From contig CAWJLW010000006.1 in the NCBI GenBank assembly GCA_963843795.1, positions 806,001 to 870,000 of the forward strand: a stretch of 64,000 nucleotides of DNA, given 5' to 3'. Source of the DNA: an uncultured bacterium. Lineage in GTDB: Bacteria; Armatimonadota; Abditibacteriia; Abditibacteriales; Abditibacteriaceae. A program made the position numbers and the translations under genes. This document shows positions 1 to 64,000 of the stretch, piece by piece. How positions within the stretch are numbered: position 1 is the stretch's first letter; every line of letters begins with the position of its first letter. The notes beneath the pieces were generated by a model. It searched no databases. It was not told where the DNA came from and saw only the letters and a program-made list of their open reading frames with translations.

Positions 1-200
1 GTACAACGGCGCGGATACTGTCCCGATAAAAGGGCCGAACGCGCCGCCATGCAAACCGGATACGGTGTGATAGCAGTCTCGAAACGCACGCCACGAGCCG
101 CCAGCGCGTCTATATTCGGTGTGCGAATCACATTATTGCCATAGCAGCCCACTTCAAAGGCGCGCAATTGATCGCAAGTGCAAAGAACAATGTTTTTCAT
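1..200 (-). CDS. Sulfatase, N-terminal part (runs off window start)
   Basis: Hand translation from ATG at 200: MKNIVLCTCDQLR...RTPNIDALAARGVRFETA..PVCMAARSALLSG. Typical sulfatase N-terminus with a CxxxR motif; not in the ORF track. Confidence 0.85.
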   Translation of the reverse strand, partial: MKNIVLCTCDQLRAFEVGCYGNNVIRTPNIDALAARGVRFETAITPYPVCMAARSALLSGQYPRRC

Positions 201-224
201 AACAATTCATTGAGTGAATAATAG

Positions 225-272
225 AAAAAGCGTTCTGCAAGTACTTGCGCAAGTACTTGCAGAACGCTTTTT
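225..272. repeat. 48-bp perfect palindrome containing two tandem GCAAGTACTTGC cores; terminator-like
   Basis: AAAAAGCGTTCT-core-core-AGAACGCTTTTT read directly. Confidence 0.9.
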
Positions 273-277
273 GCGCT

Positions 278-634
278 TTAAACCGCGCCACTGGTTTCGG
301 TTTCGCGCTGTGCCGAGGAATAACAGACCAACATTACGGCATCCTGTTCGTTAGATGCGCGCGCGTTGTGCCATTCGCCTTGCGCAATCACGATGCTATC
401 GCCCGCGCGTAGCGGGAAATTTTCGTCGCCGATGCGATGTTCTAATTGGCCTTGCAACAAATGCAATATTTCGTCGCAATTGGGATGTCGATGCAGAGTA
501 TTGGTCTGACCCGCGCGAATCGTAACGCGGCCTAAAGTCATTGTTTCAGAATTGGCTTTGGCGTGTGAAACCAGCCATTCGATGCGTCCCCAATCAAAGT
601 CTTCAATTATCGCGTCTTCAATTTTGCTGAGCAT
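278..634 (-). CDS. Cupin domain protein
   Basis: HRHPNCDE...G...GEWH cupin metal motifs; overlaps the upstream gene in an operon. Confidence 0.85.
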   Translation of the reverse strand: MLSKIEDAIIEDFDWGRIEWLVSHAKANSETMTLGRVTIRAGQTNTLHRHPNCDEILHLLQGQLEHRIGDENFPLRAGDSIVIAQGEWHNARASNEQDAVMLVCYSSAQRETETSGAV

Positions 635-1379
635 TGGCTTCCTTCATAAATTTATCTAAGAACTTTTGTGTGTCGGCTAGACTTTGTTGCACACCCGCAC
701 CACTTTCTTCATCAACACACAGCGGCCCGTCGTATTGGATTTCTTTCAAGGCTTTGAAAATTGGCGTGAAAGGAATTTCACCTTGTCCTAATGTTTGAAA
801 CTGTCCCTCAGAAAAATCTTTGAGGTGTACGTTATCAATGAAAGGCGCGAATTGACGGATAATGTCCGCGATAGACGTTTCGCCTGATTTCCATAAATGC
901 GCGGTGTCTATCGTCAAACCGACGTTTTCGGCGGTACTAAAGAAAACGCGCAAATCGTCACGCGTCATAATTGGTTGGTCGTAATGATGATGCAGCGATA
1001 ACATCACGCCATCGTGCGCGACTTCACCGGCGATTTTGCTCAAGATGCGCGCAAATTTTTCGCGGTCTGAATCTGTTGTTGCATCGTGCGGGCATCCGTG
1101 ACAAATCACCACTAAAGGTGCGCCAATTTGTCCGGCGAATTTGCACACGAGGCGCAGTTCATTTTGTCCGGCTTCATTCAATGGGCCGCCGCAAATCAGG
1201 CCCGCCGCGCTGCCGCGTTTCCACTCATTCAAATAACGCGCGGCGTCATAATCGTAGCGCGCGTATTGGCCAGCTTTGAGCTGCAAGTTTTGAAATCCAT
1301 AGCGCGCGAACTGCGAAAATAGTTCGCGCTGTTCGCTTTCATTAAAGGTTGGAATCGAAAAATGGCGTGCGTTTTTCAC
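618..1379 (-). CDS. Sugar phosphate isomerase/epimerase (xylose isomerase-like TIM barrel)
   Basis: HHH, DTAH, HLKD, LGQG..F and final E motifs of the AP-endonuclease-2/IolE-like family. Confidence 0.85.
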   Translation of the reverse strand: MKNARHFSIPTFNESEQRELFSQFARYGFQNLQLKAGQYARYDYDAARYLNEWKRGSAAGLICGGPLNEAGQNELRLVCKFAGQIGAPLVVICHGCPHDATTDSDREKFARILSKIAGEVAHDGVMLSLHHHYDQPIMTRDDLRVFFSTAENVGLTIDTAHLWKSGETSIADIIRQFAPFIDNVHLKDFSEGQFQTLGQGEIPFTPIFKALKEIQYDGPLCVDEESGAGVQQSLADTQKFLDKFMKEANAQQN

Positions 1380-2374
1380 GATGTCAGCTCTCCATTTTTC
1401 AAGTTCACCATTTGCCCGCTTTGAGCCGATTGATATGAGGCTTCCAGTAGCGCGATAGTTTTTAAGTTGTCGCGCCCACTATTGGCCGGCTTTATCTTGT
1501 TTTCTATCGCACTTAATAATTCTTCCAAACCGGCAAACGCGGATTCGGGCTTGTTCTCACCCGCATATTTTGCGTTATCCCAACGCTGCACTTCTTGGCC
1601 GCGCTTGTGCAAAGTGACGCCATTGTAATTCACAACCAGCGTGCCGGTTTCGCCGATAATTGTCGTCTCGGTCTGGTTAATCGCGCTGGAAAAACTTTGC
1701 GAATAGTTGGCGATGGTGCCGTTAGTAAATTGCAACAGCACATTGGCTTCAGTTTCGCCCGTACAATTGACGGAATCCGAGGAATGCGTTTGACAAAATA
1801 CCGAAGTCGCATCGCAATCTAAAATCCAGCGCAGGCCATCGAGCCAATGCACTCCCATCACCATCATGGCGTGGCGAGGTTGTTCGATGCGCCAACCGGC
1901 GTCCTGACGAAAAAACCAGTCGCAGTGCAAAATGTTGGAAACCGCGCCGATTTCGTCCCCTGCAATTAACTGGCGCGCAGTGTGAAACGGATAGTGAAAA
2001 CGAAAATTTTGGTCAATCGCCAACATTGCTCCGTACTTTTCGGCGACTTCCACCATCGCGCGCGCTTCCTCGTAAGAAGCGGCGAACGGTTTTTCGATGA
2101 ACAAGGGTTTGCCCGCTCGAGCCAAAGTTTCCACGACGCTTTGACGCACCGAAGTCGGCGTGCAAATGATCGCCGCGTCCCAATCGGTGTTTTGCAGTTC
2201 TTCAAACGTGGCGCATCCAAACGGAATATCGTATTCGCTTTGGCGTTTCTGGCGCATATTCGCGTCGGGATCGCAGGCAGCGACCACGCGCACGCGGTCG
2301 GGATGTCGTTGGCAGCCTTCCAAATGCATCGAAGACACGCCACCGCAACCGATAAGAGCAAGTTTGGTAATCAT
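1376..2374 (-). CDS. Gfo/Idh/MocA family oxidoreductase
   Basis: LIGCGG Rossmann motif, EKP and HWLD motifs; start moved to MITKLAL. Confidence 0.9.
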   Translation of the reverse strand: MITKLALIGCGGVSSMHLEGCQRHPDRVRVVAACDPDANMRQKRQSEYDIPFGCATFEELQNTDWDAAIICTPTSVRQSVVETLARAGKPLFIEKPFAASYEEARAMVEVAEKYGAMLAIDQNFRFHYPFHTARQLIAGDEIGAVSNILHCDWFFRQDAGWRIEQPRHAMMVMGVHWLDGLRWILDCDATSVFCQTHSSDSVNCTGETEANVLLQFTNGTIANYSQSFSSAINQTETTIIGETGTLVVNYNGVTLHKRGQEVQRWDNAKYAGENKPESAFAGLEELLSAIENKIKPANSGRDNLKTIALLEASYQSAQSGQMVNLKNGELTS

Positions 2375-2415
2375 AATTTGAGTGAATTTGTTTCTGCAAG
2401 TACTTGCAAGGCACT

Positions 2416-3552
2416 TCAGGCTTCGATTTTCCAACCTTTTTCGCGCATTTGGTGCGCGAAAAATTCTTCATCCAAACTCAGGCCAAATCCGGGCGCGTCC
2501 GGCACTTGAACGCGCCCTTGACACACTTTGTAAAGTTCGGAATTCAAGCCGGGGACGTGGGCTTCGTCCCACTCGACAAAGGAAAAATGTTGCAGGGCGC
2601 CCGCCAGATGCGGTGCCACGAAATTGCCGATGCTGCCGCCATAATGATGCGGCGCGGTGCGCACACCCCATTCATCCAACTGCTGTCCGGTTTCAAGCCA
2701 GCGACTAAGGCCATGACCAAAAATATCGTATTGAACCACGTCCACCATACCATCGCGCGCCCAGTTCAGCAGATGCGGCGAGGCCGCGCCTTCGCCATCG
2801 GCAATCAAGGTCGGCAACTTATGAGTGCGCAGCCAGTTTTTCAAATCTCGGTATAAAACGTCGTCTTCGTGAAAAGCTTCTTCGATCCAGAAAATATTGC
2901 AATCTGCGGTTTCGCCCAACACGCGCTTGGTCAGATTCAAATTCCAACCGTTATTGGCGTCCAGCAGCAATTGACAATCTGGTCCGATGGACTGACGAAT
3001 GGCGCGAATAATGGCGATGTCGCGTCGCGTGCCCGCTTCGAGTTCCATGTGACGCGCGCCGCGCCCGACTTTGATTTTAAAAGCGCGGTGCCCCTTTTCA
3101 AAACCCTCGCGCGCTTCATTTGCCATCAAACTCGCCGCTTCGAGATCGTCGCAGCAATCCAAATCGTCGAAATACAACGATGTATCGTAGCAAGGCGCGC
3201 TGTAATCGTTGACCACTTCGCGCCCCAGTTGACGCGCCAGGATTTTATAAACAGGCGCTTGCATAAGCTGTCCCGCCAAATCCCACAGTGGATATTCGCA
3301 ATCGCGCCACGAGGCATTAACGCCGCCTTCATCATTGTACAGCACGCTAAAATTTTGTCCCAGCAATTCCCGCGCGCGAACTTGCGAAAAGCGACAAAAC
3401 CCGAAACCCTGCGCGCCACCGGAAAGCGAAACGCGCACCAAAGGCAGCGTGACTTCGATGCCGTGCGCGCCCAGACGCGCATTGCTGCCGCTGTGACGCG
3501 GACGGCGTCCGCGCAAAGTGGCCGCTTCGATGGCGACGATATGATGGTTCAT
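2416..3552 (-). CDS. Mandelate racemase/muconate lactonizing (enolase superfamily) enzyme, likely a sugar-acid dehydratase
   Basis: FKIKVG, DAN, WIEE, DGE metal ligands and C-terminal PGFGL. Confidence 0.88.
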   Translation of the reverse strand: MNHHIVAIEAATLRGRRPRHSGSNARLGAHGIEVTLPLVRVSLSGGAQGFGFCRFSQVRARELLGQNFSVLYNDEGGVNASWRDCEYPLWDLAGQLMQAPVYKILARQLGREVVNDYSAPCYDTSLYFDDLDCCDDLEAASLMANEAREGFEKGHRAFKIKVGRGARHMELEAGTRRDIAIIRAIRQSIGPDCQLLLDANNGWNLNLTKRVLGETADCNIFWIEEAFHEDDVLYRDLKNWLRTHKLPTLIADGEGAASPHLLNWARDGMVDVVQYDIFGHGLSRWLETGQQLDEWGVRTAPHHYGGSIGNFVAPHLAGALQHFSFVEWDEAHVPGLNSELYKVCQGRVQVPDAPGFGLSLDEEFFAHQMREKGWKIEA

Positions 3553-3765
3553 AGCCAATTATTATCGTTGCCAGCGCTCGGCACTGCCACTTATTACCGA
3601 TGTTACTCGCGGCAAGTACTTGCCGCATTTTGGAAAATTAAAGCCCACCTCCTAAAATTTTTCACCCAAAGGGTTACAATTGAGAACCGTTCGGGTATAA
3701 TCTTGCTAAATCAATTTACTATATGCGATTAGCCTGATGCATAATCGTAGCTCGACGAGAAAGAT

Positions 3766-4845
3766 ATGGCAAGAATGATTGATATTGCGCAGCGCGCGGG
3801 TGTTTCGCAGACGACGGTTTCGTTTGTGTTGAACAATCGCAGCGATGCTGCGCGCATTAGCGAGGAAACGCGCGGTCGGGTTTTAGATGCTGCGCATGAG
3901 TTGGGGTATTCGACCAACCAACTGGCGCGCGCGATGCGAACCGGCGACACGCGCATGATCGGATTTTTGGGTGGCCTTCTCACCAATGAGCCAGTCGGTG
4001 CGATGTTGAGCGGGGCCATCGAAGAAGCGGCGAGCGTGGGTTACACGGTGAAAGTGTTACGCGTGGGCGCCCCCGGTTTTGCGTGGCACCAGTTAATCGG
4101 GCGCATCGCCGAGTGGCGTTTATCGGGCGTAATCGCTTTGCATTTGCCCAAAGAAATGCTCGAAGAATTGTGGTTGGATGTGCGGCGCGGGCCGACACCG
4201 CTTGTATTGCTCGATTCGCGCGTTGAGGTCGCGGGTATGCTGCACGTTTTGTCCGATGACCAAAACGGTGTGGCGCGCGCGGTCGAACATCTGGCGAATC
4301 TCGGGCATCGGCGCATCGCATTTTTGACCGGTGACGAGCAATCGACCTTGACGCGCTTTCGCGAAGAAGCCTTTTGCGCAGAAATGAAAAAACGCTGGCT
4401 AGACGCGTCGGTTGTGATTGAACGCGGCAGTTTTAGCGAACGCGAAAAAAGCTTGCAGGCAGCTCAGCGCTTGCTGGAACTGCCTGGCGAACAACGCCCC
4501 ACGGCGATTGTATGTGCGGGCGATGCCATCGCGCTGGCGACTTTGCAAATGGCTGCACAATTGAAAATCGAGGTGCCACGCGAACTTTCGGTAATCGGTT
4601 ATGCCAACACGCAAGCCGCCGTTTACTGCACACCGCCACTGAGTTCGGTGGCTCAGCCTTTTGAACAGATGGGGCGCGCCGCTGTGCAACAACTGCTGAA
4701 ATTGTCCAAAAATCCTCAAAGCGAAAACCTCGAAAACCCCACCTCTACGCTTTTACCTACTGAACTTATCTTGCGCGCTTCAACTGCACCACCTGCAACT
4801 GTAGCACCCGCCACCGCGCCACCCGCCACTCGACTTTCAGAATGA
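3766..4845 (+). CDS. LacI family transcriptional regulator
   Basis: DIAQRAGVSQTTVSFVLN HTH plus sugar-binding domain (VPRELSVIGY, PPLSSV); divergent from the catabolic operon. Confidence 0.95.
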   Translation: MARMIDIAQRAGVSQTTVSFVLNNRSDAARISEETRGRVLDAAHELGYSTNQLARAMRTGDTRMIGFLGGLLTNEPVGAMLSGAIEEAASVGYTVKVLRVGAPGFAWHQLIGRIAEWRLSGVIALHLPKEMLEELWLDVRRGPTPLVLLDSRVEVAGMLHVLSDDQNGVARAVEHLANLGHRRIAFLTGDEQSTLTRFREEAFCAEMKKRWLDASVVIERGSFSEREKSLQAAQRLLELPGEQRPTAIVCAGDAIALATLQMAAQLKIEVPRELSVIGYANTQAAVYCTPPLSSVAQPFEQMGRAAVQQLLKLSKNPQSENLENPTSTLLPTELILRASTAPPATVAPATAPPATRLSE

Positions 4846-4933
4846 ATATCCGTTTTCGAAAGATTAGGGCTTTCGTGGTGCGGTGAGGCCGTGCCATACC
4901 ACGAAATTTCAAACGGCTGCTTCGGAGGTTAGA

Positions 4934-5770
4934 ATGTCCAATTCAGCAACGCATAATTCTGTCACAAAGATGAAATCGAAAAAGTCGCTCCGTCACGGCT
5001 TCACGCTCATCGAACTTTTAGTGGTCATAGCCATTATTGCTATTCTGGCGGCGATTTTGTTTCCGGTTTTTGCGCGTGCGCGCGAAAACGCGCGGCGAGC
5101 CAGTTGTTCGAGCAATTTGAAGCAGATGGGCTTGGCTGTTATGCAATACACGCAGGATTATGACGAGAAATTCCCGACCGGTTTGCAGAACAACTGGTGG
5201 GAGCAGACGTGGTATTGGAATGTCCAGCCGTATGTGAAAAGTGTGGATGTGTTTCGTTGCCCGAACGATCCGGGCGGTGTGGGCAACAATGTCAACTGGG
5301 CCGGGCCGCGCCTGAGTTATGTTTCCAATGGTTGGATTACCTATCGCAACGGTGCCAATGTGATGGCGGGCGTGATGGGCATTTCGCAAAGTTGGGTTAC
5401 GCCCAGTGCTGTTTCGCTGGCTGGCGTGAACAACACAGCGGGCACGGTGATGATGACCGAGCGCGACCACGTTTATCCCAATGCAAATGGCGTGGCAGGC
5501 AATGTTTATCGTTGGGGACCGGGTTGTATGATTAGCGGCGGCACGATTTGGAGCGATGTGACGCCGAACCAGTTGCCCGATGGAACGCGCGCCAAAACGA
5601 CCAACCCTTATGATCCCAACGGCCCTAACGGAGCCGTGATGGCAGTTCATCTGGAACGCGCTAATTTCTTGTTCGCCGATGGTCACGTCAAGAGCCTGAT
5701 TCCGAGCCAGACCAACCCCGACCCCAACAATCGCCCACAAGATAATATGTGGGACGCCACACGTCCTTGA
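4934..5770 (+). CDS. DUF1559 / prepilin-type N-terminal cleavage domain protein with H-X9-DG C-terminal motif
   Basis: [68 protein letters not shown] before ATG 4934. Confidence 0.92.
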
Positions 5771-5874
5771 ATAATTGCTGTTTGAAAACAGTTCAATCTT
5801 TCCAGATTGCATTGCAAAACCGCCACGAGAAAAGCAGGCCGGAAATTTCGTCGGTTATTTTTTCTCGTGGTGCC

Positions 5875-5927
5875 GGTTTGTAAAAGCAGGTTTGTAAAAG
5901 CAGGTTTGTAAAAGCAGGTTTGTAAAA
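5875..5927 (+). repeat. Tandem repeat of GGTTTGTAAAAGCA, about 3.8 copies
   Basis: Three exact 14-bp units plus an 11-bp partial unit. Confidence 0.95.
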
Positions 5928-5959
5928 TTTGTTTAAGCTGTATGTTGAAGGAACTATTT

Positions 5960-6205
5960 ATGTCATTTCTGAACCGTCAGTTTGCGCTGGGAATAACTGT
6001 GGCCTTGAGTGCTTTGCTGATTGGCGGCTGCGGAGGTTCGCAAAGCAGCGGGTTGAATCAAGAAGAAGCCGCGCAAATTAACCACGAACCTCGTCCTGGC
6101 GGCCCGCCGCCAGAAGCCAAAGCCTATATGGAAAAATCGAACAAAAGCACTTCTCCTGCAGGAGCACCCGCCGGAGCTGCCGCACCTGCCGCCTCTGTGC
6201 CCTGA
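5960..6205 (+). CDS. Small lipoprotein
   Basis: Signal peptide with lipobox IGG-C; Pro/Ala-rich tail; follows the DUF1559 gene. Confidence 0.7.
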   Translation: MSFLNRQFALGITVALSALLIGGCGGSQSSGLNQEEAAQINHEPRPGGPPPEAKAYMEKSNKSTSPAGAPAGAAAPAASVP

Positions 6206-6247
6206 ACAATTCAAGTGCAATCTTTCGAAGGAAAATGAAAGGTCGAG

Positions 6248-6276
6248 CGCTCTGCAAGTACTTGCAGAGCGTTTTT
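6248..6276 (+). terminator. Core-centred palindrome with T-tract
   Basis: CGCTCT-core-AGAGCG-TTTTT after the lipoprotein gene. Confidence 0.6.
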
Positions 6277-6370
6277 CAGGTTGAAATCTTGATTTGTGGT
6301 GTAAAATCAACGCGCATAAAATAACTACCTAGTTCGGCAAGTACTTGCAGAGCCGTTTTGGTCACGAATC

Positions 6371-7810
6371 ATGAAATCACTTTTATTTTCACGCCAACGT
6401 TTTGTATGCTCTATCGCCATTCTTTGTGCGCCTCTTATTTTTAGTAAGCTTTTCATTGAAGCGGCGCACGCGCAAAATTCCACCCCTTCCATTCCTATGA
6501 ATGCAACGACTTCAGTGCCGGCACCATCGCCTGTCGAATACGAGCGCTTGCGAGCGCAAGTCGATTACGCTTTGCAAGTTGATGTGCTGGGCCAATGGTT
6601 CCCACGCGCCCAAAGCGAGCAGGGCGGTTTCGACCAGATGTTCGACCAAAGCTGGCAGCGTGGCGATACCAGCGAACGTTCGCTGGTTTATCAGGCGCGC
6701 GTGACGTGGTTGGCCGCCCAAGCCGCGCTGCGCTATCCGCGCGAAGCCCCGATTTGGAAAGAGCGCGCTTTGCACGGCGCGCGTTTTCTGGCACAAATGT
6801 GGGACAGCAAAAATGGTGGCTTTTACTGGGCGCTGCAACGCGATTCTGATGGCAAATATCAGCCGCAGCGTGGCGGCGAAAAACACGTTTATGGCATTGC
6901 GTTCGCCATTTATGCCCTCAGCGCCGTTCACCAAGCCACCGGCGACGATTTGACGTTGCAACTGGCGCAAAACGCTTTCTACTGGCTGGAAACTCACGCT
7001 CACGACAAGAAAAACGGTGGTTACTACGAAGCCCTGACGCAAAGCGGTCTGCCAATCACTGTGCCTTTATCGGAGGAGCGAACTTCCGACGCCATCGGTA
7101 CGCGCTATGGCCACAAATCGATGAATTCGCACATTCATCTGCTCGAAGCGCTCAGTGCATTGCATCATGAGTGGCCAAACGCATTGTTAAATAAACGATT
7201 AAATGAAACTTTTCTTCTGGTGCGCGACACTATCGCAGTTGAGTCAGGCGCACTCAATCAATTCTTTACCGCTAATTGGAAAGCTTTGCCCGAACGCGAT
7301 TCTTTCGGCCACGACATAGAAACCGCGTATCTATTGATCGAGGCCGCTCACGAACTGCGCGCCAACAGTCCGCGCACCGGAATTATCGCGCGCGCGCTGG
7401 TCGATCACACTCTGGACTTCGGTTGGGACACGGAACACGGCGGCGTTTACGATGCCGGTGGCATTTTTCGCACGCCGCACGACGACGAAGACACTCGCAA
7501 AGTGTGGTGGACGCAAGCCGAATCTTTAAACGCGCTGCTTTTGATGCACAAACGCCACGGCGCACACACTGCGCGCTATTGGAACGCGTTTGTCAAACAG
7601 TGGAATTGGATACAACAATTTCAGACCGATAAGATGCATCGCGGTTGGTTTCCCGAAGTCGCCCGCGATGGCACGCCGCCCGTCGGTCGCAATAAAAGCG
7701 ATGGCTGGACTGAAGCCTATCATCAAGGTCGCGCACTTCTAAATGTCAGTGAAATGTTGAAAGAACTGGCTCAAAAGAAGGAGTTGCAACCAACGCAAAA
7801 TTCCTGTTAA
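6371..7810 (+). CDS. AGE-family (N-acylglucosamine/cellobiose 2-epimerase-like) protein with signal peptide
   Basis: QAR..W, KSMNSHIHLLEA, SFGHDIE, KVWWTQAE and YH.GR motifs. Confidence 0.88.
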   Translation: MKSLLFSRQRFVCSIAILCAPLIFSKLFIEAAHAQNSTPSIPMNATTSVPAPSPVEYERLRAQVDYALQVDVLGQWFPRAQSEQGGFDQMFDQSWQRGDTSERSLVYQARVTWLAAQAALRYPREAPIWKERALHGARFLAQMWDSKNGGFYWALQRDSDGKYQPQRGGEKHVYGIAFAIYALSAVHQATGDDLTLQLAQNAFYWLETHAHDKKNGGYYEALTQSGLPITVPLSEERTSDAIGTRYGHKSMNSHIHLLEALSALHHEWPNALLNKRLNETFLLVRDTIAVESGALNQFFTANWKALPERDSFGHDIETAYLLIEAAHELRANSPRTGIIARALVDHTLDFGWDTEHGGVYDAGGIFRTPHDDEDTRKVWWTQAESLNALLLMHKRHGAHTARYWNAFVKQWNWIQQFQTDKMHRGWFPEVARDGTPPVGRNKSDGWTEAYHQGRALLNVSEMLKELAQKKELQPTQNSC

Positions 7811-7817
7811 AAAAGGA

Positions 7818-7853
7818 AAAAGTCGTGCTGCAAGTACTTGCAGCACGACTTTT
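7818..7853. terminator. 36-bp perfect core-centred palindrome; bidirectional terminator between convergent genes
   Basis: AAAAGTCGTGCT-core-AGCACGACTTTT. Confidence 0.8.
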
Positions 7854-7891
7854 CTGTAATTCCTGTGCGCTCGTTGTGCTGTATCGGTGCA

Positions 7892-9739
7892 TTAATTTTG
7901 ATAGCGATAATTGAAGCGGCGCGGAGGCGCAACATCACCCTGCAAAAACCATTCGTCGATGCCGCCATTGATGTCGATATTATCGGCCCATTTGAAATCG
8001 AAAGCCGCGCGCGCAGTTTGTCCGGTCAAAATGCGCGGCAAGCTGATAGCGATTTCGTTATCGCCGACGTGCAACGGCACGCGCGCGATTTCTTTCCACT
8101 GATTGTTTTCCCATTTTTCAACCGAAGTTGAATCCAAGCTCGGACGACTGTTCAAGCGAAAATTGTAACCGTGCCAGCCAGTGGAAGCGTTTTGATCGGT
8201 ATCGAGGAAAAGCATCATCCAATTCCCATCGGCGCGTGGCGTCAGCGGCTCGCGCGTGCGCGCATAAAAATAAAACGTCTTTACGTCGCGGGTCGTTTTG
8301 GCCATTACAATGTCGTTGCGGCCACTGTTATCAGAATAGAAATTATTGCCCCAACCAGCAAAATTGCGGTGCATCGTGTCGCCAATATTATCGCGGTATT
8401 CTGGCATCACGTCGTGCCACTGCGCCCACGAACCCATAACATCGATAGTTTTGGGCGGAGACAGCGCGGGTAGAGCAGATACACCTTTGAAACGGCGAAT
8501 GTTGGCGATGAGTTGGTAGTAATAATTGTCGCTGGAGCCGCCTTTCATCGGGTCGGCATCGCGATTAAATTCGGCGTTATATAAATCGACAAAAAACGTA
8601 TCGCCTTCTTTCAACTCTTTGCCCGCGAGATTGATTTTCTGATTGGGCGCAACCGTGAAACGTTGCGCGACCCACTCGTTCCAGCCTGTCACGAACACCA
8701 ATTTCGGATCGACTTCCCACACGCGCTGCCACTGCTCGTCAAATTGCAAGCCCTTGTCGTAATCGGGCGTTAGCGAAAACTTGTCCAGTGGCGGCTCTTT
8801 GCCACTCTGCGTGCTGCGTCCGATATTTTGCCCGATGGGATGAGAACCAATGCCAACCGCCAGTTGCTCGGCCTTTTTCGGGTCGTCGTGCCAGCCATAA
8901 TTCTGTGGCGTTTTGTCGCGCCACGGCCATTTATCTTTGCCATCCCCAAACCAGCCTTTGGGATCGGTTTCAAACCATGAACGCCGCCAGGTGAAAAATT
9001 GCTGTTGCTGCTGCGGAATGCTGGCGCCTTCTTTGGTTTTCTCTTCGCGATTGCCCAGAATTAGCGGTTTCATAACGCCCTTGTCGTCGGGCCAGCGAAA
9101 CCACAATTCCGAATACAAGCCTTTGCTATACCATTCGTCCCACAAACGCTGCATCGTGGGCACCGTGTTGGCGTTCATGATGAAAGCGATTTGCGGGGTC
9201 GGGTTGCCTTCACCACGCATTGTGCGCGCAGTTTCAAACAGCACTTGCATCTCAGTTGGATAAGTGAACGCGTTGGTTACATCAACGAATAATGTGTCCA
9301 CGCCCGCGTCGCCCAAAAGCGTCAAGTTGCGTCGCGCTACCCATGGGTCAGCGGCCTGAAAATAACCGATTTCGGGTTCTCCCCACCAGTGAAAACTGCC
9401 CTGCGGCCCCCATTTTGGGTCATCAGGATTTTCTTGCAGGCGTTTGCTGATGTCAAATGGCCCCGGAGTGCCGTGATAACCTTGCCACACGAAATAAAAA
9501 ATTCCGACAAATTTATCTTTGCGCGGTGCGGGCACGACGAATGGTGTTTTCTGCCCGCCAAGCGGCAGCTTGCGACCCAATTTATCGGTCGCGACCCAAG
9601 TATCGGCACCCAGCTCGCGCCATGTCGTTACAGTTTTTTTGGCGGGCGTAGGCACGCCGTATTGCGCTCGTGAAGTGTCCTGGTTCATAAGAAGCGCGCT
9701 ACACAGGGGAAGCGCGAAGACAAAGTGCAAAAATTTCAT
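7892..9739 (-). CDS. Secreted putative glycoside hydrolase (GH99-like TIM barrel)
   Basis: Signal peptide from MKFLHF; VGIFYFVW, HWWGEP, DVTN and TGWNEW motifs; family assignment tentative. Confidence 0.6.
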   Translation of the reverse strand: MKFLHFVFALPLCSALLMNQDTSRAQYGVPTPAKKTVTTWRELGADTWVATDKLGRKLPLGGQKTPFVVPAPRKDKFVGIFYFVWQGYHGTPGPFDISKRLQENPDDPKWGPQGSFHWWGEPEIGYFQAADPWVARRNLTLLGDAGVDTLFVDVTNAFTYPTEMQVLFETARTMRGEGNPTPQIAFIMNANTVPTMQRLWDEWYSKGLYSELWFRWPDDKGVMKPLILGNREEKTKEGASIPQQQQQFFTWRRSWFETDPKGWFGDGKDKWPWRDKTPQNYGWHDDPKKAEQLAVGIGSHPIGQNIGRSTQSGKEPPLDKFSLTPDYDKGLQFDEQWQRVWEVDPKLVFVTGWNEWVAQRFTVAPNQKINLAGKELKEGDTFFVDLYNAEFNRDADPMKGGSSDNYYYQLIANIRRFKGVSALPALSPPKTIDVMGSWAQWHDVMPEYRDNIGDTMHRNFAGWGNNFYSDNSGRNDIVMAKTTRDVKTFYFYARTREPLTPRADGNWMMLFLDTDQNASTGWHGYNFRLNSRPSLDSTSVEKWENNQWKEIARVPLHVGDNEIAISLPRILTGQTARAAFDFKWADNIDINGGIDEWFLQGDVAPPRRFNYRYQN

Positions 9740-9833
9740 GATGAATGAGTTTTGGAAAGCGTAAAACAAACGTAGTTGCGCTGCAAGTACTTGCGCATTG
9801 ACAAAGTATTTCAGAGGAATTTCTGGCAAGTAC

Positions 9834-9862
9834 TTGCAATATGTGACGGGGCGGGTTATAAT
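9834..9862 (+). promoter_or_regulatory. Sigma70-type promoter of tRNA-Glu
   Basis: TTGCAA (9834-9839), 17-bp spacer, TATAAT (9857-9862). Confidence 0.75.
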
Positions 9863-9876
9863 TTTTCTTCGCGTTT

Positions 9877-9948
9877 GGCCTCATCGTCTATCGGTTAGGA
9901 CATCACTCTTTCAAGGTGAAGAGACGGGTTCGACTCCCGTTGAGGCTG
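9877..9948 (+). tRNA. tRNA-Glu(TTC), CCA not encoded
   Basis: Acceptor stem GGCCTCA/TGAGGCT; anticodon arm TCACT-CTTTCAA-GGTGA; T-arm ACGGG-TTCGACT-CCCGT. Confidence 0.95.
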
Positions 9949-9959
9949 TGGAAATTAAG

Positions 9960-9994
9960 AAAACGGAAATCGCGTTTGCGGTTTCCGTTTTTTT
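9960..9994 (+). terminator. Intrinsic terminator after the tRNA
   Basis: AAAACGGAAATCGC-gttt-GCGGTTTCCG followed by T7. Confidence 0.8.
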
Positions 9995-10072
9995 GCATAT
10001 TGTGACTTTGTGGCAAGATTGGTGCTGGAAAGTCAATAGTCACTGGATTTCCGTAGTAGTTACACTTTACTC

Positions 10073-11110
10073 ATGCAAGCACAACGTCCCGGCGATATTT
10101 TAGTCATTGAAAGTCAGGCTGCGAGTGCCGCTTTTATGCAACCAGAACTCGCGGCGCGCGGCCACAATGTGACGCTCGTGCGTTCTTCGGCGCACGCGCT
10201 GGAAAATCTCGACCGTTACACTTTTGATGTAGTTTTGTGCGCGCAAACGCTCAGTGACGGTTACGGCTTGCAGATTTGCGACGCCATCAAAAGCTCGCCC
10301 GATTTAGCGCACACTGCGTTTGGTTTATTGGTTGACCAGGCTTCTGACATCGATAACCTCGATTATCGTCCGAGCGGTTTGCGCGCGACCGAGCAAAGAG
10401 AATTGCGCCCGCCCGACGATTACATTGTGCGCGGCATTTCTGGCGACGAACTCAATGCGCGCGTGCAAACTTTGATGCGCATCGGACGTTATCAGCAAGA
10501 AATCAGCAATTCGATTGGCACGTTAGCTAAAATCGCTGAAGGCGTTGAAGAACAAGATGTGCGCATCGGCGGGCATTGTAAGCGCTTGTCGATTATGGCG
10601 GTCGAGTTGGGCCGCGTTTTGGGCTGCGATGAGTGGCAGCTCATCACGCTCGAACGTGCGGGCTATTTGCACGACATCGGTAAAGTTTCGATTCCGGGTG
10701 CTTTAATGGACAAAATCGAGCGCCTGTCGCCGCGCGAAATGGAAATCATTCAAGGCCATTGCATCGCGGGCGAACGTTTGTGTATGAACATAGTGGCACT
10801 CAAGCCGGTTTTGCCGATTATCCGTCATCATCACGAGCGCGCTGATGGCACCGGGTATCCCGACCGTTTGCGCGGCGAGCAGATTCCGATTTTAGCGCAA
10901 ATTTTTTCCATTCCCGATATTTACGAGTCGCTGCGCGTATGGCGGCCTTACCGCTTGGCGATGAAAGAAGCCCAAGCGATTGATGTGCTGCGGCAGGAAG
11001 TGGCACGCGGCTATTGGAATCGTCTGGTGTTCGATGCCTTTGTCGAAGAAGTCATTCCTGGCCTGAACGAACGTCTCGATTCTGCTCATGTGTTGTGGCC
11101 ACAAATTTGA
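10073..11110 (+). CDS. Receiver-like + HD-GYP c-di-GMP phosphodiesterase
   Basis: LHDIGK and HHERADGTGYP; atypical N-terminal receiver domain. Confidence 0.88.
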   Translation: MQAQRPGDILVIESQAASAAFMQPELAARGHNVTLVRSSAHALENLDRYTFDVVLCAQTLSDGYGLQICDAIKSSPDLAHTAFGLLVDQASDIDNLDYRPSGLRATEQRELRPPDDYIVRGISGDELNARVQTLMRIGRYQQEISNSIGTLAKIAEGVEEQDVRIGGHCKRLSIMAVELGRVLGCDEWQLITLERAGYLHDIGKVSIPGALMDKIERLSPREMEIIQGHCIAGERLCMNIVALKPVLPIIRHHHERADGTGYPDRLRGEQIPILAQIFSIPDIYESLRVWRPYRLAMKEAQAIDVLRQEVARGYWNRLVFDAFVEEVIPGLNERLDSAHVLWPQI

Positions 11111-11186
11111 AAATCTAGTGGAAATCCGGGCTTGAACTGGCAACTCTGCGACGGCGGCTCTAACCTTTTCCCACTGTGAAAACGCT

Positions 11187-13541
11187 ATGAAAATGAACCT
11201 GCTCAAAATTGCAACTTTTTCCTTTTTCTGCGCAGCCTCGACTTTGGTGCGCGCTCAAGAAACGCTTCCGCAGCGCGCCTTCGATTTCGGTGAAATCGCC
11301 ACACCCAAAACGATTTCCACGCAACTCCAAGCTTTTTCGCCTCAACGCGGCTTTGGCTGGCTTGGCGAAGGTTTGTTATTGCGCGACCGTCAAGCGCCCG
11401 ACAGCGTGCGACGCGATTTCGTGTTCGGCCATCAACCCGCCACATTTCGCATTACGGGCTTAAAGCCAGGACTGTACAAGCTCACCATTATCTCCGGTGA
11501 TGCTATTTACGGCGACCACAAAACGCAGGTTTCGATTGCCGGTACGCCCGCGCTGCCCCTACTCGAACCCAAATTGGGCGAATTTGTCACCTTAACAGCG
11601 ACGATTCGGTGCGGCGAAACTTGCGACATCGTTTTCGATTCGCCAGTCGAAAACTGGGCCGTGAATGCGCTGACGCTGGAACCGACTACTCAAATTCTTG
11701 CTCCCGTCATGAACACAGAAATTTTTAAACCGCACTGGGAAATTCCCGCTTCCGATCCGACGAAACCGTTGGTGGCTAATCTTCTCCGCACGCCCCAACC
11801 ACGCGATTTTCGTTCGACTGAACTTTCGCGCGCCGCTTATCTGAAGCTCATCGCGGGCGAAGTTGATTTCTGGAAAACCCAGCAAAACGCGCAGGGCGCG
11901 ATCATCGACCCGTATAAAAAAATCGAATGGCAATACTCGACGCCCGCTTATGCACACGCGGCGGCGGCTCTGGTGGCGTGGCAAAAGCGCGACGATTTGC
12001 TGGAAAGTGCGGCGCTCGCGATGGATTGGGCGACGCACAGCCTGGGTCAGCGCGCAGCGGCCAATAATCACGAAGATTTCTATGCGCCGATGCTGGCACA
12101 CGCGCTGCGTTTGCTCAAGCCGCGCGTGGATACCCAACGTGCCGCACGTTGGGAAGCCGAACTGCAATTCGACCCGCTAAAAATTTATCGCGCCGGGCCG
12201 GGCACCAGCAATTGGAATGTCGTGGCGTTATCGGGCGAAGCCTTGTTGCAAAATATGGGTGTGCGCACACAATACAAGGATTACGTCGAAAAAGCGTTGG
12301 GTGGTCAATCTCAGCATTTCCGGTCGCCATACGGCTTGTATCTCGAAGGTCCGATGGCCTACGATCACTTTCCGCGCCTCTGGCTGGCCGATCTTATCGC
12401 TGATGGTTACAACGGCCCGTATCACGCTGAACTTACGGACACCATGCGGCGCGCGGCTCTCACCAGCTTGTTTATGCAATCGCCGTGGGGCGAATTGCCC
12501 GCCGGCGGACGCAGCGCGCACCATCAATGGAATGAGGCCGAGCAGTGCGTCACTTACGAAGTGTTCGCCGCGCGCGCATTGGCTGGTGGCGATGTGGCAT
12601 TAGCGGGCGTTTACAAGCGCGCGGCGCATTTGGCACTGGCCTCAATGCGGCGTTGGGTGCGTTCCAGTGGCGAAATGCAGATCGTGAAAAACTGGGTTAA
12701 TCCCGCCCAAAATCACGCATTTGAAGGCTATTCAGCGCATTCGCAATACAATTTGCTGCCGATGTCGATGCTCGCTATCGCTTACGAACGCGCGGCCTCG
12801 ACCGAGCAAATTGCTGAAAAGCCCGCGCCCGCCGATGTCGGCGGCTTTGTCCTGAATTTGCCTGAATTGCACAAAGTTTTTGCCAATGCGAGCGGAACTT
12901 ACATTGAAATCGATACTTCTGCAGATCATCATTACGACGCGACCGGTTTGATTCGCGTCCACATGAAAAACCTCGCGCCACAGTTGGGGCCAAGCGATAG
13001 CGTTTTAGCCAAGCCAAGTTATCGCGTTCCTGCTGATAGCCCGCAAACTCAAAACACCGGCGTCGGTGTAGCATGGCAAGATGGCGATAAACAATGGCAC
13101 CGAATGGGCGACTTATCAAGCGCACAAATTCAAAAAGTCGAAGTAAAAACTGTTTCTGCAACACCGCAGCGCGTTGAATTTGAAGTGACTTACAGTGGCA
13201 ATTTGTTCGGCGTCGAGCAAATCATCGAGCATTACGTTGTGAGCGCGGGCCGCGTGGAATTGACGACCCAAGTGCCAAATTATGCTGGCCCGTTGCGTTA
13301 TGTGTGGCCGATTTTGGCTGATGATGGAAAAAGCAAAAGCGAGATTCGCGTGAATGAAAAAACGGTGAGCGTTTCCCGTCAAGGTGAGACGATGGCGCAA
13401 AGTTTCGCGACGACGGGTGCGCAAAATGTGCGAGTAGAAGACGAATTGTATCCCAATCACAATGGCTGGGCGCGTCTGGGCGTGGCGGAGTTTCCTCGCG
13501 GCGGGAAAATTGCGTTGGTGATGGCAGCGAAGAAAAATTGA
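11187..13541 (+). CDS. Secreted hypothetical protein (galactose-binding-like N-terminal domain, probable carbohydrate-active enzyme)
   Basis: Signal peptide; FDFG...RGFGW beta-sandwich-like start; native codon usage. Confidence 0.6.
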   Translation: MKMNLLKIATFSFFCAASTLVRAQETLPQRAFDFGEIATPKTISTQLQAFSPQRGFGWLGEGLLLRDRQAPDSVRRDFVFGHQPATFRITGLKPGLYKLTIISGDAIYGDHKTQVSIAGTPALPLLEPKLGEFVTLTATIRCGETCDIVFDSPVENWAVNALTLEPTTQILAPVMNTEIFKPHWEIPASDPTKPLVANLLRTPQPRDFRSTELSRAAYLKLIAGEVDFWKTQQNAQGAIIDPYKKIEWQYSTPAYAHAAAALVAWQKRDDLLESAALAMDWATHSLGQRAAANNHEDFYAPMLAHALRLLKPRVDTQRAARWEAELQFDPLKIYRAGPGTSNWNVVALSGEALLQNMGVRTQYKDYVEKALGGQSQHFRSPYGLYLEGPMAYDHFPRLWLADLIADGYNGPYHAELTDTMRRAALTSLFMQSPWGELPAGGRSAHHQWNEAEQCVTYEVFAARALAGGDVALAGVYKRAAHLALASMRRWVRSSGEMQIVKNWVNPAQNHAFEGYSAHSQYNLLPMSMLAIAYERAASTEQIAEKPAPADVGGFVLNLPELHKVFANASGTYIEIDTSADHHYDATGLIRVHMKNLAPQLGPSDSVLAKPSYRVPADSPQTQNTGVGVAWQDGDKQWHRMGDLSSAQIQKVEVKTVSATPQRVEFEVTYSGNLFGVEQIIEHYVVSAGRVELTTQVPNYAGPLRYVWPILADDGKSKSEIRVNEKTVSVSRQGETMAQSFATTGAQNVRVEDELYPNHNGWARLGVAEFPRGGKIALVMAAKKN

Positions 13542-13546
13542 AATGA

Positions 13547-13600
13547 TTTAGACGCGAAAAGCGCCCTGCAAGTACTTGCAGGGCGCTTTTCGCGTCTAAA
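13547..13600. terminator. 54-bp perfect core-centred palindrome between convergent genes
   Basis: TTTAGACGCGAAAAGCGCCCT-core-AGGGCGCTTTTCGCGTCTAAA. Confidence 0.85.
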
Positions 13601-15203
13601 ATTCATCCATAATCAAAACGCCATCGTGAATGCGAAACGTGATGCGCGGCGGCTCAAAGTCGGGCGTGACTTTTTGGAAAAAGGTGCGGTCGTTGGTCAC
13701 CACAAACGCGCCGCTGCGGCGGGCTTCGCGCGCCAGAATTTCGTCAGCTTCCTGTCCGGGACGCGTGATTTCAATTTCACCCACGCGAATCATTTCCAAC
13801 AGCTCGGCGCTTTCGTCAATGTTGTGTGGCAATGAGGCATCGGCCACGATATGAATTGGGAAACAATCGCGGCGTCGCAGTTCATCGCGCATCGCCAGCA
13901 AGTGGCGCAACTGGCCGCGGCCGTAACGATCTTTTTCGTGGCGCGCCACATTCGAAGCATCAACCATTACGCGCGTAGTATCGGCAGTCAAAACGCGGCC
14001 ATAATAGCGATCCAACGAGCGCAACGCTTCCATAAAAACGCGATAGCCTTTTTCGTTGCTGTCTTTAAGCGTGTCTAAGGCCTGCACCAGTGGAAACACC
14101 CATTCTTCATCGTTGGCGTCGATACGGCGCTGCACTTCGCGCGGCGAAACACGAAATTCTCTCCCATCAGATTTCCAAATATAAAGCTTGTCGAGAGGTG
14201 AAATCACCGGCGTTTTTTTGGCGGTCACTTTGGCTTTGACCGGCTTTTCCACCGGTTTAATTTTGGCTGGTGTCGGCTGCAGTTCTGCCAATTGCGCCCG
14301 GACCTGAGTTAATTGCTTGCGCAAATCTTCGCTGATTTCTTGCTGACGACGCATCTGGCGCTTGCATTTTTTGTCGTCGGCCTCCAAATCCTCGTGTTCG
14401 CGCTGCACATGGCGCAAACGACGATTAGTGCGGTCGAGCGTTTTTTGGGTTTCGGCCAATTCGCTTTCGGCCTTTTCCGCTTTGAGCGTTTCGGCTTTTA
14501 ATGAACGTTGCAGTGATTTCATTTCCACACGCAACAATTCTTGCGTGCGCCGCGCGTTGTCGCGCGCTTGTTCCAGCGCGCCCATCAAGGCTTCGCTGCG
14601 TGCGCGCGCTTCGTCTAATTGCGTTTGCAATCGCGCGATGACGCGCTCATTGTTTTCAACTTCTGCAAGTACTTGCGGCGCGTTTTCTAACGAGTCGTTG
14701 GGCAAATGTTCGTGAGATGGTTCGATTTCCGGCGTAGTCTCGTCGGGATTTTCCAGTACTTCCACGGCATCGGCGATGCCTTCGATGGCATCGAGAGCTT
14801 TCTCTCGGCGCAGATGAGCGAGCGTTAGAATCAAGGCTTCGCCGCCATGCTGCTGCCACAAGTGCGGCAATTGTTCGATTAAAGCGCTATCTTCTTGCGC
14901 TTCGACGGTGGCCAAAATGCTCGGCTCGGTTTTCGTCCAGGCTTCGATGAGCGAACGCAAATCGTCGGGATTTTGTTCCAGATGCTTGCTCAAACGGTTG
15001 CGAATAATCGGCTGGCGTAGCGCACCGGTATTAGATTGAAAGCCGCGCGTGATGGTGTGGAGCAGACTGAGATTTTCGTCTTGGTTAAGCCATCGCCATA
15101 AATCGCGTCCGGCCAGAGAGCGCACCAGCCACGCCACGACTTCTGCGGGCAGTTCGCTCAGCAAGTCGTTTTCGGTTGGCGCAGTCGTGATGTCTGGAGT
15201 CAT
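13596..15203 (-). CDS. Coiled-coil protein with C-terminal NYN/PIN (Zc3h12a-like) ribonuclease domain
   Basis: VMVDASNVA...ADASL...EADE...FVVTNDRTF acidic motif set; long central coiled coil. Confidence 0.72.
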   Translation of the reverse strand: MTPDITTAPTENDLLSELPAEVVAWLVRSLAGRDLWRWLNQDENLSLLHTITRGFQSNTGALRQPIIRNRLSKHLEQNPDDLRSLIEAWTKTEPSILATVEAQEDSALIEQLPHLWQQHGGEALILTLAHLRREKALDAIEGIADAVEVLENPDETTPEIEPSHEHLPNDSLENAPQVLAEVENNERVIARLQTQLDEARARSEALMGALEQARDNARRTQELLRVEMKSLQRSLKAETLKAEKAESELAETQKTLDRTNRRLRHVQREHEDLEADDKKCKRQMRRQQEISEDLRKQLTQVRAQLAELQPTPAKIKPVEKPVKAKVTAKKTPVISPLDKLYIWKSDGREFRVSPREVQRRIDANDEEWVFPLVQALDTLKDSNEKGYRVFMEALRSLDRYYGRVLTADTTRVMVDASNVARHEKDRYGRGQLRHLLAMRDELRRRDCFPIHIVADASLPHNIDESAELLEMIRVGEIEITRPGQEADEILAREARRSGAFVVTNDRTFFQKVTPDFEPPRITFRIHDGVLIMDEF

Positions 15204-15318
15204 GAAATTAGGTGATGGAAATGGGCGGTGCGGCTACTGGAAGAACATCGAAAAGGTTCGGACGATGCGCATTTGGTTCCCGCCCGGTCAGCTTATCAAC
15301 CCGGGCGGGAACCAAACG

Positions 15319-18198
15319 TTACGCCGCCATCAATTCGCGCAGCACAAACGGCAAGATGCCACCATGTCGGTAATATTCGACTTCAATTGGCGTATCAATC
15401 CGCAAGCGCACTTTGACTTCTTGTTGCGTCCCATCCGCACGATGCACGCGCAACGTCACTTCCGAAAGTGGCTTGATTTCATCCAAACCCACCACATCGA
15501 ACGTTTCGCTGCCGTCCAAATTCAACGATGCGGCGCTATCGCCTTCTTTCCATTGCAGTGGAAGAACGCCCATACCGACCAGATTCGAACGATGGATACG
15601 TTCGTAGCTTTGCGCAATCACGGCTCGCACGCCCAGAAGCCGCGTGCCTTTGGCTGCCCAGTCGCGCGAACTGCCCGTGCCATACTCGGTGCCTGCAATT
15701 ACAATCAAAGGCACTTTGGCTTCTTGATATTTGATGGATGCATCATAAATCGACATTTGCTCGCCATCGGGCTGATGTTTAGTCACGCCGCCTTCAACGC
15801 CGGGCACCATCAGATTTTTGATGCGAACGTTAGCGAAGGTGCCGCGCGTCATGACGCGGTCGTTGCCACGTCGCGCGCCATACGAATTGAAGTCGCCAAT
15901 CGCCACGCCATTCTCCTGCAAGTACTTGCCAGCGGGAGAAGTGGGCTTAATGGCACCTGCGGGTGAAATGTGATCGGTCGTGACCGAATCGCCGAAAATC
16001 GCCAGCGGCCGCGCGCCTGTGATATCGCCTGAGCCAGTGCTCTCGTCCAATTTCGCCGTGAAATTATCGAAGAAAGGCGGTTCTTGAATGTAAGTCGAAT
16101 CGGGATTCCATTCGTAAACTTCGCCGGTTGGCGCGGAAACTTCGTTCCACATCGGGCTAATCGCTTCGAAATCGCTATACATCCGCTTGAAAGTTTCGGA
16201 ATTGAACGCGGTTTTTAACAGTTCGCTGACTTCGTCGGTTTCTGGCCAAATGTCTTTCAAAAACACATCTTTGCCTTCTTTTGTCTGGCCCAGCGGTTCG
16301 TTGTCCAGATCAATATCCACGCGACCGGCGAGTGCAAATGCAACGACCAGCGGCGGTGACATTAAAAAGTTAGCTTTTACGTTTTGATGTACACGCGCCT
16401 CGAAGTTGCGATTGCCCGATAGTACACTCGCGACGACTAAATCGTTTTGAGTCACTACGTCTTCGATACGCGGATCGAGCGGGCCGCTGTTGCCAATACA
16501 TGTTGTGCAGCCATAGCCGACGGTTTGAAAACCAAGCGTGTCCAAAAATGGCTGCAAGCCAGTCGCATCCAGATATTCGGTCACAACACGACTACCGGGC
16601 GCGAGACTGGCTTTAACGGTCGCGGGGATCTGCAAACCCAATTCGACAGCTTTTTTTGCGACCAGGCCAGCAGCCAGCATAACGCTGGGGTTGCTGGTGT
16701 TGGTACAACTGGTGATGGCCGCAATGACCACGTCCCCGTGTCCCAAATCTGCGTTGCCACCATGAAACTCTTCACTGAGTGCTTGCGGGGATCCTTCGAT
16801 ACGGTCGGGCGCGGGCCGGTTATCTACCATTTCGCGTTCGGTCAGGGTCGAAGTATTTTTGAAATTCGACAGCGGATCGTGACCGGCGGGAATGTGTTCC
16901 TGATCGCCGCCACCTTCAACAGTGCGCGCGCGTCGAAAACTCAACGGCGTGATGAAGCGCTCGTTGACTTGTTCGGGCGTTTTGGCATAACCGCTGCGTC
17001 CGACTGGTGCAACCAAAAGTTCCTCGAAACGCTGCTTCAATTCGTCCAGATCAATGCGATCTTGCGGACGCTTTGGCCCAGCCACTGCGGGCACAATCGA
17101 ACCTAAATCGAGTTCCAAACTTTGCGAGTAATCAATGTCGCCTTCCTGTGGCATTCCATAAAGGCCTTGCGCTTGGAAATAATTTTTGAAGGTTTCTACA
17201 TGGCTTTCCTCGCGTCCGGTGGCTCGCAAGTACTTGCAAGTCTCGTCATCGACTGGAAAAAAGCCCATCGTCGCGCCATATTCGGGTGCCATATTCGCAA
17301 TCGTAGCGCGGTCGGGCAGCGACAAGTTGGCAGCGCCTTCGCCGTAAAATTCGACGAATTTGCCCACAACTTTAGCACCACGCAGCATTTCCGTCACGCG
17401 CAAAACCAAATCGGTCGCGGTCACGCCTTCGCGCAATTTGCCTTTGAGATTGACGCCCACGACATCGGGCGTCAGAAAATAAACCGGCTGCCCCAACATT
17501 CCCGCTTCGGCTTCAATGCCACCAACGCCCCAGCCGACGATGCCCAGACCGTTAATCATCGTAGTGTGAGAATCGGTGCCGACCAACGTGTCGGGATAAA
17601 AAACGTTGTCCCTTTGTAGCACGCCTTTAGCAAGATATTCCAGGTTCACCTGATGCACGATACCGATTCCGGGCGGCACGACGCCGAACGAACTGAACGC
17701 GCCCATGCCCCATTTCAAAAACTGATAGCGGCTCTGATTGCGCTTGAATTCCATTTCCATGTTCAATTGCAGCGCATTGGGCACGGACGAAAAATCGACC
17801 TGAACCGAGTGATCGACGACCAAATCAACCGGCACCAAAGGCTCGATAATTTTGGGATCGGCGCCGCAACGTTGCGCGGCGCTGCGCATGGCGGCCAAGT
17901 CAACTACGAGCGGCACGCCGGTGAAATCTTGCAAAACGATACGCGCGACGACGAAGGGAATTTCTGCGGTGCGTTCTTCATTGGGCTTCCAGTTGGCCAA
18001 AGCGCGCACGTTGTCTTCGTCGATTTTCTGCCCGTCGCAGTTGCGCAAAACTGATTCGAGAACAATACGAATCGAAACCGGCAAGCGTGAAATCGGGCCG
18101 ATGTTTTGGGTTTCGAGTTGAGGCAACGAATAAAATTGGGCTTGACTGTTATCGCCGGTGGGGAAAGTTTGCAGGGTGTCAAAAAGTGAATGGGGCAT
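15319..18198 (-). CDS. acnA: Aconitate hydratase A
   Basis: [32 protein letters not shown] and [10 protein letters not shown]. Confidence 0.98.
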
Positions 18199-18431
18199 GT
18201 GAGTTCCTTTGTGCGTTTATTTTCACTAAGTTTAGTGTGACGCAATGCGCAGAGCCGCGACGGTGATATTCTGCAAGTACTTGCGTCAACTTTTCGTGCG
18301 CAAGCGAACTGTCGGGCGCGGACCGCTGAGCGGTGGCAAGTACTTGCCGTGCGCAAATATCATGACGAAAACGCATCTGCTAAAATAAGATCGTTTGTGC
18401 TTTCTCGCAGAACCTATCACGGAATTCTTTT

Positions 18432-20324
18432 ATGAAGCGTCTTTTCCTGTTTGCCGCGCTGATTTTCCCGCTTGTTGTGTCCGGTTGCGCCGAAGAAAAG
18501 TTCGTCAATTCTACGGTTACGTCCAACGCCGTCACCCAGAATCCATCCGCTAATGCAGCCAAGTCAGCCGGAAACACCGAAGGCGCCGATTTCGTCAAGG
18601 CCGTCGAGCCACCATCGAAGCCCGGCAAATACGGTGGCACGCTCACTGATTCTTCGCTGGGCGACCCCAAAACTTTCAATCTCTGGGTTTCGGCTGAAGC
18701 GAGTTCATCCGATGCGGTCGGTCAACTTTACGATGCTTTATTGGCGCGCAACCCTTATACGCAGGAATGGGAAGGCCATTTGGCTGAACTCCCCAAGATT
18801 TCTGCAGATAACCTGACGTGGACATTCACGCTCAAGCCGGATTTAAAGTGGAGCGACGGTCAGCCGATTACCGCCGATGACATCATCTTCACGCTCGATG
18901 CCGTGTATGACGAAAAAGTGCAGACCAATATGCGCGAAGGAATGCTTCTGGACGCGCCCGATGGCAAAGGCGGTTTCAAACGCGTGCCGTTGGTTTACAA
19001 AAAAATCGACGCGCGTATTGTGGAGTTCAAATTTCCCGCGCCCTATGCGCCCGCGCGCGAAATTCTCAGCTTTCCCATCGCGCCCAAACACAAACTGTAT
19101 TCGTCGTGGAAAAGCGGGCAGCCCACCAAAACCCAGTTCAATTCGACATGGGGCGTCAATGTTGATGTGAAAGAATTGGTTTCGAGCGGGCCGTGGCTTT
19201 TAGATTCTTATGTGCCCGGGCAGCGTTTGGTTTACAAGCGCAACCCGAATTATTGGAAGAAAGGCGTCGATGGCAAAGCGCTGCCCTACCTCGACCGCTA
19301 TGTCACGCTCATCGTGCCCGATAAAAACACGCTGACTTTGAAATTTCGCGCGGGCGATACCGACATTACCGAAATTCAACACACCGATTATCCCAGCTTC
19401 AAAAGCGGCGAAAAGCAGGGCAATTACACGACTTACGATCTTGGCCCATCGAGCACCACAAACTTTATCTCGTTCAACCAGAATCCGCGTTCGGTCGTGG
19501 CCAAGAAACAACCTTGGCTCATCAAAGCCTTTCGCGATACGCGTTTTCGGCAGGCATTGGCGTTCGCGATGAATCGACAGCGCATTATCGATCAGGTTTT
19601 CGTCGGATTGGCGCAGCCGCTTTACGGCCCGCAATCGCCGTGGAACAAACAGTTTTACACCGACAAAATCGCGCAGTATCCCTACGATCCGGCCAAAGCC
19701 AAAACCTTGCTTCAAGAAATGGGTTTGAAAGATAGCAACGGCAACGGTATTTTGGAGCTGGACGGGCACGACCTTAAATTCAATATCCTGACCAACGTGG
19801 AAAACAACCAGCGCAAAATTATGGTGGCGATTGTCGCCGACGATTTTCGTAAAATCGGTTTGGGTGCGACGTTCACCACCATCAACGCCAACACGATGTT
19901 CGGAAAAATGGACACCAAACCGCAACAGGGCCAACCGTATCCGCCGTTCGATTGGCAGGCCGCGATGTTCGGTTTCACCGGCGGCGGCGTGGATCCGATT
20001 AACGGACGCAATATCTGGTCGAGCACGGGGAATTTGCACACCTGGTATCCCTATCAGGAAAAGCCCGACACCAAATGGGAAAAAGAAATCGACGATATTT
20101 TCCGCGAAGGCGCGCAAGAAATGGACGAAACCAAACGCAAAGCGATGTATGATCGGTGGCAGCAAATCGTCGCCGAACAGCAACCATTGATTTACACCGT
20201 CACGCCCAATTCACTGGCCGCGCTACGCAACAAATTCGGCAATATCAAGCCCTCGAACGCAGCGGGTGTGCTGTGGAATATTGAAGACGTTTACGCTTTG
20301 GACGCTACGCGCGACACTCCTTAA
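18432..20324 (+). CDS. Peptide/nickel ABC transporter substrate-binding lipoprotein (OppA/DppA family)
   Basis: Lipobox VSG-C; GGTL..DPKTFN, KWSDGQPITADD and RNPNYW. Confidence 0.93.
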   Translation: MKRLFLFAALIFPLVVSGCAEEKFVNSTVTSNAVTQNPSANAAKSAGNTEGADFVKAVEPPSKPGKYGGTLTDSSLGDPKTFNLWVSAEASSSDAVGQLYDALLARNPYTQEWEGHLAELPKISADNLTWTFTLKPDLKWSDGQPITADDIIFTLDAVYDEKVQTNMREGMLLDAPDGKGGFKRVPLVYKKIDARIVEFKFPAPYAPAREILSFPIAPKHKLYSSWKSGQPTKTQFNSTWGVNVDVKELVSSGPWLLDSYVPGQRLVYKRNPNYWKKGVDGKALPYLDRYVTLIVPDKNTLTLKFRAGDTDITEIQHTDYPSFKSGEKQGNYTTYDLGPSSTTNFISFNQNPRSVVAKKQPWLIKAFRDTRFRQALAFAMNRQRIIDQVFVGLAQPLYGPQSPWNKQFYTDKIAQYPYDPAKAKTLLQEMGLKDSNGNGILELDGHDLKFNILTNVENNQRKIMVAIVADDFRKIGLGATFTTINANTMFGKMDTKPQQGQPYPPFDWQAAMFGFTGGGVDPINGRNIWSSTGNLHTWYPYQEKPDTKWEKEIDDIFREGAQEMDETKRKAMYDRWQQIVAEQQPLIYTVTPNSLAALRNKFGNIKPSNAAGVLWNIEDVYALDATRDTP

Positions 20325-20368
20325 CTGCTTCTGCAAGTACTTGTAGCCCAATCTTCCACTTCTCGCTT

Positions 20369-21334
20369 ATGATTCGCTTCATTGTGCGCCGAATTTTGCA
20401 ACTGCTGCCTTTGCTAATTGGCATCACCTTCATTTCGTTCGTCGTGATGCAACTGGCGCCGGGCGATTATCTCACCAATTTGCGCTCGCAGCCGCAAATT
20501 AAGCCCGAAACCATCGAGCGTTTATCACGCGAATTCGGTTTGGATAAGCCGTGGTATCAGCAGTTCGGATTATGGATTTGGAATGCGTTTCACGGCGATT
20601 TCGGATTTTCGTTCACCTATAAAATCGGCGTTTTTCCGCTCATCGGACAGCGTTTGTACTATACGTTTTTGCTCGGTTTTTATTCGACGCTGCTGGCGTG
20701 GGCGGTCGCGATTCCGCTCGGCATTTACACCGCGCGCCATCGCAATTCGCCGCTCGACCGACTGGCTAACTTTCTCGCGTTCAGTGGTATTTCGCTGCCC
20801 GGATTTTTCGTGGCGCTTTTGGCGATGTTGCTGGCGCAGCAAAGCGGCTGGTTTCCGGTCGGCGGCGCGACCAGCGTGGGCTACGATTCAATGTCGCAAT
20901 GGGAAAAAATTAAAGATACCGGTTGGCATTTAATCTTGCCGGTTCTGGTTCTGGGTACGCGCGGCGTCGCCGGTTTGATGCGACAAATGCGCGGCAACGT
21001 TTTAGATGTGCTGGGCGAAAATTACATTTTGGCCGCGCGCGCGCGCGGTTTGGCCGAACGCCGCGTGGTGTGGAAACACGCCGTGCGCAACTCGATTAAC
21101 CCGCTCATTACGCTTTTCGGCTACGAAATCTCCGGCTTGCTGGCGGGCGCGGCTTTGGTCGAAAACGTGATGGCGTGGCCCGGTTTGGGACGCTTGCTGC
21201 TCGAATCGGTGCAAACCCAAGATTTATACGTCGCGATGGGTTCGTTCGTGATGGGCGGCGTTCTGCTCATCGCCGGCAACCTGATCGCCGATGTTTTGTT
21301 GGCTGTTACTGATCCGCGAATTCGTTTCGAGTGA
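20369..21334 (+). CDS. Peptide ABC transporter permease (OppB/DppB family)
   Basis: APGD, GLDKP, YILAARARG EAA loop, WPGLG and DPRI. Confidence 0.95.
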   Translation: MIRFIVRRILQLLPLLIGITFISFVVMQLAPGDYLTNLRSQPQIKPETIERLSREFGLDKPWYQQFGLWIWNAFHGDFGFSFTYKIGVFPLIGQRLYYTFLLGFYSTLLAWAVAIPLGIYTARHRNSPLDRLANFLAFSGISLPGFFVALLAMLLAQQSGWFPVGGATSVGYDSMSQWEKIKDTGWHLILPVLVLGTRGVAGLMRQMRGNVLDVLGENYILAARARGLAERRVVWKHAVRNSINPLITLFGYEISGLLAGAALVENVMAWPGLGRLLLESVQTQDLYVAMGSFVMGGVLLIAGNLIADVLLAVTDPRIRFE

Positions 21335-21349
21335 ATTGAATTTGAAAAT

Positions 21350-21387
21350 CAAAAAGCGCGCTGCAAGTACTTGCAGCGCGCTTTTTG
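21350..21387. terminator. 38-bp perfect core-centred palindrome (left island boundary)
   Basis: CAAAAAGCGCGCT-core-AGCGCGCTTTTTG. Confidence 0.85.
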
Positions 21388-21560
21388 TCTTTCCTTGTTT
21401 ATCCCGAAAATTGATTTCGCCAGAATTTCGCGTACTGCTTACTCGTTAGTTTAATACCGATCGTTATTATAAATTTTATTAATGCAATTACATAAACTGC
21501 GAAATATGATTTATAATGACTTCACCTTTGGTCGAAAGGACATTTTTTAGGAGGTCGCAC

Positions 21561-23625
21561 ATGCAAATGCAATCGAAAGTGTCACAAGTCGAATCGCCGT
21601 TTATTGACAGGAAAGTTCGGGGGGGGCAAAGACGTTGTTAGTTGGGCGCGTCCGTTAACGCCGTTAGGTTTGATGTCGCTGGCGCTATTGGGCGCGGGTT
21701 CGGTGGTGAATGCGGGGCAGTGGAAGGTAAAATCGGTAAGTCCGTCTGGTTTAGCGACTTTGTCGCCGCAGAGCAACTTCCGTTACAACGACAACGGCTA
21801 CAACTTTCCCGCAGCGGGGTACCCGTGGCCGGGGTCTGTCGCATATGATGGAAGCTCTGGTGGACTGGGCAGTGGTATGCATACATATGGCTGGACCAGC
21901 AATAAACCTAGTGCAACCATTGGAAGTAAAAATATTGGTTCGGTCATCGTAACTTTCGAGTGGGTCGATAGCCAGTACGGTTATGGTTCTGGAAGCGGCA
22001 GCGGTTCTGGAAGTGGGAGTTCTAATCAAACTCCACCACCGGAGTGGTTATTCGTCGAAGTGACAGCCAGTGCCTCTGCGTCTGCTGAGAGTTATAGCAG
22101 CGATGACACTTCTCCACCTTCGGAAGATAGTGTTTCGGTAGCAGCCAGCGACGGTTTTGAGACGGACGCACAGCCTCGGAATTGGCTTTCTGCCGACAAG
22201 AAAACCCGCACTGCTGGAGCTTACGTGACCACAACAAAAGTGTTGCAAATTCCCAGTCGTGGGCAGCAGTTGGTCTCGGTGCCGCTGCCTGCGATGGATA
22301 TTCGAGCAAAGGGCACGGCTGCTGGCCTTAGGGTTTACGTTGCTACCGCTCCCAGTCTTTCAGTCAAGAATAGCCCGCGTGGTCTCTACATTTCCAGTGA
22401 CATTCAAAAGTCGTATAAGAAAGTGACTGATGCTAACGCATTGCCCACGATTATTAATCCCAATAATGGGAGTGTTGGTATTGACACCAGCAAAATTGCG
22501 CCGTCCACGCCGTATAGTGACGCTAATTCTGGGCCGTGGGCTGTAGAATGCGAGCGTAATCTTGATGGCTCAATGAGTGTGCACAGCTACGCATATTGGC
22601 ATCGGAAGCTTGACCCTACAGATAATGCTGGAAACTGGTACGCTGAAGGTTTTTCTACAGAAGCAATTCCCGATGGTTTCACTGACCCCAAGTTCACATG
22701 GGTCGTAAATGGCGGAACGCCTTCACCGAATGTCATTGATCAAATCAACCAAGGCAATCGAGTTCTGAACTTCTTCGGTTTACAGTCAGGTTTTACTTCT
22801 GTTGGCTTAAATCTGGGAGGATATGAACCCAGTCCGGGAAGCAATTACGGTAGTCTTGGTTTCACAAGGCAAACAGGTCTGGCCGTGACGGCGACAGAAA
22901 GAAATAATCCGTCTGTGAGTCTTTCTAACAAATACACGATCAATTGGCATCCGCCGTTGGATAACGTGGAAGAATACGGCACTCCCTTGATCACTTACAC
23001 TGCCGCGCCTGGAATGGCCACGGGTAGCTCTCCTACCTCCAGCGTGACTGGCGAAAATGAGCAGATCGAAGTTTGGATCAATCCCTCAGAGTACAATTTT
23101 TGGTACGGCAGTAATTCCCGAGATTGGTTCTATGTTGGCACTGCAGCCACTATAGTGACTGGGGGAGGATCACTTCTAGTCAGCTCGACTGTAAGCACGG
23201 TTTTGTACACCGTGCTTACACTTGCTGCAGGCACTGCTGGTTATGCAGCCACAACGGATGTTCCTGCTCCAATAAAAAGATACTGCACAAACGATTTGGC
23301 CAATTGGCGCGATGCTGTCAGTGAGACAAGGGAATCTGTGGGCCACCAAAATCCAACTGCTGATGTGCGAATTGACCCACCCAGTTTACTGGATGGTTAC
23401 ACGAACGCTCAGCTGAATGAAATTTGGGCAAACAATTCGCTTTGGCGTCAGGCTACTATGACTCCATGGGTAAAGCAGGTTTACGAAACAAAATTCCTGC
23501 GTGGCGACGACTACGATTTTAAAGGCTATACAGGCCCTGGAAAGGCGCGTTTTGAGGCCCCCAAAGGAAGCCCGCAGTTACTCGCTTACTATACTTTTCC
23601 TACAGCCAGTGGTAATCCAGAGTAA
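21561..23625 (+). CDS. Large secreted hypothetical protein; true start probably ATG 21561, out of frame at the G8 tract (21619-21626)
   Basis: 673-aa ORF from TTG 21604; AGGAGG precedes ATG 21561; signal peptide, GS linker and late hydrophobic segment; atypical codon usage. Confidence 0.7.
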
Positions 23626-23639
23626 GTGGAGGCTCAATC

Positions 23640-23738
23640 TTCAGAGTCGTGTGCCAGAAGCGAGACGCTGCTAAGTGTGAAACAAACGAACGCCTGTTTT
23701 AAACAGGCTGTAACACGCTTCTGGCACACGACTCTGAA
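23640..23738. repeat. 99-bp element with perfect 23-bp terminal inverted repeats (MITE-like)
   Basis: TTCAGAGTCGTGTGCCAGAAGCG (23640-23662) and its reverse complement (23716-23738). Confidence 0.8.
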
Positions 23739-23750
23739 AGGAGGGATTGT

Positions 23751-24209
23751 ATGCGAAGATTTTTGTTTCAAACTTTGTTGATGGTGTGGACATGGGCTAC
23801 ATCTTTTGCTTGGATGGTAGTCATCATCTTTACCATAAGCCAAACGTTCAGCGGAACTTACGCGCTGTGGCTGCTGGCCGCTCTCATTTTGCCTTGGTTC
23901 CGCCTTGTTATTAATTGGATTTTTCCGCGAGACACTTTTGGTTATGACCCAGACACTTCAATTCACAACAAAGATGTGGCGCTTAAAGATGTGACTTTAC
24001 GTACATTTTGTATCGGTCTTATATTGTTGATTTGGATGTTAACTATCGCTTTTGCGTGGAAAATGGTCTTTTATGACTTTGTAACACATCAGGTCTCTGA
24101 ATCATCATATCTGTGGTTACTTGGACTTTTCATCTTGTTTAGCTTAGGACTCGTCGTAAAACGTAAATATCCCAAAGGAATCTTTTATGATCGAAATGCT
24201 CAAAAATAA
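23751..24209 (+). CDS. Four-TM membrane protein built from an internal duplication
   Basis: GGAGG RBS; two aligned halves; AT-rich. Confidence 0.75.
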   Translation: MRRFLFQTLLMVWTWATSFAWMVVIIFTISQTFSGTYALWLLAALILPWFRLVINWIFPRDTFGYDPDTSIHNKDVALKDVTLRTFCIGLILLIWMLTIAFAWKMVFYDFVTHQVSESSYLWLLGLFILFSLGLVVKRKYPKGIFYDRNAQK

Positions 24210-24960
24210 GCTGTTACTCAGCATCATCTTGTCTACATATTCAATTTTGATGCTAACCACGACCGGTTATGCACAGCCGGACAAAAACTCTTTTGGTTAC
24301 GCTTGGACGAAAAGCAAACTTCTACCCGATAGTCCAGTCACCCGCGCGACTCGTTCTGCGGTTGACGGCGCATCGGCTGCTCAGCTGGAAAAGAAAATCG
24401 ACGTACTGCGCAAAGAAGTTGCTGATGATAAGTCCACAGCAGCAGAACGCTTTGAATACGCATCGACGGCTTACCGGCTGGTTATCAAGCATAAGAAACC
24501 AAAATTGGAAAGTGACTTGTTGGAGGCTAGACGAGCAATGCAAAACTCCCCTGTCTCGTCTGAAGTTTCTCACTTGCGAATCCGTTTTCTAATTGCTGCG
24601 CGGCAAGATGCTTTCGCTCCAACCGAATTAACCAAGTTGGGCATTGCTTTGGCTGATAAAGATTCCACAGATTACGATGTGCGCTATTACACTTGCAAAC
24701 TTCTCAAGCCCGATTTGCGCCCTGATGAAAAGCAAATTGGCGTGAAGCTTTGTCAGGAAATGGCTAAAATTGCTCCCAACCGTTCCAGCTTGCATTCGAT
24801 GTGGGGCAGTATTTATTTTCGCTCGTGGTTAAAATCACATTCAAAAAGTGATGCAGAAAAAGGGATTGTGGCTTACCAAAAATTTCTTCAACTTGCTCCG
24901 GCAGCCGATCCGTTTCGCCCACAAGCCAAACAATACATCACCATGATGCAAAAGAAATAA
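24187..24960 (+). CDS. Secreted helical (TPR-like) hypothetical protein
   Basis: Signal peptide; C-terminal A...YQKFLQLAP TPR-like helix pair. Confidence 0.7.
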   Translation: MIEMLKNKLLLSIILSTYSILMLTTTGYAQPDKNSFGYAWTKSKLLPDSPVTRATRSAVDGASAAQLEKKIDVLRKEVADDKSTAAERFEYASTAYRLVIKHKKPKLESDLLEARRAMQNSPVSSEVSHLRIRFLIAARQDAFAPTELTKLGIALADKDSTDYDVRYYTCKLLKPDLRPDEKQIGVKLCQEMAKIAPNRSSLHSMWGSIYFRSWLKSHSKSDAEKGIVAYQKFLQLAPAADPFRPQAKQYITMMQKK

Positions 24961-24968
24961 GTCGCACA

Positions 24969-25016
24969 AAACCCCAAAAGCGCGCTGCAAGTACTTGCAG
25001 CGCGCTTTTGGGGTTT
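24969..25016. terminator. 48-bp perfect core-centred palindrome (right island boundary)
   Basis: AAACCCCAAAAGCGCGCT-core-AGCGCGCTTTTGGGGTTT. Confidence 0.85.
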
Positions 25017-25019
25017 CAA

Positions 25020-25302
25020 CTATCGGTGCAACAGCTCGCCTGTTGTTTCATCGTCGTCCTCATCCAAAATTTGCGACATTGGTGTGAAATCGCGGCCAAT
25101 TGGTGGCGCGTCGGGGTGCGCGCCGCTGCCGCCGCTGTGGCCGCTGCGTTGTTCCTCCACCCATTGAGCGCGGCGTTGTTCGTCGTTCAAGCGTTTGTTG
25201 AAGAACCAGACGGCGGCTAAAAAGGCGCCGCCGAGGGCCAGCGCGGTCAAAAAGTACCAGAAAAATTAACACTGCCTGTGTTCCGGTTAAGCCGTTTAAC
25301 AT
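25020..25302 (-). CDS. Small membrane protein, frameshifted at the A5 tract 25249-25253
   Basis: MLNGLTGTQAVLIFLVL joins LTALALGGAFLAAVWFF if one base is removed, giving one continuous hydrophobic segment. Confidence 0.55.
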
Positions 25303-25484
25303 GATTTGTTTTTTCCTCGACTGGGCCAAAAGATGGGAAAAGTGTAAACCATTGTCCCCCGTCGTGACTTTCGATTCCCAAAAAGCTCCTGCAAGTACTT
25401 GCAGTGAGGTTTTGGCAAAAGGAAACGAAACGCGGACGGCGGGCTTGTTAAAATAAAAGCCAATTTGCTTTGAAGGTACTTTTT

Positions 25485-27224
25485 ATGAGAGATTCGGTTT
25501 CCCACACTATTCACGTCGAAGGCGATCATCAGCCGGTTTTCGACGTTGCCGCTGCCAACCCCACCACGCGCGATGTGCCGCCGTGCATCTTGACAATTTT
25601 CGGTGCGACTGGCGATTTGACGCGCCGTAAACTCATGCCCGCACTCTACAACTTGGAAGCGCTGGGCTTGCTGCCAGAAAAATTCGTCGTCGTTGGTTTC
25701 GGGCGCAGCGAGCGCGAACTGGATAAGTTTCGCGCCAGTTTAAAAAGCGGCGTGCAAGAGTTCGCGCGCCTGCCTTACAAAGAAGCGACGTGGAAATTAT
25801 TGGAAGACAAAATTTTCTATCAGCAGGGCGCTTACGGCGCGCCCGAATCGCATCGCGATTTGGACAAACGGTTGGAAGAATTGGCCAAAGAGTTCGGAAC
25901 CGGCGGCAATCGGATGTATTATCTGGCCACGCCGCCCGAAGAATTCGATGATGTCATTGAAAATCTGGGACAGCTCAAAGGCAAAAATCGCGATGACGGT
26001 TGGCGTCGTTTGATCGTCGAAAAACCGTTCGGGCGCGACCTCAAATCGGCGCAGGCTTTGAACGGTTTGCTGTCCAAATACTTCACGGAAAACGAAGTGT
26101 TCCGCATCGACCATTATCTGGGCAAAGAAACCGTGCAGAACATTCTTGCACTGCGCTTTGCCAACTCGATCTGGGAGCCGATCTGGAACAACCATTACAT
26201 CGACCATCTGCAAATCGTGGTCGCCGAAGAAGTCGGCGTCGGTCTGCGCGGCGGCTACTATGAAACCAATGGCGCACTGCGTGATATGGTCGTCAATCAT
26301 ATGATGCAAGTACTTTCGCTGGTTTGTATGGAGCCGCCGGTCGCGCTGGATGGCAACGCGATTCGCGATGAAAAAGTGAAAGTGCTGCGCGCGATTCGTC
26401 CGTTTTCTCAAGAGCAAGTGCTGCAAAACACGGTGCGCGGCCAATACAAAGGTTATCGCGATGTTGAAGGTGTCGATCCAGCATCCAAAACTGAAACTTA
26501 TGTCGCGATGAAATTGATGGTCGATAACTGGCGCTGGAGTGGCGTGCCGATTTATCTGCGTCATGGCAAAGCGCTGAAAAAGCGCGCGACCGAAGTCGTG
26601 GTGCGTTGGAAAGATACTCCGTATGTGTTGTTCAACGATCAGGTTAATCGCGTGAAAAGCAATATGCTGATTATGCGCATTCAACCCAACGATGGTTTCG
26701 CGCTGCGCACCAATGCCAAGGTTCCCGGTTCGGGCATGGAAATTCGCGATGTGCAGATGGATTTCGATTACAGCGAAGCCTTTGGCGCCGAGCCGCCCGA
26801 AGCCTACGAACGTTTGTTGCAAGACGCGATGTTGGGCGATGGCACGCTGTTCACGCGCCGCGATGAAGCCGAAGTCGCGTGGAGCATCATGGACCCGATT
26901 TTAGCCGCGTGGCGCCACACTTCGGCACCGTTTTCCTACGAGCGCGGCTCGTGGGGGCCAGACGAAGCCGACGAATTTTTGGCTTCTGACCGTCGGCGCT
27001 GGCATCAGCCGCAAATTTTGCCATCCAAGCACGGCGAATTGCAGGAAACTGCCGCCGCGCTCAAGGGCGCTGAAAGCAAAAATGGCAAAAGCGAAGGCGC
27101 TAAAATCGAAGGCGCTGACAAAGCGGAATCTAAATCCGAGAAAAACGCCGATAATAAAAAATCGGGCTCTTCGGAAACCAAATCTGAAACTAAAGACGAC
27201 AAAACCAGCGAGGCGAAAAAATGA
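25485..27224 (+). CDS. zwf: Glucose-6-phosphate 1-dehydrogenase with a charged C-terminal tail
   Basis: GATGDL, EKPFG, RIDHYLGKE and RIQP. Confidence 0.97.
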   Translation: MRDSVSHTIHVEGDHQPVFDVAAANPTTRDVPPCILTIFGATGDLTRRKLMPALYNLEALGLLPEKFVVVGFGRSERELDKFRASLKSGVQEFARLPYKEATWKLLEDKIFYQQGAYGAPESHRDLDKRLEELAKEFGTGGNRMYYLATPPEEFDDVIENLGQLKGKNRDDGWRRLIVEKPFGRDLKSAQALNGLLSKYFTENEVFRIDHYLGKETVQNILALRFANSIWEPIWNNHYIDHLQIVVAEEVGVGLRGGYYETNGALRDMVVNHMMQVLSLVCMEPPVALDGNAIRDEKVKVLRAIRPFSQEQVLQNTVRGQYKGYRDVEGVDPASKTETYVAMKLMVDNWRWSGVPIYLRHGKALKKRATEVVVRWKDTPYVLFNDQVNRVKSNMLIMRIQPNDGFALRTNAKVPGSGMEIRDVQMDFDYSEAFGAEPPEAYERLLQDAMLGDGTLFTRRDEAEVAWSIMDPILAAWRHTSAPFSYERGSWGPDEADEFLASDRRRWHQPQILPSKHGELQETAAALKGAESKNGKSEGAKIEGADKAESKSEKNADNKKSGSSETKSETKDDKTSEAKK

Positions 27225-27967
27225 GCGACAACACCAATCAATTGGGCGAAAGCCGCGAGATTTACCCGACACAAAGCGATGTTGTGCGCGCCTTTGCCGA
27301 GCGTTTGGTCGAAGTGGCGCGCGAAGCTATATTGGCGCGAGGGCGTTTCATTTTTGCGCTTTCGGGTGGCAGCACGCCCAAAGAATTGTTCGCGCTTCTG
27401 GCGAGCGATGAATTTCGTGAACAATTCGATTGGTCGAAAATCGTCATCGTGTGGGGTGATGATCGCGCGGTCGGGCCGGATGATGAACTGTCGAACTATC
27501 GCATGGCCAAACTCGCGCTTTTAGATAAAGTTCCCGTGTTGCCAGAAAACGTGCATCGGATGCGCGGCGAGGCCGAAGATTTGGAAGAAGCGGCCAAAGA
27601 ATATGGCTTGCTGATGCAAGAGTTGGGCGCATTAGATGTGGCCTTGATGGGAATGGGGCCGGACGGACACACGGCGAGCTTATTTCCACATTCGCCGCAA
27701 CTCAACGAAACCAAACATCGCTGTGTCGCCACGCCGATTGCATCACACGAACCTCATGTGCGGCGCTTGACGCTGACATATCGCATGTTCAATGATTCGC
27801 GTCATTTGTGGATGCTGGTATGCGGCGCGAGCAAGGCCCAACGCACGGCGCAAGTACTTGCCGGGCCGATTGTGCCACAGGAATTGCCCGTACAAGGCTT
27901 GCGCGGAAGCGAAAGCAACGATTACGTGTGGTGGATGGACGAAGCGGCGGCAAGCGCATTGAATTGA
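27221..27967 (+). CDS. pgl: 6-phosphogluconolactonase
   Basis: LSGGSTP, SNY and GMGPDGHTASLFP; ATGA overlap with zwf. Confidence 0.95.
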   Translation: MSDNTNQLGESREIYPTQSDVVRAFAERLVEVAREAILARGRFIFALSGGSTPKELFALLASDEFREQFDWSKIVIVWGDDRAVGPDDELSNYRMAKLALLDKVPVLPENVHRMRGEAEDLEEAAKEYGLLMQELGALDVALMGMGPDGHTASLFPHSPQLNETKHRCVATPIASHEPHVRRLTLTYRMFNDSRHLWMLVCGASKAQRTAQVLAGPIVPQELPVQGLRGSESNDYVWWMDEAAASALN

Positions 27968-27983
27968 AAACGTATTCATCGAG

Positions 27984-28041
27984 AGCGCAAAAAGCGCGTG
28001 GCAAGTATCTGCGCAAGTACTTGCCACGCGCTTTTTGCGCT
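27984..28041. terminator. Palindrome with tandem cores (one degenerate)
   Basis: 17-bp perfect arms around GCAAGTATCTGC-GCAAGTACTTGC. Confidence 0.75.
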
Positions 28042-28100
28042 TGAATTTCGGGGAAACTGCGCCGTAGAAGCGCGTCGGTTGTGCCAACACGGGAAATTAT

Positions 28101-29852
28101 ATGGAGAACACAATGAAACGATTACGATTTGGGCGGTGCGCGTTATGGGCACTGTGTGCCTTGCTACTGGTGGGCTTATCGCCTGCGCGCGCGCAGTTCG
28201 GCTTGCCCAACGATGCGCCGGAAAACGTTGTGACGGTGCGCGCTTTAGCGCCCACGACCGGCATTAAGGCCAATTCAAAAAGTACGCTGACGCTCGAATT
28301 AACAATCGTCGAGCCGTTTCATATCAACGCCAATCCTGCCAGCGAAGATTATCTTATCCCAACTGTCGCTGTGGTCAAACCCGCTCCCGGTTTGAAAGTT
28401 AGCAAACCCATTTATCCGAAACCGGTTTTAAAGAAATTCAGTTTTTACGAAGGAATGCTCAAGGTTTACGAAGGCACTGTACAGATCAAAATTCCGCTCG
28501 AAACCGACGGCAATTTCAAACCGACAGCACTTACAGGTACGCTGAAATATCAGGCTTGCAACGATCAAGCGTGTTTAGCACCCAAAACTCTCGATTGGAA
28601 ATTGAAATTAGCGGGCACCGCGCCGCCTGCGCCTAAGCCACCAATCAAAAATCCGCCGATTATCGAAAAATCGACCGGAGTTACCAGCCCCAATGACAGC
28701 AATAATAATTCGCCCGGTGCAACGATTTCTGGCGCGGCTGACGACGCAGCAGCAGTACAATTGCGCGAGCGTTTTGGTGTCAAAGGTTTGCCGACAGTGA
28801 TTTTTATCGACGCCAGCGGTAAAGCGCGACCGGATTTGCGCGCTGGCGAGGAACTCACTTTGGCCGGTATGACGCAGAAAATGGACGCGCTGAAAAGCGG
28901 CCAGCAATTATCTGTGGACGCAGACAGCGCTGCAGGCTGGCAAACGCGCTTGAAATCAGCTTCGATTTGGTGGCAAATTGGTCTGGTTTTTATTGGCGGT
29001 TTGCTGTTGAATCTAACTCCGTGCGTGTACCCGATGATTCCGATTACCATCGGGTATTTTGGTGCGCAAAGCGAAGGTAAAACCGGCAAAACGTTTTCTC
29101 TCGCCTTGCTTTACGTTTTGGGTCTGGCGCTGGTTTATTCCACGCTTGGCGTTTTCGCAGCTTTCACCGGCAACTTGTTCGGTTCGCTGATGCAAAGCTC
29201 GTGGGTGATTGGTTTCGTGGCGGTTATCTTCTTCGCGCTTTCTCTGTCGATGATGGGCGTTTTTACGCTCAACCCGCCGCAAGCGTTGATGCAACAAAGT
29301 GGTGCCAAAAAAGGTGCGTTGGGTGCTCTGGCGATGGGCGCGCTGCTTGGTATCGTAGCCGCGCCCTGCGTTGGCCCGGTCGTGGCCGCTTTGTTGGCTT
29401 ATGTCGGCGCACGCGGCGAGCCAGCATTAGGTTTCATCTTGTTTTTCGCGCTCTCAATTGGGCTAGGTTTGCCGTATTTGTTGCTGGGCACGTTTAGTGG
29501 TGCGGTGAAATCGCTGCCACGTTCGGGAATGTGGCTCGAAAAATCGAAGAAATTCTTTGCCATTCCTTTGCTGGCAGTTTCATTCTATTATGCTTATCTC
29601 GCCGTGAAGCCCGCTCTGGCTACCGCACCATCCAGCGCCGCGACCGGCGAACATTGGGCACCGGCGACGTTGGCCAAATTAGAAGGCGCCAAGCAAAAAG
29701 GCCAGCCAGTGATTCTCGATTTTCGCGCCGATTGGTGCTTGCCGTGCTTGAAAATGGAACGCGAAATTTTCTCCAGGAACGAAGTAGAACAAGCTGCCGT
29801 AGCAAATAATATTCAATTGTTGCAAGTCGATCTCACGTCGCAAAGTCAGTAG
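28101..29852 (+). CDS. dsbD: DsbD-family thiol:disulfide interchange protein with a split thioredoxin domain
   Basis: nDsbD YQACNDQACLAP; TM domain TPCVYPM and APCVGP; WCLPC thioredoxin motif. Confidence 0.88.
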   Translation: MENTMKRLRFGRCALWALCALLLVGLSPARAQFGLPNDAPENVVTVRALAPTTGIKANSKSTLTLELTIVEPFHINANPASEDYLIPTVAVVKPAPGLKVSKPIYPKPVLKKFSFYEGMLKVYEGTVQIKIPLETDGNFKPTALTGTLKYQACNDQACLAPKTLDWKLKLAGTAPPAPKPPIKNPPIIEKSTGVTSPNDSNNNSPGATISGAADDAAAVQLRERFGVKGLPTVIFIDASGKARPDLRAGEELTLAGMTQKMDALKSGQQLSVDADSAAGWQTRLKSASIWWQIGLVFIGGLLLNLTPCVYPMIPITIGYFGAQSEGKTGKTFSLALLYVLGLALVYSTLGVFAAFTGNLFGSLMQSSWVIGFVAVIFFALSLSMMGVFTLNPPQALMQQSGAKKGALGALAMGALLGIVAAPCVGPVVAALLAYVGARGEPALGFILFFALSIGLGLPYLLLGTFSGAVKSLPRSGMWLEKSKKFFAIPLLAVSFYYAYLAVKPALATAPSSAATGEHWAPATLAKLEGAKQKGQPVILDFRADWCLPCLKMEREIFSRNEVEQAAVANNIQLLQVDLTSQSQ

Positions 29853-29874
29853 AAAACGCACAGATTTGGTGATG

Positions 29875-29912
29875 AAAAAGGCCGCCGCGATAATTATCGC
29901 GGCGGCCTTTTT
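29875..29912. terminator. 38-bp perfect palindrome without the 12-bp core; bidirectional terminator
   Basis: AAAAAGGCCGCCGCGATAA/TTATCGCGGCGGCCTTTTT between convergent genes. Confidence 0.8.
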
Positions 29913-29952
29913 TCGGCGTTGCAAGTACTTGCAACAACGTTTTGCAATTCAA

Positions 29953-30438
29953 TTATGCTTGTGCAGCGCGTTGGGCCTTCAAGCGCGCGGCTTCAGCTTC
30001 GGATTCCCTTTTGGCGTTTTCCAAATCTCGCTCCATTTCGCTTTGCGTTTCCTGAGCAGCCCGGCGGCCTTCAACAACAGCTTGTGAAACTAAGGGCGCG
30101 GCCGTGAGTGCAGCGCTTTTGGCGACCGAAGCCGCGCTACCAGCGACGTTTTTCAACCGCTCGGCAACTTTGCCCAAACGCGCCGTCAAGGCGTTGACAT
30201 CGGTTTTGGCGCCGCCTGCGGTCAAGCCTTGTTGCACCGGGTTGGTGTTGGCATTGGCCGCGTGTTGCAGTGCGGCTTGCTGCATTTTCGATTGCAGAAT
30301 CGAATAGGTCGCGCCTGAACCAATCAGGGCACCAAAAACGACGAATTTCACCGCTTCGCCAAAGGTTGGGCCAGCGATGATAGTGATGTTCTGGGGGTCG
30401 TCTTCGTCGTTGAGCTGCCGTTTATTTGAAAAGACCAC
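29953..30438 (-). CDS. Membrane-anchored helical protein (YtxH-like)
   Basis: FVVFGALIGSGA anchor followed by Ala-rich helices; overlaps the upstream gene. Confidence 0.55.
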   Translation of the reverse strand: MVFSNKRQLNDEDDPQNITIIAGPTFGEAVKFVVFGALIGSGATYSILQSKMQQAALQHAANANTNPVQQGLTAGGAKTDVNALTARLGKVAERLKNVAGSAASVAKSAALTAAPLVSQAVVEGRRAAQETQSEMERDLENAKRESEAEAARLKAQRAAQA

Positions 30439-30886
30439 GTTTTTTCTTCCTCTTGGTTTTCACATCGTCCGCGACTTCGATTTCGCGACTTTTGCCGCGC
30501 ACCGAGCGCAAGCCTGCCGCAACGCCCGCCATCGCGCCAGCTGCACGAATCACCGGAGATTCCATACGACCCGCGACCGAACCGACAACGTTGGAAACGC
30601 GCGTCACAGTTCCGGTCACGCTGTGAATCGTTGAATTAGCGTCATCACTAATTTCTTTGACGTTTTTCAAAGAATCATCGACGCTGCCCAACATAGAAGG
30701 CAAATGACGGTTGGCTTCTTCGGTCATCAGCTTGGCATCGGATAAAAGCTGGCGAATTTGTCCCAGCATCAAAACCATCGCGGCAGCGATACCAAGCATT
30801 GACAAAGCGAACACGATTTGCGATAGCGCAATAACAATCAGAGTCCACCCGGGTAAGTTGTTTACTGTAATGTCAGTGGGATTCAT
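30422..30886 (-). CDS. DUF948-like membrane-anchored protein
   Basis: N-terminal TM then amphipathic repeats; start MNPTD. Confidence 0.6.
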   Translation of the reverse strand: MNPTDITVNNLPGWTLIVIALSQIVFALSMLGIAAAMVLMLGQIRQLLSDAKLMTEEANRHLPSMLGSVDDSLKNVKEISDDANSTIHSVTGTVTRVSNVVGSVAGRMESPVIRAAGAMAGVAAGLRSVRGKSREIEVADDVKTKRKKKRGLFK

Positions 30887-31148
30887 GAATACGATTCCTT
30901 GATGAAAATATATTTGACCGCGCGCCCATCGGCAAATTGCAAGCCATTTCAGTGGGATAATTGCTTGCACTGTGAAGAGCCAGTCCTTGCAGCGCAAATT
31001 ATTGGCGCGCATCAGCGCTGCGATGCCAACTTTATCACAATATTTGGATTATGTGAACGGTTGCGCTGTAAAAACTGTTCTTGATTTTCGCCCTGAGCGC
31101 TGCAAGTACTTGCGACAAGTATTTGCAGCGCGATTGTGGGTTGGCCCT

Positions 31149-32192
31149 TCAAATCATGGTGTGATGAGGCAGAGTGGAGAAGGCTTCGACGACATCGGGG
31201 TCGAAATGGCGACCGGCCTGACTTTGAATTTCTTGAACGGCTTCTTCGACGGGCCACGCACGTTTATAAGGACGTTCGTGGGTGAGCGCGTCGAAAACAT
31301 CAGCTACGGCTACGATGCGGCTTTCAATTGGAATATCGACGTTGGCGATGTTGGCTGGATAGCCGCTGCCATTCCATTTTTCGTGGTGACCCAAAGCGAT
31401 GGATTCGGCCATTTGCAAGAGCGGAAAGCGGCTGCCCGACAAAATGCGCGCACCGATTCTGGTGTGGTTTTTCATCAAATTCCATTCTTCCGCAGTGAGT
31501 TTGCCGGGCTTGAGCAGTACTTCGTCGGGAATGCCAATTTTGCCGACATCGTGGAGAGGCGCGGCTTTGCGCAGCAATTCAATCGGCTCGTCGTCCCAAC
31601 CCAGCGCGCGCGCCAAAATCGCGCAATTGTTGCTAACTCGCTGGACGTGCTGGCCGGTATCGTCATCGCGATATTCCGAAGCCAGAGCCAGGCGCTCCAA
31701 AGTTTCCAATTGAGAAATTTGCAAATCGTGCGTGCGCTCGCGCACGCGGTCTTCGAGCACCATGTTCTGCTCGGCCACACGAAACTGCAAAAAATGGGTG
31801 TGCAGCAAGTTTCGCACGCGCAACAACACTTCGCGATAGTCGATGGGCTTGGTGAGAAAATCGGCCGCACCTTTTTCCAGTGCGCCGGTTTTAGCTTTGG
31901 ATGTGACATCGGCGGTCAGTATCACGATGGGCAAAAATTGCGTTTCGCCGATGTAGGGTCGGAGCTGATCCATGACTTCAAAGCCTGTCAAGTGCGGCAT
32001 ACGCAGATCGAGCAAAATCAGGTCGGGGGTTTTTTCCAAAAAACGCGGCAGCACCTGACGCGGATCGCTGAGAGTTTCCAGATTAGTGAAGCCATCGTGT
32101 TCCAAAATATGTCTCAGCAGGATCACGTTGGCGTCTTCGTCGTCGACAATCATGATGCGCGCGGTTTTTACGGCTTGGTCGGTGATATTCAT
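31149..32192 (-). CDS. RpfG-type response regulator (REC + HD-GYP)
   Basis: IVDD, LLDLRMP, FLTKP; LHDVGK and HHEKWNGSGYP. Confidence 0.95.
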   Translation of the reverse strand: MNITDQAVKTARIMIVDDEDANVILLRHILEHDGFTNLETLSDPRQVLPRFLEKTPDLILLDLRMPHLTGFEVMDQLRPYIGETQFLPIVILTADVTSKAKTGALEKGAADFLTKPIDYREVLLRVRNLLHTHFLQFRVAEQNMVLEDRVRERTHDLQISQLETLERLALASEYRDDDTGQHVQRVSNNCAILARALGWDDEPIELLRKAAPLHDVGKIGIPDEVLLKPGKLTAEEWNLMKNHTRIGARILSGSRFPLLQMAESIALGHHEKWNGSGYPANIANVDIPIESRIVAVADVFDALTHERPYKRAWPVEEAVQEIQSQAGRHFDPDVVEAFSTLPHHTMI

Positions 32193-32844
32193 AGCAAGGC
32201 ACAGGCGAAACATTGACCTCGCAACAGTAGGAATTTACGAGCGTATAATGGTTGCCACGTTTAGTTTTTATATTGAGATATGCGCGACGCGAGGGACAAC
32301 TCGAACCAGAACGTGCTGCCCTGGCTCAGAGTGCTAAGGGCGTCGGACGTACTCGCACCGCGACAACAGACGGCACAACTCCCAGCGGTCTTATTGAGTC
32401 TGAGCCATAAACACAACGCGCAGGCGAATGTCTAAAAGGGAAGTTGAGCCAGGCGTCATGAAAGTGTTGAACCACCGGCCAGCGATTAGACCTCGCAGAT
32501 AATCCCCTTATCTACTATCCAAAATGCGCGGCGCAAAAATTTTCCGCAAGTACCTGCGCCGCCCGTGATGTGCTACAGGGCGCCGAAAGCGCTGAGTTTG
32601 ATAAACGCACCTCATCACAGCGCGCCATCATTAGCGGCAGCCTTGGCCGCCAAAACGCGTCGTGCGTTGCTACACTGTGGGATTCACAGCTATCTTGATT
32701 TCCGATTAGCGCCGCAAGTACTTGCGAAACTACTTAGATAGGAAGAACCAAAAATCATCTGAGTTGTCTAGGGATTTGGACAAGATCGAAACGAAATGCA
32801 AATCGGAACGAGATTCAGGTGGGAACAAAATTCAGGCAAGACTT

Positions 32845-33363
32845 ATGAAAGCTAAACAACGCCGTTACGCGCTGGGCACATTGTTGATTGTTGGTTCGAT
32901 GGGCGTTCTGCTGGCCTCCAGCATGAAATCGAGCGCGCTGCGCGCCGTGCCGGTCGGAGAAATTTGTAGCGCCGACCAAACGGCTTCTTCCTATGTTGGC
33001 CAAACCGTGCGCATCGTGGGTTGGGTTGGCAAAGACCCCGTGCGCCGCGAATTGGTAAAAAGCAGTTCGGGTGCGACTTACGTTAACCATTTCGAGGTCG
33101 TGGATAAAGATAAGAAAGTACAGGTTTCGTTCTCCGATATTTTGCCCGACACTTTTCGACAAGGCTCGCCGGTTCAAGTCGATGGACTTTACAGCGCCGC
33201 TGGCCAAATGCAGGCTCATCGCGTGTTGACCAAATGCCCGTCGAAGTATGAAGCCGGGCAAGGTCAGGAAGAAACGGGCAAGTCCGTAAACGGTTCGCCC
33301 TTGAAAACTTCCAACGCTCAGGCTTTCAACAGCAGCGCCAGTACGACCACCATGGTTCAGTAA
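32845..33363 (+). CDS. ccmE: Heme chaperone CcmE, CxxxY type
   Basis: TM anchor, LPDTF and LTKCPSKY; upstream of ccmF. Confidence 0.88.
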   Translation: MKAKQRRYALGTLLIVGSMGVLLASSMKSSALRAVPVGEICSADQTASSYVGQTVRIVGWVGKDPVRRELVKSSSGATYVNHFEVVDKDKKVQVSFSDILPDTFRQGSPVQVDGLYSAAGQMQAHRVLTKCPSKYEAGQGQEETGKSVNGSPLKTSNAQAFNSSASTTTMVQ

Positions 33364-33421
33364 CTTTCATTCCAAACGCCCTGCAAGTACTTGCAGGAGA
33401 TAATCGCCCCAAATTCTTCTC

Positions 33422-35626
33422 ATGTTGCCATCCTTCGGCTACGGCCTGCTGCTTCTGGCGCTGCTTAGCGCGCTTTACAATATCGGCGCGACTGCGTTTA
33501 CCGCTTTCGCCGCGCGCCGCAACCGCGCGGTCCAAACCGCGCCCCATGCCGATGACGCAACGGAGGAAGTCGAGCGTCCCGAATGGCAAACTTCGCTGCT
33601 CGAGTCGGCGCACTCGGCAACTTTGGCCGTGTGGGCGCTGATAACCCTTGCGTTTCTCACGCTGATTTTTCTGTTTATCAACGATGATTTCAGCGTGAAC
33701 TATGTGTGGGCGCACTCGGCCAAAGCTCAGCCGTTCATCTACAAAATTTCTGCCGCGTGGGGCGGGCAATCCGGCTCACTGCTGATGTGGGTTTGGATGC
33801 TTTCCACCTACGGAGCCGCCATCGCTTTGACCGGTCGCCGTGCAATTCCCCACATTTTGCCGACAGCGCTGGCCATCAACAATGTGACGGTCGCGTTTTT
33901 CCTTTCTTTGATTGCCTTTAACGAAAATCCGTTTCGTCTGGTGGAAACTGCCGTGCCTGTCGATGGTCGTGGTCTTAATCCATTGTTGCAAAATTATTGG
34001 ATGCAGATTCATCCGCCGACGCTTTACGCCGGTTACGTTGGCTGCGCGGTGCCGTTTGCCCTCGCGATGGCCGCCTTGCTACATGGACGTTTCGATAAGG
34101 AATGGCTGGCTTTCATAAGGCGCTGGACGTTGTTTCCGTGGATGGTTTTAACCGTTGGCATCGTGATGGGTGGTGCGTGGGCCTATGAAACGTTAGGTTG
34201 GGGCGGCTACTGGGCATGGGACCCGGTCGAAAACGCTAGCCTGATGCCATGGCTGACCGCGACCGCGTTTTTGCATTCGATTATCATTCAAGCGCGTCGG
34301 GGGATGTTGAAAAACTGGAACATGGTTCTGGTGACATTGACGTTTTTGCTGTCGGTTTTCGGCACTTATCTGACGCGTTCGGGCGTGGTTTCCAGCGTAC
34401 ATTCGTTTGCTGAAAGTGACATTGGCGTTTATTTCTTGGGCTTTCTGGGCGCTGTTCTGATTTTGTCGTTTGGACTCATTGTGTGGCGTCGTGATTTGGT
34501 GAGCAGTCCGAACGAAATCGAATCTCCCCTTTCGCGCGAAGGCGCGTTTCTGTTGAACAACTGGATTTTGTTGGGCGCGGCGTTCGCAGTTTTGTGGGGC
34601 ACGGTTTATCCGGCCCTCAGCGAAGCTATCGGCAACCAGAAAGTTTCGGTCGGCGCGAGTTATTTCAATAGCGTGATGGTGCCGCTGGGATTGGTTTTGT
34701 TGGCACTTACCGGCGTCGGACCTTTGATGGCGTGGCGGCGCACTTCGCCGCGCGCGATGTTGAAAATTTTCGCGTGGCCACTGGCTTTGGCTCTCATCGC
34801 TTCGCCCGGATTGTGGGCGTTGGCGCAGTGGCAAACCGGCGCGGCCACTTCGTTTTGCCTCGCGGTTTTCGTGACCGCAGCGATTGTTTCCGAATTCGTC
34901 CGCGGTACGCGTGCGCGCTCCAACATGACGGGCGAGGGTGCGGGCGAAAGTTTTCTCAATTTAATTGCGAAGAATAAAGGCCGTTATGGCGGTTACATGG
35001 TTCATCTGGGCATCGTGATGATGTTCGTTGGCTTCGCCGGATCGTTTGGCAACATCGTCAAAGGGCCAATTTTGTTGAAGCCGGGCGAAACAATGCAAGT
35101 CGGCGAATATACGCTGGTTTACAAAGGTTTAGGCCGACCAGCCAAAGGCCAACTTTCGCCCGAAAAATCCGATGAGACCGGTGCGATTGTGCAAATTCAG
35201 CGCGCTGGCAAACCGCTGCTCGATGGGCGCGGCCAACCGTTTGTGATGCAGCCTCACATCGATACTTTCAAGCAAGCAGCAATCGTGCAGGAAGAAGCTA
35301 TGGCTGGACAGCCACCACAAACCGCGCGTCGCCCTGACATTATGAGCACGTTCGCGCATGACTTATATCTGGTGCTCGATTCTTATAACGAACAAAATCA
35401 GGAAGCGTCGATCAAGGCGTATCTCAACCCGCTCGTGATGTGGATTTGGGTTTCGCAATTGTTCTTTCTGGGCGGCACTATCATCGCGATGTTGCCCAAC
35501 AGAAAACGTGTGGCGCAGGAAGAAACCGAAACGGTGCGCCGTGGAAATTCTCAAACCGCCCGAACACCAATTAGTGCACAAACAGCGACGAAAAGCAACG
35601 CGGCGACGCGAAGTTCATCTCGATAA
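33422..35626 (+). CDS. ccmF: Cytochrome c heme lyase CcmF
   Basis: WGGQSGSLL, IHPP, WAYETLGWGGYWAWDPVEN and SVHSF. Confidence 0.96.
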   Translation: MLPSFGYGLLLLALLSALYNIGATAFTAFAARRNRAVQTAPHADDATEEVERPEWQTSLLESAHSATLAVWALITLAFLTLIFLFINDDFSVNYVWAHSAKAQPFIYKISAAWGGQSGSLLMWVWMLSTYGAAIALTGRRAIPHILPTALAINNVTVAFFLSLIAFNENPFRLVETAVPVDGRGLNPLLQNYWMQIHPPTLYAGYVGCAVPFALAMAALLHGRFDKEWLAFIRRWTLFPWMVLTVGIVMGGAWAYETLGWGGYWAWDPVENASLMPWLTATAFLHSIIIQARRGMLKNWNMVLVTLTFLLSVFGTYLTRSGVVSSVHSFAESDIGVYFLGFLGAVLILSFGLIVWRRDLVSSPNEIESPLSREGAFLLNNWILLGAAFAVLWGTVYPALSEAIGNQKVSVGASYFNSVMVPLGLVLLALTGVGPLMAWRRTSPRAMLKIFAWPLALALIASPGLWALAQWQTGAATSFCLAVFVTAAIVSEFVRGTRARSNMTGEGAGESFLNLIAKNKGRYGGYMVHLGIVMMFVGFAGSFGNIVKGPILLKPGETMQVGEYTLVYKGLGRPAKGQLSPEKSDETGAIVQIQRAGKPLLDGRGQPFVMQPHIDTFKQAAIVQEEAMAGQPPQTARRPDIMSTFAHDLYLVLDSYNEQNQEASIKAYLNPLVMWIWVSQLFFLGGTIIAMLPNRKRVAQEETETVRRGNSQTARTPISAQTATKSNAATRSSSR

Positions 35627-35629
35627 ATT

Positions 35630-36133
35630 ATGAAAAATCTCGCTAAAACTTTCTGCAAGTACTTGCAGGTCGTATTTCTAGCTGTAATATGTGCGTTTGC
35701 CACGCAAGCTGCTCAGGCACAAACTGCAGATTCCGGGCTGGCGCAGCGTTTGAATCACGAAATTATCTGCCCGTGTCCCGATTGTGGCAAGCAAGCCATT
35801 GACCAGTGCGCTCCTGGCTGCGCCGATGGCAAGAAATATCGTGAGGAAGTCGCGGCGCAATTGGAGCAGGGAGCCGATGAAAAGGGTGTGCTGAAGTATT
35901 TCCAGAAAACCTATGGCGCGGCCTCGCTGGCTTCGCCGCCGCAAGAAGGTTTCGGTATCACCTCGAAATGGTTGCCGTTAGGCGCGCTGTTGCTGGGCGC
36001 GTTGCCGCTGTGGGCCATGACGCGCAACAAAAATCGCCAAAAATCACTCCGTCGCAAGGAACCTGTTAAGCCGTCGCACGATGAAAAGGCCGATGATTCG
36101 CTGGAAGATGCTTTGCGCGATTTCGATTATTAA
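35630..36133 (+). CDS. CcmH/NrfF-like cytochrome c biogenesis protein
   Basis: Signal peptide, IICPCPDC...C...C, F..TYG and C-terminal TM. Confidence 0.78.
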   Translation: MKNLAKTFCKYLQVVFLAVICAFATQAAQAQTADSGLAQRLNHEIICPCPDCGKQAIDQCAPGCADGKKYREEVAAQLEQGADEKGVLKYFQKTYGAASLASPPQEGFGITSKWLPLGALLLGALPLWAMTRNKNRQKSLRRKEPVKPSHDEKADDSLEDALRDFDY

Positions 36134-36187
36134 CGCTGCAAAATTTCAAGTCACATTTGTAGAAATCGCGCCGCTGCGCGCACCATT

Positions 36188-36799
36188 ATGTCGATTGTTC
36201 TGATTTGTCTGGCTTCTCTGGTGACGGCGTTTTACATCGCCGCACCCTTTTGGCGTGCGCGGCGCGAAAAAAACGCGCCGCGTAGCGGTTCGCGTGATGC
36301 TTCACGCGCGCTTTCGAGCCGTAAAGCCGCGCTGGCATCGCTTGAAGCGCGCCGTGATAACCTGTTGCGCGAAATCAAAGATTTGGAATTCGACCGTCGC
36401 ATGGGGAAAGTCGAACCCGACGAATACAGTGCGATGCGCGGCGAACTTACCTCGCAAGCCAAAGCTGTACTGGTGCAAATCGAAGCTTTGCGTGCCAAAA
36501 TTGCCGCACCCCAAACCAAGTCCAAGCCCAAATCCGCTCCTCTTGAAAAACCAACCTCGCGCCAATTAGAAAGCGACGTTGAAAACGAAATCCTTATTGC
36601 GCGCGCGCGTCGTCAGCGTGAACTCGATATCGAGAGCGAAGTTCTCATCTCTCGTGCGCGCCGCCGTTTAGCGCAGAAACGCTCGCCCGAAGCAGCGCGC
36701 TGGCGCTGCGATTGCGGGCGCACTATGCAAGCGAGCGATGCGTTTTGCGCTTCTTGTGGCGCGCCGCGTCCACGCGAAATCGCTGTGGTTACTGCGTAA
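36188..36799 (+). CDS. CcmI-N-like protein with a C-terminal zinc ribbon
   Basis: IKDLEFDRRMGK...EY and CDCG...FCASCG. Confidence 0.7.
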   Translation: MSIVLICLASLVTAFYIAAPFWRARREKNAPRSGSRDASRALSSRKAALASLEARRDNLLREIKDLEFDRRMGKVEPDEYSAMRGELTSQAKAVLVQIEALRAKIAAPQTKSKPKSAPLEKPTSRQLESDVENEILIARARRQRELDIESEVLISRARRRLAQKRSPEAARWRCDCGRTMQASDAFCASCGAPRPREIAVVTA

Positions 36800-36842
36800 A
36801 CACGGCACAAATTAGGGTCAAAATCTCTTCCAAGTACTTCTC

Positions 36843-38231
36843 ATGAAATTCAAGTTTTTGTTGCTCATTCTTGTCAATGTTCTAGCTCTGATGAGTGTCC
36901 TAGTAACCGGCGCGCGTGTGATGGCCGCGCCGATTGCAGTCAAAGGCGTTGCGCTCAATGCGACGTTAATGAAACCGGCTTCGGGTATAAAATTAGAACT
37001 GATTCGGCCCGCCGCATCGGGCGATGGCAGCCTGTTGGGTGAAACGACCGTCGATAAAGACGGGCGCTTCGCTTTTCCGGCGCGCGAAATGGCCGCTGAT
37101 GATTTGCTGATAGTGCGTGGCGCGTATCAAGGTTATGGTTATCTGGCGACGGCATTCGATGGACAGGCGCGCTTGAAAGAATTCGGCGTCACGGTGAATC
37201 CGCAACAGGTGCAGTTGACGGTTTACGAAGCTTCGAAAAAGCCGCCGAAACTGCAATTTCAGGTTCACCATCTGGCTATCGAATCAGCAGCCGATGGCTT
37301 GAAATGTATCGAGCGCATCGTGGTCAATAACCCATCGAAAAGTACTTATGTTGGTGTCGGCGATGTCGATGGCACGGTGCTTCTGGATATTCCTAAAACC
37401 GCCAAAAATATCAAAATGGATCCGAAAATTCCCGGCAAGTTAGTGCAAACTTCGCATGGTTGGATGGCGACGACGCCGATTGCGCCGAGCGCTTATACCG
37501 ATAAAAATCCATTGGCCGGACCAAACGCGATTATTTTCAGTTATACGATGGAGTGGCCCAGCGCCCTTCCGTGGGCGCGTCAAGTGGATGTGTCGCAGAA
37601 GATTCTTTATCCCACCAAATTTTTCTTCATCGCGCGCAAAACCGATGACCGTGTTTTGCAGGTCAGCGCACCTCAACTCAGTCCTGATACCGAACAAGAA
37701 TTGCCCATTGACGGCCAATCCGAAGTTCGTCTGGTCAATTCCATCGGGCGCCCGATGGGCGATGAAGCTGCGCTGTCTCCCGATACGCAGCTCAAAATGA
37801 CAATCAAGCGCGAAGTTAATGCCTTGTTCTGGGTTTTTGTGGCGTTTATTGGCGCACTTTTGTTAGGGGTTCCTCTCGTTTTGCGCGCTTCCAAACGTCG
37901 TCCCTCCCAACTCGCTGAGGGCGACGAAGATGGTTACCCCGACGATGAATTTGACGATGAAGAAAGTTGGTCGGATGACGCGGAACCGGCACACGCAGCG
38001 AGCGTTGTTAGCGCCGCCGCAACCAATGAAAGCTCTGCAAAACGCGCGCAAGGGCAAGGTAACGCTTCCAGTTTTTCGCCCTTGCAAACTTCGCTACAGG
38101 CGCAGGCTTTGATTGAAGAAATCGCACAGTTGGACGACGAATTCGAGCGCGGCGAAATTGATGAAACCACTTATCAAACACAGCGTAAACAACGCAAGTC
38201 GCGCTTGTTGCAGCAGTTGTCGAAGCCGTAA
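36843..38231 (+). CDS. Exported beta-sandwich membrane protein with a C-terminal SHOCT-like motif (ccm-associated)
   Basis: Signal peptide, TTVDKDGRFAF, TM near the C-terminus and LDDEFERGEIDETTY. Confidence 0.65.
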   Translation: MKFKFLLLILVNVLALMSVLVTGARVMAAPIAVKGVALNATLMKPASGIKLELIRPAASGDGSLLGETTVDKDGRFAFPAREMAADDLLIVRGAYQGYGYLATAFDGQARLKEFGVTVNPQQVQLTVYEASKKPPKLQFQVHHLAIESAADGLKCIERIVVNNPSKSTYVGVGDVDGTVLLDIPKTAKNIKMDPKIPGKLVQTSHGWMATTPIAPSAYTDKNPLAGPNAIIFSYTMEWPSALPWARQVDVSQKILYPTKFFFIARKTDDRVLQVSAPQLSPDTEQELPIDGQSEVRLVNSIGRPMGDEAALSPDTQLKMTIKREVNALFWVFVAFIGALLLGVPLVLRASKRRPSQLAEGDEDGYPDDEFDDEESWSDDAEPAHAASVVSAAATNESSAKRAQGQGNASSFSPLQTSLQAQALIEEIAQLDDEFERGEIDETTYQTQRKQRKSRLLQQLSKP

Positions 38232-38433
38232 ACGCAGCTCGTGAAATATTTACAGCAAGGACTTGCTGTAAATATTGACCCTTAGTTTGGGAACATTTCA
38301 AGCCATGGCACGCGAATTGCCATAGGCGCGCGGCTCATAGAGAGTTGTTCGAAAAGTCGTCAGGTTTATTGAGAGGAATTTAATGGTGCGACGAAAAGTT
38401 GGCATCATTTAGTAAATGGTATCGGGAGAGATC

Positions 38434-38853
38434 ATGGCCATAAAGAAAACCAGTACAGGCAAACCCACCGCTGTCAAGCCACAGCGCGAGGATTTGGATA
38501 TGGATTATTTTCGCGACTTGCTGTTGCAAGAGCGCGCGCGTTTGGAAGACGAGCGCGACACGATTCGCAGCAGCGGTAAAGATATGGACGGCGCTTTGCC
38601 CGAAGAAGGCGAAGGCGGCGACGAAGACACTGCCGACCTGGCGTCTTCGATGATGGATAAGGAAATGGATTTGGCGGTCGAGGAAGAAATCGAAGACATG
38701 ATCGAATCCATCGATCACGCTATGCAAAAAATGGAAGACGGCACTTATGGCATCTGCGATATGTCCGGCGACCACATTTCGCGTGGTCGTTTGGAACTCC
38801 TGCCATGGGCCAGTCTCACCGCTGAATGTCAGGCGCTTTCCGAAGGCGATTGA
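38434..38853 (+). CDS. DksA/TraR family protein, two-cysteine variant
   Basis: Acidic tip DTADLA; GTYGICDMSG..I...RLELLPWASLTAEC. Confidence 0.88.
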   Translation: MAIKKTSTGKPTAVKPQREDLDMDYFRDLLLQERARLEDERDTIRSSGKDMDGALPEEGEGGDEDTADLASSMMDKEMDLAVEEEIEDMIESIDHAMQKMEDGTYGICDMSGDHISRGRLELLPWASLTAECQALSEGD

Positions 38854-39061
38854 ATATCGCTCCGCCGAAATCGAAAGTCAAAATCCAAAGTCAAAGGCGC
38901 GCACGCAATGTGCCTGATGATTTGTTTTGATAAATTGTCGTATCCAGACGTAGAGAATCCATTTGATGGCCCGTATTCCTTTGCACCAAGCAAGGTATGC
39001 GGGCCATTTTATTGAAATGGCAAAATTGTAGCAATACAACAAATGGTTATCGAGAATCGTT

Positions 39062-39769
39062 ATGGAAAATCAAAATTTACACGCAGCGCGCACTTTATTG
39101 ATTGAAAATGAGATGGCAAGTATTTCGTCTCTGGGGAATAGTTCGTGTCTCGCTGATTACTCGCAAGTTTACGCGGCAGGTGATCCGCATCACGCGCTGG
39201 ATTTAACCGAAATGCAGACGGATTGTGTGTCAGGGGCGGTGGAATTTCGCGATGCCGACGCCATTAATCAATCCCGCCGCGTCGGCTCGATTGCATCCCT
39301 GATTGCCGAGCATTTGGGCCTGGCAGCTCGTAACGTCGAAATGATTCGCTATGCCGCATCTTTGCACAGTGTTGGAAAAATCGGTGTGGCCGATCCGCTG
39401 CTGCGTAAAGCCTGCCAATTAAAGCCCACCGATATGGAAATCGCGAAAAGTCGCTGCCAAGTCGATGAGCAAGTACTTGCGGGAAGTCGGGCCAAACTTG
39501 CACAAATGGCCAAACGTATTGCTTTGTATCATCATGAACATTGGGACGGCACGGGTTATCCGACTGGCATCAAAGGTGAAGAAATTCCCCTCGAAGCGCG
39601 CATCTTAGCCGTCGCTGATGTCTTTGTTGCCCTCACGCAGCAAAGACCTTACAAGCAAGCGTGGCCATTGGAACAAGCCTTAGAGGAAATTGAATATCAA
39701 AGCGGTCGCCAATTCGATCCCGCTGTTGTGAGCGCTTTTCTTGATCTCGCACACAAAAATGCAGTTTGA
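39062..39769 (+). CDS. Stand-alone HD-GYP domain protein with a degenerate HD motif
   Basis: HHEHWDGTGYP and RPYK present; LHSVGK instead of LHDxGK. Confidence 0.85.
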   Translation: MENQNLHAARTLLIENEMASISSLGNSSCLADYSQVYAAGDPHHALDLTEMQTDCVSGAVEFRDADAINQSRRVGSIASLIAEHLGLAARNVEMIRYAASLHSVGKIGVADPLLRKACQLKPTDMEIAKSRCQVDEQVLAGSRAKLAQMAKRIALYHHEHWDGTGYPTGIKGEEIPLEARILAVADVFVALTQQRPYKQAWPLEQALEEIEYQSGRQFDPAVVSAFLDLAHKNAV

Positions 39770-39778
39770 GTTGATTCC

Positions 39779-39917
39779 TTAAAACGCCCTGCAAGTACTT
39801 GCAGGGCGTTTTAACTTACGCTTCTGAAATAATAAACCGTCTAAAATGCTGCGTCGTTAATCGCGCGCAACAAACGCCAAACGCGCTCTGCAAGTACTTG
39901 CAGAGCGCGTTTGGCGT
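39779..39917. terminator. Two core-centred perfect palindromes (36 bp at 39779-39814; 44 bp at 39874-39917) between convergent genes
   Basis: Read directly; the two have different arms. Confidence 0.8.
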
Positions 39918-39934
39918 ATTAAATGAAATCTCGA

Positions 39935-41767
39935 TTATTCGTAACGAATATCGTCGAGGTAAAACGTAACGGGTTCGCCTTGCGCGGCGACTGTCCACAC
40001 GAAGCCGGTTTTGATGCGCGATAAGTCTAAACCAGCTAGATCGATCGTAAACTGTTGCCATTCTTTGGATAACTTGCGGCCTTCGAGTTTAGCGGTATCG
40101 GAATCGAAGTACGGTTTGTCGTTTTTGATCAGGCCGAACAAGAAAGAGGGGCTTTCGCCGCCTTTTTCGCCGCGCGCCCAGAACGTCAGTTTCTTGGCCG
40201 CGCTCAGGTCGAAACCTCCGGGCGCATCGCCCCAATCGTTGGCCGGATTTTGCCACACTACGCCGCCCCAATTATCTTTAGCGCTGTATTCGACTTTGAG
40301 GCAAGCTTTGCCGCTGTGCGGATTGGTCGTCCAGTTCGCATCCATTTTAATCGCGCCCGTGTTGCCCATGTAGCCCGACGGAATATATTGTGCTTCGCCT
40401 TCGCCGTAAACTTCGAATGGCAGCGTCACCGCTTTGCCTTTGGGCGGCGCAAACTTTTTGCCCGTTTCAGGTTTGCCAGCGCCTTCAACGAAAAGAGGCA
40501 CATTCGCCACTGCGGCTCCGTTGTGATTATCGCGCACAAATGCGAACACACGATAAGCGCCTCCGACGTTTGGCAGCTTGATTTCTGCACTTTTGTTATC
40601 TGATTTGACAATCGCGTCGGGATACACTGTGGGCGCGGCTTCGGTCGCGCCGCCAGTATTATTTCTCACCGGATCGTGCTGCAAAACCCACTCGACTTTG
40701 AGCGGGTCATTTTCGGCATCAGTTGGATTCAAAGCCACGCGAATCGTGCTGTTGGGTTGCACGCGCTCGCCGCCTTCCAATTTTAAACTTTCGATTTTCG
40801 GTGTGTGATTCGGCACCGGCTTCCCCGTCCACAATTCGCTCAAAGCATCGACTGCGCCCAAACGCGAGCCATCGGCCAGCAATAAGCCGAACCATGTAGC
40901 CGTCGCTTCTTGCTTATTGCCCCACGTAAACGCATACGAACCCAGACTCAACGGCTGATTGGCGATGGTTTTCTGATATGTCTCGCGATAGCGCTCGACT
41001 TTGGCCGTGCTACTGAGTTCGGGCGCGGCGTCCCATGCGTTTTTCTGCACTTCCCACGTTCCTGCCGGGCCGAATTCAGTAATCACATACGGCTTGACGC
41101 CGCCCGCTTTGACATAGCGCTCGCCAACGCTTGGCCCGCCGCCATATGTGTTGATTCCAATCACATCAATGCTCGGACAATACTTATTAATCATGGCGAC
41201 TTTGTCGCCGCCAATTTCGGCTACAACCGTCATCGTGGGATGATTGGGATCAACTTTTTTAGCGTATGCCGCGATCTGCTCGACCGCTTTCCACACTGCG
41301 GGATCGCCATCGGGCAACCCGACTTCCATTTCGTTGCCGATGCTCCACATCAAAAGCGCCGGATGATCTTTGAACTGGTCGATGACTTTGCACGCATCGT
41401 CGTACTGTTTCTTTACCATCGCGGCATCCTGGTAATCGAAGCCATGCTCTTTATGGCCCAACCAGATGCCAAGCGCCATCGTCATCCCCAACTTTTGCGC
41501 TTCATCGAGCTTGGCCTGACTGCCATCTGCGCCCCAGGTGCGAAACGAATTGCCGCCATATTCGCGCAGCATTTCCTTCGAACCATCGCCGCCCGCGCCC
41601 TTGATGAAATACGGCTGTCCGGAACGCATCAGTTGCCACTTGTTGCCCTGTTTTTGCAAATCTACTTTCACCGGCGCTGCATACGATGAACTACAAGATG
41701 ATAACGTCAGGCCCGCCAATACAGTCAACGCCCCATATTTTTTGAGTTGCATAATTCTAAACCCCAT
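39935..41767 (-). CDS. Secreted GH2-like TIM-barrel glycoside hydrolase with a C-terminal carbohydrate-binding domain
   Basis: PYFIKGAG, HPALLMWSIGNE and ITEFGP; LTFWARG..GGE, FYLDDIRYE; start could be 41752. Confidence 0.8.
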   Translation of the reverse strand: MGFRIMQLKKYGALTVLAGLTLSSCSSSYAAPVKVDLQKQGNKWQLMRSGQPYFIKGAGGDGSKEMLREYGGNSFRTWGADGSQAKLDEAQKLGMTMALGIWLGHKEHGFDYQDAAMVKKQYDDACKVIDQFKDHPALLMWSIGNEMEVGLPDGDPAVWKAVEQIAAYAKKVDPNHPTMTVVAEIGGDKVAMINKYCPSIDVIGINTYGGGPSVGERYVKAGGVKPYVITEFGPAGTWEVQKNAWDAAPELSSTAKVERYRETYQKTIANQPLSLGSYAFTWGNKQEATATWFGLLLADGSRLGAVDALSELWTGKPVPNHTPKIESLKLEGGERVQPNSTIRVALNPTDAENDPLKVEWVLQHDPVRNNTGGATEAAPTVYPDAIVKSDNKSAEIKLPNVGGAYRVFAFVRDNHNGAAVANVPLFVEGAGKPETGKKFAPPKGKAVTLPFEVYGEGEAQYIPSGYMGNTGAIKMDANWTTNPHSGKACLKVEYSAKDNWGGVVWQNPANDWGDAPGGFDLSAAKKLTFWARGEKGGESPSFLFGLIKNDKPYFDSDTAKLEGRKLSKEWQQFTIDLAGLDLSRIKTGFVWTVAAQGEPVTFYLDDIRYE

Positions 41768-41982
41768 TTTCGCTTCACTATCCGGCAAGTACTTGCCAGG
41801 CATTTCAATAAGAAACATCTGACTCACTCAAGTTGCACATTCGTATGTGCAACTATTGTAAACCAAACCAATTGTGCTGTCAACGAAAAATCTGAGCAGA
41901 ATTTGTGGTGACAATGTGCTGCAAGAACTTGCAACGGGTTTCTGAGATGCGTGCACAGATTATACTTGCGAATTGATTTCTT

Positions 41983-42510
41983 ATGTTCATTATCACAGCA
42001 GTGGGCCGCGACCGGCCCGGAATGGCGCACGCTTTGGCGCGGATTTTGGCCGATTTAGGCTGCAATCTCGAAGACACCACGATGACGCGCTTATCGGGCG
42101 AGTTCGCCATGATCCTTATCGTCACGCCGCCAGAAGGCATCGCGCGCACTGAATTGGAAAACGCGCTGCAACCGTTGCACGCTTCGCACGGCTTATTCGT
42201 CATGGTGCGCGAAATTGACGAAGTAGAAACCCGACAAAACGAGGCCAACCCACGTTACATCGTCACGGTTTACGGACCGGATAATGTCGGTTTGCTGGCT
42301 TCGATGAGCGGCGTTTTCGCGCGTCATAAAGTTAATCTCACCGATGTTCAAACGCGTGTCGCATCGGGCGGCCACGTTTACATCATGATTTTTGAAATTG
42401 AACTGCCCGCGCCAACCGATCTCGAAACTTTGCACGCCGCATTGAACCAACAAGCTCAGGAAAGTGGCGTGACGCTGTCTTTGCACGCGCTCGATGAGGA
42501 AGTTTTGTAA
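41983..42510 (+). CDS. Tandem ACT-domain protein (GcvR-like)
   Basis: ITAVGRDRPG...LGCNLED and VYGPDNVG. Confidence 0.85.
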   Translation: MFIITAVGRDRPGMAHALARILADLGCNLEDTTMTRLSGEFAMILIVTPPEGIARTELENALQPLHASHGLFVMVREIDEVETRQNEANPRYIVTVYGPDNVGLLASMSGVFARHKVNLTDVQTRVASGGHVYIMIFEIELPAPTDLETLHAALNQQAQESGVTLSLHALDEEVL

Positions 42511-42525
42511 TTCTCCCGCACCTCT

Positions 42526-43032
42526 ATGGCGATTCGTGAAGTGGTTTTAGTGCCGGACGCGCGTTTGAAACAATTCTGTGCGCCCGTCGAAAATTTCGAT
42601 GATGAACTGCGCGCTCAAATTCAAGATTTGGAAGATACGCGTCTGAATAACGCGGGCTGCGTCGGCATTGCCGCGCCGCAAATCGGCATCATGCGCCGCA
42701 TTACAATTGTTGATACGAGCGCTCACAAGAAATTCGGCGCAGCCAGTTCCGGTCATCTCACCTTAATTAATCCGCGCGTTACGTTTAGCGAAGGCGAGCG
42801 CCTGGGACGCGAAGGCTGTTTGTCGCTGCCTGATTTTACGGCTAACGTGCGGCGGGCGATGAACGTTACGGTCGAATATCAAGACGCCAACGGCGTGTGG
42901 TACAGCATTCAAAGCAGCGATTTTGAAAGCGTGGTTTTGCAACACGAAATCGACCATTTGGATGGCGTGCTATTTTTGGATCGCGTGGCGAATTTGCAAA
43001 CCGATGTTTTCGCGCGCAAAGTGCGCAAATGA
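42526..43032 (+). CDS. def: Peptide deformylase
   Basis: GIAAPQ, EGCLS and HEIDH. Confidence 0.96.
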   Translation: MAIREVVLVPDARLKQFCAPVENFDDELRAQIQDLEDTRLNNAGCVGIAAPQIGIMRRITIVDTSAHKKFGAASSGHLTLINPRVTFSEGERLGREGCLSLPDFTANVRRAMNVTVEYQDANGVWYSIQSSDFESVVLQHEIDHLDGVLFLDRVANLQTDVFARKVRK

Positions 43033-43044
43033 AGATTGGAAAGC

Positions 43045-43082
43045 CAAAAAGCTCGCTGCAAGTACTTGCAGCGAGCTTTTTG
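43045..43082. terminator. 38-bp perfect core-centred palindrome between convergent genes
   Basis: CAAAAAGCTCGCT-core-AGCGAGCTTTTTG. Confidence 0.8.
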
Positions 43083-43095
43083 CTTTTGTGTCCGA

Positions 43096-44280
43096 TTACG
43101 ACAAATTTGTATATTCGGGCAAACCGCCGCCGAGCAGCGGGCGCGCCCAATCGAGAAATGCTTGCGTGACGCCCAAGCCGTTTTCGGCGATATATTCTTC
43201 GGGCAGCGGGCGGGTTTCGTCTTCCATCTGATCCAAACGAATCGTGCCTTCGATGGCGTGATAACCGCGGTCTCCGCGCTCAATCGCGTGCTGATCGCGC
43301 TGCACCGTGACTAGATATTCGGTGCAATCATCGCCCGCCAAACGCACGGCTAAAGCGCCCGCGTTGTAGGCTTCGTCGGTGTCCGAACGCGGTGCCATAT
43401 TCTGGCTCATGCGCACCAAAATTCCAGGACGGTCGTAGCGCGCGGGCACTCCGAGTTCTTCGCTCAATCGGTCGGCCAAACTCTGGCCATCCAGCCAGTC
43501 GCCTTCAGTGTTGGTTGAAGTTGGCGTGGTGACGACAACGGCAAAACCGTATTTCTGATAAGCGCGACGCGTTTCATCGACGATGGCTTCAGGATCGACC
43601 GAGCGTTCGGGCAAGGCCATCGCGTGTGGCGCGCTGCCCAGCGGCGGCACGACATCGCGACCATTTTCATCGCGCACAGCGCGTTCGGTGGCCAACGCGG
43701 TCGCAGCGGCGAGCCAGCCGGTTGGCGAACCGGGAACTTCCAAAACCACAATCGGTTCGATACCCGCGAAAGCGGCGCGCGCGGCATCGCGCGTGGCCGA
43801 AACCACATAGCGCGCAGCGCTTCCATAGCCCGGCGTATGATCGCCACCAGCGACTTCGTTTTCCGAGGAAACCGGCACTCCTAAGATATGAAGCGAATAA
43901 CCGGCTTCTTGCGAAGTCTTCTGCAAGTAACGGAGCGTTTCGACGGCGGTCACATCGCCAACAACGAAAATCGTACCGATTTCACGTTCTTTCAGGGCGT
44001 TAATCAAAGCCGAAGCGTCTAATTCTTCCAAATCGCGCGAACGACCGGCCAGACACGAGCCGGGCGTGCGCCGCAAACCATCGATGGTTTTGCGCGATTG
44101 CGCGCCCAAATCAACGATTTTTCCGTCGATGAGGCCGCTCAAACCCAGCGTCGCGCCGAAAATTTCAACTAAATTCTCGCCCTTAGCGATTTCTTCGACG
44201 ATACCTGCGATCACTGCATTGGTAACCGCGCTAATTGCGCCCGCCACCACAATTAATCCATTTTCTCCACGTTTGGCCAT
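43096..44280 (-). CDS. PfkA-family (PPi-PFK-like) homolog with degenerate catalytic motifs
   Basis: Scaffold motifs TPGS.L, DHTPGYGSAA, GWLAAA, LPE and PLLG; GGAGG RBS. Confidence 0.8.
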   Translation of the reverse strand: MAKRGENGLIVVAGAISAVTNAVIAGIVEEIAKGENLVEIFGATLGLSGLIDGKIVDLGAQSRKTIDGLRRTPGSCLAGRSRDLEELDASALINALKEREIGTIFVVGDVTAVETLRYLQKTSQEAGYSLHILGVPVSSENEVAGGDHTPGYGSAARYVVSATRDAARAAFAGIEPIVVLEVPGSPTGWLAAATALATERAVRDENGRDVVPPLGSAPHAMALPERSVDPEAIVDETRRAYQKYGFAVVVTTPTSTNTEGDWLDGQSLADRLSEELGVPARYDRPGILVRMSQNMAPRSDTDEAYNAGALAVRLAGDDCTEYLVTVQRDQHAIERGDRGYHAIEGTIRLDQMEDETRPLPEEYIAENGLGVTQAFLDWARPLLGGGLPEYTNLS

Positions 44281-44337
44281 AACAATTGTCCTCCGCAAAT
44301 CTTCAATTTTTGGTTCAATCTACCGGAAATCGGCAAT

Positions 44338-44371
44338 AAAAAAACCGAAAGCACCCATGCGGGCCTTCGGT
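44338..44371 (-). terminator. Intrinsic terminator in the leader of the Pfk-like gene
   Basis: Minus strand ACCGAAGGCCC-gcat-GGGTGCTTTCGG followed by T7. Confidence 0.6.
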
Positions 44372-44488
44372 CAGAAATCGCGCACCATGCGCGACGTACA
44401 ACCTCGCAAACGCTCCGTTCGCAGCTCATTTGGATAAAATGAAACCTATGCGCAAACGTTGTGTTGCGTCGTTAAGAATATCACAGTC

Positions 44489-45040
44489 ATGCCCTTTTTG
44501 CCACCAAATTCCGACTTCAAAACCGACTTACGCCGCGCGATGCGTGCCCGACGCAATGCGCTGTCCCAAGCGCAACGCGACGAATTTTCCGCGCGTATCG
44601 CCACTCATCTTAAAATCTGGCTGCTATCGCTCGAAAATTTGAAACCAACTATCGCTCTTTATAAAGCCACGCCGCGCGAAGTTAATTTGAAGGCTTTGTT
44701 GAATCTGAATTTTGACTGGGTAGTGCCGCGCTTTGTAGATGGAAAATGGATTGAGGCGGATGAAATGGAACTGTTTGAAAGGGTGCAAGTACTTGCACCC
44801 TTCGTGGCACCATCACAAATCGCTATATTTTTCATCCCCGCTTTAGCTTTTGATGTCGATGGCAATCGTCTTGGACAGGGCGGCGGCTGGTATGACCGAG
44901 CGCTTTCGCGCGCTCCCGATGCACTGAAAATCGGTGTGGCGTTCAATTGCCAAATCACCGAAAGCGTGTCGCACCAGCCACACGATGTGAAAATGGATGG
45001 CATCGTGACAGAAAGTGGTCTGAGATTTTGCCGTTTGTGA
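44489..45040 (+). CDS. 5-formyltetrahydrofolate cyclo-ligase
   Basis: K..LR, PALAFD..GNRLGQGGGWYDR, HD.KMD and TE. Confidence 0.92.
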   Translation: MPFLPPNSDFKTDLRRAMRARRNALSQAQRDEFSARIATHLKIWLLSLENLKPTIALYKATPREVNLKALLNLNFDWVVPRFVDGKWIEADEMELFERVQVLAPFVAPSQIAIFFIPALAFDVDGNRLGQGGGWYDRALSRAPDALKIGVAFNCQITESVSHQPHDVKMDGIVTESGLRFCRL

Positions 45041-45042
45041 AA

Positions 45043-45951
45043 ATGAGAGAAATTGAGTTGCCCGCACCGTTGCAAAATTTGGTCGAGCGCTGGCCTAGCA
45101 GCCGTTTCGTGGTGCGGTTCGCATGGCGTTTTGGCGAGCGTTGGGGAATTGATCGCTGTGCGCTGATAGCTGCAGCAATGGCATTTTTTGGGTTGCTGTC
45201 GCTCTTTCCAATTTTGCTGGCGGCCATCACGATTTTAGGACGCGTTTTGGCCAATCGGCCCGATATTACGCAAGATTTTCTGCGCTTTGCCGGACAGTTT
45301 TTCCCCGGAGCAACCGGCGATATCTGGCGCGACCGCGCGACCGGCGAAGTCGAGGGCTTAGCGCAAGCTGCAGGTGGCTGGCTCGGTTTTTTCTCGCTAC
45401 TGTCGTTACTGTGGAGCGGGCGCGCGTTTTTCGATGCCTTAGGCGGCGTCTTGAACGTGATCTGGCCTGGCGCGCAACCGCGTTCCTGGCTTAATCATCA
45501 AATGGCGCTGTGGAGTACGTTCGGCGGCGCGGCCGTTTTATACTCACTTTCGCTCAGCACTACTTTTTTGTTGAAAACCCTGCACGCTATCAGCAATCGA
45601 TTGCCCGATTTCTGGTTCAACCGCCAACCGGTGTTATGGGATATTCTGGGCGCGCTCACTTCGTGGGCTTTGACGCTGTGCATGTTCTGGATGATTTATC
45701 GCTTCTTGCCCAACGCTAAGCGTGGTGTGCGCGGGCGACGCGCTCTTATCGCGGCGGTCGTCGCAGCGGGCGCTCTGGAACTGGCCAAATTCGCTTTTAG
45801 CACTTATCTACCCGACGCTACGCGCTACGGCACAATTTACGGTAGCTTGGCGGGTGTGATTGTAACGATGATGTGGCTCTATGTGTCGTCGTCAATTATT
45901 CTGCTGGGTGCCGAAGTCGCAGCGGTGTGGACGGAATTGACAAGTGACTGA
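45043..45951 (+). CDS. YihY/virulence factor BrkB family membrane protein
   Basis: AAMAFFGLLSLFP, YRFLP and YGSLAGV...W.Y..S.I.LLGAE. Confidence 0.92.
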   Translation: MREIELPAPLQNLVERWPSSRFVVRFAWRFGERWGIDRCALIAAAMAFFGLLSLFPILLAAITILGRVLANRPDITQDFLRFAGQFFPGATGDIWRDRATGEVEGLAQAAGGWLGFFSLLSLLWSGRAFFDALGGVLNVIWPGAQPRSWLNHQMALWSTFGGAAVLYSLSLSTTFLLKTLHAISNRLPDFWFNRQPVLWDILGALTSWALTLCMFWMIYRFLPNAKRGVRGRRALIAAVVAAGALELAKFAFSTYLPDATRYGTIYGSLAGVIVTMMWLYVSSSIILLGAEVAAVWTELTSD

Positions 45952-45986
45952 AAACGCTTTGCAAGTACTTGCACGCTTAAATTATT

Positions 45987-46784
45987 ATGAAAAAACGTGT
46001 TGCCACCGCCGCCATCGGCATTCCGATTGTCGCTCTTATTGTCCATCTCGGCCATTGGCCGTTTTTCGCGCTTGCTTCTCTGTGCGCGCTCTTATCGCTG
46101 CGAGAATTGCAAACTGCGTTCGCGCGCGTGATGTTTTCGATTCAATTGCGCTTAATTGCCGTTCCCGCTTATGCGACTTTGGCCGCGCTTTTATTAATGG
46201 TGCAATTGCACGTTAGCGCGCCTTTTTTCTGGTCGCTGCTGGGCGTTAGCATTTTGGCGCTGTGGATTTTCGGTATCGCGCAGTTTGGGCGCGACGGACA
46301 AAAAGGCGCCGGCCTATTACTGTCGCTCGCCATCACACAACTGGCGCTGGCATATTGCGCTCTGTGGATACTGGTAATTTTGCTGCGTGGGCGCGGTGAA
46401 GCGTGGTTCTGGCTGGCTTTAATCGGCGTGTGGAGTAGCGACATCGCGGCGTATTTCGGCGGACGCAAGTGGGGCAAAACCAAACTCACGTCTCTATCGC
46501 CGGGCAAAACACGCGAAGGCGCACTCGCTGGTTGGGTTGCTGCGTTTGTCATCAGCGGATTGTTGGGATTGTTGACCAAACACGGCATCGGCGCGGGCTT
46601 GGCGTGTGGCGCGTTAGTAGGAATTTTGGCACCGTTGGGCGATTTGGCGCAATCGCTGTGGAAGCGCGAACTGGGCTTGAAAGATTTGGGAAGTTTGTTG
46701 CCCGGACACGGCGGTATCACCGACCGCTGCGATTCATTGTTGTTCGCGTGTGTAGGCGTTTATATGTTGAGTTGGTTGTTTTAG
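45987..46784 (+). CDS. cdsA: Phosphatidate cytidylyltransferase
   Basis: SDIAAYFGG, SPGKT.EG and KD.G.LLPGHGG..DR.DS. Confidence 0.93.
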   Translation: MKKRVATAAIGIPIVALIVHLGHWPFFALASLCALLSLRELQTAFARVMFSIQLRLIAVPAYATLAALLLMVQLHVSAPFFWSLLGVSILALWIFGIAQFGRDGQKGAGLLLSLAITQLALAYCALWILVILLRGRGEAWFWLALIGVWSSDIAAYFGGRKWGKTKLTSLSPGKTREGALAGWVAAFVISGLLGLLTKHGIGAGLACGALVGILAPLGDLAQSLWKRELGLKDLGSLLPGHGGITDRCDSLLFACVGVYMLSWLF

Positions 46785-46818
46785 TGATGCAAGTACTTGC
46801 AGCGCGGTCGGAGAACTG

Positions 46819-47354
46819 ATGAAGAAATCAATTGTCGCGGTAGGTGCTTTCGCTTTGCTGATTTTGGCGCTGGCTTTGGCTTATCAAAGATTCAAACCGG
46901 CCAGAGCGTTGAGAACTCCAACTGCGTCACAAATTGCGGCTGCGTTTCCCGATGATACCAGAGAGATTTTCGAGCGTAGCGACAAGTTCATCTTGTTGTC
47001 GCTCGATCCGCTTTCGCTTCCCAACACAAACGCACCGAAGAGGAGCGAATTTCATGGCTGGTATATTCTGGGCCAAACGCAGATTAGCAATCCCAAAACG
47101 CAGTCTAAACTCCGTCGTGCTTACTACGATGGCTTGGTTGATACTTCTGGTGCCGCTGCGTGTTTCAGTCCACGCCATGGTATCCGCGCCGTGAAAATGG
47201 AAAAATGCTCGATTTAGTGATTTGTTTTCACTGCCATTTCGTTGAAGTTAATCTGAACGGCAAAAATTTAGGTTTCAAAAAAATTTCCTCATATCTGCAA
47301 GAGGCTTTTAACGAAGTTCTTACCGCGCATAATATAGCTTTGCCTAAAAATTGA
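46819..47354 (+). CDS. Exported hypothetical protein, frameshifted at the A4 tract 47194-47197
   Basis: CFSPRHGIRAVK joins NGKMLDLVICFHC if one A is added. Confidence 0.6.
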
Positions 47355-47367
47355 GGCAAATCGTCAT

Positions 47368-48259
47368 TCACACCAACGCCCGTATCGCTTCCTCCACATC
47401 CTCGAAACGAAAACGATAACCGCTCTCTGCAAGTACTTGCGGGATAACGCGCTGTGAATTCAATGCCATTTCACTCGCTTCGCCCAAAGTCAATTGCAAG
47501 CCAAATTTCGGTACCGGAAGATATGCCGGTTTGCCCAGAACGTGCGCCAATTTGCCCGCAAAGTCGCGTTGTCGTACCGGATTCGGCGACACCAAATTCA
47601 CTGCGCCAGAAATGCTTTCGTTTTCTAAAACGTGAATCAACGCGCCTACGACATCTTCGATTTCAATCCAACTCCACCACTGCGCGCCGCCGCCAATCGG
47701 GCCGCCCAAACCTAAGCGAAACGCGGGCAACATCGGCTTCAACGCACCGCCGCGAGTTGACAAAACCACACCAATGCGCGCTTTCACCACGCGGACGTTT
47801 AAGTCGCGCGCTGCATCAGCGGCGGCTTCCCAATCGCGGCATCACATCGGCCAAAAAGCCGCCACCGGGCGCGGATTTTTCGGTCAGAATTTCCTCACCG
47901 CAATCGCCGTAAATGCCAATCGCCGATGCGCAGATAAACGATTTTGGGCGCTCGTTTTCTGGCAATGCGGCCAGCGTTTTCACAATGAGATTCGTGCTGT
48001 CGATGCGACTGCCGCGAATGGCGGCTTTCTTTTCCTCGCTCCAGCGCCCGACGATGGTTTCTCCGCCGAGATGAATGATGGCATCATTGCCCGCAAGTAC
48101 TTGCGGGTCGAGCACGCCGCTTTCGGGATGCCAACTCGCTGTGCCCTCGACGTGGCGGCGCGAACGCACCAGTCGCGTGACGTGATGGGCGCGCGCGCGC
48201 AGCGCAGGAACGAGTGCGGAACCAATGAGACCGTGCGAACCAGAGATGACAATTTTCAT
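47368..48259 (-). CDS. TIGR01777 family NAD-dependent epimerase, frameshifted near 47842
   Basis: ISGSHGLIG...GFLADV then CRDWEAAA...RIGVVL in the next frame. Confidence 0.88.
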
Positions 48260-48367
48260 AATGAAACAAAGAACGCAATGTCTAATGAACCACAGAGAAC
48301 AGAGAATTTTGAAATTTTTCTTTACAACTCTCTGCGAACTTTGTGGTTCATTAGCCGAACGCCATAT

Positions 48368-49339
48368 TCAACGCAAGGCGCGTTCCAAAAACAACGACTT
48401 CGCACGCGCCACATCGACTTTGGTCGCCACGCGACAATTCGGCGCGCCTTCGGTCACAATCGTGCGCGCGCGTTCATCGCCCGCTAATCCGACGTGCATG
48501 CGTTTGGATTCAAATTGCACGCAATCCGAAAACAAGGTCAAAATCGTCAACGGGTCGTGCAGCGTGACATCGTGGCCCCACAATTTGATGAGTTGTCCTA
48601 AAAACCGCGCGTGTGCGTGCGGTGAATCATCGAACTGCTTTTCCTCATCTTTGCTCAACACGCATTGGGTTGTCACATCCAAACCGACCATCGTTAAATC
48701 AACGCCGGATTTGAAAACCATCGCGGCGGCTTCGGGGTCGCAGAGAATGTTCCATTCGGCGGTGTTGTCGCTCCATTTGCCGCCCATCAAAACCACTTTA
48801 CATTGGCTGATAATATCGGGCGCAAGATGAAACGCCAGCGCGATATTGGTCAACGCGCCAATCGGCGAGATAGTTGTGCTTTCACCGCGCGCATGGCGTT
48901 CGCGCACCGTTTCGATGATAAAATTCACCGCGTGGCGCGTGTCGTCCCATTTTAAATCTTTATCTAACGCCTCGAATTGACGACCCAAATTCTGGCCGCC
49001 GGGAAAATGCTCCCAATCGGGCAACAGCGGTTCCGAACAACCGGCGACAACGGTGACATCGCGCTCCATCAACTTCAAAACTTCGCGCGCCAGAAGCGCG
49101 CGTTTGGGCGCGTCACGGAAAACCGTCGTGACGCCAATCAATTCGATTTCCGGACTATTGAGCGCGACGGTTAAAGCCAAAGCATCGTCGATGTCGTCGC
49201 CGATGTCGGTGTCTACAATCAAAGCAGTTTTCATAAATTTCGTGTCCTGTTTGGCAACTTGTGACCGCGCGACAAGTGCTGTACCGAGCAGTGTAGAAAG
49301 CGCGGCCATGTTGAAAGTTCGACGGGTGAATTTTGGCAT
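48368..49339 (-). CDS. Nucleoside hydrolase (IUNH family) with a Tat-like signal
   Basis: DTDIGDDIDD, GALTNIA, EWN..DPEAA and HDP; TRRTF leader. Confidence 0.9.
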   Translation of the reverse strand: MPKFTRRTFNMAALSTLLGTALVARSQVAKQDTKFMKTALIVDTDIGDDIDDALALTVALNSPEIELIGVTTVFRDAPKRALLAREVLKLMERDVTVVAGCSEPLLPDWEHFPGGQNLGRQFEALDKDLKWDDTRHAVNFIIETVRERHARGESTTISPIGALTNIALAFHLAPDIISQCKVVLMGGKWSDNTAEWNILCDPEAAAMVFKSGVDLTMVGLDVTTQCVLSKDEEKQFDDSPHAHARFLGQLIKLWGHDVTLHDPLTILTLFSDCVQFESKRMHVGLAGDERARTIVTEGAPNCRVATKVDVARAKSLFLERALR

Positions 49340-49370
49340 AAACGCGTGCTACAAATGCTTGCAGTCGATT

Positions 49371-50099
49371 TCAGCGCGCCCGCACCGAACCCAAGCCACC
49401 ATCAAGGCCGATGATTTGACCGGTAATCCAATCGTTTTCGGGTTGCAACAGAAAATGAATCATGCGCGCGACTTGCGCGGGCGTACCGATGCGATTCAAT
49501 GGGTGCATCGCGGTCGAAGCCTTCAAAAACGCTTCGTTGCCGGTGATGTTTTTCGCTAAAGGCGTATCAATCAAGCCAGGCGCGACGCAGTTGAAGCGGA
49601 TATTTTGGCGCGCATACGTCGCCGCAGCGGAAAGCGTCAAGCCTTGCACACCGGCTTTGGCCGCAGCAATCGCTTCGTGATTGGCCAGACCGATGCGTGC
49701 GGCGACGGTTGAAATCAAGACCACGCTACCACCTTCGCCTTTCATCAGGGCACGCGAAGCGGCGCGCACGGTTTCAAAAGCGGTCGTTAGATTCAATGCA
49801 AGTACTTGCGACCATTCTTCATCGGACGTTTGATGCGCCGCTTTCAATAAAATCGAGCCGATACAATTGACCGCACCATCCAAGCCGCCCATTTGTTCTT
49901 CTGCGGCAGTAAAAAACGCCTCGATTTGTCCGCTTAGTGTCGCATCCAAAGCGTGCGTCGCGGCTTCGAGTTCAGCAGCCAAAGCATTAAGTTTGGCTTC
50001 GTCGCGCCCGCCGATAAACAGTTCGTGCCCGTCGTGAGCGAGCATACGACACAATTCGCTGCCGATGCCGCCACTGCCACCTAAAATTGCAAATTTCAT
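49371..50099 (-). CDS. SDR family oxidoreductase
   Basis: GGSGGIG, APGLIDTP and GQ.I..DGG. Confidence 0.9.
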   Translation of the reverse strand: MKFAILGGSGGIGSELCRMLAHDGHELFIGGRDEAKLNALAAELEAATHALDATLSGQIEAFFTAAEEQMGGLDGAVNCIGSILLKAAHQTSDEEWSQVLALNLTTAFETVRAASRALMKGEGGSVVLISTVAARIGLANHEAIAAAKAGVQGLTLSAAATYARQNIRFNCVAPGLIDTPLAKNITGNEAFLKASTAMHPLNRIGTPAQVARMIHFLLQPENDWITGQIIGLDGGLGSVRAR

Positions 50100-50166
50100 A
50101 AAGCGTGCTGGTTTCAATTCCTGCGCCAAGATAACGCCGAAAAAGCTGCTGCAAGTACTTGCCGCG

Positions 50167-51291
50167 TTATCGCGGCACTTCGACCGAATCAATTACCGAG
50201 CGCACCACATCATCGGCGCGTAGATTTTCCATTTCGGCTTCGGCGCGCAAAATCAAACGATGGCGCAAGACCGGCAGCGCGACGGTTTTAATATCTTCGG
50301 GCCGCACGTAATCGCGCCCGCTCAGCGCCGCGAACGCTTTGCTGCTTTCCAAAAGCGCGATGCCCGCGCGCGGCCCGGCGCCCAATGTCAAAGTCGGCAA
50401 GCCGCGCGTGCGCGTGACGATTTGCGCGATGTAGCGCAGAATGCCTTCGCTGACGGTCACGTTTTTCACGGCTTGGCGCGCGGCTTGAATCGATGCGGCA
50501 TCGGCGACGGCTTGCACACCGGCGCTTTCCAAATCAGAAGCATCGAAGCCTTCGTGGACGCGCTGCAAAAGCGCGATTTCATTATCGAGCGTCGGATACG
50601 TAATCAGCACTTTGAGCAGAAAACGGTCGAGCTGCGCTTCGGGCAGCGGATAAGTGCCTTCGTAATCAATCGGGTTTTGCGTGGCGAACACTTGGAACAA
50701 CGAAGGCAACTGATGCGTGACGCCATCAATCGTCACGCGATGTTCCTGCATCGCTTCCAAAAGCGCGGCTTGCGTTTTGGGCGGCGTGCGATTGATTTCA
50801 TCAGCCAGCAGAATGTCAGTGAAAATCGGGCCGGGACGCAGCGAAAACTCGGTGGTGCGCGCATCAAAAACATTGGTGCCCAAAACATCCGAGGGCATCA
50901 AATCGGGCGTGAACTGAATGCGCTTGAACTGGCCGCTAATCGTGCGCGCCATCGTGCGCGCTGCGAGAGTTTTCGCCACGCCGGGCACGCCTTCGAGCAA
51001 AACGTGGCCGTTGGCGAGCAGCGCGATGAGAAATTGCGTCACGATGTCGTCCTGTCCGACGACCGCTTTGGCCATTTCGCGCCGAATTTTCTGCGCAAGT
51101 ACTTGCACCGCGTGCGTCGCGCCCGGCATGATTTCATTGCTGGAATCGGAAGTGTTGGTGGGCGCAATTTGCGTTTCGCTTTCTGATGCGATTGCGGGTG
51201 GCGGTGCAGCATTAGGTGATTGCCAGGGTGGAGTTTGAATGGGCGCTGGAGAATCGGAATTGGCGGGCGGAATGTTTTCGGGCGTGTTCAA
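50167..51291 (-). CDS. MoxR family AAA+ ATPase
   Basis: LEGVPGVAKT, RIQFTPDLMP, DEINR and LPEAQLDRF. Confidence 0.95.
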   Translation of the reverse strand: MNTPENIPPANSDSPAPIQTPPWQSPNAAPPPAIASESETQIAPTNTSDSSNEIMPGATHAVQVLAQKIRREMAKAVVGQDDIVTQFLIALLANGHVLLEGVPGVAKTLAARTMARTISGQFKRIQFTPDLMPSDVLGTNVFDARTTEFSLRPGPIFTDILLADEINRTPPKTQAALLEAMQEHRVTIDGVTHQLPSLFQVFATQNPIDYEGTYPLPEAQLDRFLLKVLITYPTLDNEIALLQRVHEGFDASDLESAGVQAVADAASIQAARQAVKNVTVSEGILRYIAQIVTRTRGLPTLTLGAGPRAGIALLESSKAFAALSGRDYVRPEDIKTVALPVLRHRLILRAEAEMENLRADDVVRSVIDSVEVPR

Positions 51292-51433
51292 GGTTTCTCC
51301 TTGTGATGTGTGGTGAGTTGCAAGTACTTGCAGCGTAGTTTAAACGGCTGACGCTACAAAGGGCGTATCTGAAAGCAAAGAAGCGCGCTGCAAGTACCTG
51401 CAGCGCGCTTTTTGTATCAATGAACTTTGCAGA

Positions 51434-52237
51434 TTACTTCTCTTTTTCGGCTTCTTGAAGTTTCAAAAACGCTGCGGCGTAGCGCTTACCGAAAGTGCGC
51501 AACGAAGCGGAATCGAAATGCAGACGGTCGCCACCATCAATTAAATCTTCCGAAGAAACCCAGGTGCAGTGCGGAACTTTTGCGCTAATTGCGGGCAAGG
51601 CGGCATTGAACGTAGCGCTGGCTGGGCGCGTACGCACCAGTTCTCCCATTACGACCGGAACCTGTTCGGCGTTCAATTGCAAGCGCAATTGTGCGATCAT
51701 CGCGGCGAACCTTGCGGCATACGTGGCCACTTGCTGGGCTTTGCTATCGGCTTCGCCTTGATGCCACAAAACTCCGGCCAAGGTGCCGTGTTTCATCGCT
51801 TCGCGAGCGCGCGTAACGGCATTTGAAAAGAGCGCGCCGTTGGGATTCCATTCGTCTAAACTGGTGCCGCCGACTGCGCAGGGAATCAGGCCGATAGTAA
51901 TTTTCGGATCGTGAGCCACCAAAGTGCGCGCAAATTCGCTGCTCAGGCCAACGCGTGCAATGGGCTTATCGAAATGCAACGGGTCTTTGGCCAGCGTCCA
52001 TTTTAGATTCTGGGTGAGCATCCAGATGCGCGGGTTGGTGACTTGATCTTGCGGTTCGATTTTGCCGCGCCCCGACATATTCGATTGTCCCATCAGTAGA
52101 AAAAGCTGCATATTATCGGGCGGGATTTCCTGCGCAGATGAGTTTTCCTGCGCGTGCACATCGCGCCGCGTTTGAACTAAAAGCGCGCTTGCCAGCGCGG
52201 CCTGTGAGGTGATTTTTAAAAATTCTCGTCGTTGCAC
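51434..52237 (-). CDS. Sialate O-acetylesterase (SASA/CE6) with a Tat signal
   Basis: GQSNM, WHQGE and DRLH; GTG start after AAGGA; RREFLK. Confidence 0.88.
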   Translation of the reverse strand: MQRREFLKITSQAALASALLVQTRRDVHAQENSSAQEIPPDNMQLFLLMGQSNMSGRGKIEPQDQVTNPRIWMLTQNLKWTLAKDPLHFDKPIARVGLSSEFARTLVAHDPKITIGLIPCAVGGTSLDEWNPNGALFSNAVTRAREAMKHGTLAGVLWHQGEADSKAQQVATYAARFAAMIAQLRLQLNAEQVPVVMGELVRTRPASATFNAALPAISAKVPHCTWVSSEDLIDGGDRLHFDSASLRTFGKRYAAAFLKLQEAEKEK

Positions 52238-52333
52238 AATGGTTTTCCTTAGGAATAAACACTCGAATTCGTACTTGTAGCGCTTGAATGCGTAAGATGC
52301 AAGTAACTTGCAGAGGCGATTTTGTGCGGTAAG

Positions 52334-52362
52334 TTGCGCCTTCGCGCCGATGTTGTTAAAAT
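52334..52362 (+). promoter_or_regulatory. Putative rpsO promoter
   Basis: TTGCGC, 17-bp spacer, TAAAAT with TGn extension. Confidence 0.55.
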
Positions 52363-52409
52363 TTTGACGATTAAAACCTATTGGAAAACACGAAGGGAAA
52401 ACGAAAAAT

Positions 52410-52679
52410 ATGACAGTTGCTGAAATCGACAAGGAACAAATCATCGCCGCTCATGCCAAGCACGAGGGCGATACCGGCTCTGCCGAAGTGCAGGTCGCGC
52501 TTTTGACGGCCCGCATCTCTCAACTCACCGAGCACCTTAAAGTGCACAAAAAAGATCACGCTTCGCGCTTGGGCTTGCTCAAAATGGTCGGCGCGCGCCG
52601 CCGCCATCTGCGCTATATCCAGAACCAAGATGTGCAGCGCTACCGCGATCTCATTGCCAAGCTTGGCTTGCGTCGCTAA
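52410..52679 (+). CDS. rpsO: 30S ribosomal protein S15
   Basis: [22 protein letters not shown] and LGLRR. Confidence 0.98.
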
Positions 52680-52856
52680 ACAACCCGTGCTGCCCCGCGC
52701 ATTTTGCGCACGCGCTCAACGCGCCGGATTTCACCAATAATCCGGCGCGTTTGTTTTGCGCTACCAATTTACTTTTTGGGGCGGCCTTTTTTCGCGCGTC
52801 CCTTTTCGCCAATTTTTGGGTGAAAACTGCGACGCGCACAGGAGACAAGAATACGA

Positions 52857-55259
52857 ATGGGAATAGAAAAACATGCCGTATCCGCCGAATGGGGCGGACG
52901 CACTCTCACCCTTGAAACCGGAGTTTTAGCCGGACAAGCCAACGGAAGTGTCACCGTGCAATACGGCGACACCGTCGTTTTAGTCACTGCGACCATGTCG
53001 CGCGAGCCGCGTCCCGGCATCGACTTTTTTCCACTCACTGTCGATTTTGAAGAGCGCATGTATGCTGCCGGTCGCATTCCCGGCAGCCGCTTCATTCGCC
53101 GCGAAACCCGTCCCGGCGAAGACGCGATTTTGAACGGTCGCCTGATTGACCGCTCAATTCGTCCGCGTTTCCCGAAAGACGCGGTTAATGATGTGCAAGT
53201 CGTGATTACCACGCTTTCTGCCGATGGCGAAAACGAAGTGGACGTGCCGGGTTTGATTGGCGCTTCGGCGGCTTTAGTGATTTCGGATATTCCGTTTGAA
53301 GGCCCAATCGGTGGCGTGAAAATCGGCATGGTCGAAGGCGACTTGGTCATCAATCCCACACACGAACAGATTGAAAACGGACAGATGGAACTGGTTGTGG
53401 CTTCGGGCAAAGAAGGCGTCTTGATGATCGAGGCGGGCGGACAGCAGATCGAAGAAGAAACCATGGCTCAGGCCATCGAATTGGCCGCGCGCTTGAACAA
53501 TCAAGTGATTGATTTGCAGAACCAGTTGCGCGAAAAATGCGGCAAAGCCAAAGTCGAAATGCTGACGCGCGCTTTACCTCCGCACGTTCTCGAAGCCGTC
53601 GAAAGCAAATTTGGCGAACAGTTGCAAAGCGCGATTGCCACGCCGATGAAGGGCGAGCGCAACGAGGCGCTCGACAATCTGCGCAGCGAAGCCAAAACTT
53701 CGCTGGCCGAAGAATTGGGCGATGATGCGGGACGAATCGGCGCGGCCATCGAATATCTGGCCAAGAAATACACGCGTGCCCTTATTCTGAACAAGAATAC
53801 GCGCCCCGATGGACGCGGGCCGAACGATTTGCGCAACCTGACGGCGAAAGTCAGCCTGTTTCCGCGTTTGCACGGCACCGGTTTGTTCGAGCGCGGTGAA
53901 ACGCAGGTCTTGACGATTGCCACTTTGGGTTCGCCTGGTGATGAAAAAATTGTCGATTCGCTGGATGAAGTCGATGGCAAAAAGCGCTATTTGCATCACT
54001 ATAACTTTCCGCCCTATCTCCGTTGGCGAAGCGCGTCCGATGCGTGGGCCGGGCCGCCGCGAAATCGGTCACGGCGCTTTAGCCGAAAAAGCCCTTGTGC
54101 CGGTTCTGCCGACACAGAAAGATTTTCCTTACACGCTGCGTTTAGTTTCGGAAGTTTTGTCGTCTAATGGCTCGACTTCGATGGCGAGTGTGTGCGGTTC
54201 GACCCTGGCTTTGATGGACGCGGGCGTGCCGATTTTAGCCCCAGTCGCGGGCATTTCGATTGGCATGGTGCTGGACGATAATGACGACAGCAAGCGCGTG
54301 TTGCTGACTGATATTATCGGCATGGAAGATTTTTACGGCGACATGGATTTCAAAGTCGCTGGCACGACCGAAGGTATCACGGCGATTCAGTTGGATACTA
54401 AAGCGCATCACTTGCCCCTTGATATGATGCGCGATGTGTTCAGTCAGGCGCGTGAAGCTCGCATGACGATTCTGGAAACTATCAAAAGCGCGATTGAAAC
54501 GCCGCGCGAGACACTTAGCCAGTTCGCGCCGCGCATTTTGACGGTGAACATTCCCGTCGAGCGCATCGGGGAAATCATCGGTCCCGGCGGCAAAATGATT
54601 CGTTCAATTGTCGAGCGTACCGGCGCTAAAATCGACATCGAAGACGATGGCACCGTGTTCATTTCGTCTTTGACCGCTGAAGGTGGCGAACAGGCGTCGA
54701 AGATCATCACCGATATGGTGCGCGATGTGGAAATTGACGAAACCTATAAAGGACCGGTCACGCGCATTTTGAATTTCGGTGCGTTCGTCGAAATTATGCC
54801 GGGCCGCGAAGGTTTGATTCGCATCTCGGATATCGCGTGGGATTATGTGCCCTCGATTGAAGATGTGCTGAATGTGGGCGATGATGTTGAAGTGAAAGTG
54901 ACTGAAATCGACGATCAGGGCCGCATCAACCTTTCGCGCAAAGCGCTGTTGGAAAAACCCGAAGGCTATCAGGAACGTCCGCCGCGCGAAGATCGTGGCG
55001 GCGGAGATCGCGGCCCTCGCGGCGGCGGCGACCGTGGTGGAGATCGCGGCGGTCGTGGTGGCGGCGGCGGAGATCGCGGCCCTCGCGGTGGCGGCGACCG
55101 TGGCGGCAAGATCGCGGCTCACGCGGCGGCGGCGATCGTGGCGGAAACGATCGTGGTCCGCGCAGTGGTGGCGATCGTGGCGGAAACGATCGTGGCGGTA
55201 GCGGTTTCGGCCCGCCGCGCGAAGGTCGCACCAATATGGGCGGTTCCAGCGGACGTTAA
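52857..55259 (+). CDS. pnp: Polyribonucleotide nucleotidyltransferase (two apparent indels, near 54018 and 55109)
   Basis: RLIDRSIRP, HYNFPPY|SVGE, RREIGHG, SNGSTSMAS, DMDFK, KH and S1 domains; follows rpsO. Confidence 0.95.
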
Positions 55260-55273
55260 AGATTGAAGTCAGG

Positions 55274-55337
55274 AAAAAGGGCGAACGCAAATGCGTTCGC
55301 CCTTTTTGGCGTCTGCAAGTACCTGCAGACGCCAAAA
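55274..55337. terminator. Two adjacent hairpins sharing a T-tract (second centred on a variant core)
   Basis: AAAAAGGGCGAACGCA-aa-TGCGTTCGCCCTTTTT then TTTTGGCGTCT-GCAAGTACCTGC-AGACGCCAAAA. Confidence 0.8.
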
Positions 55338-55380
55338 TAACCAGAGTGGCAGGCCGCTATAGTTAATGAGATTGCAGAAA

Positions 55381-56577
55381 TTACTTTTGTGCTGTCATCT
55401 TTTGATCTGCAAAATTTATATACATCTTCCAGTCGCTCAATTCCAAGCCGTGTTCGCCCGCGCGCACATGGTAGCCGATAGAGCCTTCGTGCAACGCTTC
55501 TCCTATCTCCGGAAATTTCTTGGCCACTAAGCCCCGATAGCCCAGTAGCTCATAAACCGGCGTGGCCGCAATGCCCGCCAGAAATTCTGATTGTGGGTCG
55601 GCCCATTTGTCTTCAATGGCACTGGCGATATAAACCGGGCGTGGCGCGATGAGCGCGATCAGTTCGTGCTGATCGACCGGCAAATCGGCTTCTCGACCGT
55701 TGTATTTTTTATAGTTGGTCGAGAACCAGTGCGGGAAAACGCGATTGATGTCGGCGATGGTTTCGCCTGATTTGCCGCGCGAAAGCGCTGCGCCAGTCGC
55801 ACCGGATTCGTTGCTGATGACCAGCGCGAAACGCTGGTCTTCGGCTCCGGCCCACAGCGCAGCCTTGCCGCCGCGCGAGTGACCGAGCACGGCCACACGT
55901 TTCGCATCAATGTCCGGGTCGGTTTCCAGGTAATCCATGACGCGACTCGCGCCCCACGCCCACGCCGCGATGGTGCCCCACGCGTCGTCGGCGCGCTGTT
56001 CTCCATCGAAAATGCCGTGCGCACCGTTGTGAAAACCATCGTCTTCGTCGGGATCAACATCCGACATCCAAAAGGCGGCGGCAGCGTAGCCGCGCGCGAC
56101 GATTTCTTCGGCGGGCCAGAAAGCGACTCGTGTTTGGCGGGTCGGGTCGAGATTGTCGGGAGTGCGATTGCTCATCAGCAAAAATGTCGGCGCTGGTGCT
56201 TTGTGTTGGTTGGGCACGAAAACAATGAGATGAATCGTGCCTCGTCCGCCCGGCCCGCCATATTCAATGGCGATCTGCTTCAAAGTGGCCGCGCCGTCCA
56301 TCGCTTTGGCATCGCTATATTCCACACGGAATTTCAAGTCAGCCGGACGCCCAAGGGGCGCGCGTCCATAAATGTTGGTGCGAAACAGTTCGAGAAGTTC
56401 TTGCCGACGAGCGGGCCACTGCGCGGGCCTGGTAACTTGTGTGCCCGCATTGAGTGTGAGCGCGTCAGGCAGATGGCGCTCGGCGAGCAGTGGCGTTTGA
56501 GCGTATGCCGTTGAAACGGCAACAGAAAGCATTGACATCAGGAACAGACTCCTTTGTGCAGGGAAAAGTGGTTTCAT
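55381..56577 (-). CDS. Secreted CE15-like (glucuronoyl/acetylxylan) esterase
   Basis: AWAWGASR..DY, GHSRGGK, DQH.L.ALIAPR and D.WADP. Confidence 0.88.
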   Translation of the reverse strand: MKPLFPAQRSLFLMSMLSVAVSTAYAQTPLLAERHLPDALTLNAGTQVTRPAQWPARRQELLELFRTNIYGRAPLGRPADLKFRVEYSDAKAMDGAATLKQIAIEYGGPGGRGTIHLIVFVPNQHKAPAPTFLLMSNRTPDNLDPTRQTRVAFWPAEEIVARGYAAAAFWMSDVDPDEDDGFHNGAHGIFDGEQRADDAWGTIAAWAWGASRVMDYLETDPDIDAKRVAVLGHSRGGKAALWAGAEDQRFALVISNESGATGAALSRGKSGETIADINRVFPHWFSTNYKKYNGREADLPVDQHELIALIAPRPVYIASAIEDKWADPQSEFLAGIAATPVYELLGYRGLVAKKFPEIGEALHEGSIGYHVRAGEHGLELSDWKMYINFADQKMTAQK

Positions 56578-56754
56578 AGTTGGCCAGAAAGCTAACAAAT
56601 CGTCTGCAAGTACTTGCAAACGATATCGGTGCGCCACGTGTGGTCTGTTTGGCTTCGGCGCCATCTTTGAACGCGCCCGCTATTTACACCACGCGCGTCA
56701 CTACACTCGATTATGGATGGTGAAAACATGTGCTGCAAGTACTTGCAGCGCGCT

Positions 56755-58074
56755 TTAAGCTCGCTTCGGTAAATTCGTAGCATTGTGACGATGAATCAGT
56801 GCGAAAGCTTGGGCGAGTTCCTTGAAAATCGCATTGGGCGTGATGTGGTTGGCAGCGAAAGCGAAGTGCGAGTGCGTGAAATCGAGACCGATAAGATCGT
56901 TTTTGATCACGATATCGGCGAGTGTCAAGGGATCGCGTGCGGCTTCGACAACACCCGCATTTTCTGCCCAAAACGCGACGTTTTTCAGGCCGCTCGCGTT
57001 TAAAACCGCGCGCAGGTGTTTGACTTCCGGACGGTTTTCTGCGCCGGTATATTGCAGCACGCAACCCATCTGCGCAGCGGTTTGTATCAGCCAGCTCGAA
57101 TCGGTCATCAAGTGCACGCTGACGCTACCAGCGCCGCTACGCACAGCGTCTTCCCACTCAGCGGGCCGAATATCTGAACCCGGCACATACATCAGCAGTT
57201 GCACATTCGGGTTGAGATATTGGCGCGCATGGCGCTGTAAATTCTCGATTTGCCAAAGAATGAAACCGCGTTTGGTATCGCGATACCAAGTGAGAACATC
57301 ACGCCAGAATTGTCCGGGTTGAGTTTCAGGTTTGGGAACAAAAACCGCGCTCCAATTGGCGAAATCGGTTTTCCAGGCGCGATTGGCAGCGTGAATGGTG
57401 GTGTATTTCGTGCGCATTCGATAACGAAAATCGGCTTGCGCGTGTTGGTCGTAACACCAGAACGTTTCCTGAGTGACGGCATCGCCAAGCGTCCACATCG
57501 CCGGATAAATCGCTTCACCCGCTGGCCCACAATCGGCGACCACATAGCGAATGCGCTTTTGGAAGCCCATCTTTTTTAAGTGCTGAAATTGTTGCCTGGT
57601 TTTGGCTTCCAACACTGCGTGCAATTTGGGATACCAGTAGCTGATGACATTGGTGCTGAACACGCCGTCCTGATTAATCATACGCGCATCGCGGTTGGCA
57701 TCTAAAAACCAGGCCGGCGGCGCCATCATCGTGCCCGCGATGAACTTTAGCGCGAAATCGGTGCGGCGCACCGCATTGAAATAAGCTTTCGATGCGCTAT
57801 CATCGAGAAAATTTTCGCGTGTTCCTTCCAAATCGCGCCAATCGAATTCGACGCGCAGCATATCGACACCGATAGATTTATAAAGCGCAAAACGCTGAGC
57901 GATAGTTTCTGGTGCGTCGCGGTAAAAATCGCTGCCATCGGTCATACAACAACAAAATTCATGCTGCCCCACACGCTTGGCGGGCGCGGCAAATGCGCTG
58001 GAAGGCGCCAAAGCCAACGCTCCGATGCCGGCAAGGAGTTGGCGACGCGAAAGAAAGGAATCGTCTGATTTCAT
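56755..58074 (-). CDS. Tat-exported TIM-barrel glycoside hydrolase (GH14/GH42-like)
   Basis: SRRQLL leader; W..LE, P.WF, GPAGE..YP and AEN. Confidence 0.65.
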   Translation of the reverse strand: MKSDDSFLSRRQLLAGIGALALAPSSAFAAPAKRVGQHEFCCCMTDGSDFYRDAPETIAQRFALYKSIGVDMLRVEFDWRDLEGTRENFLDDSASKAYFNAVRRTDFALKFIAGTMMAPPAWFLDANRDARMINQDGVFSTNVISYWYPKLHAVLEAKTRQQFQHLKKMGFQKRIRYVVADCGPAGEAIYPAMWTLGDAVTQETFWCYDQHAQADFRYRMRTKYTTIHAANRAWKTDFANWSAVFVPKPETQPGQFWRDVLTWYRDTKRGFILWQIENLQRHARQYLNPNVQLLMYVPGSDIRPAEWEDAVRSGAGSVSVHLMTDSSWLIQTAAQMGCVLQYTGAENRPEVKHLRAVLNASGLKNVAFWAENAGVVEAARDPLTLADIVIKNDLIGLDFTHSHFAFAANHITPNAIFKELAQAFALIHRHNATNLPKRA

Positions 58075-58368
58075 CAGTGAATTTATCTTCAAACCTCTGT
58101 GCAAGTCCTGGCCAGAGGTGTGATATTTACAAGTTACGTTACAGGCATTTTTCCGGTGACAGATATAGATTTAACCCGAAGGCAAAAGTTACCTTTGCAT
58201 AGCAATTACTCACGATTTGATACCGCGCTACATTGCGCGATGGAGTGATCGACGCTGCAAAAATGTCCTGTTACGGGCTGTAAGTACTTGCACTCTGTGC
58301 TGAAACGGTTGGGCATTCTTTGCACTTTCGTCATACTCCATTGCCGCAACTTGAGCGGACAATCTTGT

Positions 58369-59763
58369 ATGAGTGAATCCAATATTTCCCATTCCCCGCC
58401 CGCCGACAAACCATCGCGGCGTGTGACCACTACACCGCGCGTGGCGGGTTTGTCGGCGTCGCCGTCTTTGGATGCGCCAAGCATTTATACCACGCGCGCC
58501 ATCACGCGTCGTCGTCAGGCGCAGCGTCGCCGTTTTTTGCACAACATCGTCGGGCTAATGATTGTTCTCATCGTTGGCATTGGCGCGTGGTTGTGGCTGC
58601 GGGCACCACGCGCGCCGCAATTGGCGTTGCAGTGGCAGCGACAATTGCCCGTCGATATCGTCGCCGAACCGGCAATCGCGCGGAACGCGCAGGGCGAGTG
58701 GCTTTTGCTGCCAACTTTGCAAGGGCGCTTGCTGAAATTCGATGTGAAAAAAGCGAACTCTGTGGCGCTCGAAGCTGGTGATTTTGCCCTGCGTGGCGCG
58801 CCTCTGGTCGAGAAAAATCGCGTTTATACAGGCGGCGAAGACGGCGTTTTGCGCGCTTTAGATTGGACCAGCGGACGCCAATTGTGGCAGGCCAAAACCA
58901 ATGCTTCGATTTCTTCGCGTCCGGTGAGCATCGGGAAAGACGCGGCGGTAGGGGTTGCGGAAGATACCATTGTCGTGGGCGATGATGAAGGCATTGTGAT
59001 GGCTCTGCGCGCGCGCGACGGAAAAATGTTGTGGCGTCAGCGTTTAGATGGGCCAGTTGGCGATGGTTTGGAAGGGGTAAACGGCAATGCCGTCGGTGGC
59101 GCGCGTGCCCTGATTTTGGTGCCGGTGCTTTCGGGTGCTCTGGCGCGCGGCGGCTTGCGCGCGCTCGATGCGCGCAACGGGCGCGAAGTGTGGCGTTATC
59201 CGACTGATAAAAGCGTTTTTGCCGCGCAAATCGCGCCGCCTTTAGTAGCTCAAATCGACGGCCAAACGCGCGTTTTTTGCGTCGATGATGGCGGGGTAGT
59301 AACGGCGTTGAACGCGCAAACCGGCGGACGCACACAAACTCCCAATCGCTATGAATGGAAAATTTTCGTGCCGCGTTTGACCACAACGCCCGATGAACGC
59401 GCGCTTTCGTTTCGTGTCGCGCCACGTTTGCTCAACGGCGTTGGTGCCGCGCCGTTGATCATCGTCGGCGGCAACGATGGCGGTGTGCGCGCCTTAGATG
59501 CGCGCAATGGAAACCTGCGCTGGAGCTTTGCGATGGAGGCACCAATTGCAGATATTGTAATCGCGGGTCGTGATGTTTTTGTCTTAAACGATGAAGGCGT
59601 CGGTTGGCGCTTGTCGGGTGTCGACGGTTCGCCGCTGGCACGCTGGCAAATTGACACGCTGCGCGCCGTTTATCGCGGATTAGGAGTCGCGCCCGAAAGC
59701 GAGCAATTATTCGTGGTGTCGCGTGGCCAAATCGCCAGCTACGCACTTGCTAACGGAACATGA
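58369..59763 (+). CDS. Membrane-anchored PQQ-like beta-propeller protein (BamB-like repeats)
   Basis: Repeated G.LRALDA..G...W motifs after a single TM. Confidence 0.85.
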   Translation: MSESNISHSPPADKPSRRVTTTPRVAGLSASPSLDAPSIYTTRAITRRRQAQRRRFLHNIVGLMIVLIVGIGAWLWLRAPRAPQLALQWQRQLPVDIVAEPAIARNAQGEWLLLPTLQGRLLKFDVKKANSVALEAGDFALRGAPLVEKNRVYTGGEDGVLRALDWTSGRQLWQAKTNASISSRPVSIGKDAAVGVAEDTIVVGDDEGIVMALRARDGKMLWRQRLDGPVGDGLEGVNGNAVGGARALILVPVLSGALARGGLRALDARNGREVWRYPTDKSVFAAQIAPPLVAQIDGQTRVFCVDDGGVVTALNAQTGGRTQTPNRYEWKIFVPRLTTTPDERALSFRVAPRLLNGVGAAPLIIVGGNDGGVRALDARNGNLRWSFAMEAPIADIVIAGRDVFVLNDEGVGWRLSGVDGSPLARWQIDTLRAVYRGLGVAPESEQLFVVSRGQIASYALANGT

Positions 59764-59774
59764 TTAAACGAAAT

Positions 59775-59814
59775 GCAAAAAGCGCGTGGCAAGTACTTGC
59801 CACGCGCTTTTTGC
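59775..59814. terminator. 40-bp perfect core-centred palindrome
   Basis: GCAAAAAGCGCGTG-core-CACGCGCTTTTTGC. Confidence 0.8.
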
Positions 59815-59977
59815 GTGTGATGTTGGTGAGATATTACCGCGAGAATTAACGATTGCTCGCACGTTGCAAGTACTTGCAGGGCTGAACGCGAAGTTGTGCA
59901 AAGAAGTGTGGGTTGTGGAACGCGGCGTGCAGCTATCTGTCGAACCGCAAATAGATAGAGACGATGGGGCAAATCTC

Positions 59978-62185
59978 ATGAAAAAATTTAAACTTGACTC
60001 TTGGCTACTAGGAAGTGCGCTGTTTCTCAGCGCGTGGATGTCGCCCGCTGCGATTTCTCAAACTGGTTCTCAAACCGGTAACGCCGCGCCCAACGCGAAT
60101 ATTTTTGTGGTTCGTGGCGATGTGAACGCGCCGCTTGCCAACGATTGGTGGCGCGCCGACGCGGTTTCTTTGAACGCGACCCGCGCCCAAATCGCGCCCG
60201 AAACTGCCAATGCATTGGAAAACTGGGTGCGCGATGGCGGTGTAGTATTTTTGCACACCGATGCCGCGCAGATGTTCGGTTTTGAAACCGTGCCCGCGCG
60301 TATCGGAACGCCACAACTGGCCGGGCAATTGTATGGTCGCGCCCGCGCCGCCGTGCTGGCTCCGATTCATCCACTTTTGTCGGGTGCCTCCGACAACACC
60401 GCGCCCGATCAGGATGGGAGTTTGGGCACTCTGGGTGTCGAAACGGTTTATTATCGAATGCAACCGGGCGATGTTCTGGTCACTCGCCATGACGCGGGCG
60501 TGCCTTTGCTCGAAGTTACCGATCTGGCGGTAGCCGATAATGGCCCGCCCTTATACGCTGCGGCGATTGCGCCTTATGGTCGCGGCTGGGCGGTTTTTAC
60601 GCCGGATACGATTGAAACCGAGCGCGCCGACGGCGCTTTGTTCGCGCGCAATTTAGCGGCTCTGGCTCTGGGACGTGTGCGTACTCCAGTGGAATTAAAT
60701 GGCGCTACGGCAAACGGAAGAAACGGAAATGGGGCTTTGGCCAATTCGAATCTGCCTCCCATCGCGCGCGGCGATGCCGCGATGGCAATGACATCGCTGC
60801 CAGCAGCTTTGCTGGAAACTCCCGATCTCACACCGGCCGTTTTGCTGGGCGCAATTAATAATGCTTTGAATTTTTCGTCGCCCGCAGATGCACGGGCGAA
60901 TGACGCGATCGATGGCGCGCCCGCTACGGATACGCCAAATGTGGACGCGCCGCAGCGGGTTCTGATGTTATCGCGTGGCGAAGTTACGGCTTTAGGTCAG
61001 ATGACGCAGGGCGCGGCGCGCGATGCCGCGACGGAGAACGCGCTGCGCGCAACGCTAGATATTTTGCGGGCACGCTTGGAATTACAGCGCATGGCACCGG
61101 CTCAGGCGGCGCGCCTGCTTGACTCTGCGGCGCAACTCGTTCCGCAAAGCGCAGAAGTGGCTTTGTGGGACGGTGTTCTCAACGCGGCGCGCGCTGCCGA
61201 CCGTTTGCAAAGTTCGCGCGACCGCGCCGTGGCCTGGCGCGCTGCCGCGGCGTCTTGGAATCGCGCGCTGCAAAGTCCGCCGCTGTGGAACAACGCGCAA
61301 ACGCAGAATGGGAATTTTATCAGCGGCATCGACCGTCGGCAGATCGAATATTGGCGCGCTCAGGCCGGACGTGCGGCGGCTTTGTCTGCGGTTGAACCGC
61401 CCTTGGTCACTCCGTTGGGACGCGGTCGCGATGCGGTCTTGCTACGACATTATCCCAACGATGCGATCATCGTTTATGCAGAAGCCTTTGGCCGTTATGT
61501 CGTGCAGTCGCAGGAACGCTTTGGTTGGCGCGCACCCAACGAAGAAATTCTGAGCTTTCCCAACGAGGGCCAGTTACAGGCTTATCGAGCTGCGGCAGGC
61601 TTGAACAATACGCCTGCGCCTAATCCGTTGGCGCGTTACGGGGATATTCAGGGCACCCGAATTTTGATGGTGTCGCAACCTGCGATTCCGGTGAATTTGT
61701 CCACAGCTTTATTGGGCGGTGGAATTCGCGGCCAAGTGCCAATTGCGACGCTCGGTGATGTGACAGCAGCCGTTTTGAGCCGTTTTCACGCGCAAGTCTT
61801 GGTTAATGCGCTGACTCAAGACGGCTCGCCCGTCCCGGGTTGGATTCCCTATGGCATAATTGCGACTTCGACCGGCCAATCGGTGAGAACGGGCAATTTT
61901 GGTCTGGGCGTGCCCGTTGAACTGCTGCGTTTCGCGCGTTTGGGATTGTTATGGACACCACGCCAGTTCGATAGATTTCCGTTGCCCCTCACGGAAAACG
62001 CTACCGCAGAAGCCCAGGCAGGCGCGCTGCTGGCCACTTTTTACGAGCGCTTCGGACGCGGTGCTGTCGTGCAAACTTTGCAGCGCATCGGCAGTGGCGA
62101 AAATATCGACAGTGCTCTGGAAGCCACCACGAATTTAAACGAAGAACAATTTTTCCGTGCCTGGGCCAGAAATATCGCGCCGTGA
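59978..62185 (+). CDS. Secreted hypothetical protein (amidotransferase-like N-terminus, TPR-like middle, peptidase-MA-like C-terminus)
   Basis: Signal peptide; L..WV..GG, HPLL.G and YGRG; P.W..G and C-terminal F...W. Confidence 0.55.
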   Translation: MKKFKLDSWLLGSALFLSAWMSPAAISQTGSQTGNAAPNANIFVVRGDVNAPLANDWWRADAVSLNATRAQIAPETANALENWVRDGGVVFLHTDAAQMFGFETVPARIGTPQLAGQLYGRARAAVLAPIHPLLSGASDNTAPDQDGSLGTLGVETVYYRMQPGDVLVTRHDAGVPLLEVTDLAVADNGPPLYAAAIAPYGRGWAVFTPDTIETERADGALFARNLAALALGRVRTPVELNGATANGRNGNGALANSNLPPIARGDAAMAMTSLPAALLETPDLTPAVLLGAINNALNFSSPADARANDAIDGAPATDTPNVDAPQRVLMLSRGEVTALGQMTQGAARDAATENALRATLDILRARLELQRMAPAQAARLLDSAAQLVPQSAEVALWDGVLNAARAADRLQSSRDRAVAWRAAAASWNRALQSPPLWNNAQTQNGNFISGIDRRQIEYWRAQAGRAAALSAVEPPLVTPLGRGRDAVLLRHYPNDAIIVYAEAFGRYVVQSQERFGWRAPNEEILSFPNEGQLQAYRAAAGLNNTPAPNPLARYGDIQGTRILMVSQPAIPVNLSTALLGGGIRGQVPIATLGDVTAAVLSRFHAQVLVNALTQDGSPVPGWIPYGIIATSTGQSVRTGNFGLGVPVELLRFARLGLLWTPRQFDRFPLPLTENATAEAQAGALLATFYERFGRGAVVQTLQRIGSGENIDSALEATTNLNEEQFFRAWARNIAP

Positions 62186-62277
62186 TTGTGGCACAACGAT
62201 TGCCTTATCACCGTTGCAAGTACTTGCTGTGCCGAATTGCGCAACCGAATTGCGCGCTGCATTTCTAAAGTCGCGTT

Positions 62278-63651
62278 ATGTCTCGCTATTACGATTACGA
62301 TGCCACTCCTTTCGAGCAACCGTTGCCCTCTCCCGATTGCACGTTGATCGTCCCGCTTTTGACCGCCTATTTCGATTTAGAAGCGGAGGGCGCTGATGCT
62401 GCGCGCGTCCAAAAGCATCTCTCTGGCTGCGCGCGTTGCGCGAAGATGTGGCGCGACTGGGGCGATGTGCGATTCATATTGCAAACTCTGCCCACGCCCG
62501 CGCCGCCTCATGCACTGGCTGCGCAAATCGTGCAAACGAGCCGTTTGACTAATATGCTGCCCGCCGCGCTGCCTACCGAGTTTGCGCGCGCGATCTCGCA
62601 CGATGAATATGCTGTGCCGCCACAACTGCACGAAACCATTCTTGCGGCAACCACGCGCGCGCCGGTAAGTTCAAAACGGGCTGTCAACGGGCGTTTGATA
62701 AGTGGTATCGCCACTGATGTCGTGACACAACACGATTTCGCGCGCCCTTTGCGCTCGCTGCGTCCTATCATGGCAATGGCAGCGGTGCCTGCACTGGCCC
62801 TTTGGCTCATCACGCTGACCGCAGGCAATTCGGCGCTTTTTGCGCCCGCTGAAAATTCCGAAACTGTCGCGATTTCCGCCCCGTCGCAAATGCCAGCAAT
62901 TAGCAAAGCGCCGCAGGATGAAACCGCCCAACCGCTTATCGCGCAAACCAGAACCGCAGCTTCTCTGCCCACGAGCGCAGCTTCCCAAAGACCCAGCGCT
63001 CCATCTGTGGTTGAGGCTGCACCCTCCTCGGCCAAGGTGAATTCTGAAACTACGGTCAGCCGCGTGCAACTCGAAAATTCCGTGGCTTTGGCGCGCTGGG
63101 TGGAAAGCGAAAGCCGCGCACCACAAGTTTCGGTGACTAATGCGCCGTCCACGATGACGATTAATCTGCGCGCTTCGCAACCGTTGCCTTCGTCTCCGCT
63201 GCCGTCAAAAGTTTCGGTTTCGGTCAAAGTTCAATCTCAATCCGCGAACATAACCCAAAGCGCGGCTCGTAGCAATGCGGTGGCTCGCACCAATGGCGCA
63301 CGCGTTGCTTTAAGGGCGAATGCGCCACGTCGTAGCGCGAAATTATCCACAGTCTCGATGACGGCTTCGGCGCTGTCTTCGGCAATGATGGTGCGCTCGG
63401 TTTCGGATGAAACTCCGCGCGTGGCGATGAAAATGGACGTGCCACCGATGCAAAAAGCCACCTTGCCCACAGCCGCCAGTCGCGAAGCCAGCGATGAATC
63501 GTTGTGGCAAAGCGACGTCGCGCCTGGTCGTTCAGCTCTTTCGGTTGTGCAGGCATTGAACGATAACCGTCCGCGCGAATTGCGTGACGCTTTCGACGCT
63601 TACGCGCAAACCCTGATGGACGATAGCGACACTTCGGCGTCCACATTATAG
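62278..63651 (+). CDS. zf-HC2 anti-sigma-factor-like membrane protein
   Basis: C...LL.AY.D.E...HLSGCARC; one TM; Ser/Ala/Pro-rich C-terminal part. Confidence 0.75.
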   Translation: MSRYYDYDATPFEQPLPSPDCTLIVPLLTAYFDLEAEGADAARVQKHLSGCARCAKMWRDWGDVRFILQTLPTPAPPHALAAQIVQTSRLTNMLPAALPTEFARAISHDEYAVPPQLHETILAATTRAPVSSKRAVNGRLISGIATDVVTQHDFARPLRSLRPIMAMAAVPALALWLITLTAGNSALFAPAENSETVAISAPSQMPAISKAPQDETAQPLIAQTRTAASLPTSAASQRPSAPSVVEAAPSSAKVNSETTVSRVQLENSVALARWVESESRAPQVSVTNAPSTMTINLRASQPLPSSPLPSKVSVSVKVQSQSANITQSAARSNAVARTNGARVALRANAPRRSAKLSTVSMTASALSSAMMVRSVSDETPRVAMKMDVPPMQKATLPTAASREASDESLWQSDVAPGRSALSVVQALNDNRPRELRDAFDAYAQTLMDDSDTSASTL

Positions 63652-63667
63652 AATTCGCTTGAATAAC

Positions 63668-63709
63668 AGCCAAAAACGCCCTGCAAGTACTTGCAGGGCG
63701 TTTTTGGCT
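63668..63709. terminator. 42-bp perfect core-centred palindrome
   Basis: AGCCAAAAACGCCCT-core-AGGGCGTTTTTGGCT. Confidence 0.8.
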
Positions 63710-63844
63710 TGGCTGCTTCTTGAAATAATTAGCGCAGAGAGCGATTTAATGTCGAGAAACTTTTGTGTCAGATAAAACTGTCGAAGCGATATTGAACTTC
63801 GATATTAATCGCATCTATCACATACGCCTAACTCACACCTTATT

Positions 63845-64000
63845 ATGAAAAATTACCTGTTAAGCGGATTAATTCTGAGCAGCGCACTGATTGTGCATCA
63901 GCTTTCTGCACGCGCCCTGCCAAGTGACTATTTTGGCATTCAAATCGTCGATGCCGAAACCGGACGCGGCGTGCCGCTTGTTGAGCTGACCACGACAAGT
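63845..64000 (+). CDS. Secreted hypothetical protein, N-terminal part (runs off window end)
   Basis: Hand translation MKNYLLSGLILSSALIV...YFGIQIVDAETGRGVPLVELTT. Confidence 0.7.
   Translation, partial: MKNYLLSGLILSSALIVHQLSARALPSDYFGIQIVDAETGRGVPLVELTTTS

Follow-up and report, generated by a model that had tools for sequence, protein, structure and literature searches.

The palindromic 12-mer GCAAGTACTTGC occurs in 2,567 evenly spread copies in the 4.3-Mb genome G000 (Abditibacteriaceae, Armatimonadota), the source of the window, i.e. the whole 64-kb stretch of DNA analysed here. It demonstrably behaves as a signal at the DNA level that is maintained by selection or drive. By analogy, we propose that it may be the core of a self-DNA tag working like the uptake sequences DUS and USS of Neisseria and the Pasteurellaceae, a proposal to which we give an even chance of being right. 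Our literature search found no prior paper on an AGTACT-family tag. The 12-mer has the appearance of a self-recognition tag for DNA uptake that has not been described before.

Abundance and distribution of the 12-mer

A first, sequence-only reading of the window had counted 45 exact copies between positions 237 and 63694 and about ten variants. Both counts hold: we recovered the 45 copies (none in any of 100 dinucleotide shuffles) and 12 near copies, eight with one change and four with two (Table 1). Its figure of at least ten genes is about right, with 10 of the 45 copies lying in nine called genes and 35 outside; copy 35655 additionally falls within ORF 35630-36133. The claim that most intergenic regions carry a copy holds only just, on the genome-wide count (1,625 of 3,060 spacers). 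The suspected genome-wide signal extends beyond the window, the 12-mer being present on 11 of 11 contigs.

Table 1. Exact copies, near copies and hairpins of the 12-mer in the window
Feature	Position	Context
Exact copies of GCAAGTACTTGC, often CT..AG extended	starts 237, 249, 2396, 3612, 6254, 6337, 7830, 9783, 9826, 13568, 14665, 15918, 17226, 18273, 18336	
Exact copies of GCAAGTACTTGC, continued	starts 21363, 24987, 25391, 27850, 28013, 29921, 31102, 32714, 33383, 35655, 39469, 39791, 39890, 41785, 43058	
Exact copies of GCAAGTACTTGC, continued	starts 44785, 45961, 46789, 47429, 48093, 49798, 50151, 51095, 51320, 56606, 56735, 59789, 59866, 62216, 63683	
Double copy	237..260	head-to-tail, within a single hairpin
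Terminator-type copy	7815..7853	between convergent genes 6371-7810(+) and 7892-9829(-); z -8.0
Terminator-type copy	21350..21387	after oppB-like gene; palindrome tops perfect hairpin, GUAC loop, A/U tracts on both sides; z -7.0
Terminator-type copy	24969..25016	stem of 22 bp; z -10.5
Terminator-type copy	63668..63709	follows gene 62278-63651; z -7.2
In-gene copy	14665..14676	ORF 13596-15203(-); no extended hairpin; z 0.4
Two in-gene copies	15918, 17226 (15918..17237)	aconitase gene acnA 15319-18198(-)
Other in-gene copies	27850, 39469, 44785, 47429, 48093, 49798, 51095	27850 in pgl; 49798 in SDR oxidoreductase gene
Near copies, one change	20333, 26306, 32546, 38255, 41921, 51390, 55315, 58280	
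Near copies, two changes	28001, 30979, 31115, 58101	
Example of ~130-140-bp element	14600..14741	core and phased A/T arms; phasing emerges when the copies are aligned and cannot be demonstrated on one alone

The G000 word is a perfect dyad, and about 90% of its half-sites occur as part of a complete one. Contig C6 holds 47-83 copies per 100 kb, the exception being a mobile-rich first bin (30), and the mean spacing in G000 is about 1 per 1.6 kb. Copies repel each other locally over about 1 kb, and their spacing is more even than in the nulls (p = 5e-5). Pair distances in G000 of up to 20 kb gave no evident kilobase-scale period, and clusters of at least four copies within 250 bp, a possible mark of the reader's gene, were not found. 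Intergenic copies make up 71% of the total, with densities per kb decreasing from convergent (4.17) over tandem (3.24) to divergent spacers (1.84). In that tenth of the genome which is most atypical there are 1.16 sites per 5 kb versus about 3.2, and the 12-mer is scarce in foreign DNA.

Sites such as matS, Noc/SlmA sites and parS are restricted to, or kept out of, ter or ori. As the density of the 12-mer stays even where the GC skew turns, near 1.5 and 3.5 Mb, we rejected roles of this kind. The strand bias of Chi and KOPS is linked to replication; the palindromic 12-mer has no polarity.

The word had been suspected to be lineage-specific, and indeed 400 further genomes of this phylum show no enrichment of GCAAGTACTTGC. 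The word is abundant in contigs from other public metagenome assemblies of relatives with 61-70% GC, and an assembly artefact was therefore rejected. Contigs of run X1, perhaps the source sample, correspond to parts of the window, but none of the copies is spanned by the long pieces listed, so that this match is given no weight. Among the read sets with the window's DNA no RNA set was listed. A GTDB-wide 16-mer scan resulted in at least 36 scattered single matches and a scan of viral contigs in six; no second enriched lineage was present among the matches listed, and one terminator copy searched in phage records gave no match. The earlier statement that the word belongs to no recognised family stands, as an Rfam scan of the window returned tRNA only and literature searches gave no match; PMC12375989 mentions the taxon in passing only.

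In-gene copies arise by substitution

Under a null of real proteins and codon use about 4.8 in-gene copies are expected, and 749 were observed. Their reading frames are biased (494/141/114) and they leave an imprint on the proteome, QVLA occurring 565 times versus 38. Aligned with G009 orthologs, 28 of 33 in-gene sites are gap-free, at a low amino-acid identity of 0.39 versus 0.63; judging from the alignments, in-gene copies arose by point substitution, wherever it is tolerated, and not by insertion. In relatives of 64-66% nucleotide identity 14 of 57, 4 of 64 and 5 of 14 in-gene sites are exactly conserved, compared with 2.1, 1.5 and 1.8% of control 12-mers in the same relatives.

Conversion between dialects at orthologous positions was rejected. 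Four of 33 positions shared with the G009 dialect looked strong against a naive null, but 6 of 35 versus 4.1 under a peptide-conditioned null is no significant excess. In same-core relatives, where the latter null is circular, 31 of 59 (versus 26.5) and 27 of 61 (versus 25.9) positions are shared.

The 12-mer is flanked by helically phased A/T arms

In aligned copies A/T tracts flank the 12-mer on both sides in helical phase (10.5 bp), reaching out to 60-70 bp. The AA/TT signal has a period of 10.25-10.75 bp and an amplitude of 0.041-0.053, a value of 0.010 not being exceeded by any of 100 matched controls, and is present in coding and non-coding copies alike. Its peaks fall at half-integer turns, which we take to be the geometry of a continuous wrap, as in the nucleosome. 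The phased arms suggest that the reader of the 12-mer bends or wraps DNA.

The arm phase is the same in G009 and in the JAABUK/JAABUM contigs. In high-GC relatives A/T-dinucleotide phasing was not seen with the 12-mer alone, and GC phasing was seen with all AAGTACTT sites in two of three assemblies; the samples of G006, G016, G001 and G007 were too small for phasing analysis. In prophage-derived loci, arms of 5-6 turns were not detected at USS (n = 224 arms) nor at DUS (n = 155), a comparison of low power. HIP1 samples gave amplitudes of 0.017, in opposite phase, and 0.007 at a noise of about 0.007, the comparison set of 200 G000 sites giving at least 0.035.

Terminator-like hairpins and dialects

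The 12-mer has evidently been co-opted as the tip of most predicted terminator-like hairpins in G000, with 441 of 667 (66%) carrying it.

Relatives evidently replace the 12-mer by species-specific dialects. Those that are again AGTACT palindromes are CAAAGTACTTTG in G001, TCGAGTACTCGA in G009, G015 and G019, GAGTACTC in G012, and CAAGTACTTG in the JAABUK/JAABUM contigs. The words of G006 (AGTACGGTCGA, its 10-mer GTACGGTCGA being present in 1,473+1,508 copies) and G016 (ACCAGCCACGT; 1,010+1,074 copies) are non-palindromic and often stand in inverted pairs, and on a 4.7-Mb contig of G007 the 42 ACCAGCCACGT sites among the matches listed are of mixed strand. A GTAC core is common to all g1/g6 dialects; the CAGCCACG family in one g2 clade is unrelated to the GTAC-core words. 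In the DNA sampled 17 of 26 family genomes carry no such word, and many of the motif-less relatives have almost no GTAC (O/E 0.00-0.3).

Comparison with DNA uptake sequences

Uptake of DNA by sequence has, to our knowledge, been established for two groups only, Neisseriaceae and Pasteurellaceae, with HIP1 as a debated third case. Among the three options of the sequence-only reading, an uptake tag fits best, a methylation-coupled signal loses ground, and a nucleoid-protein site keeps some probability because the arms are phased.

Like DUS (Neisseriaceae, ComP) and USS (Pasteurellaceae), the 12-mer is present in thousands of copies in the core genome, at 1 per 1-2 kb (USS: about 1 per kb, PMC7811141). 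It likewise occurs in genes with frame bias, an imprint on the proteome and accumulation by substitution, gap-free alignment at low-identity sites being reported for in-gene uptake sequences in PMC2817400. Shared features are also the association with terminators (about half of DUES, according to bioRxiv 2025.10.24.684340), scarcity in foreign DNA, and dialects around a conserved core (eight for DUS, with overlapping dyad pairs, PMC3630211). Flanking A/T tracts are a feature of USS, too (PMC7811141), and inverted pairs, in the non-palindromic relatives of G000, one of DUS. The 12-mer differs in its unrelated sequence and phylum, in its phased arms on both sides over 5-6 turns, and in being a true palindrome, whereas the core words of DUS and USS are not palindromic (PMC1939737) and a non-palindromic core is found in the relatives G006 and G016.

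In the proposed mechanism the type IV pilus/competence machinery would include a surface receptor that binds the dyad in double-stranded DNA and bends it sharply, aided by the phased arms. Through preferential uptake followed by RecA recombination the genome would gain further copies, and the dialects would result from receptor drift. G000 possesses ComEC, ComEA, PilB/PilT, secretins, DprA and RecA; competence genes and the pil operon are also present in the motif-less G002 and G010, and DprA in 29 of 31 genomes. Uptake sequences are read by a cognate pilin receptor, ComP or the predicted ComN. Four minor pilins and a PilX-like protein encoded in the pil operon (C6:385-402 kb) are receptor candidates only: their matches are to N-methyl/DUF1559 only, they occur in motif-less genomes as well, and the aligned minor pilins showed neither an excess of basic residues nor a ComP-like family match. 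In G000 pilC, pilD and the PilX-like gene are frameshifted, 3 of 10 genes versus 27 of 226 and about the assembly-wide rate. No report of transformation in this group was found in the portion of the literature covered by our search.

Alternative explanations

The phased arms are also what an intracellular, probably dimeric chromosome-organising protein would call for, which would wrap about 130 bp every ~1.6 kb in a sequence-positioned, nucleosome-like particle. The persistence of the phasing in coding and non-coding copies, the half-integer peaks, the constant phase in relatives, the even spacing and the strict dyad all agree with such a protein, which we nevertheless find rather doubtful. 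The histone fold (PF00808) is absent in 5 of 5 genomes searched, each genome has one HU whether or not it has the motif, RHH_1 has no match in G000, and no reader candidate emerged from the histone, HU, RHH and GyrA searches. Non-palindromic dialects and complete turnover at the species level would be hard to square with a housekeeping protein, as would about 750 protein positions recoded for redundant sites be hard to explain, and most of the family genomes sampled have no such word. Slightly more open, though still tentative, is a wider formulation, a new kind of sequence-programmed DNA-wrapping system located either on the pilus or in the nucleoid. Here a non-histone protein would read a species-specific 8-12-bp word and wrap about 130 bp at sites ~1.6 kb apart, proteins and terminators being rewritten genome-wide and the word changing between species.

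HIP1 (GCGATCGC) and the alternate HIPs of cyanobacteria are hyper-abundant, selected and lineage-specific palindromes (PMC4390886, PMC5861425, PMC13756078 and bioRxiv 2024.09.10.611283). In a system of this type an orphan methyltransferase would mark GTAC/AGTACT, and methyl-directed repair or recombination would make and use the sites. The 12-mer resembles HIP1 in abundance, in its palindromic, lineage-specific extensions (for HIP1, PMC4390886) and in its lineage-specific alternatives. The genome moreover encodes an orphan beta-class N6/N4 methyltransferase, one found family-wide (C6:2517365-2518135), and GTAC is both kept by the g1/g6 dialects and avoided in motif-less relatives. However, this enzyme, whose best solved relatives are RsrI, MboIIA and CcrM, also occurs in genomes lacking the motif, searches in G002, G010, G013 and the motif-rich G016 did not find it, and GTAC avoidance does not follow its presence. 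No m5C or D12-class (Dam-type) enzyme was found in G000, a PADLOC scan gave generic type II matches only, and the main text of Blow et al. 2016, with 0 occurrences of GTAC, reports no orphan methyltransferase family for this site. Further differences are the word itself, a host that by the names of its homologs belongs to the Abditibacteriaceae and not to the cyanobacteria, and species-level turnover with non-palindromic relatives, and the HIP1 samples analysed have no comparable arms, no strong terminator use and nearly no hairpin extension (2 of 182 and 3 of 263). Methylation coupling thus loses ground, as Dam-type and m5C enzymes were not found, the orphan enzyme does not track the motif and two words are non-palindromic, and we regard it as unlikely. 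HIP1 may itself act in transformation, in which case the methylation and uptake readings overlap.

It is quite improbable that the element is a hard-wired strong DNA gyrase site downstream of genes, with the 12 bp as cleavage core (-4..+8) and the arms wrapping the GyrA C-terminal domains. Gyrase has no strict site, whereas the 12-bp core is invariant, and, with the dyad as centre, the arms do not keep the phase of the published matrix (r = -0.53; a 4-bp shift gives the best fit), which at -1 favours A less than any other base. The 12-mer does fit -4G/+8C, -2A/+6T and +1G/+4C (PMC12324340), but the dialects break this rule, matching two of three core positions in G001 and one of three in G009 (three of three in G000). 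The E. coli motif is a symmetric, periodic 130-bp element (PMC6379681; for strong sites see also PMC12324340 and PMC13284261), which the dyad-symmetric ~130-bp element with arms periodic at 10.5-10.75 bp resembles, and the excess in convergent spacers points the same way. A single GyrA-type match is present in each of 28 of 31 genomes, and no GyrA change follows the motif among the alignment rows listed.

REP/BIME elements (RAYT) are intergenic palindromes after stop codons, and Neisseria NTS repeats are reportedly paired with an Ssn nuclease. Mobilisation as a REP-like repeat, by a RAYT transposase or an Ssn-type nuclease, would suit the mostly intergenic location, often in hairpins 3' of stop codons, and the two RAYT-like genes of G000, a connection the sequence-only reading had proposed to look for. 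Both genes are bordered by longer repeats of their own, at one of them GTAG-type, that lack the 12-mer; the arms differ from copy to copy with no fixed long consensus, in-gene copies are abundant and align indel-free with no insertion signature, and a small GIY-YIG gene is absent from G000, so that this origin is very improbable and largely refuted. Least credible is a terminator motif acting at the RNA level only: despite the share of terminator-like hairpins that carry the 12-mer, it is refuted as the sole role by 1,177 intergenic copies that form no hairpin and by 670 copies in coding sequence, only about 8% of sites are hairpin-extended in the JAABUK/JAABUM relatives, and helical phasing belongs to double-stranded DNA.

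Implications

From the long phased arms one would expect a wrapped footprint of about 130 bp together with a requirement for bending, which offers a measurable handle on the reader. If the 12-mer is indeed an uptake tag, Armatimonadota would possess an independent uptake system. Its word families, at least three in number, its palindromic as well as non-palindromic dialects, and the gains and losses within one family would then serve as natural replicates for studying the origin of such tags, molecular drive versus selection, and the co-evolution of receptor and word.

Abundance of the word and its dialects in relatives

The sequence-only reading had counted 45 exact copies of the palindrome GCAAGTACTTGC in the window and about ten variants; our recount gave 45, with none in 100 shuffles, and 12 near copies. 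In the source genome (assembly of 4.30 Mb, 92% complete) it is the most frequent 12-mer, with 2,567 copies on all 11 contigs, and its 10-bp core occurs 2,706 times vs at most 19 times per genome in 400 other genomes of the phylum, bearing out the proposed genome-wide, lineage-specific signal. Homologs of one family-conserved protein carry names that assign the organism to Abditibacteriaceae, a family of Armatimonadota. One-change variants are over-represented as well (506 vs ~30 expected), and the word has a looser extension, CT..AG, with 879 exact 16-mers.

Among 31 genomes of the class AGTACT is enriched in six (2,813-4,733 copies) and rare in genera g2, g5 and g7 (1-126 copies). Samples of 15-60 kb from each genome, larger for G009, revealed relatives' own versions of the word, namely CAAAGTACTTTG in G001, TCGAGTACTCGA in G009, G015 and G019, and GAGTACTC in G012. 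Non-palindromic words, frequently in inverted pairs, were found in G006 (GTACGGTCGA, ~2,981 copies) and G016 (2,084 copies of the 11-mer ACCAGCCACGT). All 26 inverted pairs in sampled G006 DNA are equally spaced, giving a 22-bp dyad. The G016 word belongs to a second, unrelated non-palindromic family with a CAGCCACG core, which occurs in one well-supported g2 clade (G016, G007 and G018). Many motif-less g2, g5 and g7 relatives are nearly devoid of GTAC (O/E 0.00-0.3), and CTAG is strongly avoided over most of the class. A tree built from the RecA proteins of 28 genomes (no match was obtained in G001 and G019, and the partial G011 was excluded) contained a supported clade of motif-rich g6 genomes adjoining motif-less G017, and another of G016, G018 and G007, with no resolved position for the source genome.

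Phased arms flank the word

A-tracts flank the coding copies at distances of 8-10 and 18-20 bases (z up to 16). In coding as well as non-hairpin copies AA/TT/AT recur with a period of 10.5 bp and amplitudes of 0.041 and 0.053; none of 100 controls with a matched first tract exceeded 0.010. Measured from the dyad, GC minima fall at ~15, 26, 36, 47, 57 and 68 bp. The phasing is carried by AA and TT, TA contributing hardly anything, and five control words showed nothing comparable (amplitude ≤0.015). The arms in G009 have the same phase, as have metagenome contigs of relatives, where it appears as a GC oscillation at 20-60 bp (JAABUK, 0.015; JAABUM, 0.011; noise 0.004); in the small JAABUR site set it was below detection. 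HIP1 sites (182 from a Nostoc plasmid, 263 from viral contigs) lack phased arms. At low power, USS loci showed their known downstream tracts and one or two upstream peaks at most, and DUS loci no clear arm phasing. The phased A/T arms suggest that the protein recognising the word would bind double-stranded DNA, bending or wrapping ~130 bp. Since the arms are long, an intracellular protein that wraps DNA at the word stays a serious rival to recognition during uptake, although we consider it unlikely.

Candidate readers

A gyrase site is a further but improbable alternative. The word agrees at three of three independent positions with the published type II topoisomerase core (PMC12324340). The arms, however, do not follow the phase of the E. 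coli gyrase matrix (PMC6379681), and the relatives' dialects do not match the core. One GyrA-type match, with no second (ParC-like) match, was found in each of 28 of the 31 genomes; its coiled-coil region has an 11-16-residue insertion in most family members, absent from G003, G017 and outgroups.

Spread by RAYT elements was rejected, the two RAYT-like HUH genes being bordered by other palindromic repeats of their own. The sole beta-class methyltransferase, an orphan, is present in nine of 13 family genomes and none of 137 other phylum genomes searched; within the family its occurrence does not follow that of the word. Searches of the source genome for m5C and D12 methyltransferases and for small GIY-YIG, histone-fold and RHH_1 genes found none. 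HU is present as a single gene.

The source genome encodes ComEC, ComEA, PilB/PilT, secretins and DprA, and its pil operon includes four minor pilin genes besides one for a PilX-like protein; motif-less G002 and G010 have the same set. Three aligned minor pilins showed no receptor-like feature. Three pil genes contain frameshifts, close to the assembly-wide rate. As ~10-12% of orthologs are frame-changed, the split of the PNPase gene (Table) is probably an assembly indel.

Table. Further features of the source genome (C, contig)
Location	Feature	Observation
Window 4883-5770	DUF1559-type prepilin protein	One of ~30 genome-wide
Window 52857-55266	Polynucleotide phosphorylase (PNPase)	Two overlapping ORFs
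C6:24.2-27.2 kb	16S gene (L005)	No 23S Rfam match in next 1.5 kb; rRNA genes possibly unlinked
C6:631-632 kb	RAYT-like HUH gene	
C6:751-752 kb	RAYT-like HUH gene	
C6:2517365-2518135	Beta-class methyltransferase (L085)	
C6:3600-3623 kb	Contig end, compositionally foreign	Motif-free, VirB-like genes; either integrated element or mis-join
C3:2-27 kb	Motif-free 32-kb block	Gene starts presumably of a contractile injection/phage-tail cluster

Genomic distribution and in-gene copies

Our own gene caller (3,455 genes) placed 1,818 copies between genes, at 3.0 per kb, and 749 within them, at 0.20 per kb; convergent, tandem and divergent spacers carry 4.17, 3.24 and 1.84 copies per kb. Sites of the matS, Noc and parS type are confined to, or excluded from, ter or ori. 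As comparators they do not fit, the density being level along the 3.6-Mb main contig across both GC-skew turning points. Long copy-free gaps, among those listed, coincide with foreign DNA, whether rich in transposases, phage-like or of another kind. The count is 1.16 in the most atypical tenth of the 5-kb windows, compared with ~3.2; small contigs of mobile appearance carry 0.7-3.5 sites per 10 kb, and the main contig 6.3. Gap lengths are more even than class-preserving nulls predict (CV 0.82; nulls, 0.87 and 1.18). The distance of coding copies from intergenic ones has a median of 1,040 bp, compared with 674 bp for randomly chosen coding positions. Towards the ends of genes, in-gene copies number 0.10-0.20 per kb where the adjoining spacer has a copy and 0.22-0.30 where it has none (pooled binomial p=5e-5), an effect that gene expression or conservation could confound.

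Given the actual protein sequences and codon usage, ~4.8 in-gene copies would be expected. Compatible peptides are encoded with the exact word in 86-90% of cases, leaving an imprint on the proteome (QVLA, 565 vs 38 expected; ASTC, 132 vs 4). In 163 orthologs compared with G009, 28 of 33 sites aligned gap-free, and amino-acid identity was 0.39 at in-gene sites vs 0.63 overall, indicating that the word arose through substitution where positions tolerate change. Three other public metagenome assemblies of relatives (65-68% amino-acid identity; 80 of 132 loci analysed) exactly keep 14/57, 4/64 and 5/14 in-gene sites vs 1.5-2.1% of control 12-mers.

The exact word is part of 441 of 667 terminator-like hairpins 3' of stop codons, and a one-change variant of 53 more; four examples in the window fold with a GUAC loop (z -7 to -10.5). 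Because hairpin arms vary from copy to copy, and 1,177 copies between genes and 670 in coding sequence are hairpin-free, termination is a co-opted use.

A putative uptake sequence

A full-text literature search for the 12-mer, for the taxon with palindromes, repeats or motifs, and for new uptake sequences, with most subscription journals outside its coverage, found no description. The word is a genuine genome-wide signal of the DUS/HIP kind, with phased arms as a new structural feature. It has several features in common with uptake sequences: its copies inside genes were built by substitution, they are spaced at one per fragment, newly acquired DNA lacks them, terminators have been taken over, and dialects differ at the level of species, some being non-palindromic and arranged as inverted pairs. 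For this combination of features we hold one reading to be the most likely, at about even chances: a pilus-associated receptor would bind DNA at the dyad of the 12-mer and bend it, and biased uptake and recombination would propagate the word. Differing from DUS/USS in its palindromic core, the word behaves like them on sequence grounds and may be a member of this group.

Follow-up and report, generated by a model that had tools for sequence, protein, structure and literature searches.

The window, by which we mean the whole 64,000-nucleotide stretch of DNA analysed, carries a gene for a DsbD-type protein that stops partway through a thioredoxin domain, which raises the question of where the rest of that domain lies and whether the protein can work as a DsbD. 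Its open reading frame encodes, in order, a predicted signal peptide, nDsbD (the alpha domain), the second half of cDsbD (the gamma domain) with the predicted cis-Pro, a six-helix membrane domain (the beta domain), and the first half of cDsbD with WCLPC, followed by the stop codon (Table 1). We refer to this order as wrapped. The second ATG, at 28113 and with GGAG ahead of it, is the likelier start, and the database copy of the protein (P0002) has 579 amino acids. The Pfam profiles DsbD_N and DsbD_TM matched residues 91-163 and 290-496; thioredoxin profiles at residues 525-582 stopped partway (PF13899 and PF00085 reached only the first 60-75% of the profile), and a weak thioredoxin C-terminal match fell at residues 213-241. 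The missing half of the thioredoxin was not encoded downstream of the gene. The protein missed the cutoff of the NCBIfam whole-protein DsbD model PRK00293 (224.3 bits versus 330), a score that the swapped domain order would lower. Since domain order and helix count depart from the features of the family, it is not an ordinary DsbD. The hairpin at the end of the gene was not listed by a scan for consensus terminators, and a promoter scan returned sites no commoner than by chance.

Table 1. Features of the wrapped dsbD gene and its surroundings (positions in the window)
Feature	Position	Strand	Basis
Whole gene, DsbD with wrapped, permuted gamma domain	28101..29852	+	Single unbroken ORF, 583 aa
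Predicted Sec signal peptide	28113..28193	+	Basic N-region, hydrophobic core, A-R-A cleavage site; hydrophobic segment 8-26
nDsbD (alpha) immunoglobulin-like domain, C153 and C158	28218..28610	+	PF11412, 36 bits (cutoff 25)
Pro/Ser-rich flexible linker, nDsbD to thioredoxin C-half	28611..28730	+	pLDDT <50 at residues 173-209
Thioredoxin C-half (alpha3, cis-Pro loop with P231 at 28791, beta4, beta5, alpha4)	28731..28898	+	Match to 1uc7 71-107; predicted strand pairing with N-half
Tether of conserved length, native thioredoxin C terminus to TM1	28899..28964	+	Predicted helix 277-286 (AlphaFold)
Six-helix DsbD/CcdA membrane domain, C308 (PCVYP) and C423 (PCVGP)	28965..29609	+	PF02683, 166.8 bits; match to CcdA 5vkv
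Thioredoxin N-half (beta1, alpha1, beta2, WCLPC with C546 and C549, alpha2, beta3), end of protein	29649..29849	+	1uc7 25-72; PF13899, PF00085
Hairpin with A/T tails directly 3' of stop, likely terminator	~29875-29913	+	17 pairs, fold -34 kcal/mol
ccmE, ccmF, ccmH, likely downstream reductant users, separate operon	32722..36133	+	Pfam CcmE, CcmF_C, CcmH

We located the two halves by comparing the protein with PDB sequences (phmmer). Residues 531-580 matched residues 25-72 of Escherichia coli cDsbD (1uc7), and residues 212-248 matched residues 71-107, the latter match being weak alone (13.9 bits, i-E value = 0.15). The two matches are complementary and almost without overlap, and the C-half match starts where the N-half match stops. 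The C-half, QLRERFGVKGLPTVIFIDASGK...MTQKMDAL (residues 220-264, ~28758-28892), stands ahead of the membrane domain, and the protein ends in ...DFRADWCLPC...LLQVDLTSQSQ*. The first observation of the sequence-only reading, that the protein ends with the first half of a thioredoxin while the second half precedes the transmembrane domain, was thus borne out by both matches. The gamma halves occupy residues 211-266 and 517-583, swapped and with the beta domain between them, rather than forming a contiguous C-terminal gamma; every part of the thioredoxin is present once, with the counterpart of 1uc7 71-107 before that of 25-72. The break in gamma follows strand beta3 and separates the two motifs of the thioredoxin fold; it falls at what we take to be the site where DsbA-type insertions also sit, and about 6 to 10 loop residues are missing at the break compared with canonical sisters. 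The spans joining the parts differ in how constant they are: 26 to 89 residues from C158 to L221 in 54 relatives, 29 to 39 residues (median, 30) from A263 to Q292 in the 57 six-helix rows of the alignment, and 15 to 50 residues from the last helix to the N-half among relatives.

Next, we looked into whether the halves are predicted to fold together. AlphaFold modeled the whole protein with a pLDDT of 83 and a pTM of 0.64, with ten-residue block means of 87 to 98 over both halves. Modeled as two chains, the halves reached an ipSAE of 0.89, whereas the best of three controls scored 0.00; at least 94% of contacts were common to the runs, and the pLDDT of the partner was at least 89. Among solved pairs, 116 of 157 reached the mark used for ipSAE, as did 2 of 215 mismatched ones; with the alignment used, these figures are only approximate. 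Strand 536-541 paired with 232-237 in the two-chain model, and P231 contacted C549, as in thioredoxin. A second AlphaFold model, covering residues 208-583 (376 residues; pLDDT, 84; pTM, 0.71), was compared with 48,161 chains, and the one thioredoxin-type chain among the 50 matches listed was the circularly permuted DsbA cpDsbA Q100T99 (1un2; Z = 6.4, rmsd = 3.1, 103 residues aligned over model range 1-376). This Z is middling and within reach of common arrangements. The 103 aligned residues exceed the content of either half, and the thioredoxin fold is therefore complete in this model, which includes the membrane domain. Fold searches with the full-length model returned nDsbD and CcdA and no cDsbD chain, and Foldseek with the 376-residue model returned CcdA only (E value = 0.013); the missing cDsbD match carries no weight, because sequential aligners are unlikely to match a permuted domain whole. 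The co-folding result may be memory, because cDsbD structures have been solved and the fold is known to the models, and the alignment to 1un2 may likewise reflect memory of the fold. The gamma halves are thus predicted to fold into one thioredoxin domain, so that the AlphaFold check suggested earlier came out in favor of a single fold, and the description of a circularly permuted thioredoxin wrapped around a membrane domain agrees with both the swapped order and the predicted co-fold.

Our main reading is that gamma is split after beta3 and swapped around the six-helix domain, and that the halves would form one external thioredoxin, with electrons relayed as in an ordinary DsbD; we give it a probability of roughly 0.88. 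We consider it unlikely that the halves instead assemble between two chains, as a domain-swapped dimer or oligomer. Such assembly is physically possible, as the two-chain model predicts binding between the halves, and the tether to the N-half varies as widely as noted above; against it, the single-chain model already closes the fold around the membrane domain, and two relatives whose thioredoxin is permuted but contiguous (P0058 and P0065) need no partner chain.

Hydropathy gave a signal-peptide segment and six membrane segments, and the secondary structure of the AlphaFold model agreed with it; the same script gave eight or nine segments in eight-helix relatives. The six helices counted earlier therefore hold, and the protein has six by hydropathy and model where DsbD is expected to have eight. 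With an N terminus that is predicted to be exported and an even helix count, both thioredoxin halves would lie outside the membrane. The earlier argument that having six helices rather than eight puts the halves on the same side fails, however, since any even number suffices, and both eight-helix wrapped forms and six-helix canonical DsbDs exist. Helix number as the cause of the wrap was rejected: two of the three wrapped lineages have eight helices. Canonical-order six-helix DsbDs occur in the Armatimonadota family f31 and in the Verrucomicrobiae (L095-L099, L103, L104, and L106; L025 and L041; P0180, P0215, P0219, and P0254). Helices 7 and 8 seem to have been lost repeatedly, because the tree needs four changes for the six-helix trait. 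The membrane domain matched Thermus thermophilus CcdA (5vkv) both by sequence (E value = 5.8e-11) and by fold (Z = 7.0, rmsd = 4.2, 190 residues aligned), and it was 40 to 55% identical to those of DsbDs versus 22 to 25% to 5vkv.

We constructed trees from the membrane domain only, with free CcdAs left out. The six-helix wrapped proteins formed one clade (100/100; 99/98 in a second tree), and its sister was a group of canonical-order six-helix DsbDs of the same phylum (90/90; 98/96). The wrapped proteins of the Thermoanaerobaculia were nested among the canonical DsbDs of their own group (99/99), and their N-halves were 80 to 90% identical to that of canonical L052 versus 53 to 63% to the six-helix family. 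P0138 and P0266 made up a third wrapped lineage. A single clade of six- and eight-helix wrapped forms was rejected (AU test, P values = 0.005 and 0.0007), as was a single clade of the two eight-helix wrapped lineages (P value = 0.0006); these P values are somewhat generous, as the groups were set by architecture, yet a quick tree had been seen before testing. One origin within the Thermoanaerobaculia group was not rejected (p-AU = 0.38 and 0.33), and several origins inside that group, also considered, are unsupported. The breaks of all wrapped lineages fall within about 10 residues of the same loop. From these sequences, the wrapped order appears to have arisen about three times; reversals, or recombination affecting the membrane domain, could produce a similar pattern.

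Most likely, the C-half changed place inside an ordinary dsbD gene; the simplest mechanism would be duplication and then complementary loss. This is the simpler history because the nearest relatives of the membrane domain are ordinary full-length DsbDs. Among the proteins classified, none had two whole gamma domains around beta, the intermediate expected from duplication; in P0157 and P0216, gamma lies wholly ahead of beta. The contiguous permutants P0058 and P0065 nest inside the six-helix wrapped clade (97/84 branch), which suggests a second move of the C-half. The sequence-only reading had pictured a CcdA-like domain inserted into a permuted thioredoxin, a picture that sits poorly with a membrane domain nearest to ordinary DsbDs, in trees without free CcdAs. 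The specific history in which a free CcdA was inserted once into an already permuted thioredoxin is less likely again than assembly between chains: contiguous permuted thioredoxins do exist in DsbD, and the membrane domain is six-helix, as in CcdA, but P0058 and P0065 look derived given where they nest, the sister group has the canonical order (98/96), and the same AU tests (p-AU = 0.005 and 0.0007, again without free CcdAs) reject a single clade for all wrapped forms.

To return to the gamma domain itself, P231, C308, C423, D540, W545, C546, C549, and D577 were invariant in 57 of 57 six-helix rows, and F235, G240, and R243 were likewise found in all 57. E. coli cDsbD, in which the counterpart of C546 has a pKa of 10.6, has a triad, D455/E468/Q488, with Q, R, and K as natural variants at Q488 (excerpts of PMC3961690). 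D540, E553, and position 575 correspond to these three residues; E553 was E in 55 of the 57 rows and D in 2, and position 575 was Q, R, or K in 56 of 57. The alpha-domain cysteines were almost as constant (C153 in 51/51 and C158 in 53/54 rows with a residue there), and the distance from D577 to the end of the protein was 5 to 8 residues in 57/57 rows. Compared with four relatives, the C-half showed a pN of 0.26 to 0.34 with a pS of 0.65 to 0.79 (uncorrected and near saturation); its pN was similar to that of the N-half and below that of nDsbD. Both gamma halves look functional by these comparisons. There is accordingly very little chance that the split gamma is vestigial and that the protein acts as a carrier of the CcdA type to which an alpha domain is attached, served by a separate exported thioredoxin. 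The 16 Redoxin-family genes of the genome could stand in for gamma, and CcdA needs no fused gamma domain (excerpts of PMC3322552), but the CxxC, cis-Pro, and D/E/Q triad are invariant or nearly so in the 57 rows, both halves are more conserved than nDsbD, and the break never changes position.

We then assessed how widely the wrapped order is shared. The homolog set held the best 120 of 3406 matches listed; one was the window's own protein, and the other 119 were classified. Sixty-two of them, among these best of 3406 matches, had the order C-half, membrane domain, N-half (59 six-helix and 3 eight-helix, with 6 of the 62 cut at the N terminus), two (P0058 and P0065) had both halves after the membrane domain and swapped, 53 were canonical, and 2 were too partial, so the search for homologs of the same order that had been proposed found many. 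The few named six-helix matches belong to the Abditibacteriota/Armatimonadota. Among 80 named genome loci, 6 were wrapped (1 from the Abditibacteriaceae and 5 eight-helix ones from the Thermoanaerobaculia/Acidobacteriota), and 1 more was truncated; 144 new representatives at 50% identity yielded 2 wrapped proteins and 2 with an intact thioredoxin before the membrane domain, and a junction search brought in 116 new proteins, 2 of them wrapped. We sampled 151 genomes of the phylum: 85 had a match, and the wrapped order occurred in 3 of the best 30 loci, each belonging to the family of the window's genome. That family has the wrapped form in 5 of 27 genomes; most of the rest have a DsbD class that is more distant, and the 3 of these checked by Pfam had an intact thioredoxin. 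The gamma domain of this class (L119-L138) gives no W/F-C-x-x-C match. The best 30 loci of the 63-genome family of G164 comprised 7 wrapped, 22 canonical, and 1 truncated, and in G164 itself the wrapped protein was the only DsbD-family gene found. A local misassembly or annotation artefact is very unlikely, and the least probable of the alternatives, because 62 of 119 homologs share the order: the contig does end in a compositionally foreign tail, but the same order and breakpoint recur in 59 other six-helix proteins from several independent sources at 49 to 86% identity and in four other genomes of the window's family.

Several other arrangements were seen among the relatives. The C terminus of P0058 (~425-567) and P0065 (~440-562) is a contiguous circularly permuted thioredoxin, with C-half, short linker, and N-half. 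P0157 and P0216 have an intact thioredoxin ahead of the membrane domain (alpha-gamma-beta) and occupy two unrelated positions in the tree. At L035 (~4876-7377), the frame of a wrapped-type gene of the Thermoanaerobaculia stops before the CxxC half, possibly through a frameshift or sequencing error. Other DsbD fusions (L050, P0139, and P0285; P0066-P0070) have an extra C-terminal thioredoxin or Redoxin domain or two alpha domains.

The possibility that the architecture is undescribed stood up to the literature searched (mostly open papers and main texts), in which we found no natural gamma domain described as split or permuted. Three classes are described in PMC3322552, and the string "permut" is absent from its main text, although its Table S1 could list such architectures; excerpts of PMC3091736, citing Qi and Grishin 2005, place circular permutations within the wider thioredoxin-like fold. 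We conclude that the wrapped DsbD is a real, conserved, and recurrent rearrangement for which we found no earlier description. In practice, such proteins are labeled simply DsbD or CcdA, and profile scans detect no more than a truncated thioredoxin in them.

E. coli DsbD (DipZ; cDsbD 1uc7 and 2fwe, nDsbD 1l6p and 1jpe) resembles the window's protein, in which a signal peptide is predicted, in having an Ig-fold alpha domain, a membrane domain with two Pro-Cys motifs, and a thioredoxin gamma with CxxC, cis-Pro, and the equivalents of D455/E468/Q488. The top matches of the alpha domain by Foldseek and VIA were nDsbD (Z = 11 to 11.8, rmsd = 2.4 to 3.8). The two differ in order (alpha, beta, gamma in E. 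coli; alpha, gamma C-half, beta, gamma N-half here), in helices (eight versus six), and in attachment, with gamma on two tethers and alpha joined to gamma in the window's protein. The alpha cysteines are spaced CX4C here and CX5C in E. coli DsbD. CcdA has a like six-helix membrane domain with the same two cysteines, but it is that domain alone, whereas the window's protein has alpha and gamma fused to it. ScsB is likewise a three-domain membrane reductant conduit, and the alpha domain matches part of ScsB-alpha (6c29; Z = 11.6, tied with nDsbD). The Lys at +8 after the first membrane Cys is diagnostic of ScsB in the excerpted PMC3322552; in contrast, T316 stands at +8 here and is invariant in 60 rows, and the alpha domain has ~130 amino acids versus 247 in the ScsB chain.

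Two engineered systems share parts of this design. In cpDsbA Q100T99, the thioredoxin fold is also opened between its N- and C-terminal motifs with the C-half first, but that protein is man-made and soluble, with a short linker joining the native termini, whereas the window's protein is natural and its linker is a membrane domain of ~250 residues. Termini-restrained membrane proteins, such as DsbB and others fitted with split sfGFP (PMC11205269), also carry self-associating halves of a soluble domain on both ends of a membrane protein with an even number of helices; there, the halves serve as an inert coupler in an engineered stabilizing trick; here, the coupler is the catalytic domain itself.

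We also evaluated the genomic context. The sequence-only reading had the protein feeding the nearby Ccm system, which is plausible by family role, but the ccm genes start 2.9 kb downstream of dsbD, past the hairpin and three opposite-strand genes, and of the 16 Redoxin-family matches in the genome (candidates for CcmG), none lies within the window. No CcmG-like gene was found in the ccm cluster. ccmE lies at a similar distance in a similar arrangement in L003; G019 keeps the DUF948 neighbor, with no ccmE among nine ORFs scanned. By analogy, a link of the wrapped DsbD to the ccm genes is plausible. Two same-strand genes without a clear Pfam family follow ccmH (36188-38231), one with a weak C-terminal zinc-ribbon match, and two further PF01578 genes lie at 2.87 Mb of the same contig. 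Directly upstream on the same strand are zwf and a 6-phosphogluconolactonase-family gene, of a kind that supplies NADPH (25470-27967). A link to this pair was rejected, as the upstream genes differ in L003 and G019.

The wrapped gene is the only DsbD-family gene in the window's genome (G000) outside a GC-rich contig tail; the genome's other DsbD is canonical and lies in that tail, at 61 to 70% GC versus 53% for the contig. The GC fraction rises from ~0.47 to 0.6-0.7 from ~3,599,000 of the contig to its end (L001 and L114), and the tail holds, besides the canonical DsbD, a DsbA-YkuD fusion, two c-type cytochromes, and a two-component pair. It is either a foreign island or a chimeric join, and probably foreign. 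Because the tail DsbD is probably foreign, the wrapped protein would be the only native DsbD-family carrier in the assembly, from which another DsbD-family gene could be absent because G000 is 92% complete. A 12-base palindrome, GCAAGTACTTGC, is the commonest 12-mer of the 4.3-Mb genome (2567 copies; expectation from base composition, 0.25), with 45 copies in the window (e.g., at 28013, 29921, and 32714). It often centers terminator-like hairpins, also occurs inside genes such as pgl and ccmH, and was absent from 28 short loci (1.5 to 3.7 kb) of family relatives. The palindrome stops at 3,590,136 of the contig, is missing from the GC-rich tail, and resembles a HIP1- or REP-type repeat.

Following the DsbD electron cascade set out in excerpts of PMC3322552 and bioRxiv 10.1101/2022.09.07.506916, electrons would pass from cytoplasmic thioredoxin to C308/C423, on to C546/C549 and C153/C158, and then to exported thioredoxin-like proteins; the direction of flow and substrates of the CcmG or DsbC type are proposed by analogy. 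Domain order, the conservation of the six cysteines, the cis-Pro residue, and the triad, and presence in many genomes are observed. Gamma would be held by two linkers, one to TM1 and one to the last helix, and alpha would hang from gamma and not from TM1, whereas alpha and gamma of E. coli DsbD are each on one ~20-residue linker (excerpts of bioRxiv 10.1101/2022.09.07.506916). Most likely, the protein functions like any other DsbD, only with its tethers rewired. Its repeated origin fits selection and equally fits a cut that is easily tolerated. More tentatively, and in our view doubtful, the wrapped form may be an adaptation reached at least three times, in which gamma clamps both ends of the membrane domain and bears nDsbD on its new N terminus, an order that would follow electron flow (beta, gamma, alpha) and couple gamma docking to movement of the membrane domain. 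If so, nature would have supplied a DsbD with restrained termini, one well suited to full-length structure determination and to testing directly how far gamma must travel. According to excerpts of the same preprint, electron transfer and the mobility of the outer domains in DsbD were worked out mainly from isolated domains and models, and no full-length DsbD was among the PDB matches. A gamma tied to both ends of the membrane domain limits models that need a roaming gamma, and an alpha tied to gamma limits those that need alpha on TM1. The near-identical canonical and wrapped sister genes of one Acidobacteriota family provide matched pairs for experiments; wrapped L164 with canonical L147 or L171 is an eight-helix pair. 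More broadly, the family offers a clear natural case of a redox-active thioredoxin permuted repeatedly at one breakpoint, including a later contiguous permutant.
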